From contig LVZN01000002.1 of NCBI GenBank assembly GCA_001695645.1, positions 1-32,000 on the forward strand: a DNA stretch of 32,000 nucleotides, written 5' to 3'. This DNA is from Erysipelotrichaceae bacterium MTC7. GTDB lineage: Bacteria; Bacillota_I; Bacilli_A; Erysipelotrichales; Erysipelotrichaceae. Numbering within the stretch: position 1 is the stretch's first letter; each line of letters opens with the position of its first letter. This document shows positions 1 through 32,000 of this stretch, in pieces. The notes beneath the pieces are model-generated. The model was not told the DNA's origin. It ran no database searches and saw nothing but the letters and a program-made list of their open reading frames with translations. The position numbers were made by a program, and so were the translations under genes.

Positions 1-162
1 GCAAAAGAAAAGATAAAGAAACTTCGTGTTGCTGCCTATTGCCGTGTTTCTACAGAAACAGAAGAACAAAATTCTAGTTATGAGGTTCAGGTCGCACACT
101 ATACAGAGTTTATAAAGAAAAATAATGAATGGGAGTTTGCCGGCATCTTTGCAGAAAGGTAA
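1..162 (+). pseudogene. N-terminal fragment of a large serine recombinase (5' end off-window, premature stop)
   Basis: Frame 1 reads AKEKIKKLRVAAYCRVSTETEEQNSSYEVQVAHYTEFIKKNNEWEFAGIFAER then TAA at 160-162. The YCRVST catalytic-Ser motif is typical of resolvase/invertase N-domains. It stops where homologs continue with DEGxSG. Confidence 0.55.
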
Positions 163-285
163 ACCCAAGAATTGATACAAAGAAATGCTGTTGTCAGAGC
201 GGCAGAATGGCTTGAAATCAAGGGCTTTCAGAGATTAGGAACTCTCCGGCAACTCATTCTTTACGCCCGATTGTTGCCGACATCA

Positions 286-390
286 TGACAACAGCGCAGA
301 TGATTTTGACAACAGCAACGGAGAAAATGACAACACCTCAAGCAATGGTGACAACAGCAGAGAGAAATGTGACAACACCCGCTGATAACA
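286..390 (+). repeat. Five direct TGACAACA motifs at exact 21-bp phasing, plus a sixth variant
   Basis: TGACAACA starts at 286, 307, 328, 349 and 370. Variant TGATAACA is at 383. Inverted copies TGTTGTCA are at 189-196 and 559-566, and another direct copy is at 525-532. Confidence 0.75.
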
Positions 391-523
391 GCAAAATCAG
401 TTATAAACACGAGACTTTCTACATTTTGTTTAAATTTGCGAATTCTGTTAAAGCCCCAAAAGCCCAAATCAGAAAAAAACGGGGAAAAGCAAAACATTAT
501 TTAAAGTCGCCGAGGGTGACATA

Positions 524-552
524 TTGACAACATAGACGACATGTGCTATAAT
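524..552 (+). promoter_or_regulatory. Consensus sigma-A-type promoter with flanking operator-like motifs
   Basis: TTGACA (524-529), 17-nt spacer, TATAAT (547-552). The -35 overlaps TGACAACA at 525-532, and inverted TGTTGTCA lies at 559-566. It sits about 100 nt upstream of the XRE gene at 656. Confidence 0.6.
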
Positions 553-655
553 AAATTTGTTGTCATTCAAGATAAAATTTGCGGTCTTTTGCTGAACGAT
601 AATTAAACAAACTTAAGTAAAAGGAGCAAATTATTCTTTAGAAAGGGGATTAGAA

Positions 656-928
656 GTGGAGTTTAACAATAGTAAGAGAATGGAACTGATCAATACAATG
701 GTAACAGAGTTGCCTGTGCTGCGTGCAAGGATAGGAGCTTCCCAAGCTGATATCTCTGAAAAGATAGGCATTTCAAGGCAAACTTATAATGCAATTGAAA
801 ATGGTAAGAAAAAATTGAATTGGACTGTTTTTTTAGCATTGTTTGCAGTTTTTAGTAGTGATGAACGAACTCTGAAAATGTTGGATTCCATGGAAGTTTT
901 TCAGGAGGGCGTTGCAAAGGAAATGTGA
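656..928 (+). CDS. XRE/Cro-C1-type helix-turn-helix regulator
   Basis: GTG start preceded by AAAGGGGA. The HTH_3-like segment is ASQADISEKIGISRQTYNAIENGKK. Confidence 0.7.
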   Translation: MEFNNSKRMELINTMVTELPVLRARIGASQADISEKIGISRQTYNAIENGKKKLNWTVFLALFAVFSSDERTLKMLDSMEVFQEGVAKEM

Positions 929-974
929 TTGCCTTTTGCAACGAATCTTAGCGTGATTTTTTATTGGAGGTCAT

Positions 975-1181
975 ATGTTGAATATGGTTAAGAATGCTTC
1001 TGTTCAAGCCACGGATATATATAAGGATCCATATGGATACACATATTCTGAAATGGTTGGTGTATTGGGAGAAGTTGAGGCGGATAAGTTTTATCGCGAA
1101 TTATACTCCGGTTCCCAAACTATTTTTTACAAGGGCATAATGCCAAGTGAAAAAGGTTTTAGATTTTCCAGTGGATTGTAA
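975..1181 (+). CDS. Hypothetical 68-aa ORF, possibly the orphaned N-terminal piece of an RlmN/Cfr-family gene cut by the ICE
   Basis: Low-GC ORF whose 3' end runs into the GC-rich ICE and overlaps the recombinase stop at 1159. YGYTYSEMVGVLGEVEADKFYRELYSGSQTIFYKGI loosely resembles the RlmN/Cfr N-terminal helical domain (YR...IF.K..I pattern). Confidence 0.3.
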   Translation: MLNMVKNASVQATDIYKDPYGYTYSEMVGVLGEVEADKFYRELYSGSQTIFYKGIMPSEKGFRFSSGL

Positions 1182-2640
1182 CGCTCTCACTGGTCGCGTC
1201 AATGTGGGATATGAGAATATCCACCACCTTGCGCTTATCGTCAAAACTCACGGACTCCCAATCGTTGAGGTAATTCGTGATACAGTCAATTTGCGTGTCC
1301 GAAACGGAATTAGCGGTAAGGTCTGCTACCAGCTTTAACTGCTTTTGTCGTTCTGTGTCCAGCTCCTCGATCCGGTTATTTGCGTATTGCAGGAGCAGCG
1401 GATTGGCCCCGGACAAAGTGTCCAGAAGTTTCTCGATCTCGCTTTCCGTCTTTGCCAGGGCAACACGGGCGGCGGTCAGCTTTGGATTATAGCCCTGTTC
1501 CTTGCCGCCTTTCAGCGTGTGATACTTCCGCATTTTCTCCACCATCTCGCCATACACAAAGGACTCCATGCTTTGCGCCGTCAGCGTACCGGCCCCCTCG
1601 CAGCTCCCGTTATCCGCCCGCTGCTTGCACCGCAGGTAGGTAACACCGTTTTGAGCTCGCAGGGCAGTCAAAGCATAACCGCAGCGCCCACACTTGATTT
1701 TCCCGGCCAGCCAGGTATTATGGCATTTGCGGCCATTCTGGAAAGACGTGTTCTGTGACAGCTTGCGCTGGACGGTCAGCCAGAGCTGGGAAGTAATGCG
1801 GCCCTGGTGCGGGGCGATCACAAGGATCTGTTCCTCGCCCTCGCGCCCTTGGTAGAGATAGCAGCTATTGTCCCCTGTGAACATTTCCGGGGTGCTTTCG
1901 ATTTTCACGCCCTGGGCCTTGAAGTATTCGTAGATGTCCATATCTGCCTGGACATAGACGGGGTTTCTCAGCAGTTTGGAGATAAAGGCCCGCTGGAGCG
2001 CCTTGTCATAGACCTTAATGGAGTGTTTGACAAAGTACCGGGTTATATCGCCGTAGGAATTGCCCGGCTCCGCGTACATTTGAAACATCAGCTCGGCAAA
2101 ATCCATTTCCGCGTTTTCCACCAGCTTCTTTGTCTTGATCCCGTCCATAACGATGGGCTCGGTATCAAAGCCGTATGGCGTTCGGCCCCGCATATAGTAG
2201 CCTTTGGTACACCGGGAATAAAAAGCGTCCTGCACACGCATTTGGATGCTTTCCCGTTCCAGTTGGGCAAATACGATACAGATATTGAGCATCGCCCTGC
2301 CCATCGGGGTAGAGGTATCAAATTTTTCCGTACAGGACACAAACTCCACATTGTACTGCTTGAACAGCTCCATGAGCTTTGCAAAGTCCACGATGGAGCG
2401 GCTGATCCGATCCAGCTTGTAGACGATCACCCGCTTGATGAGCCCCAGCTTGATGTCCTGCAAAAGCCTCTGGAAGTCCGGGCGCTCAATGTTCTTGCCG
2501 GAGTAACCTTTATCCTTGTACTCCCGGCCCTCACCGCCTTTCAATTCGTAACGGCAAAATTCAAACTGACTTTCAATGCTGATACTGTCCTTTTTGTCAA
2601 TCGACTGCCGCCCATAAATCGCGTCAATTCTGTTATCCAT
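1159..2640 (-). CDS. Large serine recombinase (ICE integrase/excisionase)
   Basis: 493 aa. N-terminal resolvase domain with YGRQSID catalytic Ser, a recombinase domain, a Cys-rich zinc ribbon (CGRCGYAL...CKQRADNGSC) and a C-terminal coiled coil. Confidence 0.93.
   Translation of the reverse strand: MDNRIDAIYGRQSIDKKDSISIESQFEFCRYELKGGEGREYKDKGYSGKNIERPDFQRLLQDIKLGLIKRVIVYKLDRISRSIVDFAKLMELFKQYNVEFVSCTEKFDTSTPMGRAMLNICIVFAQLERESIQMRVQDAFYSRCTKGYYMRGRTPYGFDTEPIVMDGIKTKKLVENAEMDFAELMFQMYAEPGNSYGDITRYFVKHSIKVYDKALQRAFISKLLRNPVYVQADMDIYEYFKAQGVKIESTPEMFTGDNSCYLYQGREGEEQILVIAPHQGRITSQLWLTVQRKLSQNTSFQNGRKCHNTWLAGKIKCGRCGYALTALRAQNGVTYLRCKQRADNGSCEGAGTLTAQSMESFVYGEMVEKMRKYHTLKGGKEQGYNPKLTAARVALAKTESEIEKLLDTLSGANPLLLQYANNRIEELDTERQKQLKLVADLTANSVSDTQIDCITNYLNDWESVSFDDKRKVVDILISHIDATSESVTIHWKI
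1411..1428 (+). repeat. Degenerate copy of the ICE palindrome inside the recombinase CDS
   Basis: CCCCGGACAAAGTGTCCAGAAG: the right arm and centre are intact, but the left arm lacks TCT. It is read on the minus strand as LLDTLSG. Confidence 0.5.
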
Positions 2641-2724
2641 AATTAGCTCCCTTTCTATCAGTGGGAGCCAACCTACAACTATATTATACCTCTGATGCCC
2701 CCATACAACAAGGATGACTCCGGC

Positions 2725-2901
2725 CTACCCCCGCCGCCCGGCATACTTTACAAACACATCAAACAGCCGCCGCTCGATCTCACGGTCACGTTTGTCCCGC
2801 TCCTGCGGCGGGTAAATGGGGGTAACATTCTTGACGGTGATCGTCCGATCACCAAGAACGGCAGTTTTGAACTCGCTTTCGTATTTGACCTGTGCCTGCA
2901 T
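2725..2901 (-). CDS. Small hypothetical protein (58 aa) upstream of the recombinase
   Basis: ATG at 2901 is preceded by GAGGGAGG. The longer ORF-track version (to 3024) only extends through palindrome copy R1. Confidence 0.5.
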   Translation of the reverse strand: MQAQVKYESEFKTAVLGDRTITVKNVTPIYPPQERDKRDREIERRLFDVFVKYAGRRG

Positions 2902-2981
2902 AAAATACCTCCCTCTGAAAACAGTATGGATAAAGGAAACGGCCAGCACCCACATAGGGCGCTGGCCGCTTGACGGTATGG

Positions 2982-3004
2982 CCTCTGGACACTTTGTCCA
3001 GAAG
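2982..3004 (-). repeat. ICE palindrome copy R1
   Basis: CCTCTGGACACTTTGTCCAGAAG, centre CTT on the plus strand. It starts immediately after the stop codon at 3005. Confidence 0.9.
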
Positions 3005-3205
3005 TCAATAGGGGCTCCGCTCATAGTAGGCGCGGGCCTCCTCCAGTGTGGTATAGTCGAAAATCTCGTGGAGCTCCATCATCACTTGCTGAATGTCGGC
3101 GGGCTTGAAACCGCACCGTTCCATCGCGGAGATCACATAGCCCCGGCAGGCCCCCTCGCTCCACGGCTGAGAGAGCAGGGCCGCCAATTCTGGATCGTAG
3201 TTCAT
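3005..3205 (-). CDS. Small hypothetical protein (66 aa)
   Basis: ATG at 3205 (MNYDPELAALL...) is preceded by AAAGGGGAA. Confidence 0.5.
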   Translation of the reverse strand: MNYDPELAALLSQPWSEGACRGYVISAMERCGFKPADIQQVMMELHEIFDYTTLEEARAYYERSPY

Positions 3206-3441
3206 AGAGCGTTCCCCTTTTTCATAAAGATATAGGGGAGCGCCGCGCTCATTTTCTTGCCCCGTCATAAGACAGCATCCTCGGCGGCGGCGCTCCCCCG
3301 CAGAGAGGGGCGGCGGCTCGGAGAGCCGGACATTGATCCGGCCCCGCGCTATGGCTGTTGGCCCCCGCGTCCTCTTTGCGGAGAGGGAGAAATCCTCCTC
3401 TCATATACCTCCAGAAAAAAGGGCGAAAAGGAGATAGCAGA

Positions 3442-3864
3442 TCAGAAATTTTTTCTCAAATATTTTTTCATGTGCGTAATGCCGCTTTTCACAGAGCGGC
3501 GGACAGCGCACTTGTCCACGCCCTCCTCGCGGGCGATCTGGCGGTAGGTCTTGCCGAGGATCAGATAAGCGTCCACCCGGCGGCCCTGGACTTCCGGCAG
3601 GGAGTTAAGGGCGTTCCACAACAGATAGAACATCTCCTTGCGATCCAGGAGCTCCTGGGGGCTGGGCTCGTGAACACAGGCGGAGTATTCGATCCCGTCA
3701 TCACAGTCCAGGGAATAATAAGCCCTGTTGTAGCGCACCCGCTCCGCATGGGCGGCCTCGGCCCGCTTGCTGGCCATGAGCGCCTCGGCCACTTCATCGG
3801 TGACTTCGATATACTCATTGGTTAAGTACCAAGGGTAATAGTCTTTCAGATTGATAGTAGTCAT
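3442..3864 (-). CDS. Sigma-70 region-4-like HTH regulator of conjugative transposons
   Basis: 140 aa. The C-terminal LILGKTYRQIAREEGVDKCAVRRSVKSGITHMKKYL resembles the sigma region 4 HTH, and the position next to the recombinase module matches Tn916/Tn1549-type elements. Confidence 0.75.
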   Translation of the reverse strand: MTTINLKDYYPWYLTNEYIEVTDEVAEALMASKRAEAAHAERVRYNRAYYSLDCDDGIEYSACVHEPSPQELLDRKEMFYLLWNALNSLPEVQGRRVDAYLILGKTYRQIAREEGVDKCAVRRSVKSGITHMKKYLRKNF

Positions 3865-3945
3865 TATATTTTCCTCCGTTCAGATTTTTGTGGGTGGGAG
3901 ATCCAAACGGAGGCTGGCGGAGATCGACAGCCGGGGCCGCCAGCT

Positions 3946-3964
3946 TTGGGACAGCTTGTCCCAA
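3946..3964. repeat. Variant palindrome with the same 8-3-8 architecture
   Basis: TTGGGACA-GCT-TGTCCCAA, about 80-100 nt upstream of the sigma-like gene start. It shares the GGACA/TGTCC core with the 14-copy family. Confidence 0.6.
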
Positions 3965-4214
3965 GGTGAGGATATATAAAAGCGCCCGTACAGCATGACG
4001 CTATACGGACGCACGAAAATATATTTCTTTTTACATACTTAAATATTTCATGTTCGTAGCCAAACTGCCCCGGTGGGGGAACTACGCTTTTTTTAGCTGG
4101 TGAAGATCATGGGTAGTGTGAAAAAGCAAAATGAACACGACGATCCCCCCATGGAAACCGCCGTGTTCCTCCTAAAGTCATCGTATAAGGCGGTAGCTTT
4201 GATTGATACCCGCC

Positions 4215-4266
4215 AAAAAACAAAAGAGCCGATAACTCGCACCCAAGGGCTACGGATTATCGGCTC
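4215..4266 (-). terminator. Rho-independent terminator of the cfr-like gene
   Basis: The minus strand reads GAGCCGATAA...TTATCGGCTC (10-bp stem) followed by TTTTGTTTTTT. The stem includes the last codons and the TAA stop. Confidence 0.6.
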
Positions 4267-5507
4267 TGCGTCTGTGCGTCTGGCTCTTTGATAATAGATA
4301 TATGAAATTGTTTGACACAGATAAGCATTTCACTTTTGCATTTGGGACAAAAGAGTGGGAAATTGTCAAGTATCGTGTCCTTTCGGATTTTAAGTCGTGT
4401 TTTGCTCTTGCACACAGGACACAAGAGCCATTCAAAAGACTGTTCTTGTATAGCGGACATTGTTCTCTCTCCTTGTTTTTGATCGTCACGGTAGGCCCCC
4501 GCCAACTGGCCACAAGCAGCGTTAATATCGGAGCCAAATTGCGTTCGGATATTGACGCTAATTCCTGCATTATGAATGATACGGCAAAAGGCCTTTATTC
4601 GTGTGTGGCTTGAGGGCACCATAGTTTCCGTAACTGTCGTTTGATTGTATGGGATTAAATCTAAATGGTATAGTGGCAAATACTTTTTGTGTTTGAATAA
4701 CAACTTGGTAAGTTGCTCTGCGTGTCTGTCGCTGTCATTGACATCCTTTAGCATGATGTATGCCAAAAACACCTTGCGATTTGTTTGCCGAATGTGCTGA
4801 TCTAATGTATCCAGTACCTGACCAAGGGGGTATGTTTTAGTTATTGGCATGAGCGTTTCCCTCAGACGGTCAGTAGGTGCGTGGAGGGAATAGGCCAGAT
4901 TGACTTGCGGATATTCTCTTGTCAATTTTTGAATACCCGGCACGATACCGATAGTCGAAATGGTGATGCGTCGCTGGGACAGCCCGAACAGTTCCGGGGC
5001 GGTCAGATCATGCAGGGCTTCAAAAACTTGTGGATTAGCGAACGGCTCTCCCATTCCCATAAAAGAGATACTGTTGATACTGCATCCTTGTTGCATAAAA
5101 TATAGGATTTGGTCGGTAATTTCATCCACAGTCAAGTTTCTGCGTAATCCCAAAGTCCCTGTTGCGCAAAACTTACAACCGAAGCCGCAACCGCTTTGAG
5201 ATGAAATGCAAAAGGAGTTCCAGCCCTCTTTATAAAACAGACCCACCGTTTCCACACGGTTTCCGTCCGACAGTTCAAACAGCACCTTGTCAGTTTGCAT
5301 TGATTTCTCATGATGGATCGCCTTGATCTCCACAACAGTTTCACCAAACTGCTCCACCAACTTTTCGCGCAGCGTTTTTGGAAGCAACTTCATATCTTCA
5401 AAACGCATAATTCCTTGTAGGAACACAGCATCAAGCAGTTGCTTATAACGATACTCAGGTAAGCGCATATCCGCTATGAGCTGTTTCATTTTTTTATACT
5501 TGGACAT
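4257..5507 (-). CDS. cfr: Cfr-family radical-SAM 23S rRNA methyltransferase fused in frame to a Cys-rich KTR domain
   Basis: 416 aa. The first 349 aa align along their length with my recollection of Cfr (GCGFGCKFCATG radical-SAM cluster, SFMGMGEP, DINAACGQL). The last 67 aa are MSAIQEQSFEWLLCPVCKSKTRL...CPKCKSE...EPDAQTQSR, and this part keeps its own AAGGAGAG SD and ATG at 4458-4460. RBS AGGAGAAAA lies before 5507. The variant (cfr(C)-like?) cannot be assigned without alignment. Confidence 0.9.
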   Translation of the reverse strand: MSKYKKMKQLIADMRLPEYRYKQLLDAVFLQGIMRFEDMKLLPKTLREKLVEQFGETVVEIKAIHHEKSMQTDKVLFELSDGNRVETVGLFYKEGWNSFCISSQSGCGFGCKFCATGTLGLRRNLTVDEITDQILYFMQQGCSINSISFMGMGEPFANPQVFEALHDLTAPELFGLSQRRITISTIGIVPGIQKLTREYPQVNLAYSLHAPTDRLRETLMPITKTYPLGQVLDTLDQHIRQTNRKVFLAYIMLKDVNDSDRHAEQLTKLLFKHKKYLPLYHLDLIPYNQTTVTETMVPSSHTRIKAFCRIIHNAGISVNIRTQFGSDINAACGQLAGAYRDDQKQGERTMSAIQEQSFEWLLCPVCKSKTRLKIRKDTILDNFPLFCPKCKSEMLICVKQFHISIIKEPDAQTQSR

Positions 5508-5529
5508 AATTATATTTTCTCCTGCTTAT

Positions 5530-6006
5530 TTAATCGCAATCTTTCCTGTCTTGGTTCACCTCGTCCATAATGCGATAAAGTTTCTCGATCAAGCGACAAT
5601 TATATTTTTCATTCAAACGAATATAAAGCTCTCTTTCTTCCGGTGATAATTCCGCAAGAGCGTCAAGCTCTGCCATGCGCAATATGCCAACCGTCTTTTC
5701 GGCAAAATCTCTACCAAACTCTGTGAACGCTATATTTTTCTTATTCCTTGTTCCGGGGATGGGCGAAAGAAACGCCACCCCTTTCTTTTGCAGGGCAGCT
5801 ACGGCGGTGTTGATAGTTTGCTTGGGAATAGACCACTCGCTGCACAGGTCATACTGAGAGCACGGCGCCTCTGCGTCCAGCAGCGTATACAGTACCCCAA
5901 GTGAGCTATCAGAGATACCAATAGAAAAAGCAACTTTGTGATAAAGAGCTTCACTTTTATTGGACATTTTATTGAGTTGAGATAGCTGTTCTTTTATCTC
6001 TGTCAT
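5530..6006 (-). CDS. MarR-family transcriptional regulator
   Basis: ATG at 6004-6006 (MTEIKEQ...) is preceded by GGAGGG. The winged-HTH region is SQYDLCSEWSIPKQTINTAVAALQKKG. Its stop is 22 nt before the cfr start, so the two are probably co-transcribed. Confidence 0.85.
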   Translation of the reverse strand: MTEIKEQLSQLNKMSNKSEALYHKVAFSIGISDSSLGVLYTLLDAEAPCSQYDLCSEWSIPKQTINTAVAALQKKGVAFLSPIPGTRNKKNIAFTEFGRDFAEKTVGILRMAELDALAELSPEERELYIRLNEKYNCRLIEKLYRIMDEVNQDRKDCD

Positions 6007-6018
6007 CTTAATCCCTCC

Positions 6019-6071
6019 AAACATCCGTACTCGGACACTTATATTGTAGTCCGAATACGGATGTTTGTCAA
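6019..6071 (-). promoter_or_regulatory. marR-cfr promoter with an overlapping 18-bp inverted-repeat operator
   Basis: Minus strand: TTGACA (6066-6071), 17 nt, TACAAT (6043-6048). The arms AAACATCCGTACTCGGAC (6019-6036) and GTCCGAATACGGATGTTT (6049-6066) are complementary at 17 of 18 positions. Confidence 0.55.
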
Positions 6072-6095
6072 GAGGACGACGTAAATCAAATCTTT

Positions 6096-7475
6096 TGCCC
6101 GCGAAATTCCTCACAAACATCAAATAAAAGTGCCCGCCAAAATCACTTGACGAGCACCAAGGATGCTATCTTTGTGTTAGCAAATACAAGGAGCATCCAA
6201 AATGAGGATAACACAAATGGCAAAAAAAGAAATAACAAAAAGCAAAGCAAAAGAATACCGAAGTGCTAAAAAGAAACGCAAAGGCGAAATCCTTGATGCA
6301 GTTTGCGAAACGACTGGGTGGAGTAGAGATAACTGTAGGCGTCAGTTAAAACGAGCATCTAGAAGATCTGTAAAAACATCGACCAAAAGGAATCGTACGA
6401 AACCTTTGAAATATTCGTTTGAAGCGAGACTCATTCTCTTTAATCTCTGGTGCATTTCAGGTCAATGTTGCGGCCAATACATGGTTTATCAGATCGAGGA
6501 TGGACTCATTGAACGCGTCATTGCGCATAAGGAGTTACATCGCTTCAAAGGCAACAAAGGCCCTTATATCGAAGCAGGAGACCCCATAGTAGCAGAACTT
6601 AAGTCCATGTCTTCGGCGACAATAGACCGCTATCTGGCTGCGTATAAGAAGGAACTTATGCCGCTTTCAAAAACAACAACAAAACCCGCTTCCTATCCCT
6701 TACGAAATGAAATTCCATTTGGTAAATCATATACAGAGCACCAGGAACCTGGCTGGCTCTCTACAGATACGGTTGCCCACTGCGGAGCCAATCTTAGAGG
6801 GGATCATATTTGGACCTTAAACAGTACCGATACGGTTACTGGATGGACAGAAACACTCTCCATTAAGAGTCGAGCTTCCATCTTCGTTAAAGAAGGACAT
6901 GAAGAAATATTACCTCGTTTTCCGTTTCCTGTTTTAGGGATAAATTACGATGGTGGAAGTGAATTTATTAATCGAGAAATGATTGATTACGCAAAATTAC
7001 AGGACTACCAAATGACCAGGTCTCGTCCTTACCATTCCAATGACAATGCTCATATAGAACAAAAAAATGGTGAAATAGTTAGACGATATGCTTTTAGGTA
7101 TCGGTATAACGGAGATACAGCTATGGCTGTTCTTAACGATCTTTGGTACTGGGTGAATATTAGGAAAAATTATTTGTTGCCAACCAGAAAATGTATTGGG
7201 CATACCAAAACAAAGTCTGGCAGAACAAGGGGTATTTACGATAGACCCATGTCACCAGCTAGACGATTGTTAAACTACGATTGTGTATCAGAAGATGATA
7301 AACAAGAAATCTGTCAAATGCTCTGTGATTTAAATGATGCTGAGGTCACCAGACAGATTCTTGATCTCCAATCTAAACTAATTGGACTTGCTTCGGCTCG
7401 TCAATTATTAGATTATGTTAACCATGAGGTTCAGCAGGTGATTTCTGCATGATTCCTTTTAGAATTTCGCGGGCA
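6096..7475 (+). mobile_element. Insertion sequence (about 1380 bp) with 14-bp perfect terminal inverted repeats and TG...CA ends
   Basis: TGCCCGCGAAATTC at 6096-6109 and its exact reverse complement GAATTTCGCGGGCA at 7462-7475 bracket a single DDE transposase ORF. T-runs on both flanks make any target duplication ambiguous. Confidence 0.65.
6202..7452 (+). CDS. DDE (rve/integrase-core) transposase
   Basis: 416 aa. Basic N-terminal HTH-like region, then an integrase core with STDTVAHCG, INYDGGSEFIN and YHSNDNAHIEQKNG (D, D, E context). The IS family was not determined. Confidence 0.85.
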   Translation: MRITQMAKKEITKSKAKEYRSAKKKRKGEILDAVCETTGWSRDNCRRQLKRASRRSVKTSTKRNRTKPLKYSFEARLILFNLWCISGQCCGQYMVYQIEDGLIERVIAHKELHRFKGNKGPYIEAGDPIVAELKSMSSATIDRYLAAYKKELMPLSKTTTKPASYPLRNEIPFGKSYTEHQEPGWLSTDTVAHCGANLRGDHIWTLNSTDTVTGWTETLSIKSRASIFVKEGHEEILPRFPFPVLGINYDGGSEFINREMIDYAKLQDYQMTRSRPYHSNDNAHIEQKNGEIVRRYAFRYRYNGDTAMAVLNDLWYWVNIRKNYLLPTRKCIGHTKTKSGRTRGIYDRPMSPARRLLNYDCVSEDDKQEICQMLCDLNDAEVTRQILDLQSKLIGLASARQLLDYVNHEVQQVISA

Positions 7476-7655
7476 TTTTTATGTGATGTATCACGGAGGA
7501 ACGACTTAGTATAGTCTTTCAATATTTGTTCGTAGCTGTCTTTCAAAATACATAATTTTATCATTTTGATATGGCGAAACAAAATACTACATAAACATAA
7601 AATTACACTTCGTTCAAATAATATCACCCGAAATGTAAAATAATATAGGGGTGAG

Positions 7656-8018
7656 ATGAAAATGTACCAAGATGAACGAAAACTTGATTTTCACGCGCTG
7701 GGCCGGGAAATCAAGCGCAAAAGAGAAGCCAAAGGCTGGACACAGGAATACCTCGCACAGCTTGTAGACCGCACCCCGCGCTCTATCATGTATTTTGAAA
7801 ACAGAGGACAACACCCCAGCCTCAATACTTTTTATCAGCTCGTCACCCTGTTGGATATTTCCGTAGATGATTTTTTCTATCCAGACAAGCAGAACGGCCA
7901 AAGTGATTGCCGAAAGCATATAGATCACTTGCTTAACGAAATGGACGAAAAAGAGCTAACCATTATTGAAGCCACAGCGGAGGGACTGAAAAGGGCCCGG
8001 AGAACGGAGGATGCGTAA
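7656..8018 (+). CDS. XRE-family HTH regulator of the ICE
   Basis: HTH segment WTQEYLAQLVDRTPRSIMYFENRGQHPS. The second ATG at 7662 has better spacing from GGGGTGA and may be the true start. Confidence 0.8.
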   Translation: MKMYQDERKLDFHALGREIKRKREAKGWTQEYLAQLVDRTPRSIMYFENRGQHPSLNTFYQLVTLLDISVDDFFYPDKQNGQSDCRKHIDHLLNEMDEKELTIIEATAEGLKRARRTEDA

Positions 8019-8080
8019 GAAAAGCGTGTACCTCCGTTTTTTCATGCCATGTTGCGGGGATGCACGTTTCGGCAAGCAGG

Positions 8081-8130
8081 GCAGGTGTGCCCACACCTGC
8101 TATTTTTGCGTGGCCGGGGGCCCGCAAAAA
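8081..8130. terminator. Two adjacent hairpins between convergent genes, probably a bidirectional terminator
   Basis: GCAGGTGTG-CC-CACACCTGC (8081-8100) is followed by TATTTTT. TTTTTGCGTGGCC-GGG-GGCCCGCAAAAA (8103-8130) is flanked by T and A runs. Confidence 0.5.
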
Positions 8131-8160
8131 TGCTTGTTGGGGAGCTCCCCAAACCCGCTG

Positions 8161-8187
8161 CACCTCTGGACAAAGTGTCCAGAGGTG
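8161..8187 (+). repeat. ICE palindrome copy R2 (longest, perfect 12-3-12)
   Basis: CACCTCTGGACA-AAG-TGTCCAGAGGTG, 22 nt downstream of the relaxase stop. Confidence 0.92.
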
Positions 8188-8209
8188 CTTGTTATCTGCG
8201 GCCCCGGCG

Positions 8210-9628
8210 CTACCGCTCCTGGGCCTTGTTCCGCTCGTCCGTGTGGCCGAGCAGACAGTCGATGTTCCCCTTGACCGCCACAGCCTCCCGCATATCCGCC
8301 TGGGCCTTGCGGTACTCCGCATAGAGGGCTTTTTTCTTTTCCGCCAGCTCCCGCCGCTGCTTTTTCAGCGCGTCCATCTTTGGGAGCTTCGCCCCATCCA
8401 ACAGCTCATTGATCGCCGCCTTTGCCGCCCGGTAGTCAGCCAGCTCCGCCCCATGCTGGGCCAGATATTTTTTGCTGTACCGGGCCGCCTTGTAACCGTC
8501 GAATATGGGCCGCGTCTTTGCGTACTGCACCACCGCCCCCATAAGCTGGGAAGTATGGGAGAGAGCGGCCTCCGTGTCCCGCAGCTCCCCGGCAAGGGCG
8601 TGAAAGCGATCCACCGCCGCCTCGGTGCTGGCGGCCAGCGCGTCATAGTCGGTCAGACCATGCTCCCGGAGATACAGGAGCGCGGCGGCCATCTGCTTTA
8701 GGTTGTAGACCTTGGCCCACCGCTCGTAGGCCGGGCCTTTCCCCTGGGCCAGACGGTTCTGAATATCAATAATGAGATCAACGCGCCTGGGCGGGGGCGG
8801 GCCCTCCTGGGGCAGCTCCGGGATCGGGCGTTCCCCGGCGATCACCGCCCGGATGTCCTCCGGGTCAAAGCCGGGGCCCAGGGTGGACGAGCGCAGGCGC
8901 GTGGGCTTTTCCTGCCCAGGGGCCAGGAATGAGATCACCCCGCCCCGGCCATGCTTTACCGCAAAGCCAGACTCCTCCATGAGCCGGAGGAACGCCGCAA
9001 AGTCGGCGGGCCGTTTCCCCAGGGCCTCCACGATGGCAAGCCGCACCCGCTGTTTGGCCGAGGGCGGGCGCTCCCCGATCCATTGGCCATAGTGGAGAAA
9101 ACGGCCCTTGCTGTGGAGCTTCGGGTTTTGGATCACGGACAGGTCATGCTCCAGGCATACCCGGTCAGAGAGCCGCCGCAGGGCTGCCGCCGATCTGAAA
9201 AAATCCCGGAATTTTCCGGTATAGTCCAGGGTGGTGGAATTGTAGTAAATGTGATTATGGATGTGCTGGCGGTCTGTATGGGTGGCAACGAAAAAGGCGT
9301 GCTTTCCCTTTGTCCAGCGCATAGCCGTTTCATAGCCTACTCGGTTTGCCTCCTCCGGGGTGATCTCCCCAGGCCGGAAGGACTGCCGGATCTGATAGCA
9401 GAGCACATCGGCGTCCCGCCGCTGTTCCCGGCCCGTGACAGCCTTGTACTTTGCCTTTGCCAGCAGGAACTCGGCATCGGCTGTGCGGTGGTCGCACTCA
9501 TAGGCGGAAATGAGCTCCCCGTCCTGGGTTTTCTCCGGGTTTTGGCCGTAGTCGAAACGGTCTTTCAGCGATTGGGCGACGGTTTCCCCCTTGCTGATAT
9601 GGTGGGTGATCAAGCGCGTTGTGGCCGT
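8210..9628 (-). CDS. Relaxase/mobilisation nuclease (MOBP-type Relaxase domain)
   Basis: TATTRLITHHISKGETVAQSLKDRFDYGQNPEKT..., and the HTDRQHIHNHIYYNS histidine triad. GGAGGAGGTGA lies 7 nt upstream of codon 9626-9628, which is ACG, not ATG. The start codon is therefore uncertain (see findings). Confidence 0.85.
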   Translation of the reverse strand, partial: TATTRLITHHISKGETVAQSLKDRFDYGQNPEKTQDGELISAYECDHRTADAEFLLAKAKYKAVTGREQRRDADVLCYQIRQSFRPGEITPEEANRVGYETAMRWTKGKHAFFVATHTDRQHIHNHIYYNSTTLDYTGKFRDFFRSAAALRRLSDRVCLEHDLSVIQNPKLHSKGRFLHYGQWIGERPPSAKQRVRLAIVEALGKRPADFAAFLRLMEESGFAVKHGRGGVISFLAPGQEKPTRLRSSTLGPGFDPEDIRAVIAGERPIPELPQEGPPPPRRVDLIIDIQNRLAQGKGPAYERWAKVYNLKQMAAALLYLREHGLTDYDALAASTEAAVDRFHALAGELRDTEAALSHTSQLMGAVVQYAKTRPIFDGYKAARYSKKYLAQHGAELADYRAAKAAINELLDGAKLPKMDALKKQRRELAEKKKALYAEYRKAQADMREAVAVKGNIDCLLGHTDERNKAQER

Positions 9629-9649
9629 AGGCTCACCTCCTCCAGATAA

Positions 9650-9685
9650 ACGAAAAGCGGGCGGCGGGAGAATCCCCGCCGCCCG
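9650..9685 (-). terminator. GC-rich hairpin with T-run in the relaxase leader (terminator/attenuator-like)
   Basis: The minus strand reads GGGCGGCGGGG-ATTCTC-CCGCCGCCC then GCTTTTCGTTT, directly upstream of the relaxase SD. Confidence 0.4.
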
Positions 9686-9688
9686 GCA

Positions 9689-9711
9689 CTTCTGGACAAA
9701 GTGTCCAGAGG
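9689..9711 (+). repeat. ICE palindrome copy R3
   Basis: CTTCTGGACAAAGTGTCCAGAGG, 3 nt after the stop of the 9715-10005 gene. Confidence 0.9.
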
Positions 9712-9714
9712 TCA

Positions 9715-10005
9715 TCAGCTGCACATAAAATCCTGCAAGGCGTATTTTACCCCATACAGGCGCTCCAGCAGCCACTCCCCGATGGCCGGGAGCCCAAAGG
9801 GGGAAACAAGGAACGCCAGCACCAGCATGGCGATGCACCCGGTTTTCAATCCGGCAAACAGCCCGCAGACCGCCAGCAGGACAAAGGCGGTACACGCCAG
9901 CCAGCAGAACGCGCCCGCGATGCAGGAGAGGAACGAGAGCACCGCCACGGCGAGGATCAGCGCCAAAACAAAGGGGGCCGCGATGATTTTCAAAATTGTA
10001 CGCAT
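9715..10005 (-). CDS. Small integral membrane protein (96 aa, about 3 TM segments)
   Basis: Strongly hydrophobic throughout. ATG is preceded by TAGGAGGTATGAACC. Confidence 0.6.
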   Translation of the reverse strand: MRTILKIIAAPFVLALILAVAVLSFLSCIAGAFCWLACTAFVLLAVCGLFAGLKTGCIAMLVLAFLVSPFGLPAIGEWLLERLYGVKYALQDFMCS

Positions 10006-10050
10006 GGTTCATACCTCCTACAAAAGTTTGATATTTGCCTCTATATGTAT

Positions 10051-10079
10051 ATTATAACTCCGTAAGAGGGGGCAAACAA
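10051..10079 (-). promoter_or_regulatory. Candidate promoter for the membrane-protein/relaxase genes
   Basis: Minus strand: TTGTTT (10074-10079), 17 nt, TATAAT (10051-10056). Palindrome R4 lies about 22 nt upstream of the -35. Confidence 0.4.
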
Positions 10080-10100
10080 GGATGGCTCCGGCTGCCCCCA

Positions 10101-10123
10101 CCTCTGGACAAAGCGTCCAGAAG
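10101..10123 (+). repeat. ICE palindrome copy R4 (one arm mismatch)
   Basis: CCTCTGGACAAAGCGTCCAGAAG. It follows a separate hairpin CCGGGGAGCG-CAA-CGCTCCCCGG at 10133-10155 downstream of mobC. Confidence 0.85.
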
Positions 10124-10161
10124 CCGGGGCAGCCGGGGAGCGCAACGCTCCCCGGCAAGGG

Positions 10162-10512
10162 TCAAAGCTCTACCACCGCCGACAGCTTTTTGAGCAGGTC
10201 GGACAACGGTTCCCACAGGGTTTCATAGTCCCGCTGGAGGGCCTTGATCTCCTCCGGGTAAATGCCGCCGTAGGTATTGGCCTGGATCGCCACCTGGTTT
10301 AGATTATTGGAGCACCGACGCTGGAGCGATACCAGTTCCCGGACGGGCGAAAGGTCAACATGGAGCACATAGCCATTGAGGGCCATTTTCCGCACATAGG
10401 CCCCCAAGTTGCGGACGCCCGCCTCGGCCATGCGCTCCCGGATCAGCGCCAGCTCCTCCTCGGACACCATCACATGAAGATGGACAGGACGGCGGCGCTT
10501 TTTCTGGCTCAC
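10162..10512 (-). CDS. mobC: MobC-family relaxosome accessory protein
   Basis: 116 aa. RPVHLHVMVSEEELALIRERMAEAG (RHH-like) and RRCSNNLNQVA, typical of the MobC family. The GTG start overlaps the upstream TGA (GTGA). Confidence 0.85.
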   Translation of the reverse strand: MSQKKRRRPVHLHVMVSEEELALIRERMAEAGVRNLGAYVRKMALNGYVLHVDLSPVRELVSLQRRCSNNLNQVAIQANTYGGIYPEEIKALQRDYETLWEPLSDLLKKLSAVVEL

Positions 10513-10664
10513 CGCTCCTCACGCTCCCGGCTCCGATAGGGGCGGGGCGGTTCCTTTACCTTGTCCAGCGGCTTTTCCTCCTCCGGGGGCTGGGGAGAGC
10601 CGAACACGCCGCACAGCCGCTTCACTTCCAGGTCAGCCCGATCCTGTTCCCTCTGTTTTTCCAT
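10509..10664 (-). CDS. Small ORF (51 aa), below the ORF-track cutoff
   Basis: My hand translation gives MEKQREQDRADLEVKRLCGVFGSPQPPEEEKPLDKVKEPPRPYRSREREER. ATG is 6 nt after AGGAGGTG, and the stop overlaps the mobC GTG (GTGA coupling). Confidence 0.45.
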   Translation of the reverse strand: MEKQREQDRADLEVKRLCGVFGSPQPPEEEKPLDKVKEPPRPYRSREREER

Positions 10665-10675
10665 ACGCGCACCTC

Positions 10676-11485
10676 CTAACGCTCGCCCCTGTCGGGGGCT
10701 TTCTTTTTTGGGGCCTCCGGCCCCTGGTGCTCCTGGGCCTCCCGCTGGGCGGCCTTGAGCTGTTCGGCAATCGGTTGTTTGCCCTTTTCCTGCTTGTGGG
10801 CCTTAGCCGCTGCTTGACGCTCCACCCCACGGGCGCGAATAGACAACTGCTCCGGGGTGACATACTCTTTTACCACATAGCTGCCGAAGTCGGGATAAAA
10901 CCATGTCAGCCGTTTTTGCTCCGGGGCGTGGTGGGCATCCTCCCATTTGCCCACGACCTGGGCCTGGGCATCCATCTGCCGCCGAATATCCAGATTTTCA
11001 CGGGAGGGCCGCAGCTCATAATCCCGCATTTCCTGCTCAGTCAACGGCTGGGCATAGGTGATGGCCCCCCACGCCTGGAACGCCTCACCCTGCACCTGCT
11101 GGCGGTTAAAATAGATGTCCATGTGGACAGGCCGGTTGAAATAGCTTTTGGGATAGGTGCCCATGTCGATAGGCCGCTGGGTAGAGTAGTATTTGTATGT
11201 TTCCTTGTCCGGGGCCTGTTCCACCTCAAACACATGATAGCGCCGCTGATAGTCCTCAGCCCGGTTGTGCAAGTCGCGCTCCGCCATGTCCGGCTCGTTA
11301 TGGTAGTGGCCCCAAAAATAGTCGCGGTGTCCGTCCTGCTCGTTAAATTGCCATGTCACATAGGGGTTCGGGGCCTTGGGGTCTTCCCCCAATACAAAGC
11401 CGCATTTATTATCAAACAGGATCGTGCGGCGGATCACATAGCCTTGATTTTCTTCCAGAATAACACCTCCTCTTAAATGTGCCAT
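10676..11485 (-). CDS. Conserved ICE protein of unknown function
   Basis: The long ORF contains YKYYSTQRPIDMGTYPK. The ORF-track N-terminus (to 11581) reads through palindrome R5. ATG at 11483-11485 abuts the repeat, and a strong AAGAGGAGGTG follows it, so the real start is uncertain. Confidence 0.65.
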   Translation of the reverse strand: MAHLRGGVILEENQGYVIRRTILFDNKCGFVLGEDPKAPNPYVTWQFNEQDGHRDYFWGHYHNEPDMAERDLHNRAEDYQRRYHVFEVEQAPDKETYKYYSTQRPIDMGTYPKSYFNRPVHMDIYFNRQQVQGEAFQAWGAITYAQPLTEQEMRDYELRPSRENLDIRRQMDAQAQVVGKWEDAHHAPEQKRLTWFYPDFGSYVVKEYVTPEQLSIRARGVERQAAAKAHKQEKGKQPIAEQLKAAQREAQEHQGPEAPKKKAPDRGER

Positions 11486-11487
11486 CA

Positions 11488-11510
11488 CCTCTGGACAAAG
11501 TGTCCAGAAG
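11488..11510 (+). repeat. ICE palindrome copy R5
   Basis: CCTCTGGACAAAGTGTCCAGAAG, 2 nt upstream of the ATG at 11485. Confidence 0.9.
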
Positions 11511-11639
11511 CAGCGGGGATAGATGTGGAAAGCATTTTGACAAAGCGGGGGCGGGACATAGAAACATACGGCCCGCCCCAAAACCGGCCCCGGAAAGCCT
11601 TGTGATCAGCGGGTTTTCCGGGGCCTAATTTTCCACACA

Positions 11640-11993
11640 TCACCTCCGTCTTTTCCGCATATACTCCCGCTTTTGCCGCCGCAGGGCGATCCGGGCGCAG
11701 GACTCGGAGCAGTAGGCCATGCGCCCATCCACGGGGACGGCCCCGCCGCAGATGGGGCAGGGCTTAAACTCCGGCCTGGGCCCCTCAGTCAGCAGGGCGG
11801 CCTCTAGCGCCGGGTCAAGGGGCAGGACGGCCTCCCGGAAGTAGCGGCAATAGGCCCCCGTCCAGCATTTGCCGAACATATAACATTCGCACTCCAGCGG
11901 CAGGCACCCATATTCCTTGTCATAGTTGGCGCACCACTTCACCACCAGGGCGCGGATAGCGGATTTTTCCTTGCGGGTCAGTTCGCGGGCCAC
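11640..11993 (-). CDS. Cysteine-rich VLP-family protein
   Basis: 117 aa. CANYDKEYGCLPLECECYMFGKCWTGAYCRYFREAVLP and CPICGG...CSESC match the Cys_rich_VLP pattern common in clostridial ICEs. GTG start after GGGAGGTGA. Confidence 0.8.
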   Translation of the reverse strand: MARELTRKEKSAIRALVVKWCANYDKEYGCLPLECECYMFGKCWTGAYCRYFREAVLPLDPALEAALLTEGPRPEFKPCPICGGAVPVDGRMAYCSESCARIALRRQKREYMRKRRR

Positions 11994-11997
11994 CCCA

Positions 11998-12171
11998 TCA
12001 CCTCCCGGCAGGGGCTTTCAAAAGTTCCCGGTAGCAGGACACACAGCCGATCCCCCGCCAGTAGGGGCACCCGGAGCACCGGGAGCCCCTGGGCGCTTTG
12101 GGGACGGAGGGGGCCAGGGGCCGGGGCCTCTGCTTCATCATTTTTTCGTAGGGACTATTGGTAAAATTCAT
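11998..12171 (-). CDS. Small Cys-containing ORF (57 aa), below the ORF-track cutoff
   Basis: My hand translation gives MNFTNSPYEKMMKQRPRPLAPSVPKAPRGSRCSGCPYWRGIGCVSCYRELLKAPAGR. Its ATG overlaps the upstream TGA (ATGA), and its TGA lies within the SD of the next gene. Confidence 0.5.
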   Translation of the reverse strand: MNFTNSPYEKMMKQRPRPLAPSVPKAPRGSRCSGCPYWRGIGCVSCYRELLKAPAGR

Positions 12172-12893
12172 CTTTCCTCCTCCTCGCTGTTTTCCTCGTC
12201 CTCGTCCCAGGGCGGGCCGTCGTCCTCATAGTCCTCGCCGTAGTCCTCCTCCGGCTCGGCGGCCTGCTGCTGTTTGGGCCGGATCACCTTGAAATAGAAC
12301 GCGGCCCCGCCGCCGATCCCGGCCACCGCCAGGATGAGCAGGAGCGTCCCCATGCTGCCGCCTGTTTCCGGCTCTTCCGCAGGTTCCTCGGTTTCCGCAG
12401 GCTCCGGCTCCACCCCGGCGCAGTCGGCCATACTGATGGAGCAAACCGGGCAGGCCGTGTCAATGGCGCCCACAGCGCACTTTTCCCCGCAGGTGCAGGC
12501 CGGAAGCTCCACCCCCGCAGCTTTCACAGCGGCCAGCAGGTCGGCCTCGTCCACCAGGTTCAGGAAGTAGGTTTCATATTGTTCGCCCTCCTCGTCCACG
12601 GGCTTGTCGTAGTCAATGACGAGATAGAAGGTGGCCCCGCCGCTGGTCTGGACGGTGATAAACTGCTTATTGGTGTTCTCGTCATAGAGCAGGTCGCGGG
12701 TCACAAAGCCGCCCTCCTCCGAAAAGCCCTGGCCCGGCTCTATGGTAGGCTCCGGGGCCGGGGTTTCCATTGTGGGATCGCCGTGATTGGAGCCCGCCCC
12801 GCCGTCCGCGTAGGCATAGGCCGGGACAGCGGTAAATCCGCATAAAAGAACAGCGGCGCAGAGCGCCGCCGTCAAAGACTTCCATCGTTTCAT
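12168..12893 (-). CDS. DUF4366-like secreted/membrane-anchored conjugation protein
   Basis: Signal peptide MKRWKSLTAALCAAVLLCGFTAVPAYA, a C-terminal TM segment (LLLILAVAGIGGGAAFYF) and an acidic tail. Confidence 0.75.
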   Translation of the reverse strand: MKRWKSLTAALCAAVLLCGFTAVPAYAYADGGAGSNHGDPTMETPAPEPTIEPGQGFSEEGGFVTRDLLYDENTNKQFITVQTSGGATFYLVIDYDKPVDEEGEQYETYFLNLVDEADLLAAVKAAGVELPACTCGEKCAVGAIDTACPVCSISMADCAGVEPEPAETEEPAEEPETGGSMGTLLLILAVAGIGGGAAFYFKVIRPKQQQAAEPEEDYGEDYEDDGPPWDEDEENSEEEER

Positions 12894-12895
12894 AT

Positions 12896-13147
12896 TCAGT
12901 TTTCCTCCTTTTCCGCAGGCCCCGACTTCTGGACACTTTGTCCAGAGGTGCCCTCCCGGAGCTGCTGAAGCACCAGGGGCAGCTCCTCCAAAGAAATGCT
13001 CAGGCCCCGCACGATGTCCACGATCTCGCTGTTTTCGGCCTCCAGCTTATTTTTCTCCAGCTCCTTGAGCCGGGCCTGCTGCTCGTTGATTTTGGCCTTG
13101 ACCTTTTCGATCTCAGCCTGGATTTTTTGGCTTTTGCTTGCCGCCAT
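12896..13147 (-). CDS. DUF4315-like coiled-coil protein
   Basis: MAASKSQKIQAEIEKVKAKINEQQARLKELEKNK.... ATG at 13147 after GGAGGT. The C-terminal tail contains palindrome R6 in frame (TSGQSVQKS). Confidence 0.72.
   Translation of the reverse strand: MAASKSQKIQAEIEKVKAKINEQQARLKELEKNKLEAENSEIVDIVRGLSISLEELPLVLQQLREGTSGQSVQKSGPAEKEEN
12926..12948 (-). repeat. ICE palindrome copy R6 (in frame in a CDS tail)
   Basis: CTTCTGGACACTTTGTCCAGAGG, translated on the minus strand as TSGQSVQKS. Confidence 0.9.
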
Positions 13148-13159
13148 AGATACCTCCAA

Positions 13160-14815
13160 TCATGGTAAACGCCCGTAGGCGTAGAAATGGGACTGCCAGT
13201 AATTTGTGTTCAAATTCGCGTAGCTGATGGGATCGCCACAATGGATCATCATCCCGTCCCCCACATAGATGCCACAATGGGAAACGCCGGTTGTATCATA
13301 GGTGCCCTCGAAAAAGACCAGATCGCCGGGGCGGGGTGCGCCGGTGGGGGTGCAGATGTTGTAAAGCCCCTGGGCCCCCAGGCGGCCCACATCCCAGCCG
13401 GAGTGATTGATCACCCAGGACACGAAGCCGGAGCAGTCAAAGGAAGTGGCCGGGGAACTGCCGCCCCACACATAGGGATAGCCCAGGTATTTTTCCGCCT
13501 CGCCCAAAATGGCCGCAAAGGTTTCATCGTCCAGATATTCCTCCGGCACATCGTAGTCGGCGGGCGGTTTCGTGTATTTGTCCACATACCCGGACTCCGG
13601 GAACAGGTCGGGCCGGTTGCCCAGGCAGGACATATAGAGGGCATACCGGGCCAGCTCCTCCTCGCCCATAAGCTCCAGGGGAAGGTGGGAAAGGGTTTTG
13701 TTTTCCAGCGTCACATAGCAGATATACCAGGAATAGGGATCGCCCTCGCTGTCGTACCGGGTTTCCCGCACCACACGCTCCGTCAGAATATACTGGCGGT
13801 CAAAAAGCATTTGCAAAGTGCCCTGCACCTGGGCAAGCGTCCATTCCCCCTCGTGGAGCACAGAGAGGATGGAGATGAGCACATAGGGATCGTGCTCAAT
13901 GGTGTCCAGGTCAAAGTGGTACTCGTCATAATCGTGGGTGCTTTCGTAGGTGTCCAGGTAGTTTTGCAGCTCCGCCTCCATATCTGCATAGGCGGCCTCG
14001 GCCCCCAAAATATCCTCGTCCTTTGAGGGGTAAGTGGTAGCGCCCACGGCACCCGCGCCGGAGTTACCCAGCATCACCAGGGAGGACGAACAGGACTGCA
14101 TGATAAAGAGCAGGAGCAGACAGGCCAGGGCCAGGAGCACCCCCACGGGATGCCGCTTGATAAAGCCTACCGCCTGGGCCCCGGCCTTTTCCGTGGCGGC
14201 GGCGGTCTTTTTCGCCGCCTTTGCCGCCCCAGCCCTGGCGGTCTGCCGCGCCTGCTTGCGGTATTGCCGTTTCTGCCAAAACTGTTTCCAGGCATTTTGC
14301 CTCAGCTCCGGGTTCTCCTGGGCGGCCACGCGGAAATGATGATCCGCCGTAGCCTTGATATATTTGGACTCCGCCCGCTGGACAGCCTTTGCCGGGTGTT
14401 CCCGGATTTTCTTCTTAACGAACCGGGAGCCATGCCGCAGGGCGGTTTCACCCGCCAGCTCGGAGCGGTGGGCCCCCTCGGTGCCCACGTTCTCCTGCTC
14501 CACCTCAAAGAGCTTTCCATGCACAAAGCCGTGGACGGCGCCGCCGGCGGCCCGGCCCACCCGCCTCACCGGGCCGGGCTTTTTGGGCGGCTTTTGTTTG
14601 GACAGCTTATCCTTTGCCTGTTCCAGCTTCTCCCCGCGCTTTTCCATGCGGAGCTTTGACGAGGCGGCCTGTTCCTGGTTGCTTTTCTGCCGGAACTTTG
14701 ACTTCTGGACATTTTGTCCAGAGGTAGCCTCCGTCCTGGCCCCGTCAGGGGAGCCCTCCGGCGCGTCCTGCCGGGGAGCCGCCTCCGGGCTGGGTTTATT
14801 CGGTTTTCGCTTCAT
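13160..14815 (-). CDS. NlpC/P60 cell-wall hydrolase of the conjugation apparatus
   Basis: 551 aa. TM segment GVLLALACLLLLFIM. C-terminal NlpC/P60 domain with FDCSGFVSWV catalytic Cys and SHCGIYVGDGMMIH. Palindrome R7 is in frame near the N-terminus. Confidence 0.88.
   Translation of the reverse strand: MKRKPNKPSPEAAPRQDAPEGSPDGARTEATSGQNVQKSKFRQKSNQEQAASSKLRMEKRGEKLEQAKDKLSKQKPPKKPGPVRRVGRAAGGAVHGFVHGKLFEVEQENVGTEGAHRSELAGETALRHGSRFVKKKIREHPAKAVQRAESKYIKATADHHFRVAAQENPELRQNAWKQFWQKRQYRKQARQTARAGAAKAAKKTAAATEKAGAQAVGFIKRHPVGVLLALACLLLLFIMQSCSSSLVMLGNSGAGAVGATTYPSKDEDILGAEAAYADMEAELQNYLDTYESTHDYDEYHFDLDTIEHDPYVLISILSVLHEGEWTLAQVQGTLQMLFDRQYILTERVVRETRYDSEGDPYSWYICYVTLENKTLSHLPLELMGEEELARYALYMSCLGNRPDLFPESGYVDKYTKPPADYDVPEEYLDDETFAAILGEAEKYLGYPYVWGGSSPATSFDCSGFVSWVINHSGWDVGRLGAQGLYNICTPTGAPRPGDLVFFEGTYDTTGVSHCGIYVGDGMMIHCGDPISYANLNTNYWQSHFYAYGRLP
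14702..14724 (-). repeat. ICE palindrome copy R7 (in frame in a CDS, centre variant)
   Basis: CTTCTGGACATTTTGTCCAGAGG, translated as TSGQNVQKS. Confidence 0.88.
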
Positions 14816-17204
14816 TCTTCAAATCCTCCGGGCGGGTGGTGAGCAGGTTATATATCTCCCCCTTGGGGAAACGGTCAACAAAGGGGATGGTCACATCCCC
14901 ATAGAACAGCAGGCCCTCGCCGGAATTAGAGTGGGTGATGTAGGAAAGCTGGTGCTCGGAAATGCCGAGCTGCTTTGCCAAAATCGCCCGGTCACTTTGG
15001 GCCTGGGCCAGCAGGATCATAAAATCGGTGTTGTCCAGAATGGCCTCGATCTCCCGGCTGGCCAATAAGTCTTTGACGTTCTGCGTTAAAGCCGAGGGGA
15101 CGCAGCCCTTTTTGCGAAGCATCTTCCACACGGCTACAAAGTAGCTGGCGGTGAGGGCGTCCCGGAGCAAAATATGAAACTCGTCAAAGTAGCACCAGGT
15201 AGAAATACCGCTGTGGAAATTCACGTTGACCGCCGAAGTTACAAAATCATTGGTGATGTGCATGGCGATCTTCCGCAGGTTTTCTCCCAGCCCTTTCAGC
15301 ACGATACACACCACGCGGGCGGTCAAGTCCACGTTTGTCAAATGGTTGAACAGGTTGAGGGAGCCGGTGCAGTAGAGCTCCAGGGCGGTCGCTACCCGCC
15401 GGGCCTCCGGCTCCGGCTGTTTCAGAAGTTCCTCGTACAAGTCCTGGAGCAAGGGCGGCTTGCCGTCCCCGATCCCCAGGGCCATATCCCGGTAGATGAG
15501 CCGTACACAGCGGTCGATCACCGTCTTTTCGATAGGCTGCAAACCATCCTTACCGCCCACCACCAGCTCGCACAGGGACAACAAAAAATCCGCTTTCATG
15601 GAAAGCGGGCTCTCGTCCTCGTCCATATCCAGCCGGATGTCCATAGGGTTGATATGGCTGGGGGAGCCGGGGGCGATCTCAATGACCTGCCCGCCCAGCC
15701 GCCGCACCAGCGGGGCATATTCGCCCATAGGGTCTACGATCAGAATCCTGTCCTGGGGGATGGTGAGGAACACGTTTAGAAGCTCCCGTTTTGCTGCAAA
15801 GGATTTCCCTGATCCGGTGGAGCCGAGGTACAGGCCGTTGGCGGATTTCAGCTTTTTTCGGTCAGCCATGATGACATTGTGGGAAAGGGCGTTCATCCCG
15901 TAATAGAGGGAGGGCCCCGCCATCCGCAGCTCCCGCGTCATAAAGGGAATGAAGATGGCCGTGGAGCTGGTTGTCATGCCCCGCTGGATTTCCACCTCGT
16001 TATAGCCCAGGGCCAGGGAGGACACGAAGCCCTGCTCCTGCTGCCAGTCCAGCCGCTTCAAGGCGCAGTTATATTTCTGTGCGATGCCGCCCACTGTAAA
16101 AATATCGTTTTCCAACCGTTGGCGGGTGGGGGCGATATTGATCACCGTGAACGTCAAGAGGAACATCCGCTCGTTGCGGGATTGCAGATCGGCCAGCAGC
16201 TCCGCTGCGTCTTTGGAAAAGGTAATGAGATCGGGTGGCAGGATGTCGGGATCATATCCGGCCCGCACCGCCTTGCGCTGTTCCTCCACTTTCATTTTTC
16301 CAATGTCGGACAGCTTGCCTTTTACCGTTTTAATAGCCTTGAGCTGATCCACCGTCTGAATGTGCATAGTCACAGTCAGCTCTGCGTCCAGTTCCAGGAT
16401 CTCCGCCAGGAGCTTGTCAGAGAGCTCCGAAGCCATGATCTGCAAATAGGAGGCCGCGCCCCAATACTGGCCCACCCGGAACAGGCGGGACTGCCTAAAG
16501 TCGAAGCTGTCCGGGGCGATATAGTCCTTTGTCCCCATCCCTGTTTTGGGAATATCCTGCCAGGAGAAGCGGAACGGCTCCCGGTTCCCAGGGTGCATCT
16601 GGCTGTGAAGCAGGGCCAGCCGCGCCCGCCCGTCCAGGGGCTCCGAGGGCACCCCCAGCCGTTTGAGGTTGCCTGTCACATCGGCCTCCACGCGCTCCAG
16701 CCGGGGCCGGGCCTCCCCGATCCCCTCGGCGGGGAGCCCAAAGGTGATATATTTGGAACGCTCGATCCCGTTGTTCGACCGGGCGATCTGATTTTTCAGC
16801 ATCCCCGTGAACTCGCCCCGGACACTGTTGAAGCTGTCCTCCGCCTGGGGGATATTCACCCGGTATTTGTTCCGGGAGCGGGAGCGGCGGTTGATAAAGG
16901 AGAGCTGGAACGGCAAAGAGGTATCAAAGTAATTGAGGAATGAGCTCCAGCCGCCAAAGATGGCCGTCTGATCCTCGGTGCTTGCCACGGAATAATTGAT
17001 GTCCTCATACTCCACCGTTTTTGTGTAAAGCCCGCCGGGGAGCTGACATACCCCGTCCGGGTGCATCACCAGATAAGGGATCGTCTGCTGGGCGGACAAA
17101 ACAGCTTTCCGGTCAGCGGCCTTTCCGGAGCCGCGCTTTTGATTTTCTGCTTTTTGCAATCGCATCCTCCTTTCCCACAGCGCCCCGATGGGTGAACGGG
17201 GCAT
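14796..17204 (-). CDS. VirB4-like conjugal transfer ATPase (CD1110/TcpF/Orf16 type)
   Basis: 802 aa. Walker A GSTGSGKS and Walker B-like ILIVDPMGE. The start may instead be the ATG at 17165 or the TTG at 17159, next to AAGGAGG. Confidence 0.93.
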   Translation of the reverse strand: MPRSPIGALWERRMRLQKAENQKRGSGKAADRKAVLSAQQTIPYLVMHPDGVCQLPGGLYTKTVEYEDINYSVASTEDQTAIFGGWSSFLNYFDTSLPFQLSFINRRSRSRNKYRVNIPQAEDSFNSVRGEFTGMLKNQIARSNNGIERSKYITFGLPAEGIGEARPRLERVEADVTGNLKRLGVPSEPLDGRARLALLHSQMHPGNREPFRFSWQDIPKTGMGTKDYIAPDSFDFRQSRLFRVGQYWGAASYLQIMASELSDKLLAEILELDAELTVTMHIQTVDQLKAIKTVKGKLSDIGKMKVEEQRKAVRAGYDPDILPPDLITFSKDAAELLADLQSRNERMFLLTFTVINIAPTRQRLENDIFTVGGIAQKYNCALKRLDWQQEQGFVSSLALGYNEVEIQRGMTTSSTAIFIPFMTRELRMAGPSLYYGMNALSHNVIMADRKKLKSANGLYLGSTGSGKSFAAKRELLNVFLTIPQDRILIVDPMGEYAPLVRRLGGQVIEIAPGSPSHINPMDIRLDMDEDESPLSMKADFLLSLCELVVGGKDGLQPIEKTVIDRCVRLIYRDMALGIGDGKPPLLQDLYEELLKQPEPEARRVATALELYCTGSLNLFNHLTNVDLTARVVCIVLKGLGENLRKIAMHITNDFVTSAVNVNFHSGISTWCYFDEFHILLRDALTASYFVAVWKMLRKKGCVPSALTQNVKDLLASREIEAILDNTDFMILLAQAQSDRAILAKQLGISEHQLSYITHSNSGEGLLFYGDVTIPFVDRFPKGEIYNLLTTRPEDLKNEAKTE

Positions 17205-17517
17205 AGATGTTTTCTGTTCGGTAGGGCCTCACCCCAGGCCGCAGGAAACGGGCCCGGATGATGTTTCGCACCACCTTTTCAAGCGGGAGCCCGTCTTTCT
17301 CATACATCGCCAGCAAAAAGGCCGGGAGCGCCACCGCCATCATAAGAAACATGGCCCCGGTGTTGCCGATAGAGCTCCGGGCCAGCAGGTAGGACGGGAC
17401 GCCCACCGCCGCCGCGATGCCGAAGCACACAAGCTGGCGTTTCGTCAGATTAAAGGCAAGTTTGGTTTTGACCTTTGATAGATCGTTGGGAACATTCACA
17501 TAGGGAATTTTGATCAC
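17113..17517 (-). CDS. PrgI/TcpE-like small membrane protein
   Basis: PYVNVPNDLSKVKTKLAFNLTKRQLVCFG plus two TM segments, in the usual position immediately upstream of VirB4. Start codon uncertain: GTG abuts the SD, and ATT lies 8 nt after AGGAG. Confidence 0.7.
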   Translation of the reverse strand: MIKIPYVNVPNDLSKVKTKLAFNLTKRQLVCFGIAAAVGVPSYLLARSSIGNTGAMFLMMAVALPAFLLAMYEKDGLPLEKVVRNIIRARFLRPGVRPYRTENIYAPFTHRGAVGKEDAIAKSRKSKARLRKGR

Positions 17518-17535
17518 TCCTTTCCGGCCCGGCTA

Positions 17536-17558
17536 CCTCTGGACAAAGTGTCCAGAAG
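17536..17558 (+). repeat. ICE palindrome copy R8
   Basis: CCTCTGGACAAAGTGTCCAGAAG, 11 nt after the C5-methyltransferase stop. Confidence 0.9.
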
Positions 17559-17569
17559 TACGGGTAATT

Positions 17570-18631
17570 TTAACGCAGGGCCTCCGCGATCCCAGCCATG
17601 ATATACTCCGCGCAGGGCAGGGCGATGGCGTTGCCCAGGGCCCTGTACCGCTGGGACGCGCTGATCTCCCCGCCGTCGGCCCCGTACTTCGTCCACCCCT
17701 CCGGCAAGCCCATGAGCCGCTCACATTCCAGCTCCGTGGGAAAACGAATACAGCCGCCCGCCGGATCGTCCTCGTACCAAAAGGCAAACGGTGTCACAGT
17801 ACCGGCTAACAGAGTGGGAAAAGGGTCTGCTGGAAATCCGAAGCTGTTTTGGAACGCTGTTTGTTCCCCCTCCTTGGCAGCCCCCCGCATACGGAACCCT
17901 TGAAAGGGTCTTGTGATGGGTACGCGCCCCCCTGTTTCAAGAACAGGGCCTCGATCTCCGCCGGGGGCGGGCAGCCCGCCCGCTGTGCAAGGCGCAGGAA
18001 GTGGGAGCATTGGGCGGGGCTTAAACAATATTTCGGGAGCACGCCGCCCTCCAAAGTCTGCCACAAGAAAGACGCGCTGGCGTCGGGCCAGCCGGGGCCT
18101 TGCCCAGTGCTGGGCATCCAAGAGCCGCCATGCGAGATCGGGGCATCCCCCTCGCACCATTCCGGCGCTTGCCCATCTTCCCGAAGCAGGCATTGGAATT
18201 TCGGTGTCTGTGAAAGCGGATAGGACGGCTCTAAAGTCCATCCGGTCATTTGAAGAAAACGCTCCCATGACGTTTTCCCAAATAGAGATAACTGGATATA
18301 GATCATTGGTGGCCTTTCTCATTTCTTGAATGATACGGATCGCGTGAAAGAACAGGCCGGATTTAGCCCCGGCAAGGCCGGTGCGATTACCGATCTGCGA
18401 GAGGTTTTGACAGGGGGAGCCAAAGGTCAGCACATGGACGGGCGGGATGGCCCCGCCGTCCAGTTTGGTGATGTCCCCCAGGTGGGCCATATCCGGGAAA
18501 TGCCGCTGGGTGATGGAGATCGGGGCGGCCTCGATCTCACTTGCCCACAGGGGACGGATGCCGCACCGCGACGCCGCCAGAGGGAAAACGCCGATGCCGT
18601 CAAACAGGCTCCCCAAAGTGAGCCCATTCAC
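17570..18631 (-). CDS. DNA (cytosine-5) methyltransferase
   Basis: Motif I LFDGIG, motif IV GSPCQ and motif VI ENV. The proposed GTG start at 18629-18631 follows AAAGGAGG and overlaps the upstream TGA. The ORF-track start at 18709 reads through palindrome R9. Confidence 0.88.
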   Translation of the reverse strand: MNGLTLGSLFDGIGVFPLAASRCGIRPLWASEIEAAPISITQRHFPDMAHLGDITKLDGGAIPPVHVLTFGSPCQNLSQIGNRTGLAGAKSGLFFHAIRIIQEMRKATNDLYPVISIWENVMGAFSSNDRMDFRAVLSAFTDTEIPMPASGRWASAGMVRGGCPDLAWRLLDAQHWARPRLARRQRVFLVADFGGRRAPEILFKPRPMLPLPAPCTAGGLPAPGGDRGPVLETGGRVPITRPFQGFRMRGAAKEGEQTAFQNSFGFPADPFPTLLAGTVTPFAFWYEDDPAGGCIRFPTELECERLMGLPEGWTKYGADGGEISASQRYRALGNAIALPCAEYIMAGIAEALR

Positions 18632-19212
18632 AAGACCTCCTTTTGGCCCGCTGCTTCTGGACACTTTGTCCAGAAGTCCGGGATCGTGGGCTCCACCTCG
18701 TTGCCCCATACATCCCAGCCGGGCGGGGACTGCCTGGCGAACAGCTCCACCCTGGGCAGGTCGCCCATGAGAGCCACGATCTTTTCACGGGCCTCCTCCG
18801 GTTTGCGGCTGTGTTCCCGGATAGGGGAAATGATAAACTGATGGACATTCGCCGCTTGCCGTTTGGGGTGTCCCCGTGTCGCCAGCAGGCAGACCTCCGC
18901 GTTGCCCCGCGTCCAAAAGCCCAGGCCGTAAAACCAGCCGGGGGACTTGCGGTTTTGTTTGAGCCAGACAAAAGCCACAGATTTATAGGTGAAGCCCCAC
19001 GCCTGGATCAGCCGCAGGGCCTCCGGGAGCTGCGGGAACGTGGCCCACAGAAAAAGCGCGCTGTCCTTGGCCGCAAGGTCGGCCACAGGCAACGCGCATA
19101 GTTCCGATATGCTCATGGTGGGGTAATGGTTTTCCGCCGCCCCCTGTATCTTTTTTGCTGTGTAGCGCCAGGGTGGATCGGCATAAATGATAGAATAGCG
19201 TCCGATAGTCAA
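18628..19212 (-). CDS. MT-A70-family N6-adenine DNA methyltransferase
   Basis: IIYADPPWRY (DPPW motif). TTG start overlaps the upstream TGA. The C-terminal tail carries palindrome R9 in frame (FWTKCPEA). Confidence 0.85.
   Translation of the reverse strand: MTIGRYSIIYADPPWRYTAKKIQGAAENHYPTMSISELCALPVADLAAKDSALFLWATFPQLPEALRLIQAWGFTYKSVAFVWLKQNRKSPGWFYGLGFWTRGNAEVCLLATRGHPKRQAANVHQFIISPIREHSRKPEEAREKIVALMGDLPRVELFARQSPPGWDVWGNEVEPTIPDFWTKCPEAAGQKEVL
18654..18676 (-). repeat. ICE palindrome copy R9 (in frame in a CDS tail)
   Basis: CTTCTGGACACTTTGTCCAGAAG, with symmetric CTT/AAG arms. Confidence 0.9.
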
Positions 19213-20000
19213 ACTCCTTTCTCCCCGGACTCTACCGCCGAACGCGCCACACGGATGCGCTCACTGGCGGCAGCGTAGTAGGCCGGGACGGTTTCAAAAC
19301 AAATAAAGCGGCGGCCCGTGTTGAGGGCGGCCACCGCCGTTGTGCCGGAGCCCGCGCAGATGTCCGCCACCACCTCGCCGGGCCGGGTGTAGGTTTTAAT
19401 AAAATACTCGCACAGTTCCACGGGCTTTTGGGTGGGGTGGATGGTGCGCTGCACCGTGGGGAATGTGAGCACATTCCCCGGAAAACGAAGCCCGTCCTCC
19501 GAGCCCCCGGATGAGCGGACAAACTTTCCATAGTTCGGGCTGTCCCCGTTGTTTTTCACATTCCGCTTGTAAGGCTTGCCCTGTTCAAACTGCGGATTGT
19601 AAAGGGGAAGTTTCTGATAGAACACCAGGATATTCTCCGTCTTTTTCAGCGGGGCCCGCCTTGCGTTGAGAAAACCTGTGCAGCGGCTCTTGTACCACAC
19701 CCACTCATAGCGGAGCATAGGGAGGTTGGAGGCCCCCAGCACCTTATCATAGGGGCACTGAGCGAAGAACAGCACCGCCCCCTCCGGCTTGACAGCCCAT
19801 TTCACCGCCTCCCACAGCTCCGGGAGGGACAGCGGCACATCCCAAAAGTTCCGGGTAGTGCCGTAGGGCGGATCGGTCAGCAGCATATCCACCGAATGAC
19901 GGGGCAGCGCCCGCAGCCCCGCGATGCCGTCTTGCAGGAACAGGCCCTCCTGGGACTTCTGGACACTTTGTCCAGAGGTATCGAATATCGTTTTTTCCAT
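19209..20000 (-). CDS. N4/N6 DNA methyltransferase (N6_N4_Mtase family)
   Basis: LLTDPPYG motif, and HPTQKPVELCEYFIKTYTRPGEVVADICAGSGTT. ATG at 20000 after GGGAGGTG. Palindrome R10 is in frame at residues 8-16 (TSGQSVQKS). Confidence 0.88.
   Translation of the reverse strand: MEKTIFDTSGQSVQKSQEGLFLQDGIAGLRALPRHSVDMLLTDPPYGTTRNFWDVPLSLPELWEAVKWAVKPEGAVLFFAQCPYDKVLGASNLPMLRYEWVWYKSRCTGFLNARRAPLKKTENILVFYQKLPLYNPQFEQGKPYKRNVKNNGDSPNYGKFVRSSGGSEDGLRFPGNVLTFPTVQRTIHPTQKPVELCEYFIKTYTRPGEVVADICAGSGTTAVAALNTGRRFICFETVPAYYAAASERIRVARSAVESGEKGV
19956..19978 (-). repeat. ICE palindrome copy R10 (in frame in a CDS N-terminus)
   Basis: CTTCTGGACACTTTGTCCAGAGG. Confidence 0.9.
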
Positions 20001-20014
20001 TGAAGCACCTCCCG

Positions 20015-20881
20015 TCAATGCGCCCCGAAGATGCGCTGGGCGATGCCGCCCGTCTTAAACAGCATAAAGCAGAGTAAAACCGTGTAGCCCACAATGCCCC
20101 AAATGGCCCCAATGGGGTCGCCGCTGGTGGCGATCCCCTGGACAAGCACCGCGTAAATGGCAACGCACACCAGAATGAGCATCCCTTGAAAGCCGACAGC
20201 GAACAGGGAGCGCAGATAATTCTGGCCCGTTTGCCCCACCTCCCGATGGGCCAGGGTAGCCATAGGGATAGGGGCCAAGCTGGTCAGCAAATAGATTTCC
20301 AGCATCCTGCCATAGACCAACACAAAAATGACAATGCCCAGCGCCCACATGGTCACACCGATAATGGAGGACTGGAGCCACAGGCCGAGAAGCGGCCCCA
20401 AGTCCATGCCCTCCAGGGTGGTTTCCAGCTCCGCCAGCATATCCGGCGTGATGTCCGTGGAGCCCTGGATGAGCCCGCCCGCCTGGGCGATCACGGACTG
20501 CGACACATCGAACACCGCCATCACGATATGAAAGGTGTTGGACAGAATGAGAATGGCACAAGCCGTCTTGAACATCCATTTATAGATATTCGCCACATCA
20601 AACTCGTGCATATTGTTTTTTTCCAAAAGCATCTGAATCAGCTCATAGGTGGCAACAAAGGTCAGCACCATCCCGGCGATGGGTAAGATCACCGTTTCGG
20701 AAAGCTGGCGTATAAGGGAGAAAACCCCGGCGTTCCACGCCGCCGGGGTAGTCCCCACTTGTACCGCGATCTCCCCGACCTGGGCGTTGACGTAATCGGT
20801 GAGCCCCTCCAGGTTTCCCATGATCCCGCCAATCAGCAGCTCTTTGAGCCAGTCCGTGAGCCAGTCGGTGAGAAAATCCAT
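20015..20881 (-). CDS. VirB6/TrbL-like polytopic membrane protein (CD1112 type)
   Basis: 288 aa with multiple TM segments, positioned between Maff2 and the VirB4 block. Confidence 0.78.
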   Translation of the reverse strand: MDFLTDWLTDWLKELLIGGIMGNLEGLTDYVNAQVGEIAVQVGTTPAAWNAGVFSLIRQLSETVILPIAGMVLTFVATYELIQMLLEKNNMHEFDVANIYKWMFKTACAILILSNTFHIVMAVFDVSQSVIAQAGGLIQGSTDITPDMLAELETTLEGMDLGPLLGLWLQSSIIGVTMWALGIVIFVLVYGRMLEIYLLTSLAPIPMATLAHREVGQTGQNYLRSLFAVGFQGMLILVCVAIYAVLVQGIATSGDPIGAIWGIVGYTVLLCFMLFKTGGIAQRIFGAH

Positions 20882-20890
20882 AATCCCTCC

Positions 20891-21103
20891 TTAGAACAAA
20901 CCAGACAGCAGGGGGATCAGCGTGGTGCCCAAAAGGATAATGCCGCCTCCGGCCATGAGCTGCTTCATGCCCTGGCTTTTGGAGCCAGGATTATCCGATC
21001 CGTAGCCCTCCAGCAAATTCACCACGCCCCACACGCCAAGACCAGCGCCGAGGGCAACAACGAGGGTCTGCAAAGTATCGATCGCGGAAGAAAAAAACTG
21101 CAT
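20891..21103 (-). CDS. Maff2-family small membrane protein
   Basis: 70 aa with two hydrophobic helices around the GSDNPGSKSQGMKQL loop. Confidence 0.68.
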   Translation of the reverse strand: MQFFSSAIDTLQTLVVALGAGLGVWGVVNLLEGYGSDNPGSKSQGMKQLMAGGGIILLGTTLIPLLSGLF

Positions 21104-21240
21104 AGAGCCTCCATTTCTCCGGGGATATTCCCGGCCTCGTCACCGCAAACTTCATATCATTCCTTTCCGCGCAAGCGCGAAAAGTCATTCATTCCGTTGC
21201 GGTTCCTCTTCCCACAAAATCTTTGATTTTGCGGGAACCC

Positions 21241-21268
21241 TAATAAATAAGCCGCCATCTCTGGCGGC
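21241..21268 (-). terminator. Rho-independent terminator-like hairpin after traG/virD4
   Basis: The minus strand reads GCCGCC-AGAGAT-GGCGGC then TTATTTATT. Confidence 0.45.
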
Positions 21269-21277
21269 AGGTTACGA

Positions 21278-21300
21278 CCTCTGGACACTTTGTCCAGAAG
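21278..21300 (-). repeat. ICE palindrome copy R11
   Basis: CCTCTGGACACTTTGTCCAGAAG, 6 nt after the VirD4 stop. Confidence 0.9.
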
Positions 21301-21306
21301 TAGGAT

Positions 21307-23160
21307 TTATACATAGGCATCCGGGTCATCCACATCGTCATAGTTGAGGATGTCCTCGTCCTCGCCTATGGGCCCTGTGTCTGTCCCGTCTGCCTCGTAC
21401 ACCTCACAAGCCTCGTTCAGCCCAGGCCGCCTGCGGCGGTTGATGAGCTTATCAAGGGAAAAGGCGTTTTTCACTTGATCGGCCTCAGCCGTATATTTGT
21501 AGTTCGGGTGCTGCTTCAAATCGTACTTTGGGGAATAGAACGGGGGCAGGCCCCGGAGCTGCAAAATGCACCTGTCGCCGGGCATGGTAGCAAGCTCGGC
21601 GGGGGTCATCAGCTCCCGGCCAAGTCGCTGGGTGTTGAGGTTGTAGCTTTCCGACTGGCCTTTGGAGCGCCCGTCCGTCTGCATATAGATCGTGGACTTC
21701 CCCAGCCAGTTTTCCGAAATCTCCTTAATGGTGGAACTTTCCCTGCCGCCCAGGAAAACAACGCTGTCCATATTTCCCATGATCGTTTCCGCGTGTTTGT
21801 CATAAATGGCCTTGCACTGTGCCATCTGTTGGTAAAAGAGCGTCAGCGATATTTCACGGGAGCGGATAACGGCCACCAGCTTTTCCAGATTGGGCACCTG
21901 CCCTGTATTGGCCGCCTCGTCCCACAGCACCCGCACATGATGGGGCAGGCGGCCCCCGTGAACATTGTCCGCCCTCTCGCACAGCAGATTGAACATCTGC
22001 GAAAAGGCCAGAGCTACAAGAAAGTTGTAGGTTGGCGTGGTATCGGAAATGGTGAAGAAAACCGCCGTTTTCCGATCCCCGATGCGGTCAAGGGCCAGCT
22101 CGTCATAGCTCATGATCTCCCGGAGCTGGGGGATGTCAAAGGGGGCCAGCCGGGAGCCGCAGGAGATCAAAATGCTTTTGGCCGTCTTGCCGCTGGCTAA
22201 TTTGTATTTTTTGTACTGCTTCACCGCAAAGCAATCCGGTTTGCGCTTTTCCAGCCCCTTGAACATATAATCCACCGCGTTCATAAAGTTTTCGTTGTCC
22301 TCTTTGACCTCCATGCCGGAGATCATATCCACCAGGGTATTCATATTCCGATCCTCGGCGGGGCCCTCGAAAATGATATAGGCGATGAGGGCGCAATACA
22401 AAAGCGTTTCCGCCTTCGTCCAAAATGGGTCGCCCTCTTTGCCCTCGCCTTTGGTATTGGCTATGAGGGTATCGACAAACTTTAGGATGTCGGCCTCGCT
22501 GCGGATATACGACAGAGGGTTATAGTGCATACTTTGGGAAAAATCAATGGAATTGAACACCTTGATCCGATAGCCCCGCCGTTGCAGGAAAGCCCCCACC
22601 TGGGAGAGCACCCCGCCTTTTGGATCGACCACCACAAAGCTGCACCCGCCCTTTTTCTTTGCGCTGGCCTGGAGAAGCTGCGGGGTGAGCCAAAACCGTG
22701 TTTTGCCGGAGCCGGACGAACCGATCACACAGGCGTTAAGATTGCGGGCGTTGGCCGGGTTTTGGGGGCGAGTGTTCATGGTGAGAAGCTCCGTCCCGGT
22801 GAGAATGACATTGTTTTCAAAGACAGGATCGACGAAAGGGGCTATATCTTTCGGACAGCCCCAGCGGGCTGATCCGTACTCCTCATCCCGCCGAAATTTT
22901 TTGGCGTTCTTGCTTTTTACATAGATCAGCAGCCGGAAGCCCACCGCGCCCACAATGCCGATGAGCCAGTCAAAGGGATCAAGCCCCGGCGCGAGATCGG
23001 CAAAGGCCGGGCCTACCGTCTGCCCCAGGCCCATGAGCTTATGGGGTAAATCCGCGCCGGCGGCCAGCCGGTAGGCCGTCCCCAGCTTCAAGCAGGCCCA
23101 CAGCACAAACAAATAGGGGATGTTTGGTATCACATATTTTTTTACGCTATCTGTCCTCAT
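21307..23160 (-). CDS. VirD4/TraG-type type IV coupling protein (CD1115 type)
   Basis: 617 aa. N-terminal TM segments, Walker A GSSGSGKT and Walker B-like RVLWDEAAN. Confidence 0.93.
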   Translation of the reverse strand: MRTDSVKKYVIPNIPYLFVLWACLKLGTAYRLAAGADLPHKLMGLGQTVGPAFADLAPGLDPFDWLIGIVGAVGFRLLIYVKSKNAKKFRRDEEYGSARWGCPKDIAPFVDPVFENNVILTGTELLTMNTRPQNPANARNLNACVIGSSGSGKTRFWLTPQLLQASAKKKGGCSFVVVDPKGGVLSQVGAFLQRRGYRIKVFNSIDFSQSMHYNPLSYIRSEADILKFVDTLIANTKGEGKEGDPFWTKAETLLYCALIAYIIFEGPAEDRNMNTLVDMISGMEVKEDNENFMNAVDYMFKGLEKRKPDCFAVKQYKKYKLASGKTAKSILISCGSRLAPFDIPQLREIMSYDELALDRIGDRKTAVFFTISDTTPTYNFLVALAFSQMFNLLCERADNVHGGRLPHHVRVLWDEAANTGQVPNLEKLVAVIRSREISLTLFYQQMAQCKAIYDKHAETIMGNMDSVVFLGGRESSTIKEISENWLGKSTIYMQTDGRSKGQSESYNLNTQRLGRELMTPAELATMPGDRCILQLRGLPPFYSPKYDLKQHPNYKYTAEADQVKNAFSLDKLINRRRRPGLNEACEVYEADGTDTGPIGEDEDILNYDDVDDPDAYV

Positions 23161-23653
23161 GCACCGCCTCCTTTGTGCGTTCCAGCTTTTGGGCGGGCTG
23201 GCGGGCCGCTTCTGCGGCGGCCTCCTTGATCTGCTCCCGGATGGGGGCCTTTGCGGATTTGGTGCGCTTTAGCAGCCGTTTGGAATATTCGGAGAAACAG
23301 GCTGTGATCGCGTCGGCCTGCCCCGCCTTGAAGAACAGTAAGTGTTTATCCGGCGCGACTTGATAAAAAGCATAGTCCACATTCCATTTCCGGGCCACCC
23401 GGTCAAAGAGGGCCGGGGCCTCCACCTCGATACTGTTGGTGGCGGCCCCGTGGCCCATGAGCTGCCCCACCGTCTGCCTGCCGTGGGGCGTCTGTTTTGC
23501 CCGGTGGTGTTTGGCGATCTTCCGGGCAATCGCTCCCAGCACACAGGCAAGCCCCCGCGCCGTGAGCTTGCTTGCCTTGATAGATACCGCTATGGTTCGC
23601 CTGGAAATATCTTCATCTACCAGCCAAATCCCTCCTTCCCATGAAAAAAGCAC
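23147..23653 (-). CDS. PcfB/DUF3801-like protein
   Basis: The sequence and its position directly upstream of the coupling protein fit PcfB. The ORF-track GTG start lies in the flank of palindrome R12. GGAAGGAGGG is followed at good spacing only by CTG (23621-23623), so the start is uncertain. Confidence 0.68.
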   Translation of the reverse strand: MLFSWEGGIWLVDEDISRRTIAVSIKASKLTARGLACVLGAIARKIAKHHRAKQTPHGRQTVGQLMGHGAATNSIEVEAPALFDRVARKWNVDYAFYQVAPDKHLLFFKAGQADAITACFSEYSKRLLKRTKSAKAPIREQIKEAAAEAARQPAQKLERTKEAVHEDR

Positions 23654-23675
23654 CTCTGGACAAAGTGTCCAGGAG
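23653..23675 (+). repeat. ICE palindrome copy R12 (one arm mismatch)
   Basis: CCTCTGGACAAAGTGTCCAGGAG, 5 nt after the ardA stop. Confidence 0.87.
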
Positions 23676-23680
23676 TGCCG

Positions 23681-24390
23681 CTATCGGTCTGAATGGCCTT
23701 GCTCCGGGTTGGGGCGCTCCGCCGCCTGGGGGAAACGGCCAATGACTTCTTTGTAAGCCGCCATCTGCTCCCGGATGGAGAGCCGCGGGTAAGCAAAAAC
23801 CTTGTGTTCGGCGGGAATGTCCTCCCGCCCGTGGTAGTATTCAATAAACTGGCTGCCATTGGGGAGGAAAAAACCACCTTTGACAAAGCTGCCATCCTCA
23901 TTGATCCGCATATCCCGGCCATACGCCTCATAATCGAAATAATCCCGCAGGTTTTCGGGAATGTCGATCATCTCCATGTCCTCCGCGTAAATACGGCCCA
24001 GGGTTTCATCATCGGACACGCCGATATAGAAATCGTAGCAATCCAGGTTTTCCGCAAGGTTGATAAGGTCGCCCGCGCCGGAGGTGTGCTCGCCGCTGGC
24101 GACAGCCGCCTCAAACTTCTCCAAATCGCTTTTGTCCAGCTCGGAGAGCAGGCAGGCCAGATGGTTGAGCTCGTCAATGCTTTCGTATTCCCCAGGCAGG
24201 CATTGAGTTCCGGCAGGTCGCCGCCATAGTCGGCAATAAAAATCTCCTCATAGCGGATATTGTCAATGCCGATTTGTTTTAGGACTTCCTGTACCTCCTC
24301 CCTGGTGGTGGGGAATTTCAGAAGTGAGCTTGCCAGTTCGCCCTCGTTGTATTTCCCAAGATTGGTGACATACGCCTCGATCACCGCCAT
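23681..24390 (-). pseudogene. ardA: ArdA antirestriction gene with a -1 frameshift in a homopolymer run
   Basis: The N-terminal part MAVIEAYVTNLGKYNEGEL...DLPELNACLG is in one frame (start 24390). The C-terminal part ...EKFEAAVASGEHT...DCYDFYIGVSDDE...DYFDYEAYGRD is in another. Adding one G to the GGGG run (plus-strand CCCC, 24190-24193) restores LGEYESIDELNHLACLLSELDKSDLEKFEAAV. Confidence 0.85.
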
Positions 24391-24391
24391 A

Positions 24392-24733
24392 TCAGCGTCG
24401 CCTCTGGCCCTTGACAGTGAGGATGCCGTCCAGGGTGGTGGCGGTGATCCCAAGCCGCTGGGCCACCGCGATGTCATTTTTCACCGCTTCATCGACATGG
24501 CTCCCGCATACTACCAGCACACGGGAGCGCCGGAGCAGGTCGCGCCCCATGTCAATACCGCTTTTATGCTCCTCCGGCACCGCGTCATTGAGGAACAGCG
24601 GCAGATAGAGCATCGGGCAGATGGGGGAATACCCCGCATCGTAGACAATACGGCAATATTTAGCCGCCTGCTCCATAACCTCGCACTCGCCGCCGCGCCA
24701 TGCGGCGGTCACATACGCAAGGGGTCGTTTCAT
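24392..24733 (-). CDS. DUF4406-like / nucleoside deoxyribosyltransferase-like ICE protein (function tentative)
   Basis: 113 aa. SPICPMLYLPLFLND...RVLVVCG pattern. ATG after GGAGGTTTGGATT. Confidence 0.55.
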   Translation of the reverse strand: MKRPLAYVTAAWRGGECEVMEQAAKYCRIVYDAGYSPICPMLYLPLFLNDAVPEEHKSGIDMGRDLLRRSRVLVVCGSHVDEAVKNDIAVAQRLGITATTLDGILTVKGQRRR

Positions 24734-25001
24734 AATCCAAACCTCCGTTTCTTTTCCTTATATATAGGTAGGGTCAACCCTATCCCCCGCCCTTTCCCTA
24801 TCCAGGGAAAGGGGGCGGCTCTGGAGGATATACCCCCGCCGCTCGCCGGGAATAGCACAGCCGGGGCAGACCGTAAAGGGCAAGCCGCCGCAAAAGCGGC
24901 GGGCGTTCCGCCCCTTGACGGCCCACTCCCGGCTGTGCGGCGTCAAACCCGGCGACGGGGGATATATCACCGCAGAGCCCATCCCAAGCGCGGAGCGCAT
25001 A

Positions 25002-25024
25002 CCTCTGGACAAAGTGTCCAGAAG
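25002..25024 (+). repeat. ICE palindrome copy R13
   Basis: CCTCTGGACAAAGTGTCCAGAAG, 11 nt after the ParB-like stop. Confidence 0.9.
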
Positions 25025-25035
25025 CAGGGGGCCGG

Positions 25036-26502
25036 TCACTTGTCGAGCTCGTTCTTCTTCTCCGGCTTTGCCAGTTCGGGCGGCTGCTTCTCTTTCCACT
25101 CGTCCAGCAGGGCCATGATCTGTTCTTTCATTTTGGCAGGAGTGATTTCCTTGCCGAAATACTTGTTGAGTTCGTCGGTACTGATGATCACGTTGTCAAC
25201 CTCCCTTTTTTCTTCGCTTAAAATGCCGTCGATCACATCTCCGTTGAGCAGGCCCTCCTGGTCGAGCTCCCGGAGCCGCTTTGCCTGTTTGACCGAGGGG
25301 GAGGACTGCTCCCCATCAATAGACACGGCGATGAGCCGCTGGTTTTCCGGCTTGATATACGACAGCTCCACGGCGGGCATAAAGCCCATATTTTTTGTGT
25401 CTACCTTTTCCAGAAGCTCCGGCACAAGATGGTTGAGCCGGACATAACGGAGCACCTTTTTATAGTTCATATCATGCTCCTTGCCCACGATCTCCACCGA
25501 GAGCTTACCCAGGGCCTCCGCCTCCTGGTCATTTTTGGGCCGGGCCCCCTGGCGCTTGATGGCCTCCAGCTCCAAATCCAGGAGTTTTGCCAATTCGCTG
25601 GGGAGAGGGTCGCCCCGCTGCTTGTTGCTGTTCTTCATTTCCCGGACAGCCTCAAGGTCGGTCATCTCACGGACAATACAGGGGATCTCGTCCAGGCCAG
25701 CCCGCTCACCGCCATGACAGCGGCGATGTCCCGCGATGATCTCATAGCCCTTGCCGTCCTTTTCCGGGCGGACGGTGGCCGGGGTCATAATGCCGTGTTC
25801 CCTGATCGTCCCCACCAGATCGTCCATCGCCTTATCGTCCTGCACCTTGAATGGGTGATCCCGTAAAGTATGGAATGGGTGAAGCTCCGACAGCTTCAAA
25901 TAGACGATTTTGCCCTGTTCCACCGGGCGGGGAGGCACCTCCGGCGTGGGCGGCAGCTTGATCTCCGGGGTAGGGGCCTCTGCCTCCTTGACCGGGGCGG
26001 GCTTGCCCTTTGGGACTTTCACACCGGGCCCAACACCCCCGGAACCTGTTTCCTTGTCCTTTTTTCCACCTCTGGACACTTTGTCCAGAACACCGGGGGC
26101 CGGGGACTTGCCAAGGGCCGCCTTGTCAGCCTTGGCCGGGCGGCCCTTGCGGGGCTCCGGCCCCTTTTCCGCTTTGCCGCCCTGGGGGTGATCCTGTTCC
26201 TTTGGGGGACGGCCCCGGCGCTTTGCCGTTTTTTCCTCCGGCTCCACTTTTTTATCCTGGTTGAGGGATTTCCCCGTCTTTTCAGCCTCGACCTGCGGCG
26301 CAGGCTGGGCTGGAGCGTCCTTGCCCATACCGGGGATCACAGACTGCTCCGGCTGGGGTGCCGGGCCGGTGCCAGCAGCGGGCCCCTCTACCTCTTCCGG
26401 GACAGGGGGCTTTGTTACAGCCTGGGCGTCCCCAGCAGGGCCCCCGCCAGGGTGATCCAGGACAGGGGACTCCGGGCCTGTTTTCAGTTTGTCATCTGCC
26501 AT
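25036..26502 (-). CDS. ParB/Srx-like N-terminal-domain protein with a long low-complexity N-terminus
   Basis: 488 aa. About 190 aa are rich in P, K, G, E and A. Then comes the ParB N-domain (IVYLKLSELHPF...GYEIIAGHRRCHG, GxxR motif). ATG after AAGGAGG. Palindrome R14 is in frame (VLDKVSRGG). Confidence 0.88.
   Translation of the reverse strand: MADDKLKTGPESPVLDHPGGGPAGDAQAVTKPPVPEEVEGPAAGTGPAPQPEQSVIPGMGKDAPAQPAPQVEAEKTGKSLNQDKKVEPEEKTAKRRGRPPKEQDHPQGGKAEKGPEPRKGRPAKADKAALGKSPAPGVLDKVSRGGKKDKETGSGGVGPGVKVPKGKPAPVKEAEAPTPEIKLPPTPEVPPRPVEQGKIVYLKLSELHPFHTLRDHPFKVQDDKAMDDLVGTIREHGIMTPATVRPEKDGKGYEIIAGHRRCHGGERAGLDEIPCIVREMTDLEAVREMKNSNKQRGDPLPSELAKLLDLELEAIKRQGARPKNDQEAEALGKLSVEIVGKEHDMNYKKVLRYVRLNHLVPELLEKVDTKNMGFMPAVELSYIKPENQRLIAVSIDGEQSSPSVKQAKRLRELDQEGLLNGDVIDGILSEEKREVDNVIISTDELNKYFGKEITPAKMKEQIMALLDEWKEKQPPELAKPEKKNELDK
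26069..26091 (-). repeat. ICE palindrome copy R14 (in frame in the ParB-like CDS)
   Basis: CCTCTGGACACTTTGTCCAGAAC. Confidence 0.88.
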
Positions 26503-26527
26503 TCGCTAACCTCCTTATTTTGAAATG

Positions 26528-26553
26528 AAAAAAGCCAGACCTCCCGGCCTGGC
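26528..26553 (-). terminator. Terminator-like hairpin insulating the ICE right end
   Basis: The minus strand reads GCCAGGCC-GGGA-GGTCTGGC then TTTTTT, just upstream of the ParB-like SD. A second hairpin with T-runs on both sides, ACGTCGCT...AGCGACGT, lies at 26595-26631. Confidence 0.45.
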
Positions 26554-26690
26554 TAACTAAAAAACTTTCCCTCCTTTCTCTGTCCGGCCCATAAAAAAAC
26601 GTCGCTTTTCACAAAGAAATAGCGACGTTTTAGTGTAGGTTGGCTCGGTTTTGTTGTGTTTTATGATTATACCCTTGTATAAAAACCTAA

Positions 26691-27680
26691 AGTAGTAACA
26701 AGTATAAAACGATAACTATCAAGGAAATCTTTCGTGGTCCGGATACTCAGAAATATGCTTTTGAATTGTCAGATGGCTATTGCATTGAAACGGTAAGCAT
26801 TAAAAGAAAAACTGGTACTACTGTATGCGTGAGCACCATGATAGGTTGCCCTGTTGGGTGCATCTTTTGCGCCTCTGGTGAAAATGGATTTGTCAGAAAT
26901 CTAACACCATCTGAAATAGTTCAACAAGTAATACTGATAAATGGTAGAGTAAATAGGATTGTATTCATGGGCATGGGAGAACCTCTGTTCAATTATGATA
27001 ACGTGATAAAGTCCATTCATATATTAAGAGACCGCAAAGGACTTGATTTTCCAACAGATGGTATAACAATATCAACAACGGGACCGCTCCCTCAGATGAA
27101 GAAGTTGAGAGAAGAACATTTAAAAATCCAACTTACGTTATCCCTGCATGCCACGAATCAGCATGTAAGGGACTATATCATGCCGCATATGAAAGGGTAT
27201 GATATAAATGAAGTAGTTCAATCAGTACTCTCATATTCAGAAAGACATAATCGTAGCGTTACTATAGCATATTTGCTTATACCGGGTGTAAATGATCGTG
27301 CGAATGATGTAAAACAGTTGGGAAGATGGTTTCGTGACAAAAATGTATTGATTAATCTTTTACAATACAATGAAACGGATTGTAAAGCAGTTCGAAGACC
27401 AAACAAACAGGAACTCGTTGCATTTCGTGATAAGTTAAATAAGGTGGGACTTACTGTGAAAATCAGAGAATCCCGAGGTGGCAATATAAAAGCCGCATGT
27501 GGTCAATTGGTAAGTAGATTAAATAACCGCAATATGAGTGCACCCAAGAAAAAAGGAGCTTCGGAATTGGATACAGGTTCGTCGAACAATGCTGGATCTT
27601 CGAGTAGATTGAAGCCAAGTAAGAGACGTTATGTAAACAATAAAAGCAAGAATGGAAAAAAGGGTTCATCGCATAAATAA
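26691..27680 (+). pseudogene. RlmN/Cfr-family radical-SAM methyltransferase lacking its N-terminal domain
   Basis: KYAFELSDGYCIETV, VCVSTMIGCPVGCIFCASG (CX3CX2C), FMGMGEP and NIKAACGQL. The frame is open only from 26691, and the ORF-track TTG is at 26766. About 60-80 N-terminal residues found in full-length family members are absent. It also has a Lys/Ser-rich C-terminal tail. Confidence 0.7.
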
Positions 27681-27751
27681 GAGCATGTCGGAGTGTGATC
27701 TAGTATTTGCGTTCACTGATCTGCATGAACTTCACAAATGGAGGCTCGATT

Positions 27752-27967
27752 ATGAATGAATTTGTTGATATGCATGTCCATTCAAAATTCTCAATTGATG
27801 GAATGTCTACGATGGAGGATTATTGTCTGATTGCCGGCAAAACGGGTACAAGAGTTATTTGTTTTACTGAACATGTGGATTTTAATTCAGAAGAAACAAT
27901 AAAGCATTATATAAAACATCACAATGAAGAACACCCTGTAGATAATTTCACGATTGATGAAGAGTAA
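27752..27967 (+). pseudogene. PHP-domain (HisJ-type phosphoesterase) N-terminal fragment
   Basis: MNEFVDMHVHSKFSIDG...VICFTEHVDF is the first PHP metal-binding motif set. The ORF ends after 71 aa, whereas family members I know are several-fold longer. Confidence 0.6.
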
Positions 27968-28019
27968 CCACTATATACCTGCTTTAGCTGGTGGGCGACT
28001 TTCAGTCGCTTAAGTGAAC

Positions 28020-28039
28020 CCCTCGCCTTTAGGCGAGGG
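28020..28039. terminator. GC-rich hairpin between convergent genes
   Basis: CCCTCGCC-TTTA-GGCGAGGG, preceded by a weaker GCGAC-TTTCA-GTCGC hairpin at 27995-28009. The T-run is poor. Confidence 0.3.
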
Positions 28040-28182
28040 TCGTTCAGTTCATCCCTTCATCTTAATGAATGGTCGTTAGCGGTTATTATTCGATAATATT
28101 ATTCTTTATCCTCAACCTCGACTGCGACAGATATCCACTGAACACCAAAGCAGTATGGTCAGAATATAATCGGTCTCTCCGC

Positions 28183-28392
28183 CTATTCCTCTGTTCGTTC
28201 AATCTCCACGATGTCATCAAGCTCACAGTCGAGTGCTTTGCAGATGCGAAGCAGTACATCCGTAGTGACATTCTCATCCTTGCCGAGTTTCGCAAGAGAA
28301 GATGAACTGATGCCCGCCGCTTTTCGCAAATCCGTCTTCTTCATATCTTTGTCAATCAGTAGCTTCCACAGTTTCTTATAACTCATCTTCAT
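28183..28392 (-). CDS. Small HTH (XRE/HTH_26-like) protein, last gene of the ABC-3C-like operon
   Basis: MKMSYKKLWKLLIDKDMKKTDLRKAAGISSSSLAKLGKDENVTTDVLLRICKALDCELDDIVE. ATG at 28390-28392 lies 9 nt after AAGAGG and overlaps the ATPase 3' end by 17 nt. Confidence 0.8.
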   Translation of the reverse strand: MKMSYKKLWKLLIDKDMKKTDLRKAAGISSSSLAKLGKDENVTTDVLLRICKALDCELDDIVEIERTEE

Positions 28393-30034
28393 TTTGAGAT
28401 ACCTCTTTATTCCATGACTCACCATAAAGTTCACAGTTACCATCAGACAGTTTCAATACGGTGTTGTCAGCTAATATTTTCTGAGTATCCGGCATATAAG
28501 CCGCCTGCTTATCGAACGCTATAAACACCTGCTTTCTGCTCTGCGCGTATATTTTCATAATGCCGTCAACCGCTCCGTCACCGATATTCTTCAGAATAAG
28601 GGAGTCGTGCGCGATAGCCGGGAGTGCCGTAAGATACAGAACGGCGAGGTCGTAAACCACCATACCCTTGTAATTGGATCCTGTTCCCGTATCGTCCGGC
28701 GTTTCAAATCTGTAGCTGTTGTATTCGTTAAAGTGCAGATGAGGAGCTTTGCGCGACTCCGTGAAGAGGGAGTCGTTGAATTCCTTCATCTTGTCGTTGA
28801 TGGAACGCTCAATGTCCGCAAGGATATCCTCGATAGCGCGTTTCAGCATTTCATCTGCCTTCTTGCGGGCATCCTGCAGGTCGGTCAACGTAAGGTAAGC
28901 CTCATTCTGTGCTTTCAATGCGTCGATGCGACCTTTGATCTCGGAGTGCTTGTCCAGAAACTCCTTGGAGAGGTTTCCGACAAAACCGAGTTCGCTGATT
29001 TGCGTCTGCAATGCCTTTATCTGTTCCTGCAGATCGGCGATTTCTCCCTCAACAGACTGACGTTCGGCAGAAAACTGCTCGTCAAGGATAGCCGCCAGTT
29101 TCTGGTGATACTTTTCAACTTCATATAGTTTGCGGATGTTCACCTCCGGGAAAAACTCCTGTAAGGCGGACAGATCCGCTTCCGTTGGGTATAAGCCGTA
29201 TTCAAGGCTCATGTTCAGCAGGTTCAGCCTGCGCTGCTTGGACTGCATTTCAGTCTCAAGGCGCAGTTTGCTTGCCTGCAGCTGAGACTTGATGCGGCTT
29301 TTTTCTATATCTATACCTTTTTGATCTTCCACCTGCTCTGCGGTCAGATTGTCGAGTTCTACCTGCAGGCTGCGAATCTGCGCAACATTTTCGTCGTACT
29401 GCGTCTTGCCGCCAACCAAGTCGGGAACAAAGCGGTATTTCCGAGCCTCGCGGTATGCCGCCAGTTTTTTCTTCTGTTCCTCAAGGCGGCCGTTAAATAC
29501 CTCCACGTCCTTGTAGCGGTCAAACAGCTTCACAAGTATGTCGATGGACTTCTGCATGCTCTCGCCGGGGAGCCCTTTGAGCGGACGGCGCTCGTCCGTA
29601 TTTTCTTTGCCGTAGATGCGGAAGAAACTGCTCATGGTCTCACGGAACGAAAGCCCGGAGAAGTCGATATGATATTTTTCTTTGAGCCAGTTGGCAAATT
29701 CCTGCTTTGTCCAGACATCCCCGGTCAGCTGGTATCCCTCGGAACACACATGGATGTCATCAGGGGACGCAGTGTTGCGGGCAAAGTAGTACGGCTTTCC
29801 GTCAAAAGCAAAGGTGAAGAAAATCGTATGGTCGCCGATATGCTTTACACCATCGCTGGCAAGATAGGTGTTGCCGCCGAATACAAAATCAATAGCAAGC
29901 ATGGCGGAGGACTTGCCGATGGAGTTCTCGCCATCCTCTTTTCCAAGAACGACGTTCAATCCGTCTTTGAAACGGATTGGAGGCCGTTCTTTTCCTTTTT
30001 CCTTAAACGCAGGTGAGGTCATTTCTATAAGCAT
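28376..30034 (-). CDS. SMC/Rad50-like ABC ATPase with central coiled coil (DUF2326 / ABC-3C ATPase-like)
   Basis: 552 aa. Walker A GENSIGKS near the N-terminus, a heptad-rich middle of about 200 aa, and C-terminal TGSNYKG plus Walker-B-like LPAIAHDS. Confidence 0.82.
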   Translation of the reverse strand: MLIEMTSPAFKEKGKERPPIRFKDGLNVVLGKEDGENSIGKSSAMLAIDFVFGGNTYLASDGVKHIGDHTIFFTFAFDGKPYYFARNTASPDDIHVCSEGYQLTGDVWTKQEFANWLKEKYHIDFSGLSFRETMSSFFRIYGKENTDERRPLKGLPGESMQKSIDILVKLFDRYKDVEVFNGRLEEQKKKLAAYREARKYRFVPDLVGGKTQYDENVAQIRSLQVELDNLTAEQVEDQKGIDIEKSRIKSQLQASKLRLETEMQSKQRRLNLLNMSLEYGLYPTEADLSALQEFFPEVNIRKLYEVEKYHQKLAAILDEQFSAERQSVEGEIADLQEQIKALQTQISELGFVGNLSKEFLDKHSEIKGRIDALKAQNEAYLTLTDLQDARKKADEMLKRAIEDILADIERSINDKMKEFNDSLFTESRKAPHLHFNEYNSYRFETPDDTGTGSNYKGMVVYDLAVLYLTALPAIAHDSLILKNIGDGAVDGIMKIYAQSRKQVFIAFDKQAAYMPDTQKILADNTVLKLSDGNCELYGESWNKEVSQNEDEL

Positions 30035-30249
30035 GAGTACACCTCCCCATCTTCATTGATATCAACCGCCCGGAGAGCATACAGGCAGTCCATGACGGAC
30101 AAAAAGTCCGTAGCATCGGCCAGAGCCGGTCTCATCACAAGGAATAAGTCCTTCACTTCTTTAGGACCGTTTTTCAGTTCGGTCAGCACCTTGGGAACCA
30201 GTTCCAGGGTGCTTGCTTTATATGAATACAGTTTATTCGGTAATTGCAT
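30025..30249 (-). CDS. Small middle-component-like protein (74 aa)
   Basis: MQLPNKLYSYKASTLELVPKVLTELKNGPKEVKDLF.... The ATG at 30247-30249 overlaps the upstream gene end by 17 nt, and its stop overlaps the ATPase start by 10 nt. Confidence 0.6.
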   Translation of the reverse strand: MQLPNKLYSYKASTLELVPKVLTELKNGPKEVKDLFLVMRPALADATDFLSVMDCLYALRAVDINEDGEVYSCL

Positions 30250-31402
30250 CGAAAACCTCGCAGCTCTGAACAAAATAGGAGACAACGATCTGGCAGTAGA
30301 TATCGTCCTGCAGGGTAACGCGGTGTATCTTCCCCGCAATCTCGTTAAATATCTCCAGGCGTGACTTATTTGCCTTTTTCAGTCTTTTATAAAAAGCGTG
30401 GATCTGATCCTGTATCTCATCGTAGTCGATTTCTCCGCGCTTATCCAGGTTCATCATGATTTCCCTGATCCGAGGATAGTAGGTCGTGACGTACCCGTTC
30501 ACGGCTATGTATAACGCCATGTCCTGTGTGGGACTCAGTTTCTGTTTGATCTCTTTCGGGTCAAGGGAAGCTCCAACAAGCTCTTTTTCTCCGAGCTTTT
30601 TGACCTTCTTGATTACGCCCACGATGCCTTTTTCAAGCGGAAGGTCATCCAGCAAGTGGACGCTCTGCTTATGCGTGGACAGGATGTTCTTTATCTCTTT
30701 CAGTTCTTTGGACAGTTTCTTGCTGTCATCCAGAAGATATGTAGCGTAGCACTGCGGACACATCGCCATCAGGTTATCCGGCGTGGCGGGTTTCTGTTTG
30801 TCTATCAGGCTTACCTCGTATGTATGAACCGCTTTGCCTCTATTGGTGATGGTCAGTTGTCTGCCGCAGCCGGGAAACGGGCAGTAACCGTCCGTTTCTC
30901 CAAGAAGGTAATCCCCATATCTGATTTTTAGGTCTGATGCAAGCTGTTGTTGCTGCTGTTTCTGCAAAGCGTCCTGCGGAACAAGTCCGGCAGACTCCTG
31001 GACGATCTCAACCATCCAGCCGGAAATGGTGTCTGCGACATTATCCGCATCAAGCGTTGGGTCATAACCCTTCAAATCGTCAGCAAGGAGGCTCCGGGAA
31101 GTGTCACTGTGTTCGTTGATCCGCTCGACCATAACCTCCGGCGTAAGCCTGTACACGATGGAGCCTGCCAGTTTCTTTGGCAGCTTTCTTTTTGTGTAAC
31201 TGCGGATCGTCTCATCACTCAGCTTAACAGACGGGTCTTTCCCGGTTCCCCACTCATCCTCGTTCACAGTCGTTATCATCGCCATAAGCTCGCGGAAGAA
31301 GTACGGAACATCGTCGCCATCGGCTAAATGCTTTTTCATGATAGGAAACAGCGTTTTAAATTCCACGTTGGCCTGACACTCCTTTACCAAGATTTGCACC
31401 AC
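30233..31402 (-). CDS. Effector-like protein with a Cys4/HNH-like motif
   Basis: 389-aa ORF. CPFPGCGRQL...HTYEVSLID...DNLMAMCPQCY resembles a zinc-ribbon-framed HNH. Start uncertain: GTG at 31402, GTG at 31366 after AAGGAG, or ATG at 31339. Confidence 0.72.
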   Translation of the reverse strand: MVQILVKECQANVEFKTLFPIMKKHLADGDDVPYFFRELMAMITTVNEDEWGTGKDPSVKLSDETIRSYTKRKLPKKLAGSIVYRLTPEVMVERINEHSDTSRSLLADDLKGYDPTLDADNVADTISGWMVEIVQESAGLVPQDALQKQQQQQLASDLKIRYGDYLLGETDGYCPFPGCGRQLTITNRGKAVHTYEVSLIDKQKPATPDNLMAMCPQCYATYLLDDSKKLSKELKEIKNILSTHKQSVHLLDDLPLEKGIVGVIKKVKKLGEKELVGASLDPKEIKQKLSPTQDMALYIAVNGYVTTYYPRIREIMMNLDKRGEIDYDEIQDQIHAFYKRLKKANKSRLEIFNEIAGKIHRVTLQDDIYCQIVVSYFVQSCEVFDAITE

Positions 31403-31424
31403 GACGCACCACGATGCACCAAAC
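31395..31424 (-). repeat. Three tandem 10-bp repeats at the 5' edge of the operon
   Basis: The plus strand reads TGCACCACGA CGCACCACGA TGCACCAAAC. The minus strand reads TGGTGCATCG TGGTGCGTCG TGGTGCA. Confidence 0.6.
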
Positions 31425-32000
31425 CATCCCCAGATCGAGAGGTCTCATTTTCTATAATGAAAACGACTTCTGAAACGACAGTGGGTGGGTCAAAAGACAC
31501 CAAAGATAGTATACCACAAATGAGTTCAAATGTCAAATAAATTATTTGCGAAAAGGACGCAGCAAGATCATGAACAGGAATACTGAGAAAATCACGGTGC
31601 GTGGACTTCAGTTTCCAATCTCTCGTGCGCTACCTGTGAACAGAAAAATTTCGCAGGAGGTTAAAAATCCGCTGATTTTCTTTGACTGTGACTTGAGGAC
31701 TAAGAATTTTTCAGAAGAGTCCGCTCAAACCGGCAGTTCATCTCCAGTGGATAGTGAGGGGGTTGAATTTTTCGGCAGGAAGTAGAAGGAAACCGTCAGA
31801 TTTACCCTTCTCCCAAGGCTACCTGATAGGAGCCACACAAACAAGGTAAAAGGCGGGCGACCGCTTTTACATAACAAAATATTTCAATGCCTGATTACGT
31901 ATAAGGGCAAAGGATACATATATCGGACAAGCTGCTGCGGCGGCGAAAGTGCGATATGGAGTACCCTTTCTTCCTTATACCCTTTTGCAGGCAAGTAAGG

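Follow-up and report, generated by a model that had tools for sequence, protein, structure and literature searches.

KorB, a ParB-family CTPase acting as an orphan on the conjugative element RK2, loads as a clamp at OB sites (core TTTAGCGGCTAAA), slides and silences genes; some of its sites are within promoters, others close to them or at a distance (PMC11790492). The ICE analysed here, which lies in a DNA stretch of 32,000 nucleotides (the window), is comparable: it is conjugative, is predicted to encode an orphan-acting ParB-family CTPase and has a short odd-length palindrome repeated around it, again with sites at various distances from promoters as well as within them. RK2 carries 12 OB copies, whereas site density on the ICE is ~3x higher (~1 per 1.5 kb; 14 sites in 23 kb). 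The ICE also differs in being integrative, in its Gram-positive host (Clostridia) and in having sites at cistron junctions within operons and even in ORF tails. Its sites measure 19-25 bp including a 3-bp centre, and neither a KorA nor an IncC partner was identified.

On ICEclc of Pseudomonas, the ParB-like protein BisD undergoes CTP clamp loading at a 23-bp odd-length palindrome (GAGCTATCCCCnGGGGATAGCTC), spreads over the element and controls transfer genes; bisS sites can lie within genes (PMC12409273). Both elements encode a ParB-like protein and have an odd-length palindrome with sites sometimes in genes. However, ICEclc has two sites versus fourteen, BisD comes with an activator domain and a partner, BisC, ParA is also present and the sequences are unrelated. 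Classical ParABS systems (B. subtilis spo0J, with parS inside parB) resemble distant members of the subfamily to which the ICE protein belongs, where ParA is followed by a parB with one palindrome, but the window's ICE has neither ParA nor an in-gene site, and its copies are dispersed, neither clustered nor tandem as in classical ParABS or sopC. In the F sopC site (TGGGACCACGGTCCCA), the non-palindromic centre matters for SopB binding (PMC3177203). A GGGAC/GTCCC half-site is common to TGGGACCACGGTCCCA and the ICE palindromes, with a spacing 1 bp off, so that the resemblance is only a lead.

Two further families of repeated sites are of interest. Cluster A mycobacteriophages carry dozens of copies of one repressor site, the stoperator, in short intergenic regions of co-directional operons; it is 13 bp long and asymmetric, is bound by the immunity repressor and shows polarity relative to transcription. 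The ICE sites share this placement and polarity, but stoperators are not palindromes and involve no ParB-family protein. REP/BIME sequences with RAYT are, like the ICE copies, short conserved imperfect palindromes in intercistronic or 3'-UTR positions, in both orientations and in lineage-specific sequence families. Yet REPs occur chromosome-wide together with a RAYT gene, whereas the ICE copies are confined to mobile elements lacking RAYT, are positionally stable and in several cases lie in coding sequence.

Results

Scanning the window with TCTGGACANNNTGTCCAGA (<=2 mismatches) gave 15 matches versus 0.01 expected, a number reached by none of 100 shuffles. They fall exactly where an earlier note on this DNA had placed its copies, with core starts at 1408 (2 mismatches), 2984, 8165, 9691, 10103 (1 mismatch), 11490, 12928, 14704, 17538, 18656, 19958, 21280, 23655 (1 mismatch), 25004 and 26071. 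For the motif ACY-TCTGGACA-AAG-TGTCCAGA-RGT, the window thereby has 14 copies that are full, one that is degenerate and, in addition, one variant. The "architectural variant" reported near 3946 is real and reads TTGGGACA-GCT-TGTCCCAA at 3946-3964. Counted copy by copy, the plus-strand centre is AAG in 7, CTT in 6 and TTT in 1 of the 14 copies, the same even split between orientations that had been described. The triplet stays AAG or CTT but flips between orthologues, which fits a symmetric dsDNA reader. P1 copies contain no stop codon in any frame. An exact-sequence literature search found no published description of the motif and Rfam gave no match, in keeping with the view that it is not a described element.

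All copies are located within a ~25.6-kb Tn1549/CTn4-like ICE. Full copies were absent from the low-GC cargo (about 4000-7650) and both flanks in the window scan, and the palindrome was absent from host chromosomes outside mobile elements; that is, both the distribution and the ICE specificity claimed by the earlier note hold. Relatives from over 30 genera of gut Firmicutes keep the motif nearly exact at orthologous positions, with an exact core in ICEs that share only 75-87% identity with the window, and among orthologues the 19-bp core is conserved to 93.5% versus 82% for the flanks. A sister ICE clade has a second palindrome type, P2 (TYGGGACA...TGTCCCRA), at the same positions; P1 (TCTGGACA) and P2 (TYGGGACA) are one symmetric base pair apart, and recombinant ICEs carry P1 and P2 sites mixed. 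P2 had been overlooked before. Two distant conjugative elements (VirB4 33-39% identical) had neither a ParB of the window's type nor recurrent palindromes.

Most copies lie 2-40 nt past a stop codon and 10-25 nt ahead of the next ribosome-binding site (RBS). The proximity noted for six stops (3005, 9715, 17570, 21307, 23681 and 25036) was reproduced, with core ends 2-13 nt away. The degenerate copy (CCCGGACA AAG TGTCCAGA, 1405..1429) lies in the serine recombinase gene and is conserved in orthologous recombinase genes. The P1 site 2981..3005 adjoins the stop of ORF 3005-3268 and forms the start of ORF 2725-3024, translated as DFWTKCPEA. The P2-like variant (GCT-TTGGGACA-GCT-TGTCCCAA-GGT, 3943..3967) is found ~80 nt upstream of a sigma-70 region-4-like gene (3442-3864, minus). 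P1 sites follow between the convergent HTH_3 gene (7656-8018, plus) and relaxase stop (8210), at 8162..8186; 5 nt past the DUF5699 stop (9715), at 9688..9712; after the NikA/MobC-like stop (10162), at 10100..10124 (1 mismatch); and upstream of the DarA_C gene RBS, at 11487..11511, the only backbone site missing from some relatives. The site 12925..12949 lies in the 3' end of the DUF4315 ORF (TSGQSVQKS), upstream of a CD1107-like gene, and 14701..14725 (centre TTT), 74 nt past the VirB4 stop, encodes an N-terminal part of the NlpC/P60 ORF (TSGQNVQKS). Two sites flank a C5 methylase cassette, 17535..17559, with the C5 methylase stop (17570) on one side and the PrgI gene on the other, and 18653..18677 in the 3' tail of the MT-A70 ORF (again DFWTKCPEA). 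Codons 8-16 of the N6_N4 methylase (MEKTIFD-TSGQSVQKS-) form site 19955..19979. The remaining P1 sites are 21277..21301, 8 nt past the VirD4 stop (21307); 23652..23676 (1 mismatch), 7 nt past the ArdA stop (23681) and followed by a T-run; 25001..25025, 13 nt past the stop of the ParB-family gene; and 26068..26092, in the low-complexity N-terminal extension of the ParB-family ORF (translated as LDKVSR), which is a P1/P2 hybrid in many relatives. That several copies are not intergenic, being read through as ORF tails or first codons, had escaped the earlier note.

Separate terminators were confirmed at 8080-8101(+), 9685-9658(-) and 21268-21251(-), the latter two following sites 9688..9712 and 21277..21301. 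Only 2 of the 14 copies look terminator-like, and termination alone is, as suggested earlier, insufficient as an explanation. A role as sense-strand RNA hairpins, REP-like intercistronic 3'-end stem-loops that stabilise or punctuate polycistronic transfer transcripts and might be recognised by a specific RNA-binding factor or RNase, seems unlikely to us. The spacing between stop and RBS agrees with it, as do cargo and accessory genes that bring one copy at their 3' end. Moreover, in non-coding P1 sites the flanks pair on the mRNA-sense strand as U.A or U.G, with hardly any mismatches (21 U.A, 42 U.G and 1 mismatch at pair -1), the 11-bp sense stem reaches -15.1 kcal/mol versus -11.2 on the other strand, and at the sole site between convergent genes (8162..8186) the flank pairs are Watson-Crick on both strands. 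However, the bias is reversed at core pair 3, where the sense strand has 21 A.C and a single G.U, a "relaxed 5' arm" model (126:31) beats sense-strand wobble (106:51), and in-ORF sites show the opposite polarity although pairing could be regained by a synonymous change. A purely structural role leaves both the exact conservation of the sequence and the concerted P1/P2 difference at all sites unexplained, an AAG/CTT centre in both orientations means different loops in RNA, and the Rfam result also counts against it. The RNA or ssDNA hairpin listed among the earlier candidate roles is a less likely one and fits the arm-asymmetry data less well.

The site 10100..10124 lies directly upstream of the DUF5699-relaxase operon promoter (CATCCTTGTTT...TATAAT) and, given its place between this promoter and the NikA/MobC-like gene, may be part of oriT. 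In an extended form, the palindrome would be an oriT inverted repeat and the extra copies ssDNA hairpins, which could be sites for the relaxase or accessory proteins or for complementary-strand priming; we regard this as very unlikely. Besides the position of copy 10103, it draws on the same-strand sequence ATCCTTG downstream, which departs from the MOBP nic consensus YATCCTGY at one position, on other small elements that have just the palindrome and GGAGGCATCCTTG in common, and on the regular spacing of sites (CV 0.40, matched by 19 of 20,000 random placements). The 8-11 bp stem with its 3-nt loop also resembles MOBQ/MOBP oriT repeats. But ATCCTTG belongs to a promoter -35 region that is also found ahead of the recombinase gene, where no palindrome adjoins it; the nic-like flank is missing at the other 13 copies, and the ICE has no primase gene. 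Among ICEs whose P1 sites are identical, relaxase identity is only 52-82%, and neither relaxase nor NikA-like protein shows differences tracking site type.

Gain and loss of sites bear on a further reading, a selfish miniature palindromic element (MITE/REP-like) or a cassette-exchange recombination site without involvement of ParB. Some close relatives have site 11490 and others lack it, the ~47-bp block being flanked by a 4-5 bp direct repeat, (A)GATG; where two copies flank the C5 methylase gene, relatives have one copy and no gene; and P2-like copies punctuate cargo arrays beside an 80-94% identical recombinase. Copies in ORF tails free of stop codons in all frames would also suit such an element. 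Homology breaks fall near sites in 29% versus 4.7% expected, a weak signal since breaks cluster in any intergenic region. Against this stand the stable orthologous positions, with one clean presence/absence polymorphism of backbone sites among 556 instances tested, so that the self-spreading element proposed earlier lacks support as a current activity. Genes for a RAYT, an IS200-like protein or an integron integrase are also absent, host chromosomes lack the motif except in mobile elements, and this reading does not account for the palindrome within parB genes, where it varies in a compensatory manner. We judge this reading quite improbable.

The proposed reader is encoded by an orphan ParB-family gene (25036-26502, minus), whose link to the palindromes had gone unnoticed earlier. 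P1 sites 25004 and 26071 lie at this gene. Its product has a ParB_N domain with IIAGHRRCHGG, an intact GxxR motif, and a ParB-like HTH region (KLSVEIVGKEHDMNYKKVLRYVRLNHLVPELL); among solved structures, it is best matched by Spo0J, ParB, Noc and KorB. The HTH was recognised by eye only, Pfam, NCBIfam and PDB profiles matching just the N-domain, and AlphaFold gave no reliable model (pLDDT 43). The ICE has no ParA gene. The window's own ParB also lacks an in-gene palindrome at the pre-HTH codons, which counts against its reading the sites.

Distant members of the ParB subfamily, including four that were read beside a ParA gene, hold the same 25-bp palindrome inside their own parB, in the codons just before the helix-turn-helix. 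ParB(1), from a distant ICE family and 38% identical, has ACT-TCGGGACA-AGT-TGTCCCGA-AGT, and ParB(2), 41% identical and located after ParA, has ACT-TCTGGACA-AAT-TGTCCAGA-AGT at homologous codons. Other in-gene variants keep dyad symmetry, namely TCGGGCCA/TGGCCCGA, TCGGACCA/TGGTCCGA, TCGACACA/TGTGTCGA, TCTGTTCA/TGAACAGA and TCTCACCA/CGGTGAGA. The last three were predicted from the peptide before the DNA was read; two were exact and TCTCACCA/CGGTGAGA was off by one base. A set of 48 diverse members of the subfamily shows covariation of TSxQxxxK residues 3, 6 and 7 of the kind that a DNA palindrome demands, and 17 of the 23 motif-bearing members are codon-compatible with it (hand count). These in-gene palindromes could instead act as RNA hairpins in parB mRNA.

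The sites might also be operators of another ICE regulator, either the Xre-type HTH_3/DBD_HTH protein (7656-8018) or the sigma-70 region-4-like protein (3442-3864), which are DNA-binding proteins conserved across the ICE family. A palindrome is located ~13 bp upstream of the mob-operon promoter -35, likewise at a recombinase promoter in L027, and the sigma-like gene has the P2-like copy upstream of it. We hold this to be extremely unlikely: neither protein shows differences tracking site type, for each the range of identity in P1 elements fully overlaps that in P2 elements, and both are missing from the distant ParA-ParB loci with the same palindrome inside parB.

Discussion

The palindromes are probably parS/OB-like binding or loading sites of the ICE-encoded ParB-family protein, amplified along the element, as suggested by their sequence and gene context. 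Because the same palindrome occurs inside parB genes of the subfamily, the "repeated operator or clamp-loading sites" of the earlier note gain support. The ancestral state would be one 25-bp palindrome (ACT-8 bp-N3-8 bp-AGT) in the pre-HTH linker codons of a parB usually downstream of parA. The window's ICE family would have lost parA and the in-gene site and multiplied the site instead, to one at nearly all gene junctions, with copies now mostly between a stop and the next RBS and a few in tolerant ORF tails. We infer that dimers of the ParB-family CTPase would recognise these cognate sites, bind CTP, close to clamps and slide, and that with so many loading sites the whole co-directional array of transfer genes would stay loaded even while being transcribed. 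Amplified in this way, the sites would serve the ICE protein as OB serves KorB on RK2 or bisS serves BisD on ICEclc, the likely outcome being element-wide transcription control or handling of the excised circle.

Three observations count against this reading in that a pure operator model does not predict them: the tight placement 2-40 nt past stops, the cassette-like gain of genes with a site, and an arm variation that keeps one polarity with respect to gene direction.

ParB core identity to the window is 82-98% for P1 ICEs and 68-81% for P2 ICEs, but the P1/P2 split is that of every backbone protein, so that covariation within the window's ICE family is confounded by phylogeny. The mixture of P1 and P2 sites in recombinant ICEs also counts against the ParB reading. 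Only I94V, R173H and L190R are near-fixed ParB differences between the two clades, and no differences tracking site type were found in the NikA-like, relaxase, HTH_3 or sigma-like proteins. ParB(2), whose gene holds P1, has Leu at position 190; the residue is Arg in ParB(1), whose gene holds P2 and whose alignment around this position is ambiguous. Residue 190 may read the base pair that distinguishes the two palindromes, Leu with P1 and Arg with P2.

Palindromes in the backbone of the ICE

When the window was scanned for TCTGGACANNNTGTCCAGA with at most two mismatches, we obtained 15 matches, versus 0.01 in shuffled sequence. The matches coincide exactly with the copies placed in the earlier note, which had asked for this comparison with shuffles. 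As it had also reported, both orientations occur, the plus strand reading AAG in 7 copies and CTT or TTT in 7, and our window scan found zero copies in the low-GC cargo and in the flanks. The copy at 3946, TTGGGACA-GCT-TGTCCCAA, is related to the main family, here termed P1 (a 19-bp core with an AAG/CTT centre, 25 bp with its ACY...RGT flanks). Most copies lie 2-40 nt 3' of a stop codon and 10-25 nt 5' of the next RBS. An intergenic placement of all copies had to be given up: several fall inside ORFs, where they are translated as tails or as opening codons. Copies 12928, 14704 and 19958 translate as TSGQ(S/N)VQKS, copies 18656 and 2984 as DFWTKCPEA and copy 26071 as LDKVSR; the 19-mer is stop-free in all six frames. 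Spacing is regular (CV 0.40; equally regular in 19 of 20,000 random placements), and gene lengths contribute to this regularity.

The ICE spans about 25.6 kb (roughly 1116-26690, ends set by homology with relatives), and its backbone genes lie on the minus strand throughout. It encodes a large serine recombinase, a MobA/VirD2-type relaxase, a NikA/MobC-like protein, the transfer proteins VirB4, VirD4, PrgI, TrbL and a CD1107-like protein, three orphan DNA methylases, DarA_C, ArdA and a ParB-family protein. A degenerate palindrome within the serine recombinase gene (1408-1426, encoding ...EKLLDTLSGA...) has one perfect half-site and is kept in recombinases 92-96% identical to that of the window. 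ArdA is represented by two overlapping minus-strand ORFs (23681-24477), of which 23968-24477 covers the N-terminal and 23681-24124 the C-terminal part of the Pfam model; a frameshift or pseudogene is likely. In the low-GC cargo (4257-7452), a cfr/RlmN-like radical-SAM gene with a C-terminal Cys_rich_KTR fusion is accompanied by genes for a MarR-family regulator and an rve-type IS transposase; these three genes are probably a linezolid/phenicol-type resistance module.

Distribution and positional stability

In an exact-match scan with one genome per species, at least 118 eight-kb tiles matched, and the matches listed represent over 30 genera, gut Clostridia and their relatives. Most matching tiles share 75-87% nucleotide identity with the window backbone, the 19-mer nonetheless being exact. 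At orthologous positions the core is 93.5% identical versus 82% in the surrounding 100 nt, most of the remaining differences in the core being inverted centre triplets. The earlier note had held the motif to be ICE-specific. Among the matches listed, complete genomes carry it in 1-3 eight-kb tiles, all within ICE-like regions, and the palindrome is confined to mobile elements; on these matches it is therefore not a host-wide REP. We rejected REP/BIME elements on this count and on the absence of an HUH transposase from the ICE ORFs.

The note's proposal of a miniature self-spreading element fared less well. A systematic search for empty sites revealed only two polymorphic locations among 556 instances. 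Site 11490 is the sole backbone site present in some relatives and absent in others, and it carries an ambiguous 4-5 bp repeat. After this search an active MITE was rejected; the palindrome family is old and stable in position. Homology breakpoints near the sites were set aside as uninformative because the sites are intergenic anyway. An exact-sequence literature search and an Rfam gathering scan gave no match to the palindrome, and literature searches on Tn1549 oriT or palindromes returned nothing relevant. The family is real, and a description of it was not found in the sources searched.

Two palindrome types in sister clades

In a sister ICE clade the same slots are occupied by a second type, P2 (ACT-T[TC]GGGACA-NNN-TGTCCC[GA]A-AGT), and P1 copies are absent. 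VirB4 is 86-90% identical to that of the window in the P2 clade versus at least 93% in P1 elements. The two types are one symmetric base pair apart (T.A versus G.C), and P2 is more degenerate than P1, with a more variable centre. Every backbone protein divides into the same two clades, and single-protein covariation within the ICE family is therefore confounded by phylogeny; we discarded covariation with each ICE protein as a test for the reader of the palindrome. Both P1 and P2 are found in ICEs that have recombined within virB4, where each site follows local ancestry. Four such recombinants (L257, L296, L258 and L244) have their crossovers inside virB4 or at module borders, and in L258 the gene order is compact (ParB, DUF7768, C5 methylase, PrgI, VirB4).

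P2 and P1 also occur in tandem in a different mobile element (L107, L040, L041, L012, L013 and about 15 other loci). There the sequence ACT-TCGGGACAACTTGTCCCGA-AGT-GACC-TCTGGACAAAGTGTCCAGA-AGT (e.g. L107 1840-1885) is located just upstream of the Cys_rich_VLP gene of the element, whose genes also include RepA_N, ant(6) and an ABC-F protein. L153, a relative, is devoid of both palindromes. This element may exploit both ICE types. A P2-type ICE is furthermore contained in a 94.6-kb Subdoligranulum variabile record labelled 'plasmid 6' (L120/L122, OY725840.1), in which the record start cuts virD4 and a 10.8-kb insertion separates trbL from virD4; the record may be misassembled, or the ICE disrupted.

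An orphan ParB and the palindromes inside its relatives

We then considered the orphan ParB-family gene of the window (25036-26502, minus strand), which is flanked by copies 25004 and 26071. Its product matches the ParB N-terminal domain (PF02195, 1.3e-17), and the GxxR CTP-binding motif is intact (IIAGHRRCHGG), aligning with the N-domains of Spo0J, ParB, Noc and KorB, its closest solved relatives. The stretch KLSVEIVG...YKKVLRYVRLNHLVPELL...AVELSYI, 3' of the N-domain, is HTH-like by eye, with no profile or PDB match and an unusable AF2 model, and is conserved down to relatives of 38-41% identity. No ParA/CbiA-family gene was found among the ICE ORFs.

A link between palindrome and ParB was suggested by a viral-contig match (L203), in which a P2 palindrome lies within a ParB homologue. 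The contexts of this homologue belong to another ICE family with the order ParB(1), RepA_N, Toprim primase, ParA, ParB(2). ParB(1), 38% identical to the window ParB, contains AACT-TCGGGACA-AGT-TGTCCCGA-AGTT, encoding TSGQVVPK; ParB(2), 41% identical, contains AACT-TCTGGACA-AAT-TGTCCAGA-AGTT, encoding TSGQIVQK. Both palindromes occupy homologous codons immediately 5' of the HTH and have ACT...AGT flanks as in the window. Between the two genes, a synonymous change of the Ser codon (TCG/TCT) goes along with Pro CCG or Gln CAG, so that the two changes compensate each other. The arms are TCGGGCCA/TGGCCCGA in a 92% variant of ParB(1) and TCGGACCA/TGGTCCGA in the second ParB paralogue of L203. In total, 7 distant parB genes of the subfamily were found to hold the 25-bp palindrome, and its variation among them is compensatory. 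Loci L311-L316 (e.g. L313 239-5481) represent a distinct large ICE family integrated beside plsY, with two paralogous subfamily ParBs, RepA_N, a DUF3991/Toprim primase, ParA, YodL and a giant SNF2/N6-methylase protein; each of the two ParBs holds a different palindrome type within its own gene.

A profile search placed 3408 clusters in the ParB subfamily (E<=1e-30). Conservation of the linker peptide K[HR]QG.R.DLTS-x-Q-x-x-x-K was seen across 48 diverse members, and its residues 3, 6 and 7 co-vary as the palindrome codons require, in the combinations D-G-P/Q, T-V-S, A-G-P/R, R-V-G, V-E-Q and H-G-E. By hand count, a perfect palindrome is compatible with the codons of 17 of the 23 members that bear the motif (rough chance estimate about 8%). 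We predicted the DNA of three members from the peptide before reading it. For P0286 (TSTQVVSK, DNA ACTTCGACACAAGTTGTGTCGAAG) and P0365 (TSVQLEQK, DNA ACTTCTGTTCAACTTGAACAGAAG) the prediction was matched exactly, and for P0382 (TSHQLGEK, DNA ACTTCTCACCAACTCGGTGAGAAG) it was one base off, leaving one inner palindrome mismatch. All three genes lie 3' of a ParA gene, and within the 13 kb of L318, which encodes P0365, the in-gene palindrome is the single copy. The in-gene covariation and the predicted DNA therefore place selection on the DNA (or RNA) dyad and not on the peptide.

The palindrome also diversifies in step with the parB gene that carries it, which is the hallmark of a cognate cis site. 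Placing parS within parB is a well-known classical layout, as in B. subtilis spo0J. On this comparative sequence evidence, the palindromes of the window are fairly probably a set of parS/OB-like sites of its ParB. As the downstream function, we infer element-wide silencing, activation or circular-form handling.

A candidate specificity residue

When each ICE protein was compared between the clades of the window's family, ParB alone gave a small, interpretable set of differences tracking P1 and P2. The only near-fixed ones are I94V, R173H and L190R, versus zero in NikA, the relaxase, the Xre-type HTH protein and the sigma-like protein. In a MAFFT alignment, position 190 marks the start of the first HTH helix (the HTH being assigned by eye); ParB(2), with a P1 site, has Leu there, and ParB(1), with a P2 site, has Arg. 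It would be chemically sensible for Arg190 to read the guanine that distinguishes P2; we offer this as a hypothesis only, since one BLAST alignment positions the ParB(1) residues around 190 differently.

The promoter module beside copy 10103

Copy 10103 precedes the promoter of the DUF5699-relaxase operon. Downstream of it lies ATCCTTG, one mismatch away from the MOBP nic consensus. The other 13 copies lack a nic-like flank, and their conserved flank is at most 3 nt. The CCGGAGYCATCCTTGTTK...TATAAT module of the mob promoter recurs upstream of the recombinase gene at 2715. On the minus strand the window holds two near-identical promoter modules, CCGGAG(C/T)CATCCTTGTT(T/G)-N-TATAATAT, at 10045-10090, 5' of the DUF5699-relaxase operon, and at 2680-2725, 5' of the recombinase gene. 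The candidacy of ATCCTTG as nic is weakened, the same sequence being the promoter -35 region and repeated at 2715. The promoter module also occurs, adjoining a palindrome, in otherwise unrelated small elements (L070, L095, L044, L102, L116, L024 and L027). The 10103 module may be a regulated promoter, an oriT, or both.

Features that the ParB model leaves unexplained

Placement, cassette gain, punctuated cargo, polarity and spacing are left unexplained by the ParB model, and they leave room for an additional or alternative role of the palindromes at the RNA level or in recombination. Cassette gain is illustrated by the C5 cytosine methylase gene (window 17570-18640; compared in L086, L008, L038 and others), which is flanked by two copies in the window and occurs in few relatives only; in the others, MT-A70 and PrgI are separated by a lone palindrome, and this empty site is matched by the outer flanks of the two window copies. 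Punctuated cargo was seen in L213 (1696-8966) and L138, where the cargo region adjoins a recombinase 80-94% identical to that of the window. Its units, with IrrE-like, BlaI/BlaR1, IS, GRAM and ankyrin genes, all have a P2-like copy and a conserved AGCTGGGGCGG flank behind them.

As to polarity, the pairing of P1 sites outside coding sequence is better on the mRNA-sense strand. In a larger independent set, transitions cluster in the 5' arm whether wobble or mismatch results, and a relaxed arm fits the asymmetry better than sense-strand wobble (126:31 versus 106:51). We therefore did not retain the wobble as proof of an RNA hairpin. Sites within ORFs have a polarity opposite to that of non-coding sites. 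Intrinsic terminators were rejected as well: a hairpin with a U-tract was flagged only at 8160-8188(+) and 23672-23656(-), and copies 9691 and 21280 are followed by separate terminators, in line with the earlier statement that termination alone is insufficient. Integron attC sites share only the layout of a gene plus a 3' site; IntI is absent, the recombinase is of the large serine type and the sequence is unrelated.

A two-layer system is a further reading, which we regard as improbable: loading sites by which the orphan ParB coats and controls the whole ICE would at the same time be shared 25-bp module-swap junctions, with P1 and P2 as 'address codes'. With every module ending in the same 25 bp, the palindromes would provide junctions for swaps of genes and modules between co-resident elements; such swaps would account for the C5 methylase cassette, for the punctuated arrays of cargo and for recombinants mixing P1 and P2. 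A single base pair and a single residue (Leu/Arg190) would make the two codes orthogonal, and the small mobilisable elements with tandem P2 and P1 would exploit both.

Comparison with known systems

Returning to the reading as ParB loading sites, the nearest counterparts are KorB-OB on RK2 (PMC11790492) and BisD-bisS on ICEclc (PMC12409273), in each of which a ParB-type CTP clamp, loaded at a palindrome specific to the element, exerts control of transfer genes at a distance. By analogy, the window system would work like these two. It differs from them in host phylum, in density (14 sites in 23 kb), in the position of its sites at cistron junctions and in ORF tails, in lacking a known partner for its ParB and in the subfamily site being embedded in parB. 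With the ParB-CTPase class it shares the ParB N-domain with GxxR, a short replicon-specific palindrome whose sequence, and not just its structure, is conserved, and parB-associated sites. Unlike type I partition loci, the window ICE is without ParA, which adjoins parB in distant subfamily members; because ParA is absent, this is not a strict partition system. A likeness to F sopC was retained as a lead only, since the half-site spacing differs.

The ICE family of the window moves resistance genes among dozens of gut Firmicutes genera, here with a cfr-like methyltransferase as cargo. If the ParB reading is true, KorB and BisD would have a Gram-positive, integrative counterpart in a clamp that loads at about 14 sites. 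Such a regulator would be experimentally tractable, comprising a 25-mer, one protein and one candidate specificity residue. The ParB subfamily appears to hold its own site within parB, and site diversification is readable from peptide covariation, which yields natural protein-site pairs for the evolution of ParB specificity.

Similar palindromes in phage contigs were set aside as unrelated uses of a similar motif. In seven contigs of about 50% GC (L152, L199, L155, L170, L126, L124 and L178), TTTGGGACA-NNN-TGTCCCAAA occurs in 4-5 dispersed copies, the centres varying, within a stretch of small genes adjoining terminase; no ParB was seen in these tiles. Three others carry tandem arrays (L206 750-812, L166 11839-11901 and L192 8094-8272) of TTGGGACA-N3-TGTCCCAA or TCCGGACA-GGG-TGTCCCGA. 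Lying within a putative replication-initiator gene immediately 5' of DnaB, these arrays are probably iterons of an origin.

Follow-up and report, generated by a model that had tools for sequence, protein, structure and literature searches.

We found that a 25-bp palindrome occurs 16 times along an integrative conjugative element (ICE) of Erysipelotrichaceae bacterium MTC7, and that these palindromes are an old set of sites conserved in position, not a small mobile insertion. On balance, comparison of related elements suggests that they are probably double-stranded DNA sites, similar to parS, OB or bisS, for the element's own ParB-family protein, whose gene comes first in the ICE. The window (32,000 nt, LVZN01000002.1:1-32000) was searched with TCTGGACANNTTGTCCAGA, allowing up to three mismatches and taking shuffled sequence as the chance level. 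There are 15 copies of TCTGGACA-NNN-TGTCCAGA compared to 0.02 expected from the shuffles, and one additional variant copy (Table 1). The conserved unit is the 25-mer aCY-TCTGGACA-NNN-TGTCCAGA-RGt, which consists of two 11-bp half-sites (ACY-TCTGGACA in the window's element) flanking a 3-bp centre, and all mismatches between the arms are transitions. The flanking sequence shows neither conservation beyond the 25-mer nor target duplications, and the 27-nt symmetric unit described originally was not found as a general feature. All 16 copies lie within the ~25.6 kb ICE, which is of the Tn1549/CTn4-like kind from gut Firmicutes; they span ~1400-26100 and are restricted to its backbone, the cargo (4000-8100) and the flanks being free of copies. 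Elsewhere, copies were met in related ICEs and in integrative mobilizable elements (IMEs) only, and a spread across unrelated genes genome-wide was not seen.

Table 1. Palindromic sites and the ParB-family gene in the window. Match start is the position found in the search with TCTGGACANNTTGTCCAGA.
Feature	Coordinates	Match start	Location and remarks
Degenerate copy (TCTGGACACTTTGTCCGGG, minus strand)	1405-1429	1408	Inside serine recombinase CDS, peptide LLDTLSG; 2-3 mismatches
Type A site	2981-3005	2984	~80 nt upstream of small xis-like gene (ATG near 2901)
Type-B-like site (TTGGGACA GCT TGTCCCAA)	3943-3967		~80 nt upstream of sigma-70 region-4 gene (3442-3864)
Type A site	8162-8186	8165	27 nt past relaxase stop codon
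Type A site	9688-9712	9691	Upstream of relaxase gene; then terminator-like hairpin 9685-9658
Type A site, one arm TCTGGACG	10100-10124	10103	After NikA/MobC gene; extra flanking inverted repeats; probable oriT/promoter region
Type A site	11487-11511	11490	12 nt upstream of DarA_C gene Shine-Dalgarno (SD)
Type A site	12925-12949	12928	TSGQSVQKS in DUF4315 C-terminal tail; CD1107-like gene SD follows after 12-18 nt
Type A site, centre TTT/AAA	14701-14725	14704	In NlpC/P60 N-terminal low-complexity region (TSGQNVQKS)
Type A site	17535-17559	17538	Between C5-methylase stop codon and PrgI SD
Type A site	18653-18677	18656	FWTKCPE in MT-A70 C-terminal tail; C5-methylase SD and GTG start lie just downstream
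Type A site	19955-19979	19958	N6_N4 methylase residues 8-16 (TSGQSVQKS)
Type A site	21277-21301	21280	9 nt past T4CP stop codon; then terminator-like hairpin 21268-21251
Type A site, one arm CCTGGACA	23652-23676	23655	Between ArdA and DUF3801
Type A site	25001-25025	25004	14 nt past ParB stop codon; slot kept in types A, B, C, D
ParB-family protein, 488 aa (minus strand)	25036-26502		Disordered AT-hook-like N-terminus; ParB N-terminal domain; HTH-like segment
Type A site	26068-26092	26071	In ParB disordered N-terminal region (VLDKVSRGG)

The translated proteins confirmed that five copies are read through in genes and that all three frames are used. The DUF4315 tail ends with GTSGQSVQKSGPAEKEEN before its stop codon, the N-terminal region of NlpC/P60 contains the palindrome within EATSGQNVQKSKF, and the MT-A70 tail ends with DFWTKCPEAAGQKEVL, its stop codon overlapping the GTG start of the C5-methylase. 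In the N6_N4 methylase, the copy lies downstream of an ATG with a good SD, and the disordered N-terminus of ParB reads GVLDKVSRGG across its copy. The original prediction overlooked the copy at 3943-3967 and also a sixth coding copy at 1405-1429, which has CTT on the coding strand (reading frame checked by hand) and is kept in related recombinase genes. For the five coding copies, the reported excess of AAG or AAA on the coding strand was counted correctly (5/5, compared to 2/9 of the intergenic copies; Fisher p = 0.021), and the orientation bias holds across lineages in the wider set of elements, with half-site TCGAGACA always in the 5′ position on the coding strand (31 vs 0). At intergenic slots, the flank reads ACT...GGT. 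The conserved unit is the DNA palindrome and not the peptide, since the peptide at a slot changes with the palindrome version (for example, TSGQSVQKS, TLGQSVPKS and ASGHGGQK). In addition, stop-free copies do inflate spurious ORF N-termini, as seen in the relaxase, DarA_C, orf2725, orf7963 and orf24758 ORFs.

Across 80+ related elements, the sites lie at the same gene-boundary slots, and their sequence has evolved in concert within each lineage (types A-D). The half-site is TCTGGACA in type A, TYGRGACA in type B, TCTGG(T/C)CA in type C and CCY-NTGGGACA in type D. Elements are nearly pure for a single type (for example, 18/18 half-sites), and these near-pure, slot-matched types imply a type-specific factor that acts in trans. 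The type goes with the element and not with the host, as the same type is present in many genera and recombination modules of types C and A are found together on a single contig. All lineages retain the slot upstream of the sigma-like gene, and the 2981-3005 slot, upstream of the xis-like gene that precedes the serine recombinase, is kept in L023 and in IMG/VR loci. Departures from purity also occur: the ParB-internal site deviates from the resident type, the window's type A element retains a type B site upstream of its sigma-like gene, and there are mosaic B/C elements. One IME-like mobilizable element carries full type A and type B 25-mers next to each other upstream of its operon, in which the gene order is Cys_rich_VLP, RepA_N, Mob_Pre, xis-like gene and serine recombinase.

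The ParB-family gene comes first in the ICE, at the element's end; sites lie within and directly after it, and it is present in 21/21 related loci with enough upstream sequence. The protein matches Pfam ParB_N (1.3e-17) and NCBIfam TIGR00180 (69.7 bits, above the cutoff of 58.45), and its PDB relatives are Spo0J 1vz0 (4e-15), Noc 7ng0 (3e-11), KorB 8qa8 (E = 1.7e-5) and ParB. In the PDB alignments, the GHRR and SNKQR motifs of its N-terminal domain stand opposite GERR and ENLQR, respectively (ParB nucleotide-binding motifs GxxR and ENxxR). Residues 300-488 have no Pfam family match, and the PDB profile alignments end before this region; its HTH-like segment (...LGK[L334]SVEIVGK...) is recognised only by motif resemblance (LGKxS...V.RY.RL) and predicted helices and is not alignable by sequence to ParB/Noc. 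The AlphaFold model is poor (mean pLDDT 46), and residue 334 is not placeable on it. No ParA/Soj-like ORF was found among the ICE ORFs scanned with Pfam, and the lack of a ParA gene in the element argues against a classical partition system.

In ParB, 10-17 alignment columns separate type A from type B; among them, the HTH-like segment contributes R317H, L334R and K341E/A. Residue 334 covaries with base 3 of the half-site, with Leu accompanying T in types A and C; in types B and D, as well as in locus L074, Arg accompanies G. This match spans five lineages, and ParB backbone identity indicates two independent switches, as in L038, which is of type B, ParB shares 90% identity with a type A ParB, and the ParB of L074 is nearest to a type C ParB. 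Apart from these two switches, the covariation is confounded with phylogeny.

If ParB is the factor, a ParB dimer would bind each 25-bp site sequence-specifically, presumably in a CTP-dependent manner, and the sites would form an element-wide network. ParB bound at ~16 sites would be loaded or positioned over the whole 25 kb, and this could coordinate the silencing or activation of transfer genes, or how the excised circle is handled, in the manner of KorB and BisD. Each ICE lineage would carry the site version matched to its own ParB allele, and residue 334 (L vs R) would set the preference for TCTGGACA vs TCGGGACA sites. As the element is tightly packed with all genes co-oriented, a fixed 25-bp sequence would survive only in intergenic gaps or in protein tails and linkers that are free of constraint, which would explain why five or six copies are translated. 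In these coding copies, the orientation retained would be the one that gives hydrophilic peptides (centre AAG: Q-S, K). However, the bias of site orientation relative to gene direction is not predicted by a symmetric dimer on duplex DNA. Also counting against ParB, the sites are near-universally at gene junctions, often 5-16 nt before the SD, which hints at something tied to gene expression. The departures from type purity described above likewise speak against ParB.

We consider it unlikely that the palindromes are operators for another ICE-encoded DNA-binding factor, such as the Orf7-like sigma-70 region-4 protein, the small xis-like protein or one of the uncharacterised proteins of the backbone (DUF3801, DUF7768). 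Sites are present upstream of the sigma-like and the xis-like/recombinase genes in all lineages, the operon of the tandem-site IME encodes recombination functions, and DUF7768, ArdA and DUF3801 likewise have columns that separate types A and B. However, Pfam and NCBIfam profile searches gave no known DNA-binding fold for DUF7768, DUF3801 or ArdA, and promoter-like motifs do not coincide with the sites. The sigma-like protein of the window shares 79% identity with its counterparts in type B elements and 33-83% with those in type A elements, and just two weak discriminating columns are left; a sigma region 4 acts as a monomer on a -35 box and does not read a 25-bp palindrome. No column separates type A from type B in NikA/MobC, relaxase, Cys_rich_VLP, MT-A70, orf7614 or orf7963, which rules out NikA, relaxase, Cys_rich_VLP and MT-A70 as specificity factors.

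It is more doubtful still that the palindromes act as hairpins in single-stranded nucleic acid. In mRNA, they would be intercistronic elements for processing, stabilisation or translational insulation, read by an ICE-encoded RNA-binding protein or nuclease; on the transferred DNA strand, they would be hairpins for priming or protein loading in the recipient. Folding of the perfect 11-bp stem with its 3-nt loop gives -15 kcal/mol (z about -5), and the transition-only arm mismatches and the orientation bias relative to the coding strand fit such a role. The co-orientation of all genes, which makes one strand special, also fits, as does the presence of a site at almost every cistron boundary, often 9-27 nt past the stop codon and shortly before the next SD. 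In contrast, the association between the two halves at variable positions is negative (odds ratio 0.07, p = 0.007; 0.33, p = 0.002), and this lack of compensatory pairing argues against a hairpin, as does the failure to see a private compensated variant within any element, which a structure-only element would permit. The strand on which mismatches become G.U wobbles varies among slots and positions, the loop is CUU at some slots and AAG at others, the SD distance is variable, and conserved slots such as ArdA/DUF3801 and the sigma-upstream one form only a weak hairpin when read as mRNA (-3.7 kcal/mol, z = -0.46). No Rfam family matched any site, and a T-run after the stem is absent at most sites, only two being terminator-like, which argues against intrinsic terminators and known structured RNAs.

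The original prediction, a miniature mobile or insertional element similar to the Rickettsia palindromic elements (RPEs) and repeatedly inserted both in frame and between genes, is already contradicted and very improbable: the copies are stop-free in every frame, use three different frames for translation and, when coding, always fall in terminal or low-complexity protein segments, but they are restricted to the ICE backbone, lack conserved flanks and target duplications, show no presence/absence polymorphism, and occupy orthologous coding slots that are kept across lineages despite differing palindrome versions. Every ortholog examined of DUF4315, NlpC/P60, MT-A70 and the N6_N4 methylase has the segment in the equivalent position, and none was found to be shorter by ~8-9 residues; even DUF4315 representatives at ≤50% identity still carry the motif. 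Slot retention fails in one case only, as type C ParB lacks the ParB-internal slot. The freedom from stops in six frames holds for the window's type, but stops interrupt one or two frames of the variants in lineages C and D, and the trait is uninformative because 31% of random 25-mer and 40% of random 19-mer palindromes of the same design share it. Like the window sites, RPEs are palindromic DNA translated in frame within real proteins, but they are 100-150 bp long and are found genome-wide in unrelated genes, with presence/absence among orthologs, whereas the sites here are 25 bp long and sit in fixed orthologous slots.

The arrangement proposed for ParB resembles several known systems. KorB of the IncP plasmid RK2/RP4 has 12 OB operators of 13 bp, which are classed by promoter distance, and acts with the partners IncC (a ParA) and KorA. 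As in the window, a ParB-family protein of a conjugative element is associated with a short palindrome in a dozen or more copies across the element; the differences are that the window site is 25 bp, that its element has no ParA gene, that its sites are at gene junctions and in coding tails, and that it is an ICE of Gram-positive bacteria and not a plasmid. Chromosomal ParB-parS and Noc-NBS share the homologous N-terminal domain and palindromic sites that are often inside genes, and in ParB and Noc a few residues set site specificity. However, they use sites of 16 or 14 bp and serve in chromosome segregation and nucleoid occlusion, and the DNA-binding segment of the window protein does not align with theirs by sequence.

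In ICEclc of Pseudomonas, bisS is a 23-bp site with 11-bp arms and a 1-nt centre, lies inside genes and is bound by BisD, which spreads over ICEclc in the direction of transcription and controls transfer genes (PMC12409273). Both systems have a ParB-like protein encoded by an ICE and an inverted repeat, found inside genes, with 11-bp arms around a short centre. The two ICE families are unrelated, however, and ICEclc has two bisS sites compared to ~16 here; BisD carries an additional activator domain and has BisC as its partner, neither of which was identified in the window ICE, and lineage-specific site variants and parasitic tandem sites are not described for bisS. SGI1 senses its helper through IncC AcaCD boxes and parABS hijacking (PMC10954446), and the IME with tandem type A and type B 25-mers is similar in that a small integrative mobilizable element bears the cis sites of its helper. 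Here, two helper lineages would be addressed via two adjacent sites, with ParB as the candidate factor, and such small elements could respond to either helper ICE.

Scanning the long ORFs against Pfam and NCBIfam identified in the window a Tn1549/CTn4-like ICE of Firmicutes, all genes of which are on the minus strand. In related genomes, chromosomal genes adjoin the ParB gene, which is the first ICE gene, and this sets the extent of the window element. The palindrome TCTGGACANNTTGTCCAGA was found at 15 places in the window with up to three mismatches, compared to 0.02 expected, and there is an additional variant copy upstream of the sigma-like gene. The conserved extent is 25 bp, aCY-TCTGGACA-NNN-TGTCCAGA-RGt, with no conservation beyond it. 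Every copy in the window is in the ICE backbone, and the cargo and the regions past the ICE ends are free of copies. As originally predicted, five copies are translated and three frames are used; a sixth, degenerate coding copy was found inside the recombinase gene.

Features of the window, with the ICE genes in transcription order
Feature	Coordinates	Strand	Remarks
Window ICE	~1150-26720		
ParB-family protein	25036-26502	minus	first in transcription order
ParB, first ~200 residues	25900-26502	minus	low-complexity, disordered, Pro/Lys/Glu-rich
DUF7768, ArdA (two ORFs), DUF3801, VirD4-type coupling protein (T4CP), TrbL_2		minus	next in order
ArdA	23681-24477	minus	ORFs 23968-24477 and 23681-24124
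N6_N4 methylase, MT-A70 methylase, C5 methylase, PrgI, VirB4 ('CD1110 family')		minus	next in order
NlpC/P60, DUF4315, CD1107-like, Cys_rich_VLP, DarA_C, NikA/MobC		minus	next in order
Inverted repeat with site after NikA/MobC	10060-10160		probable oriT and promoter region
Small membrane protein, MobA/VirD2 relaxase, cargo (IS, MarR, Cfr-family rRNA methylase)			next in order
IS with rve integrase	6202-7452	plus	beside cfr
MarR	5530-6123		beside cfr
Cfr-family 23S rRNA (A2503-C8) methyltransferase	4257-5507	minus	cargo; NCBIfam NF000424
Variant palindrome	3943-3967		type B
Sigma-70 region-4 protein, small xis-like protein		minus	next in order
Large serine recombinase	1159-2640	minus	last
Stretch at left ICE end	975-1178	plus	checked for N-terminal piece of RlmN
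RlmN-like gene	26727-27680	plus	5'-truncated, at ParB end of ICE
Genes with DUF2326 and ABC-3C CTD11 domains	28376-31402	minus	beyond ICE

In a Subdoligranulum contig of 78% identity, the corresponding places are occupied by another palindrome, TYGGGACA-NNN-TGTCYCRA. Across a comparison set of 80 loci fetched with VirB4, plus IMG/VR and metagenome loci, four main versions were found, with the half-sites TCTGGACA (type A, as in the window), TYGRGACA (type B), TCTGG(T/C)CA with the centre CGG (type C) and CCY-NTGGGACA (type D), and one related locus, L074, has a further variant. Each element is nearly pure for one version (e.g., 18/18 half-sites), and the same slots are occupied in all lineages. 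On the ParB side, these are inside the ParB N-terminus, after the ParB stop codon, and at ArdA/DUF3801 and T4CP/TrbL_2; in the middle, the N6_N4 methylase N-terminus, the MT-A70 tail, the NlpC/P60 N-terminus and the DUF4315 tail; and on the far side, Cys_rich_VLP/DarA_C, NikA/relaxase, after the relaxase, and upstream of the sigma-like and xis-like genes. The variant copy in the window is a type B palindrome (TTGGGACA GCT TGTCCCAA) in an element that is otherwise type A, and the window sigma-like protein shows 79% identity to those of type B elements, which suggests a recombined regulatory module beside the cargo. Type B blocks also lie beside type C blocks within one ICE backbone in the related loci L167, L130 and L178 and in other metagenome loci; these mixed contigs could be natural recombinants or assembly chimeras. 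In the IMG/VR contig L083, type C and type A modules of sigma-like, xis-like and serine recombinase genes are arranged head to head, which shows that elements of two types can adjoin in one genome.

In the coding slots, the encoded peptide changes along with the palindrome version. The DUF4315 peptide is TSGQSVQKS in type A, TLGQSVPKS in type B and ASGHGGQK in type C; the NlpC/P60 peptide is TSGQSVQKS, TSGQSVPKS and ASGHGGQK, respectively; the MT-A70 peptide is DFWTKCPE, DFGTKCPE, GFWSRWPE and GLWDTLSH in types A to D; and the ParB peptide is LDKVSR in type A and RDKVSR in type B. Since the peptide follows the palindrome and the segment is present in every ortholog, the DNA sequence is the selected unit. 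The original prediction had likened the coding copies to in-frame Rickettsia palindromic elements, and this likeness fails on the defining feature of such insertions: at the coding positions, the segment was present in all orthologs compared. The shared slots and the lack of any ortholog without the segment show that the sites are ancient fixtures, not insertions. The start of the N6_N4 methylase is always 4-8 codons upstream of its site, and the tail SG[QH]..[QP]K is still found in DUF4315 cluster representatives at ≤50% identity. The window palindrome is indeed stop-free in all six frames, but this is uninformative, as 31-40% of random palindromes of the same design are likewise stop-free; the lineage variants C and D contain stops. 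The predicted excess of AAG on the coding strand was borne out (5/5 coding copies vs. 2/9 intergenic copies, p=0.021) and recurs in other lineages; AAG was presumably kept since its frames give Gln-Ser or Lys, while CTT gives His-Phe or Leu. A DNA-level constraint that fixes short peptides in unrelated proteins inflates ORF predictions and calls for caution in annotation and in Pfam models, e.g., the DUF4315 profile, which spans the palindrome-encoded tail.

Selection on the palindromes could also act on pairing, as RNA hairpins, and a perfect site does fold as RNA at -15 kcal/mol, with arm mismatches that are transitions only. However, the strand on which these mismatches would form G.U wobbles varies by slot and by position, so that no consistent mRNA strand emerges, and the fold in the mRNA sense is weak for conserved slots such as that upstream of the sigma-like gene (-3.7 kcal/mol, z=-0.46). 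In addition, where half-site positions vary, the two halves show a negative association (odds ratios of 0.07, p=0.007, and 0.33, p=0.002). This is the opposite of compensation and is expected if a site can bear roughly one departure from the consensus half-site. An Rfam scan of the window found no family at the sites. One sequence shared by all sites of an element points to a sequence-specific reader rather than to structure alone. Promoter-adjacent operators or terminators were rejected, as such motifs do not generally co-localise with the sites; few sites have a terminator-like form or a promoter-like motif beside them. The sites also have an orientation: whenever the variant half-site TCGAGACA occurred, it formed the 5' half as read on the coding strand (31 cases to 0 across all loci), and the flank of type A sites is ACT...GGT in slots between genes and is reversed in coding slots. 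This bias is explained by neither a symmetric-dimer nor a hairpin model. The idea that type C sites have a fixed orientation was refuted, as the copy that follows the ParB gene of type C is reversed. No fixed spacing to the next SD was found, the distance being variable; the gene junctions may be where a compact element tolerates a fixed 25-mer, or the placement may stem from a function in gene expression.

To determine which ICE protein reads the sites, we searched ICE proteins for alignment columns that separate type A from type B elements. No such columns were found in NikA/MobC, the relaxase, Cys_rich_VLP, MT-A70 or two small ORFs, and NikA and the relaxase were therefore rejected as the specificity factor; the window relaxase is, in addition, nearer to type B relaxases. 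The sigma-like protein was likewise rejected as the binder because its phylogeny disagrees with site type. ParB has 10-17 discriminating columns, several of which are in the segment IK[R/H]QG...LGK[L/R]SVEIVG[K/E]. It was present in 21/21 loci with enough sequence, and its gene has one site inside and another just after it. Its N-terminal domain has homologues in Spo0J, ParB, Noc and KorB, and the positions of the nucleotide-binding motifs are occupied by GHRR and SNKQR. Two AT-hook-like motifs in the disordered N-terminus, KRRGRPPK and PRKGRPAK, are kept in relatives despite large variation in length. Pfam shows no HTH family in the region around residue 334, and the AlphaFold model of residues 199-488 has a pLDDT of 46. 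We lean towards reading the palindromes as an ICE-wide set of ParB-type sites with putative ParB binding. The site inside the parB gene is not matched to the resident type, and hybrid or foreign-type sites there make the ParB N-terminal peptide unreliable as a barcode of site type. The site after NikA/MobC lies within a longer inverted repeat (GGCTGCCCC...GGGGCAGCC), its extended inverted repeats having a geometry like that of the R1162 oriT, and a promoter-like motif, TTGTTT-17-TATAAT, follows; this region is probably the oriT and the promoter region of the relaxase operon.

Four combinations of ParB residues 317/334/341 were found: R/L/K with the half-site ACY-TCTGGACA, H/R/(E or A) with ACT-TYGRGACA, H/L/Q with TCTGG(T/C)CA and H/R/K with CCY-TTGGGACA, metagenome type C ParB sequences providing the third state and D-like elements the fourth. 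Residue 334 is Leu in every case with T at base 3 of the half-site and Arg in every case with G there. From the ParB backbone identities, the Leu/Arg switch occurred at least twice: the ParB of L038, a type B locus, shares 90% identity with a type A ParB, and the ParB of L074, a locus where base 3 is G, has its nearest relative in type C ParB. Contacts of Arg with guanine or of Leu with thymine would be plausible chemically, and the substitution L334R in ParB, alone or combined with R317H and K341E, would be expected to shift the preference from TCTGGACA to TCGGGACA. Such a site network would offer a natural example of DNA-binding specificity that evolves jointly across 10-16 sites in each element.

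No earlier description of these palindromes was found in the open-access papers searched. The ParB-family protein KorB of RK2 has 12 OB palindromes distributed over its plasmid, and the KorB structure 8qa8 was matched by the window ParB. BisD of ICEclc has bisS sites, which are 11-bp inverted repeats with a 1-nt centre inside genes, and it spreads about 50 kb along the direction of transcription and activates transfer-competence promoters (PMC12409273). These two systems are the closest known cases. In contrast to them, the ICE described here has about 16 sites of 25 bp whose slots at gene junctions are fixed, and five or six of the copies are translated; versions of site and protein are clearly lineage-specific, there is no ParA gene, and ParB has a long, disordered, AT-hook-like N-terminus. 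In an IME-like element, a complete type A 25-mer lies next to a complete type B 25-mer (676-729 in locus L098, 518-571 in L119, and also in L114), about 90 nt upstream of the first gene of an operon of Cys_rich_VLP, RepA_N, a Mob_Pre relaxase, an xis-like gene and a serine recombinase. These tandem sites imply that type-specific factors are supplied in trans by ICEs, a parallel to SGI1-type islands, which exploit helper regulators and parABS (PMC10954446). A wider reading, which we put forward tentatively and hold to be somewhat doubtful, is that a ParB-like clamp with lineage-specific loading sites governs this ICE family. The clamp would load at 25-bp sites at almost every gene boundary of a co-directional 25-kb element, possibly ring-transcribed, and the site constraint would set 7-9 residues in each of five or six proteins; IMEs with tandem sites of two lineages would eavesdrop on whichever helper ICE is present, and through one Leu/Arg switch in ParB an entire element would be re-addressed. 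For Tn1549/CTn4-like ICEs, such a site network would give a concrete regulatory handle on transfer control, allow elements to be typed and help to predict which helper serves which mobilizable element.

ICEs of this family (VirB4 'CD1110 family') are widespread in many genera of gut Clostridia and Erysipelotrichia and carry resistance cargo. The Cfr-family gene scored 585.8 bits against a cutoff of 530 bits, and thus the window ICE carries a multidrug (PhLOPSA-type) resistance determinant, cfr being a linezolid/phenicol resistance gene. The Cfr-family protein has an unusual C-terminal Cys_rich_KTR domain. The two ArdA ORFs overlap, and relatives have a single gene of about 236 aa; the split is a frameshift or a sequencing error. 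Homology of the RlmN-like gene begins at profile position ~80-89 of RlmN, which suggests that the ICE, with its rlmN paralog cfr, inserted into rlmN; at the left ICE end, a search for the N-terminal part that this gene lacks gave no Pfam match. Beyond the ICE, the genes with DUF2326 and ABC-3C CTD11 domains are probably an ABC-three-component defence system.

What the first reader, a model, noticed from the sequence alone, without database searches (positions are those of the whole stretch)
28183..31402. Four overlapping genes resembling an ABC-three-component (ABC-3C) conflict system with an appended HTH
**Gene order (minus strand).**
- A 389-aa protein with a Cys4/HNH-like motif (CPFPGC...H...N...CPQC) and a long helical C-terminal region.
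- A 74-aa small protein.
- A 552-aa ABC ATPase with Walker A GENSIGKS, a central coiled coil of about 200 aa and C-terminal signature and Walker-B-like motifs. This matches my recollection of DUF2326.
- A 69-aa HTH protein.

**Operon structure.** All three junctions overlap, by 17, 10 and 17 nt, which implies translational coupling.

**Assignment.** The effector, middle-component and ABC ATPase architecture matches the ABC-3C systems that the Aravind group predicted computationally as biological-conflict (anti-phage or anti-MGE) systems. To my knowledge it lacks mechanistic characterisation. The tightly coupled fourth HTH gene and the island context (next to a broken PHP gene) make it a good candidate for an uncharacterised defence system.
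Basis: partly seen in the sequence, partly recalled or inferred. Interest (0 to 1): 0.8.

Follow-up and report, generated by a model that had tools for sequence, protein, structure and literature searches.

The report
Four-gene Lamassu defence cassette with repressor
This is a mobile, self-contained copy of the known Lamassu (ABC-3C) anti-phage system. It differs from studied versions in two ways: it always carries its own small repressor gene, and its "weapon" protein has lost the residues a DNA-cutting enzyme would need.

Summary
**Observation.** The four overlapping minus-strand genes are real, with junction overlaps of 17, 10 and 17 nt.

**Identity.** They are a short type II Lamassu (ABC-3C) operon:
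- LmuA carries a CTD11 tail (E 7.7e-38).
- LmuC is MC7 (E 1.4e-22).
- LmuB is DUF2326. Its predicted fold matches solved Lamassu LmuB structures.
- The fourth gene is a 69-aa HTH about 60% identical to the structure 3TYR/3TYS, and its best family match is the vanG repressor VanU.

The claim that the family lacks mechanistic study is out of date: phage assays date from 2018–2022 and cryo-EM structures from 2025.

**What is not in the papers I could search:**
- The HTH follows lmuB in 93 of 101 distinct operons, down to 29% LmuA identity.
- The LmuA "HNH" keeps its four zinc cysteines and structural Asn. Both catalytic His positions are unconserved across the family, so nuclease output is doubtful.
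- A conserved leader holds three or four 10-nt-period direct repeats just upstream of the ribosome-binding site. Their core co-varies with LmuA residue 56.
- Promoter plus four genes (window 28184–31558) move as one 3.4-kb cassette between conjugative elements and prophages.

**Verdict.** New variant of a known kind, of moderate interest.

The parts
28184..31558 (-). The whole mobile cassette: promoter, leader and four genes.
   Evidence: BLASTN of the window against related loci: 91% identity to L001 over exactly 28184–31558, with no homology beyond either end. The same unit lies in different mobile-element contexts.
31508..31536 (-). Sigma-70-type promoter TTGACA, 17 nt, (TG)TATACT.
   Evidence: It matches 11 of 12 positions and has an extended -10. 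It is conserved 150–183 nt upstream of the LmuA start in the closer relatives.
31534..31548 (.). Perfect dyad CAAATAA-T-TTATTTG overlapping the -35 hexamer. It is the candidate operator of the HTH.
   Evidence: Related loci carry TTCGCAAA/TTTGCGAA boxes, or an ATTGG-N6-CCAAT palindrome, at this place. VanU_G binds imperfect inverted repeats overlapping -35 (PMC4405338). Binding here is inferred.
31447..31458 (-). Conserved leader box ATTATAGAAAAT, function unknown.
   Evidence: The TATA core is invariant in 14 and in 16 aligned leaders. It is also present in the Streptococcus phage locus L081.
31392..31421 (-). Three direct repeats with a 10-nt period: TGGTGCAtcg, TGGTGCGtcg, TGGTGCAaat. The array ends 8 nt upstream of the ribosome-binding site.
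   Evidence: this is the only such array in the window. An equivalent array of 3–4 copies is present in 130 of 154 related loci, against 1.3% of random 90-nt windows. There is no conserved RNA fold and no Rfam match.
30233..31366 (-). lmuA, 377 aa from GTG 31366 (the maximal ORF starts at 31402).
   Evidence: The AF2 model has mean pLDDT 87.
30920..31366 (-). LmuA N-terminal helical domain (residues 1–149). It has no family or fold match and includes residue S56, which co-varies with the leader repeats.
   Evidence: PADLOC LmuA model PDLC03857 matches residues 13–151 of the 389-aa ORF, E 6.8e-12. There are no invariant polar residues. Covariation is shown.
30731..30919 (-). LmuA HNH-derived zinc-ribbon module (residues 150–212) that lacks the catalytic histidines.
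   Evidence: C162, C167, N198, C203 and C206 are conserved. The catalytic-His position is E184 (E/K/T/D/R/C/N/A across the family). The last metal-His position is Y207 (A/H/F/S/Y). Foldseek matches Cap5 and McrA HNH domains.
30251..30649 (-). LmuA C-terminal docking and oligomerisation domain CTD11 (residues 240–372).
   Evidence: Pfam PF20277, E 7.7e-38. All 40 family members tested match it.
30025..30249 (-). lmuC, the 74-aa middle component (MC7).
   Evidence: Pfam PF20292, E 1.4e-22. Full-length match to phrog_6259. Conserved in every operon.
28376..30034 (-). lmuB, a 552-aa Rad50/SMC-like ABC ATPase with a coiled coil and no CxxC zinc hook.
   Evidence: DUF2326 2.7e-15 and PADLOC LmuB 2e-13. 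Walker A and Walker B residues are invariant. Foldseek of the AF2 model matches YydD, LmuAB–DNA, Salmonella LmuACB and LmuABC–DNA.
28183..28392 (-). Fourth gene: a 69-aa XRE/Cro-type HTH (HTH_26), VanU-like. It is the predicted autorepressor.
   Evidence: Pfam HTH_26 6e-20. NCBIfam VanU 5e-26, but below that family's cut-off. PDB 3TYR/3TYS, E 7e-22. It directly follows lmuB in 93 of 101 distinct operons.

Best explanation
**What it is.** The region is a self-contained, horizontally mobile short type II Lamassu (ABC-3C, CTD11/MC7/DUF2326 subtype) operon with a built-in regulator.

**How it works, by homology with solved Lamassu systems (inferred, not shown here).**
- Two LmuB protomers and one LmuC hold a single LmuA by its C-terminal CTD11 domain.
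- The LmuB heads and LmuC detect DNA ends or replication intermediates of an invading phage or plasmid.
- ATP-dependent opening of the complex releases LmuA.
- Released LmuA oligomerises through its CTD, which switches on the N-terminal output domain.

**Where this subtype departs from the studied ones.**
1. The output domain is an HNH-derived Cys4 zinc ribbon preceded by a helical domain. It lacks the catalytic histidines and has no other conserved catalytic-type residue. The output is therefore more likely nucleic-acid binding or occlusion, or recruitment of another factor, than direct DNA cleavage.
2. A VanU-like HTH, translationally coupled to lmuB, most likely represses the cassette's strong promoter through the dyad over the -35 hexamer. 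This negative feedback would keep a potentially toxic system low. It would also allow a burst of expression when the cassette enters a new host.
3. A conserved array of three or four 10-nt-period direct repeats next to the ribosome-binding site adds a second layer of cis-regulation. Its reader is not established.
For: **Membership.**
- CTD11, MC7 and DUF2326 HMM matches are all above Pfam cut-offs.
- PADLOC matches LmuA and LmuB models.
- The LmuB fold matches solved Lamassu LmuB chains 9ux7, 9hqx, 9hqu and 9nyg, and B. subtilis YydD.
- The Walker A and short-Lamassu Walker B patterns are invariant.
- The order LmuA, LmuC, LmuB holds in 101 of 101 operons.

**Mechanism template.**

**Degenerate HNH.**
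- The family profile matches the EcoKMcrA HNH domain at E 5e-7, with 'yEv' aligned to McrA 'HHV' and 'CaA' aligned to 'CH'.
- Column counts from 64 sequences of a 50%-identity-clustered library: position 184 is E35/K5/T5/D4/R4, and position 207 is A26/H11/F10.
- Both positions vary even among relatives at least 54% identical to the window protein.

**HTH as repressor.**
- It matches 3TYR/3TYS at E 7e-22 and NCBIfam VanU at 5e-26.
- VanU_G is an experimentally shown autorepressor that binds inverted repeats over -35.
- A perfect dyad overlaps -35 in the window.
- The promoter-proximal palindrome type tracks the HTH recognition-helix class: 11 of 17 against 1 of 67.
- The HTH is present in 93 of 101 operons and its junction with lmuB is tight.

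**Cassette mobility.**
Against: - No experiment on this subtype was found in the searchable literature. Defence activity, complex formation and LmuA oligomerisation are all extrapolated from other CTD families, for example the CTD7 family named.
- Loss of canonical HNH residues does not exclude an unconventional active site or an activity assembled only in the oligomer.
- HTH binding to the dyad is inferred from a homologue. The dyad itself is only loosely conserved: a CAAA...TTTG core in close relatives, and other box arrangements elsewhere.
- The association between HTH class and palindrome type is confounded by phylogeny.
- The SD-to-GTG spacing of 12 nt is somewhat long.
Confidence: 0.6

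Rival explanations
1. It is an ordinary abortive-infection Lamassu whose LmuA is an active HNH-type nuclease. On this view the unusual residues (E184, D189, N198 and the zinc site), or an active site formed between protomers of the released oligomer, still cleave DNA. The HTH is only a housekeeping regulator.
For: - The HNH fold and zinc site are intact.
- HNH is a listed effector class of short Lamassu.
- In solved systems the active site forms only between two N-terminal domains in the tetramer.
- 7 of 40 family members still weakly match Pfam HNH.
Against: - No His, Asp or Glu in the N-terminal 240 residues reaches 80% conservation across the family.
- The general-base position takes E, K, T, D, R, C, N or A, and the last metal-ligand position takes A, H, F, S, Y or C.
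- This pattern is that of relaxed selection, not of a substituted catalytic residue.
Confidence: 0.2
2. It is a regulatory Lamassu. The LmuA N-terminal domain is a sequence-specific nucleic-acid-binding module that recognises the three or four 10-nt-period repeats in its own leader, as DNA or as mRNA next to the ribosome-binding site. Free or oligomerised LmuA thereby feeds back on its own synthesis. More generally, the output of sensing would be binding, not cutting.
For: - The array is present in 130 of 154 loci against 1.3% of control windows.
- Its copy number (3–4) is in the range of the LmuA tetramer reported for other systems.
- The array sits at a fixed distance from the SD and start codon, while its distance from the -10 hexamer varies from 69 to 97 nt.
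- The repeat core varies by lineage, whereas the HTH recognition helix does not.
- LmuA residue 56 has the highest mutual information with the core class of all 377 LmuA columns: 0.83 bit.
- S56 pairs with ACA, GCA or ACG cores in 21 distinct loci (three further S loci gave off-pattern TAT or AAA cores). N56 pairs with TCA or TAA in 13. There are no S–TCA and no N–(A/G)CA combinations.
- These states fall in at least four clades of an LmuB tree.
- Residue 56 tracks the core inside the L021/L029/L023/L024 clade, where LmuB column 36 does not.
Against: - The covariation is confounded by phylogeny and by physical linkage: about 200 bp separate the array from codon 56.
- An LmuB column reaches 0.75 bit.
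- T56 occurs with both core classes.
- No HTH or other nucleic-acid-binding family matches the N-terminal domain by Pfam or Foldseek. The HTH-like reading of residues 51–73 is my own, made by eye.
- The array occurs nowhere else in the window, so no other target is evident.
Confidence: 0.2
3. The HTH is not a transcriptional repressor. It is instead a stoichiometric subunit or antitoxin-like neutraliser of the complex, for example an extra DNA-recognition factor. That would explain why it is translationally coupled to lmuB.
For: - The tight B→H junction is conserved.
- The HTH is much better conserved than LmuA. My estimate from the alignment is about 50% identity where LmuA is 29%.
- LmuC-type small HTH-like subunits do contact DNA in solved complexes.
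Against: - The closest characterised homologue is a free-standing promoter-binding repressor.
- Candidate operators sit at the cassette's own promoter.
- Eight operons lack the gene or have it disrupted, for example by an IS element in L066, while LmuA, LmuC and LmuB stay intact.
Confidence: 0.1
4. It is not primarily anti-phage. The cassette would serve the mobile elements that carry it, for example in competition between elements, stabilisation by addiction, or surveillance of the element's own replication.
For: - It is always found on mobile elements: an ICE here, prophage-like elements next to a DNA polymerase/ssDNA-binding/DUF2800 replication module, and 200 IMG/VR contigs.
- DdmABC also acts against plasmids.
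Against: - Defence cargo on mobile elements is the norm for bona fide anti-phage systems.
- The neighbouring cargo is other defence genes: Dcm/EcoRII/Vsr and a type I methylase.
Confidence: 0.1

Closest known systems
Short type II Lamassu (LmuACB / DdmABC of Vibrio cholerae; Salmonella enterica LmuACB; PDB 9hqu, 9hqx, 9nyg)
   Same: - Same gene order: effector, middle component, then SMC-like ATPase.
- The LmuB fold matches at Foldseek E 1e-9 to 1e-11.
- LmuB is about 550 aa, has Walker B of the form hhhhD-S, and has no zinc hook, as in Vc-Cap4.
- LmuA has a dedicated C-terminal docking domain.
   Different: - LmuA carries CTD11 rather than CTD7, and MC7 is only 74 aa.
- The N-terminal domain is an HNH-derived module without catalytic His, instead of a Cap4 nuclease.
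- There is a conserved fourth HTH gene and a repeat-bearing leader. Neither is mentioned in the papers read.
- There is no detectable sequence similarity to the solved chains.
ABC-3C systems, CTD11 / MC7 / DUF2326 families (Pfam PF20277, PF20292, PF10088)
   Same: All three proteins score above the Pfam gathering thresholds.
   Different: ABC-3C is defined as three components. Here a fourth gene is conserved in 92% of distinct operons.
Bacillus subtilis YydB/YydC/YydD (YydD is the best structural match, PDB 9a6c integrative model)
   Same: YydD is the top Foldseek hit for LmuB, at E 3.5e-17. From my own knowledge, it is also a DUF2326 ATPase in an ABC-3C operon.
   Different: From my own knowledge, not tested here, YydB is a different effector (a phosphoesterase-type protein).
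VanU_G, the third regulator of the vanG vancomycin-resistance operon (Enterococcus faecalis; NCBIfam NF000090). The solved structure 3TYR/3TYS is, from memory, VanU_G; the tool names it only 'transcriptional regulator'.
   Same: - A Cro/C1-type HTH of about 70 aa. Identity to 3TYR/3TYS is about 60% over 63 residues by my count from the alignment (E 7e-22).
- VanU_G negatively autoregulates by binding imperfect inverted repeats over -35.
- A dyad overlaps the -35 hexamer here.
   Different: - The score of 90.6 bits is below the VanU equivalog cut-off of 150, so this is a paralogue, not VanU.
- It is encoded last, not first, in its operon.
- It has no partner two-component system.
Controller (C) proteins of restriction–modification systems
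   Same: Both are small XRE-type HTH proteins encoded inside a mobile, potentially toxic defence operon and acting on its own promoter. This is an analogy from established knowledge.
   Different: C proteins usually lie upstream of the toxic gene and act as delayed activators as well as repressors. No homology test was made here.
HNH effector domains of CBASS Cap5 and of McrA restriction enzymes
   Same: Same ββα-metal fold with a Cys4 zinc site. Foldseek probabilities are 0.99 for 8fmf and 0.92 for 6ghc. The family profile matches 6ghc at E 5e-7.
   Different: The general-base His and the terminal metal-binding His are replaced and unconserved.

Membership tests
Lamassu / ABC-3C | SMC/Rad50-like ABC ATPase (LmuB) with a split head and an intervening coiled coil. 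| tested here: met
   DUF2326 2.7e-15. PADLOC LmuB 2e-13. The AF2 model has beta-rich N- and C-terminal head halves and long helices over residues 158–423. Foldseek hits to LmuB chains of 9ux7, 9hqx, 9hqu and 9nyg and to Rad50/SMC heads have E 1e-9 to 1e-11.
Lamassu / ABC-3C | Walker A Gx4GK[S/T], and the short-Lamassu Walker B hhhhD[Q/S/T/E]. | tested here: met
   G35-E-N-S-I-G-K41-S42 and A-I-A-H476-D477-S478. S38, I39, G40, K41, H476, D477 and S478 are invariant in 25 relatives.
Lamassu / ABC-3C | Small middle component (LmuC) encoded between the effector and the ATPase. | tested here: met
   MC7 PF20292, E 1.4e-22. The position is conserved in 101 of 101 operons.
Lamassu / ABC-3C | Effector protein with a family-specific C-terminal docking/oligomerisation domain (CTD). 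| tested here: met
   CTD11 PF20277, E 7.7e-38; 40 of 40 family members match.
Lamassu / ABC-3C | N-terminal enzymatic effector domain with a conserved active site. | tested here: not met
   The HNH fold is present, but the catalytic His positions are E184 and Y207 and vary across the family. No conserved catalytic-type residue is found in residues 1–240. A clade without an effector domain is also reported within Lamassu, so this does not exclude membership.
Lamassu / ABC-3C | LmuA1–LmuB2–LmuC1 sequestration complex, and effector oligomerisation after release. | not testable with these tools
   Only single-chain prediction was available. This feature is inferred.
Lamassu / ABC-3C | Protection against phage or plasmids that depends on the ATPase. 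| not testable with these tools
   No experiment on a CTD11/MC7 system was found.
HNH (ββα-metal) nucleases | ββα-metal fold with a structural Asn and, in this subgroup, a Cys4 zinc site. | tested here: met
   C162, C167, N198, C203 and C206 are conserved. Strands lie within residues 172–202 and a helix spans 204–212.
HNH (ββα-metal) nucleases | Conserved general-base His at the end of strand 1, and a metal-ligand His/Asn after the second CxxC. | tested here: not met
   Position 184 is E35/K5/T5/D4/R4 and position 207 is A26/H11/F10/S6 of 64 sequences.
VanU (NCBIfam NF000090 equivalog) | Score above the curated cut-off for the whole protein. | tested here: not met
   90.6 bits against a cut-off of 150. 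It is a close paralogue in the HTH_26 family (Pfam 6e-20, above cut-off).
XRE/Cro-type autorepressor | Binds an operator at its own promoter and lowers transcription. | not testable with these tools
   The evidence is indirect only: the dyad over -35, promoter-proximal boxes or palindromes in relatives, and the behaviour of the homologue VanU_G.

The most novel reading that the evidence does not exclude
In this Lamassu subtype the released "effector" is not an enzyme. It is a sequence-specific nucleic-acid-binding protein. Its N-terminal helical domain, with residue 56 contacting the fifth base, and its dead-HNH zinc ribbon would recognise the three or four 10-nt-period GGTNCA repeats beside the ribosome-binding site of its own operon. 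An SMC-like sensor of foreign DNA would then be wired to gene regulation or nucleic-acid occlusion rather than to killing by degradation. The co-evolving protein–repeat pair would keep related cassettes from interfering with each other.
Probability: 0.2. Interest if true: 0.8.

Novelty: new variant of a known kind. Interest (0 to 1): 0.5.

Why it matters
**Abundance.** The identical LmuB protein is indexed in 1,850 blocks of the public assembly collection. Relatives occur in 528 species genomes and in 200 viral contigs. This is one of the common Lamassu forms in gut Clostridia, Gardnerella, Anaerococcus and streptococcal prophages.

**Link to resistance.** In this window it travels on a conjugative element that also carries a cfr-family resistance gene.

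**Three open questions it addresses.**
1. What can a Lamassu do when its effector has no active site? This tests whether release and oligomerisation is a general switch that can drive non-enzymatic outputs.
2. How is autoimmunity from a mobile, toxic SMC-type system controlled on entry to a new host? A built-in repressor and a second cis-element give a tractable model.
3. Where did VanU, the odd third regulator of vanG operons, come from? Its closest relatives appear to be these cassette repressors.

Tried and rejected
- **Sequence searches of the PDB** with single proteins and with family profiles for LmuB and LmuC found no solved Lamassu chain. The best LmuB hits were a BAR protein at E 0.004 and the Rad50 N-terminal half at E about 1. 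Only fold comparison recovered them.
- **The LmuA N-terminal domain and CTD** gave no PDB or BFVD fold match. Only the HNH part matched. Pfam scans of 40 members gave no HTH family for the N-terminal domain.
- **A structured RNA in the leader** was rejected. There is no Rfam match at E ≤ 1. RNAalifold predicts no pairs over 16 leaders. The single-sequence fold is no better than shuffles, with z = 0.31.
- **A leader peptide** over the repeats was rejected. The ATG in GGGGATGG is not conserved; it reads ATAG or CTTG in relatives.
- **The HTH as reader of the variable repeat core** is unlikely. Its recognition helix ISSSSLAKLGK stays constant in loci whose cores are TGGTGCA, TGGTACG, TGGTTCA or TTCCTCA. 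Its best column has 0.67 bit of mutual information and lies outside that helix.
- **The Krishnan et al. 2020 ABC-3C paper** could not be read because it is not held. No supplementary tables of the PNAS Lamassu paper are held either. I therefore could not check whether its "HNH" clade is this family.
It was redone with database homologues.

Full report
**1. Observation**

Four minus-strand ORFs occupy window 28183–31402. Reading the sequence confirms the junctions.
- lmuA stops at 30233, and the next gene starts at ATG 30249, a 17-nt overlap.
- That gene stops at 30025, and the ATPase starts at ATG 30034, a 10-nt overlap.
- The ATPase stops at 28376, and the HTH starts at ATG 28392, a 17-nt overlap.

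The first gene probably starts at GTG 31366 rather than 31402. Most homologues are 377 aa and begin MEFKTLFP. Gene calls on public contigs that carry the identical operon are 377/74/552/69 aa. An AAGGAG lies 12 nt upstream of that GTG.

The arrangement is not a chance pile-up of ORFs. I collected 167 related loci from species genomes, GenBank phages, metagenome assemblies and IMG/VR.
- The order LmuA, LmuC, LmuB holds in all 101 distinct complete operons, and the HTH follows lmuB in 93 of them.
- In 56 distinct operons the A→C overlap is 17 nt in 43.
- C→B overlaps by 7–26 nt in all 56.
- B→H ranges from a 41-nt overlap (17 nt the most common) to a gap of at most 10 nt in 54 of 55.

**2. Identity**

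Family and fold matches:
- Pfam assigns the LmuA C-terminal part to CTD11 of ABC-3C (7.7e-38).
- The 74-aa protein is ABC-3C middle component 7 (1.4e-22).
- The C-terminal head half of the 552-aa protein is DUF2326 (2.7e-15).
- The last protein is HTH_26 (6e-20).
- PADLOC matches LmuA (6.8e-12, N-terminal 150 residues) and LmuB (2e-13).

ABC-3C, type II Lamassu and DdmABC are names for the same superfamily.

Neither single sequences nor family profiles detect the solved Lamassu chains by sequence. I therefore predicted LmuB (pLDDT 75.7) and searched by fold. The best hits are:
- B. subtilis YydD (3.5e-17);
- LmuB of an LmuAB–DNA complex (1e-11);
- Salmonella LmuACB (2.5e-10);
- LmuABC–DNA (1.4e-9).

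Cohesin, condensin and Rad50 heads rank among them at similar E-values.

Walker A (GENSIGKS) and the short-Lamassu Walker B pattern (AIAHDS, i.e. hhhhD-S) are invariant in 25 relatives. There is no CxxC zinc hook, as in the V. cholerae clade.

The family assignment stands.

**3. The effector is an HNH fold without HNH chemistry**

The LmuA model is confident (pLDDT 87). It has three parts: a helical domain (residues 1–149), a small β-hairpin plus helix module (about 150–212), and the helical CTD11.

Evidence that the middle module is an HNH fold:
- Foldseek matches only this module, to the HNH domains of CBASS Cap5 (probability 0.99) and EcoKMcrA (0.92).
- A 40-sequence family profile matches the EcoKMcrA HNH domain at E 5e-7.

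In that alignment the family consensus 'yEv' lies under McrA 'HHV', and 'C-a-A' lies under 'C-H'.

Across 64 sequences of a 50%-identity-clustered library, the conserved residues are the four cysteines (C162, C167, C203, C206), N198 and hydrophobic core positions.
- The general-base position (184) is E35/K5/T5/D4/R4.
- The last metal-ligand position (207) is A26/H11/F10/S6.
- Among relatives at least 54% identical to the window protein, position 184 already takes E, C, K, N, A or D.
- No His, Asp or Glu in the first 240 residues reaches 80% conservation.

This is the signature of a domain kept for its shape or its nucleic-acid binding, not for catalysis. The nuclease function is still not supported.

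**4. The fourth gene**

The 69-aa HTH matches PDB 3TYR/3TYS at E 7e-22, with about 60% identity by my count. That entry is labelled only "transcriptional regulator"; from memory it is VanU_G. The HTH also matches the NCBIfam VanU model at 5e-26, but at 90.6 bits it is below the 150-bit equivalog cut-off.

VanU_G is experimentally a repressor. It binds imperfect inverted repeats overlapping the -35 of its own promoter and autoregulates (PMC4405338).

The cassette's promoter is strong: TTGACA, 17 nt, TG-n-TATACT, matching 11 of 12 positions. A perfect dyad, CAAATAA-T-TTATTTG, overlaps its -35 hexamer.

Relatives carry related elements at the same place.
- The closer and middle clades have TTCGCAAA/TTTGCGAA boxes around -35. 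One example is an inverted 9-nt pair flanking -35 in L074. Another is three direct copies in Streptococcus phage phiStag1.
- The distant clade has the recognition helix ...NS[ILV]AKLGKNEPVR... and an ATTGG-N6-CCAAT palindrome just upstream of -35. This is found in 11 of 17 distinct loci of that clade, against 1 of 67 elsewhere.

This is what an autorepressor and its operator would look like. The association is not independent of phylogeny, and binding is inferred.

**5. A second conserved cis-element**

A leader of about 120 nt lies between the promoter and the ribosome-binding site. It contains a conserved ATTATAnAAAAT box and, ending 8 nt before the SD, three direct repeats with an exact 10-nt period: TGGTGCAtcg, TGGTGCGtcg, TGGTGCAaat (window 31421..31392).

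The array is widespread. An array of 3–4 copies with a 9–11-nt period lies in the 90 nt upstream of lmuA in 130 of 154 loci. That corresponds to 73 of 91 distinct leaders. The rate in random 90-nt windows of the same loci is 1.3%.

The core differs by lineage:

| Locus | Core | Copies |
|---|---|---|
| L006 | TGGTACG | 3 |
| L011 | TGGTTCA | 3 |
| L037 | GGGTCA | 3 |
| L046 | TTCCTCAA | 3 |
| L056 | AGATAC | 4 |
| L060 | AGGACAA | 4 |
| L072 | GGGGCG | 4 |

Other properties of the array:
- L025 has four copies where its close relative L006 has three.
- The array keeps its distance to the SD and start codon, while its distance to the -10 hexamer varies from 69 to 97 nt.
- It is not a structured RNA.
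- It is not a leader peptide.
- It occurs nowhere else in the window.

The HTH recognition helix does not change with the core. One LmuA residue does. Position 56 sits in a helix–turn–helix-like stretch, DETIRSYTKRKLPKKLAGSIVYRL; that reading is mine, made by eye, and Pfam does not support it.
- This column has the highest mutual information with the core class of all 377 LmuA columns, at 0.83 bit.
- In distinct loci, S56 goes with ACA, GCA or ACG cores (21 loci; three further S loci gave off-pattern TAT or AAA cores). N56 goes with TCA or TAA (13 loci). T56 goes with either, and K56 mostly with ACA. There are no S–TCA or N–(A/G)CA combinations.
- On an LmuB tree the N/TCA state appears in at least four separate clades.
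- Inside one clade residue 56 tracks the core where the next-best column in any protein does not. That column is LmuB position 36, at 0.75 bit.

Physical linkage and shared ancestry remain valid alternative explanations. I treat "LmuA reads the repeats" as a lead, not a result.

**6. Context and mobility**

The window is a Firmicute-type conjugative element.

| Feature | Coordinates |
|---|---|
| Serine recombinase | 1159–2640 |
| Relaxase | 8210–10012 |
| DarA_C protein | 10676–11581 |
| CD1107-like protein | 12168–12893 |
| NlpC/P60 | 13160–14815 |
| VirB4-like ATPase | 14796–17204 |
| Two orphan DNA methylases | 17570–18709 and 19209–20018 |
| TrbL | 20015–20881 |
| Coupling protein | 21307–23160 |
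| ArdA | 23968–24477 |
| ParB | 25036–26502 |

Homology to the best relative (L001, 91%) runs exactly from 28184, the base after the HTH stop codon, to 31558, 22 bp upstream of the -35 hexamer. It stops at both ends. Promoter, leader and four genes therefore form one transferable 3.4-kb unit.

The identical operon also sits in a different element. There it lies between a replication module and variable defence cargo.
- The replication module holds DNA polymerase A, an Enc34-type ssDNA-binding protein, a DUF2800 nuclease and a sigma-70 region-4 protein.
- The cargo holds ASCH and Dcm–EcoRII–Vsr.

The same four genes occur in Streptococcus prophages, for example phiStag1. That record annotates them as CTD11 protein, "MafI family immunity protein", DUF2326 protein and yozG XRE regulator. 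They also make up full-length PHROG families 6948, 6259 and 5467.

Nearly identical copies occur in organisms of different phyla. L077–L080, from Atopobium, Collinsella, Actinotignum and Alterileibacterium, are one example.

**7. Mechanism, with what is shown and what is inferred**

Shown here:
- family membership;
- the LmuB fold;
- conserved ATPase motifs;
- conserved operon architecture;
- a degenerate HNH;
- a conserved promoter, dyad and repeats;
- cassette mobility.

Inferred from solved homologues:
- an LmuA1–LmuB2–LmuC1 sequestration complex;
- sensing of DNA ends or replication intermediates;
- ATP-driven release;
- CTD-mediated oligomerisation.

Inferred from VanU_G: autorepression by the HTH. 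Because the repressor gene is last and coupled to lmuB, its level reports operon output. On transfer to a naive cell the strong promoter would fire until repressor accumulates.

Open: what oligomerised LmuA does. The options are binding or occlusion of nucleic acid, recruitment of a host nuclease, an unconventional active site, or regulation through the leader repeats.

**8. Comparison and novelty**

This is a member of Lamassu/ABC-3C. All structural criteria that could be tested are met, except a conserved enzymatic effector site.

HNH is already listed among short-Lamassu effector classes. A clade "without effector domain" is also known. The kind is therefore known, and it has been mechanistically studied.

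Three features did not appear in any paper I could search or read:
- the conserved VanU-like fourth gene;
- the family-wide loss of the HNH catalytic residues;
- the repeat-bearing leader, with its possible co-evolution with LmuA.

I could not read Krishnan et al. 2020 or the supplementary tables of the PNAS paper. Prior description of some of these points therefore cannot be excluded.

**Verdict.** New variant of a known kind; interest 0.5.

Noticed in passing
window 4257–5507 (minus strand), with 5530–6123 and 6202–7452: A Cfr-family 23S rRNA methyltransferase gene. It scores 585.8 bits on NCBIfam NF000424, above the 530 cut-off, and is fused to a C-terminal Cys-rich KTR domain. It lies next to a MarR-type gene and an rve-family transposase, in a low-GC island (about 40–45% GC) inside the roughly 60% GC conjugative element. 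This is a likely transferable multi-drug (PhLOPSA-type) resistance determinant on the same element as the Lamassu cassette.
   Followed up: partly
window 26766–27680 (+) and 27707–27967 (+): A second RlmN/Cfr-like radical-SAM ORF lacks the first ~85 positions of the model: it matches from position 89 of 355 and scores below cut-off. It is followed by a PHP-domain stub (profile positions 1–49 of 164). In related contigs these are a 376-aa radical-SAM gene and a 262-aa PHP gene, with an HTH_3 gene and sometimes carbamoyltransferase and ABC genes. That is a recurrent module of unknown role beside the Lamassu cassette.
   Followed up: partly
window 31392–31421 (minus strand); equivalent positions in L001–L167: Three 10-nt-period direct repeats (TGGTGCA core) lie just upstream of the lmuA ribosome-binding site. 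An equivalent array is present in 84% of related loci, with lineage-specific cores and 3 or 4 copies. The core co-varies with LmuA residue 56.
   Followed up: yes
window 31447–31458 (minus strand): A leader box ATTATAGAAAAT with an invariant TATA core across aligned leaders, also present in a Streptococcus phage locus. It could be a second -10 element or a protein site. It remains unexplained.
   Followed up: no
window 31570–31785 (+): A 71-aa ORF transcribed divergently from the cassette promoter. It is called as a gene in all six public contigs that carry the identical operon. It has no Pfam or NCBIfam match and lies outside the block shared with L001. In many related elements a sigma-70 region-4 protein lies just beyond it.
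   Followed up: partly
window 8210–26502: The conjugative backbone carries several counter-defence genes: ArdA (23968–24477), a DarA_C-domain protein (10676–11581) and two orphan DNA methyltransferases (17570–18709 C5 type, 19209–20018 N6/N4 type). The element therefore carries both anti-restriction and defence cargo.
   Followed up: no
window 28183–28392; PDB 3TYR/3TYS: The cassette repressor is about 60% identical to the solved structure 3TYR/3TYS, and its best family match is VanU, the unusual third regulator of vanG vancomycin-resistance operons. Relatives of this HTH sit in hundreds of Lamassu cassettes on Clostridia mobile elements. This suggests VanU was recruited from such a cassette regulator.
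   Followed up: partly
L066 (Gardnerella sp. DNF00502), L045, L050, L073: In the few operons without an adjacent HTH, the gene is displaced or destroyed rather than never present. In L066 an IS-type transposase ORF follows a remnant of the HTH start. In L045 the HTH lies about 430 nt downstream. These are natural HTH-minus variants that could show the de-repressed phenotype.
   Followed up: partly
L081 (Streptococcus phage phiStag1, PP091924) 5125–5349: The MC7 middle component is annotated in GenBank as "MafI family immunity protein" with gene name mafI. This looks like a mis-transfer of a name onto a Lamassu LmuC.
   Followed up: no
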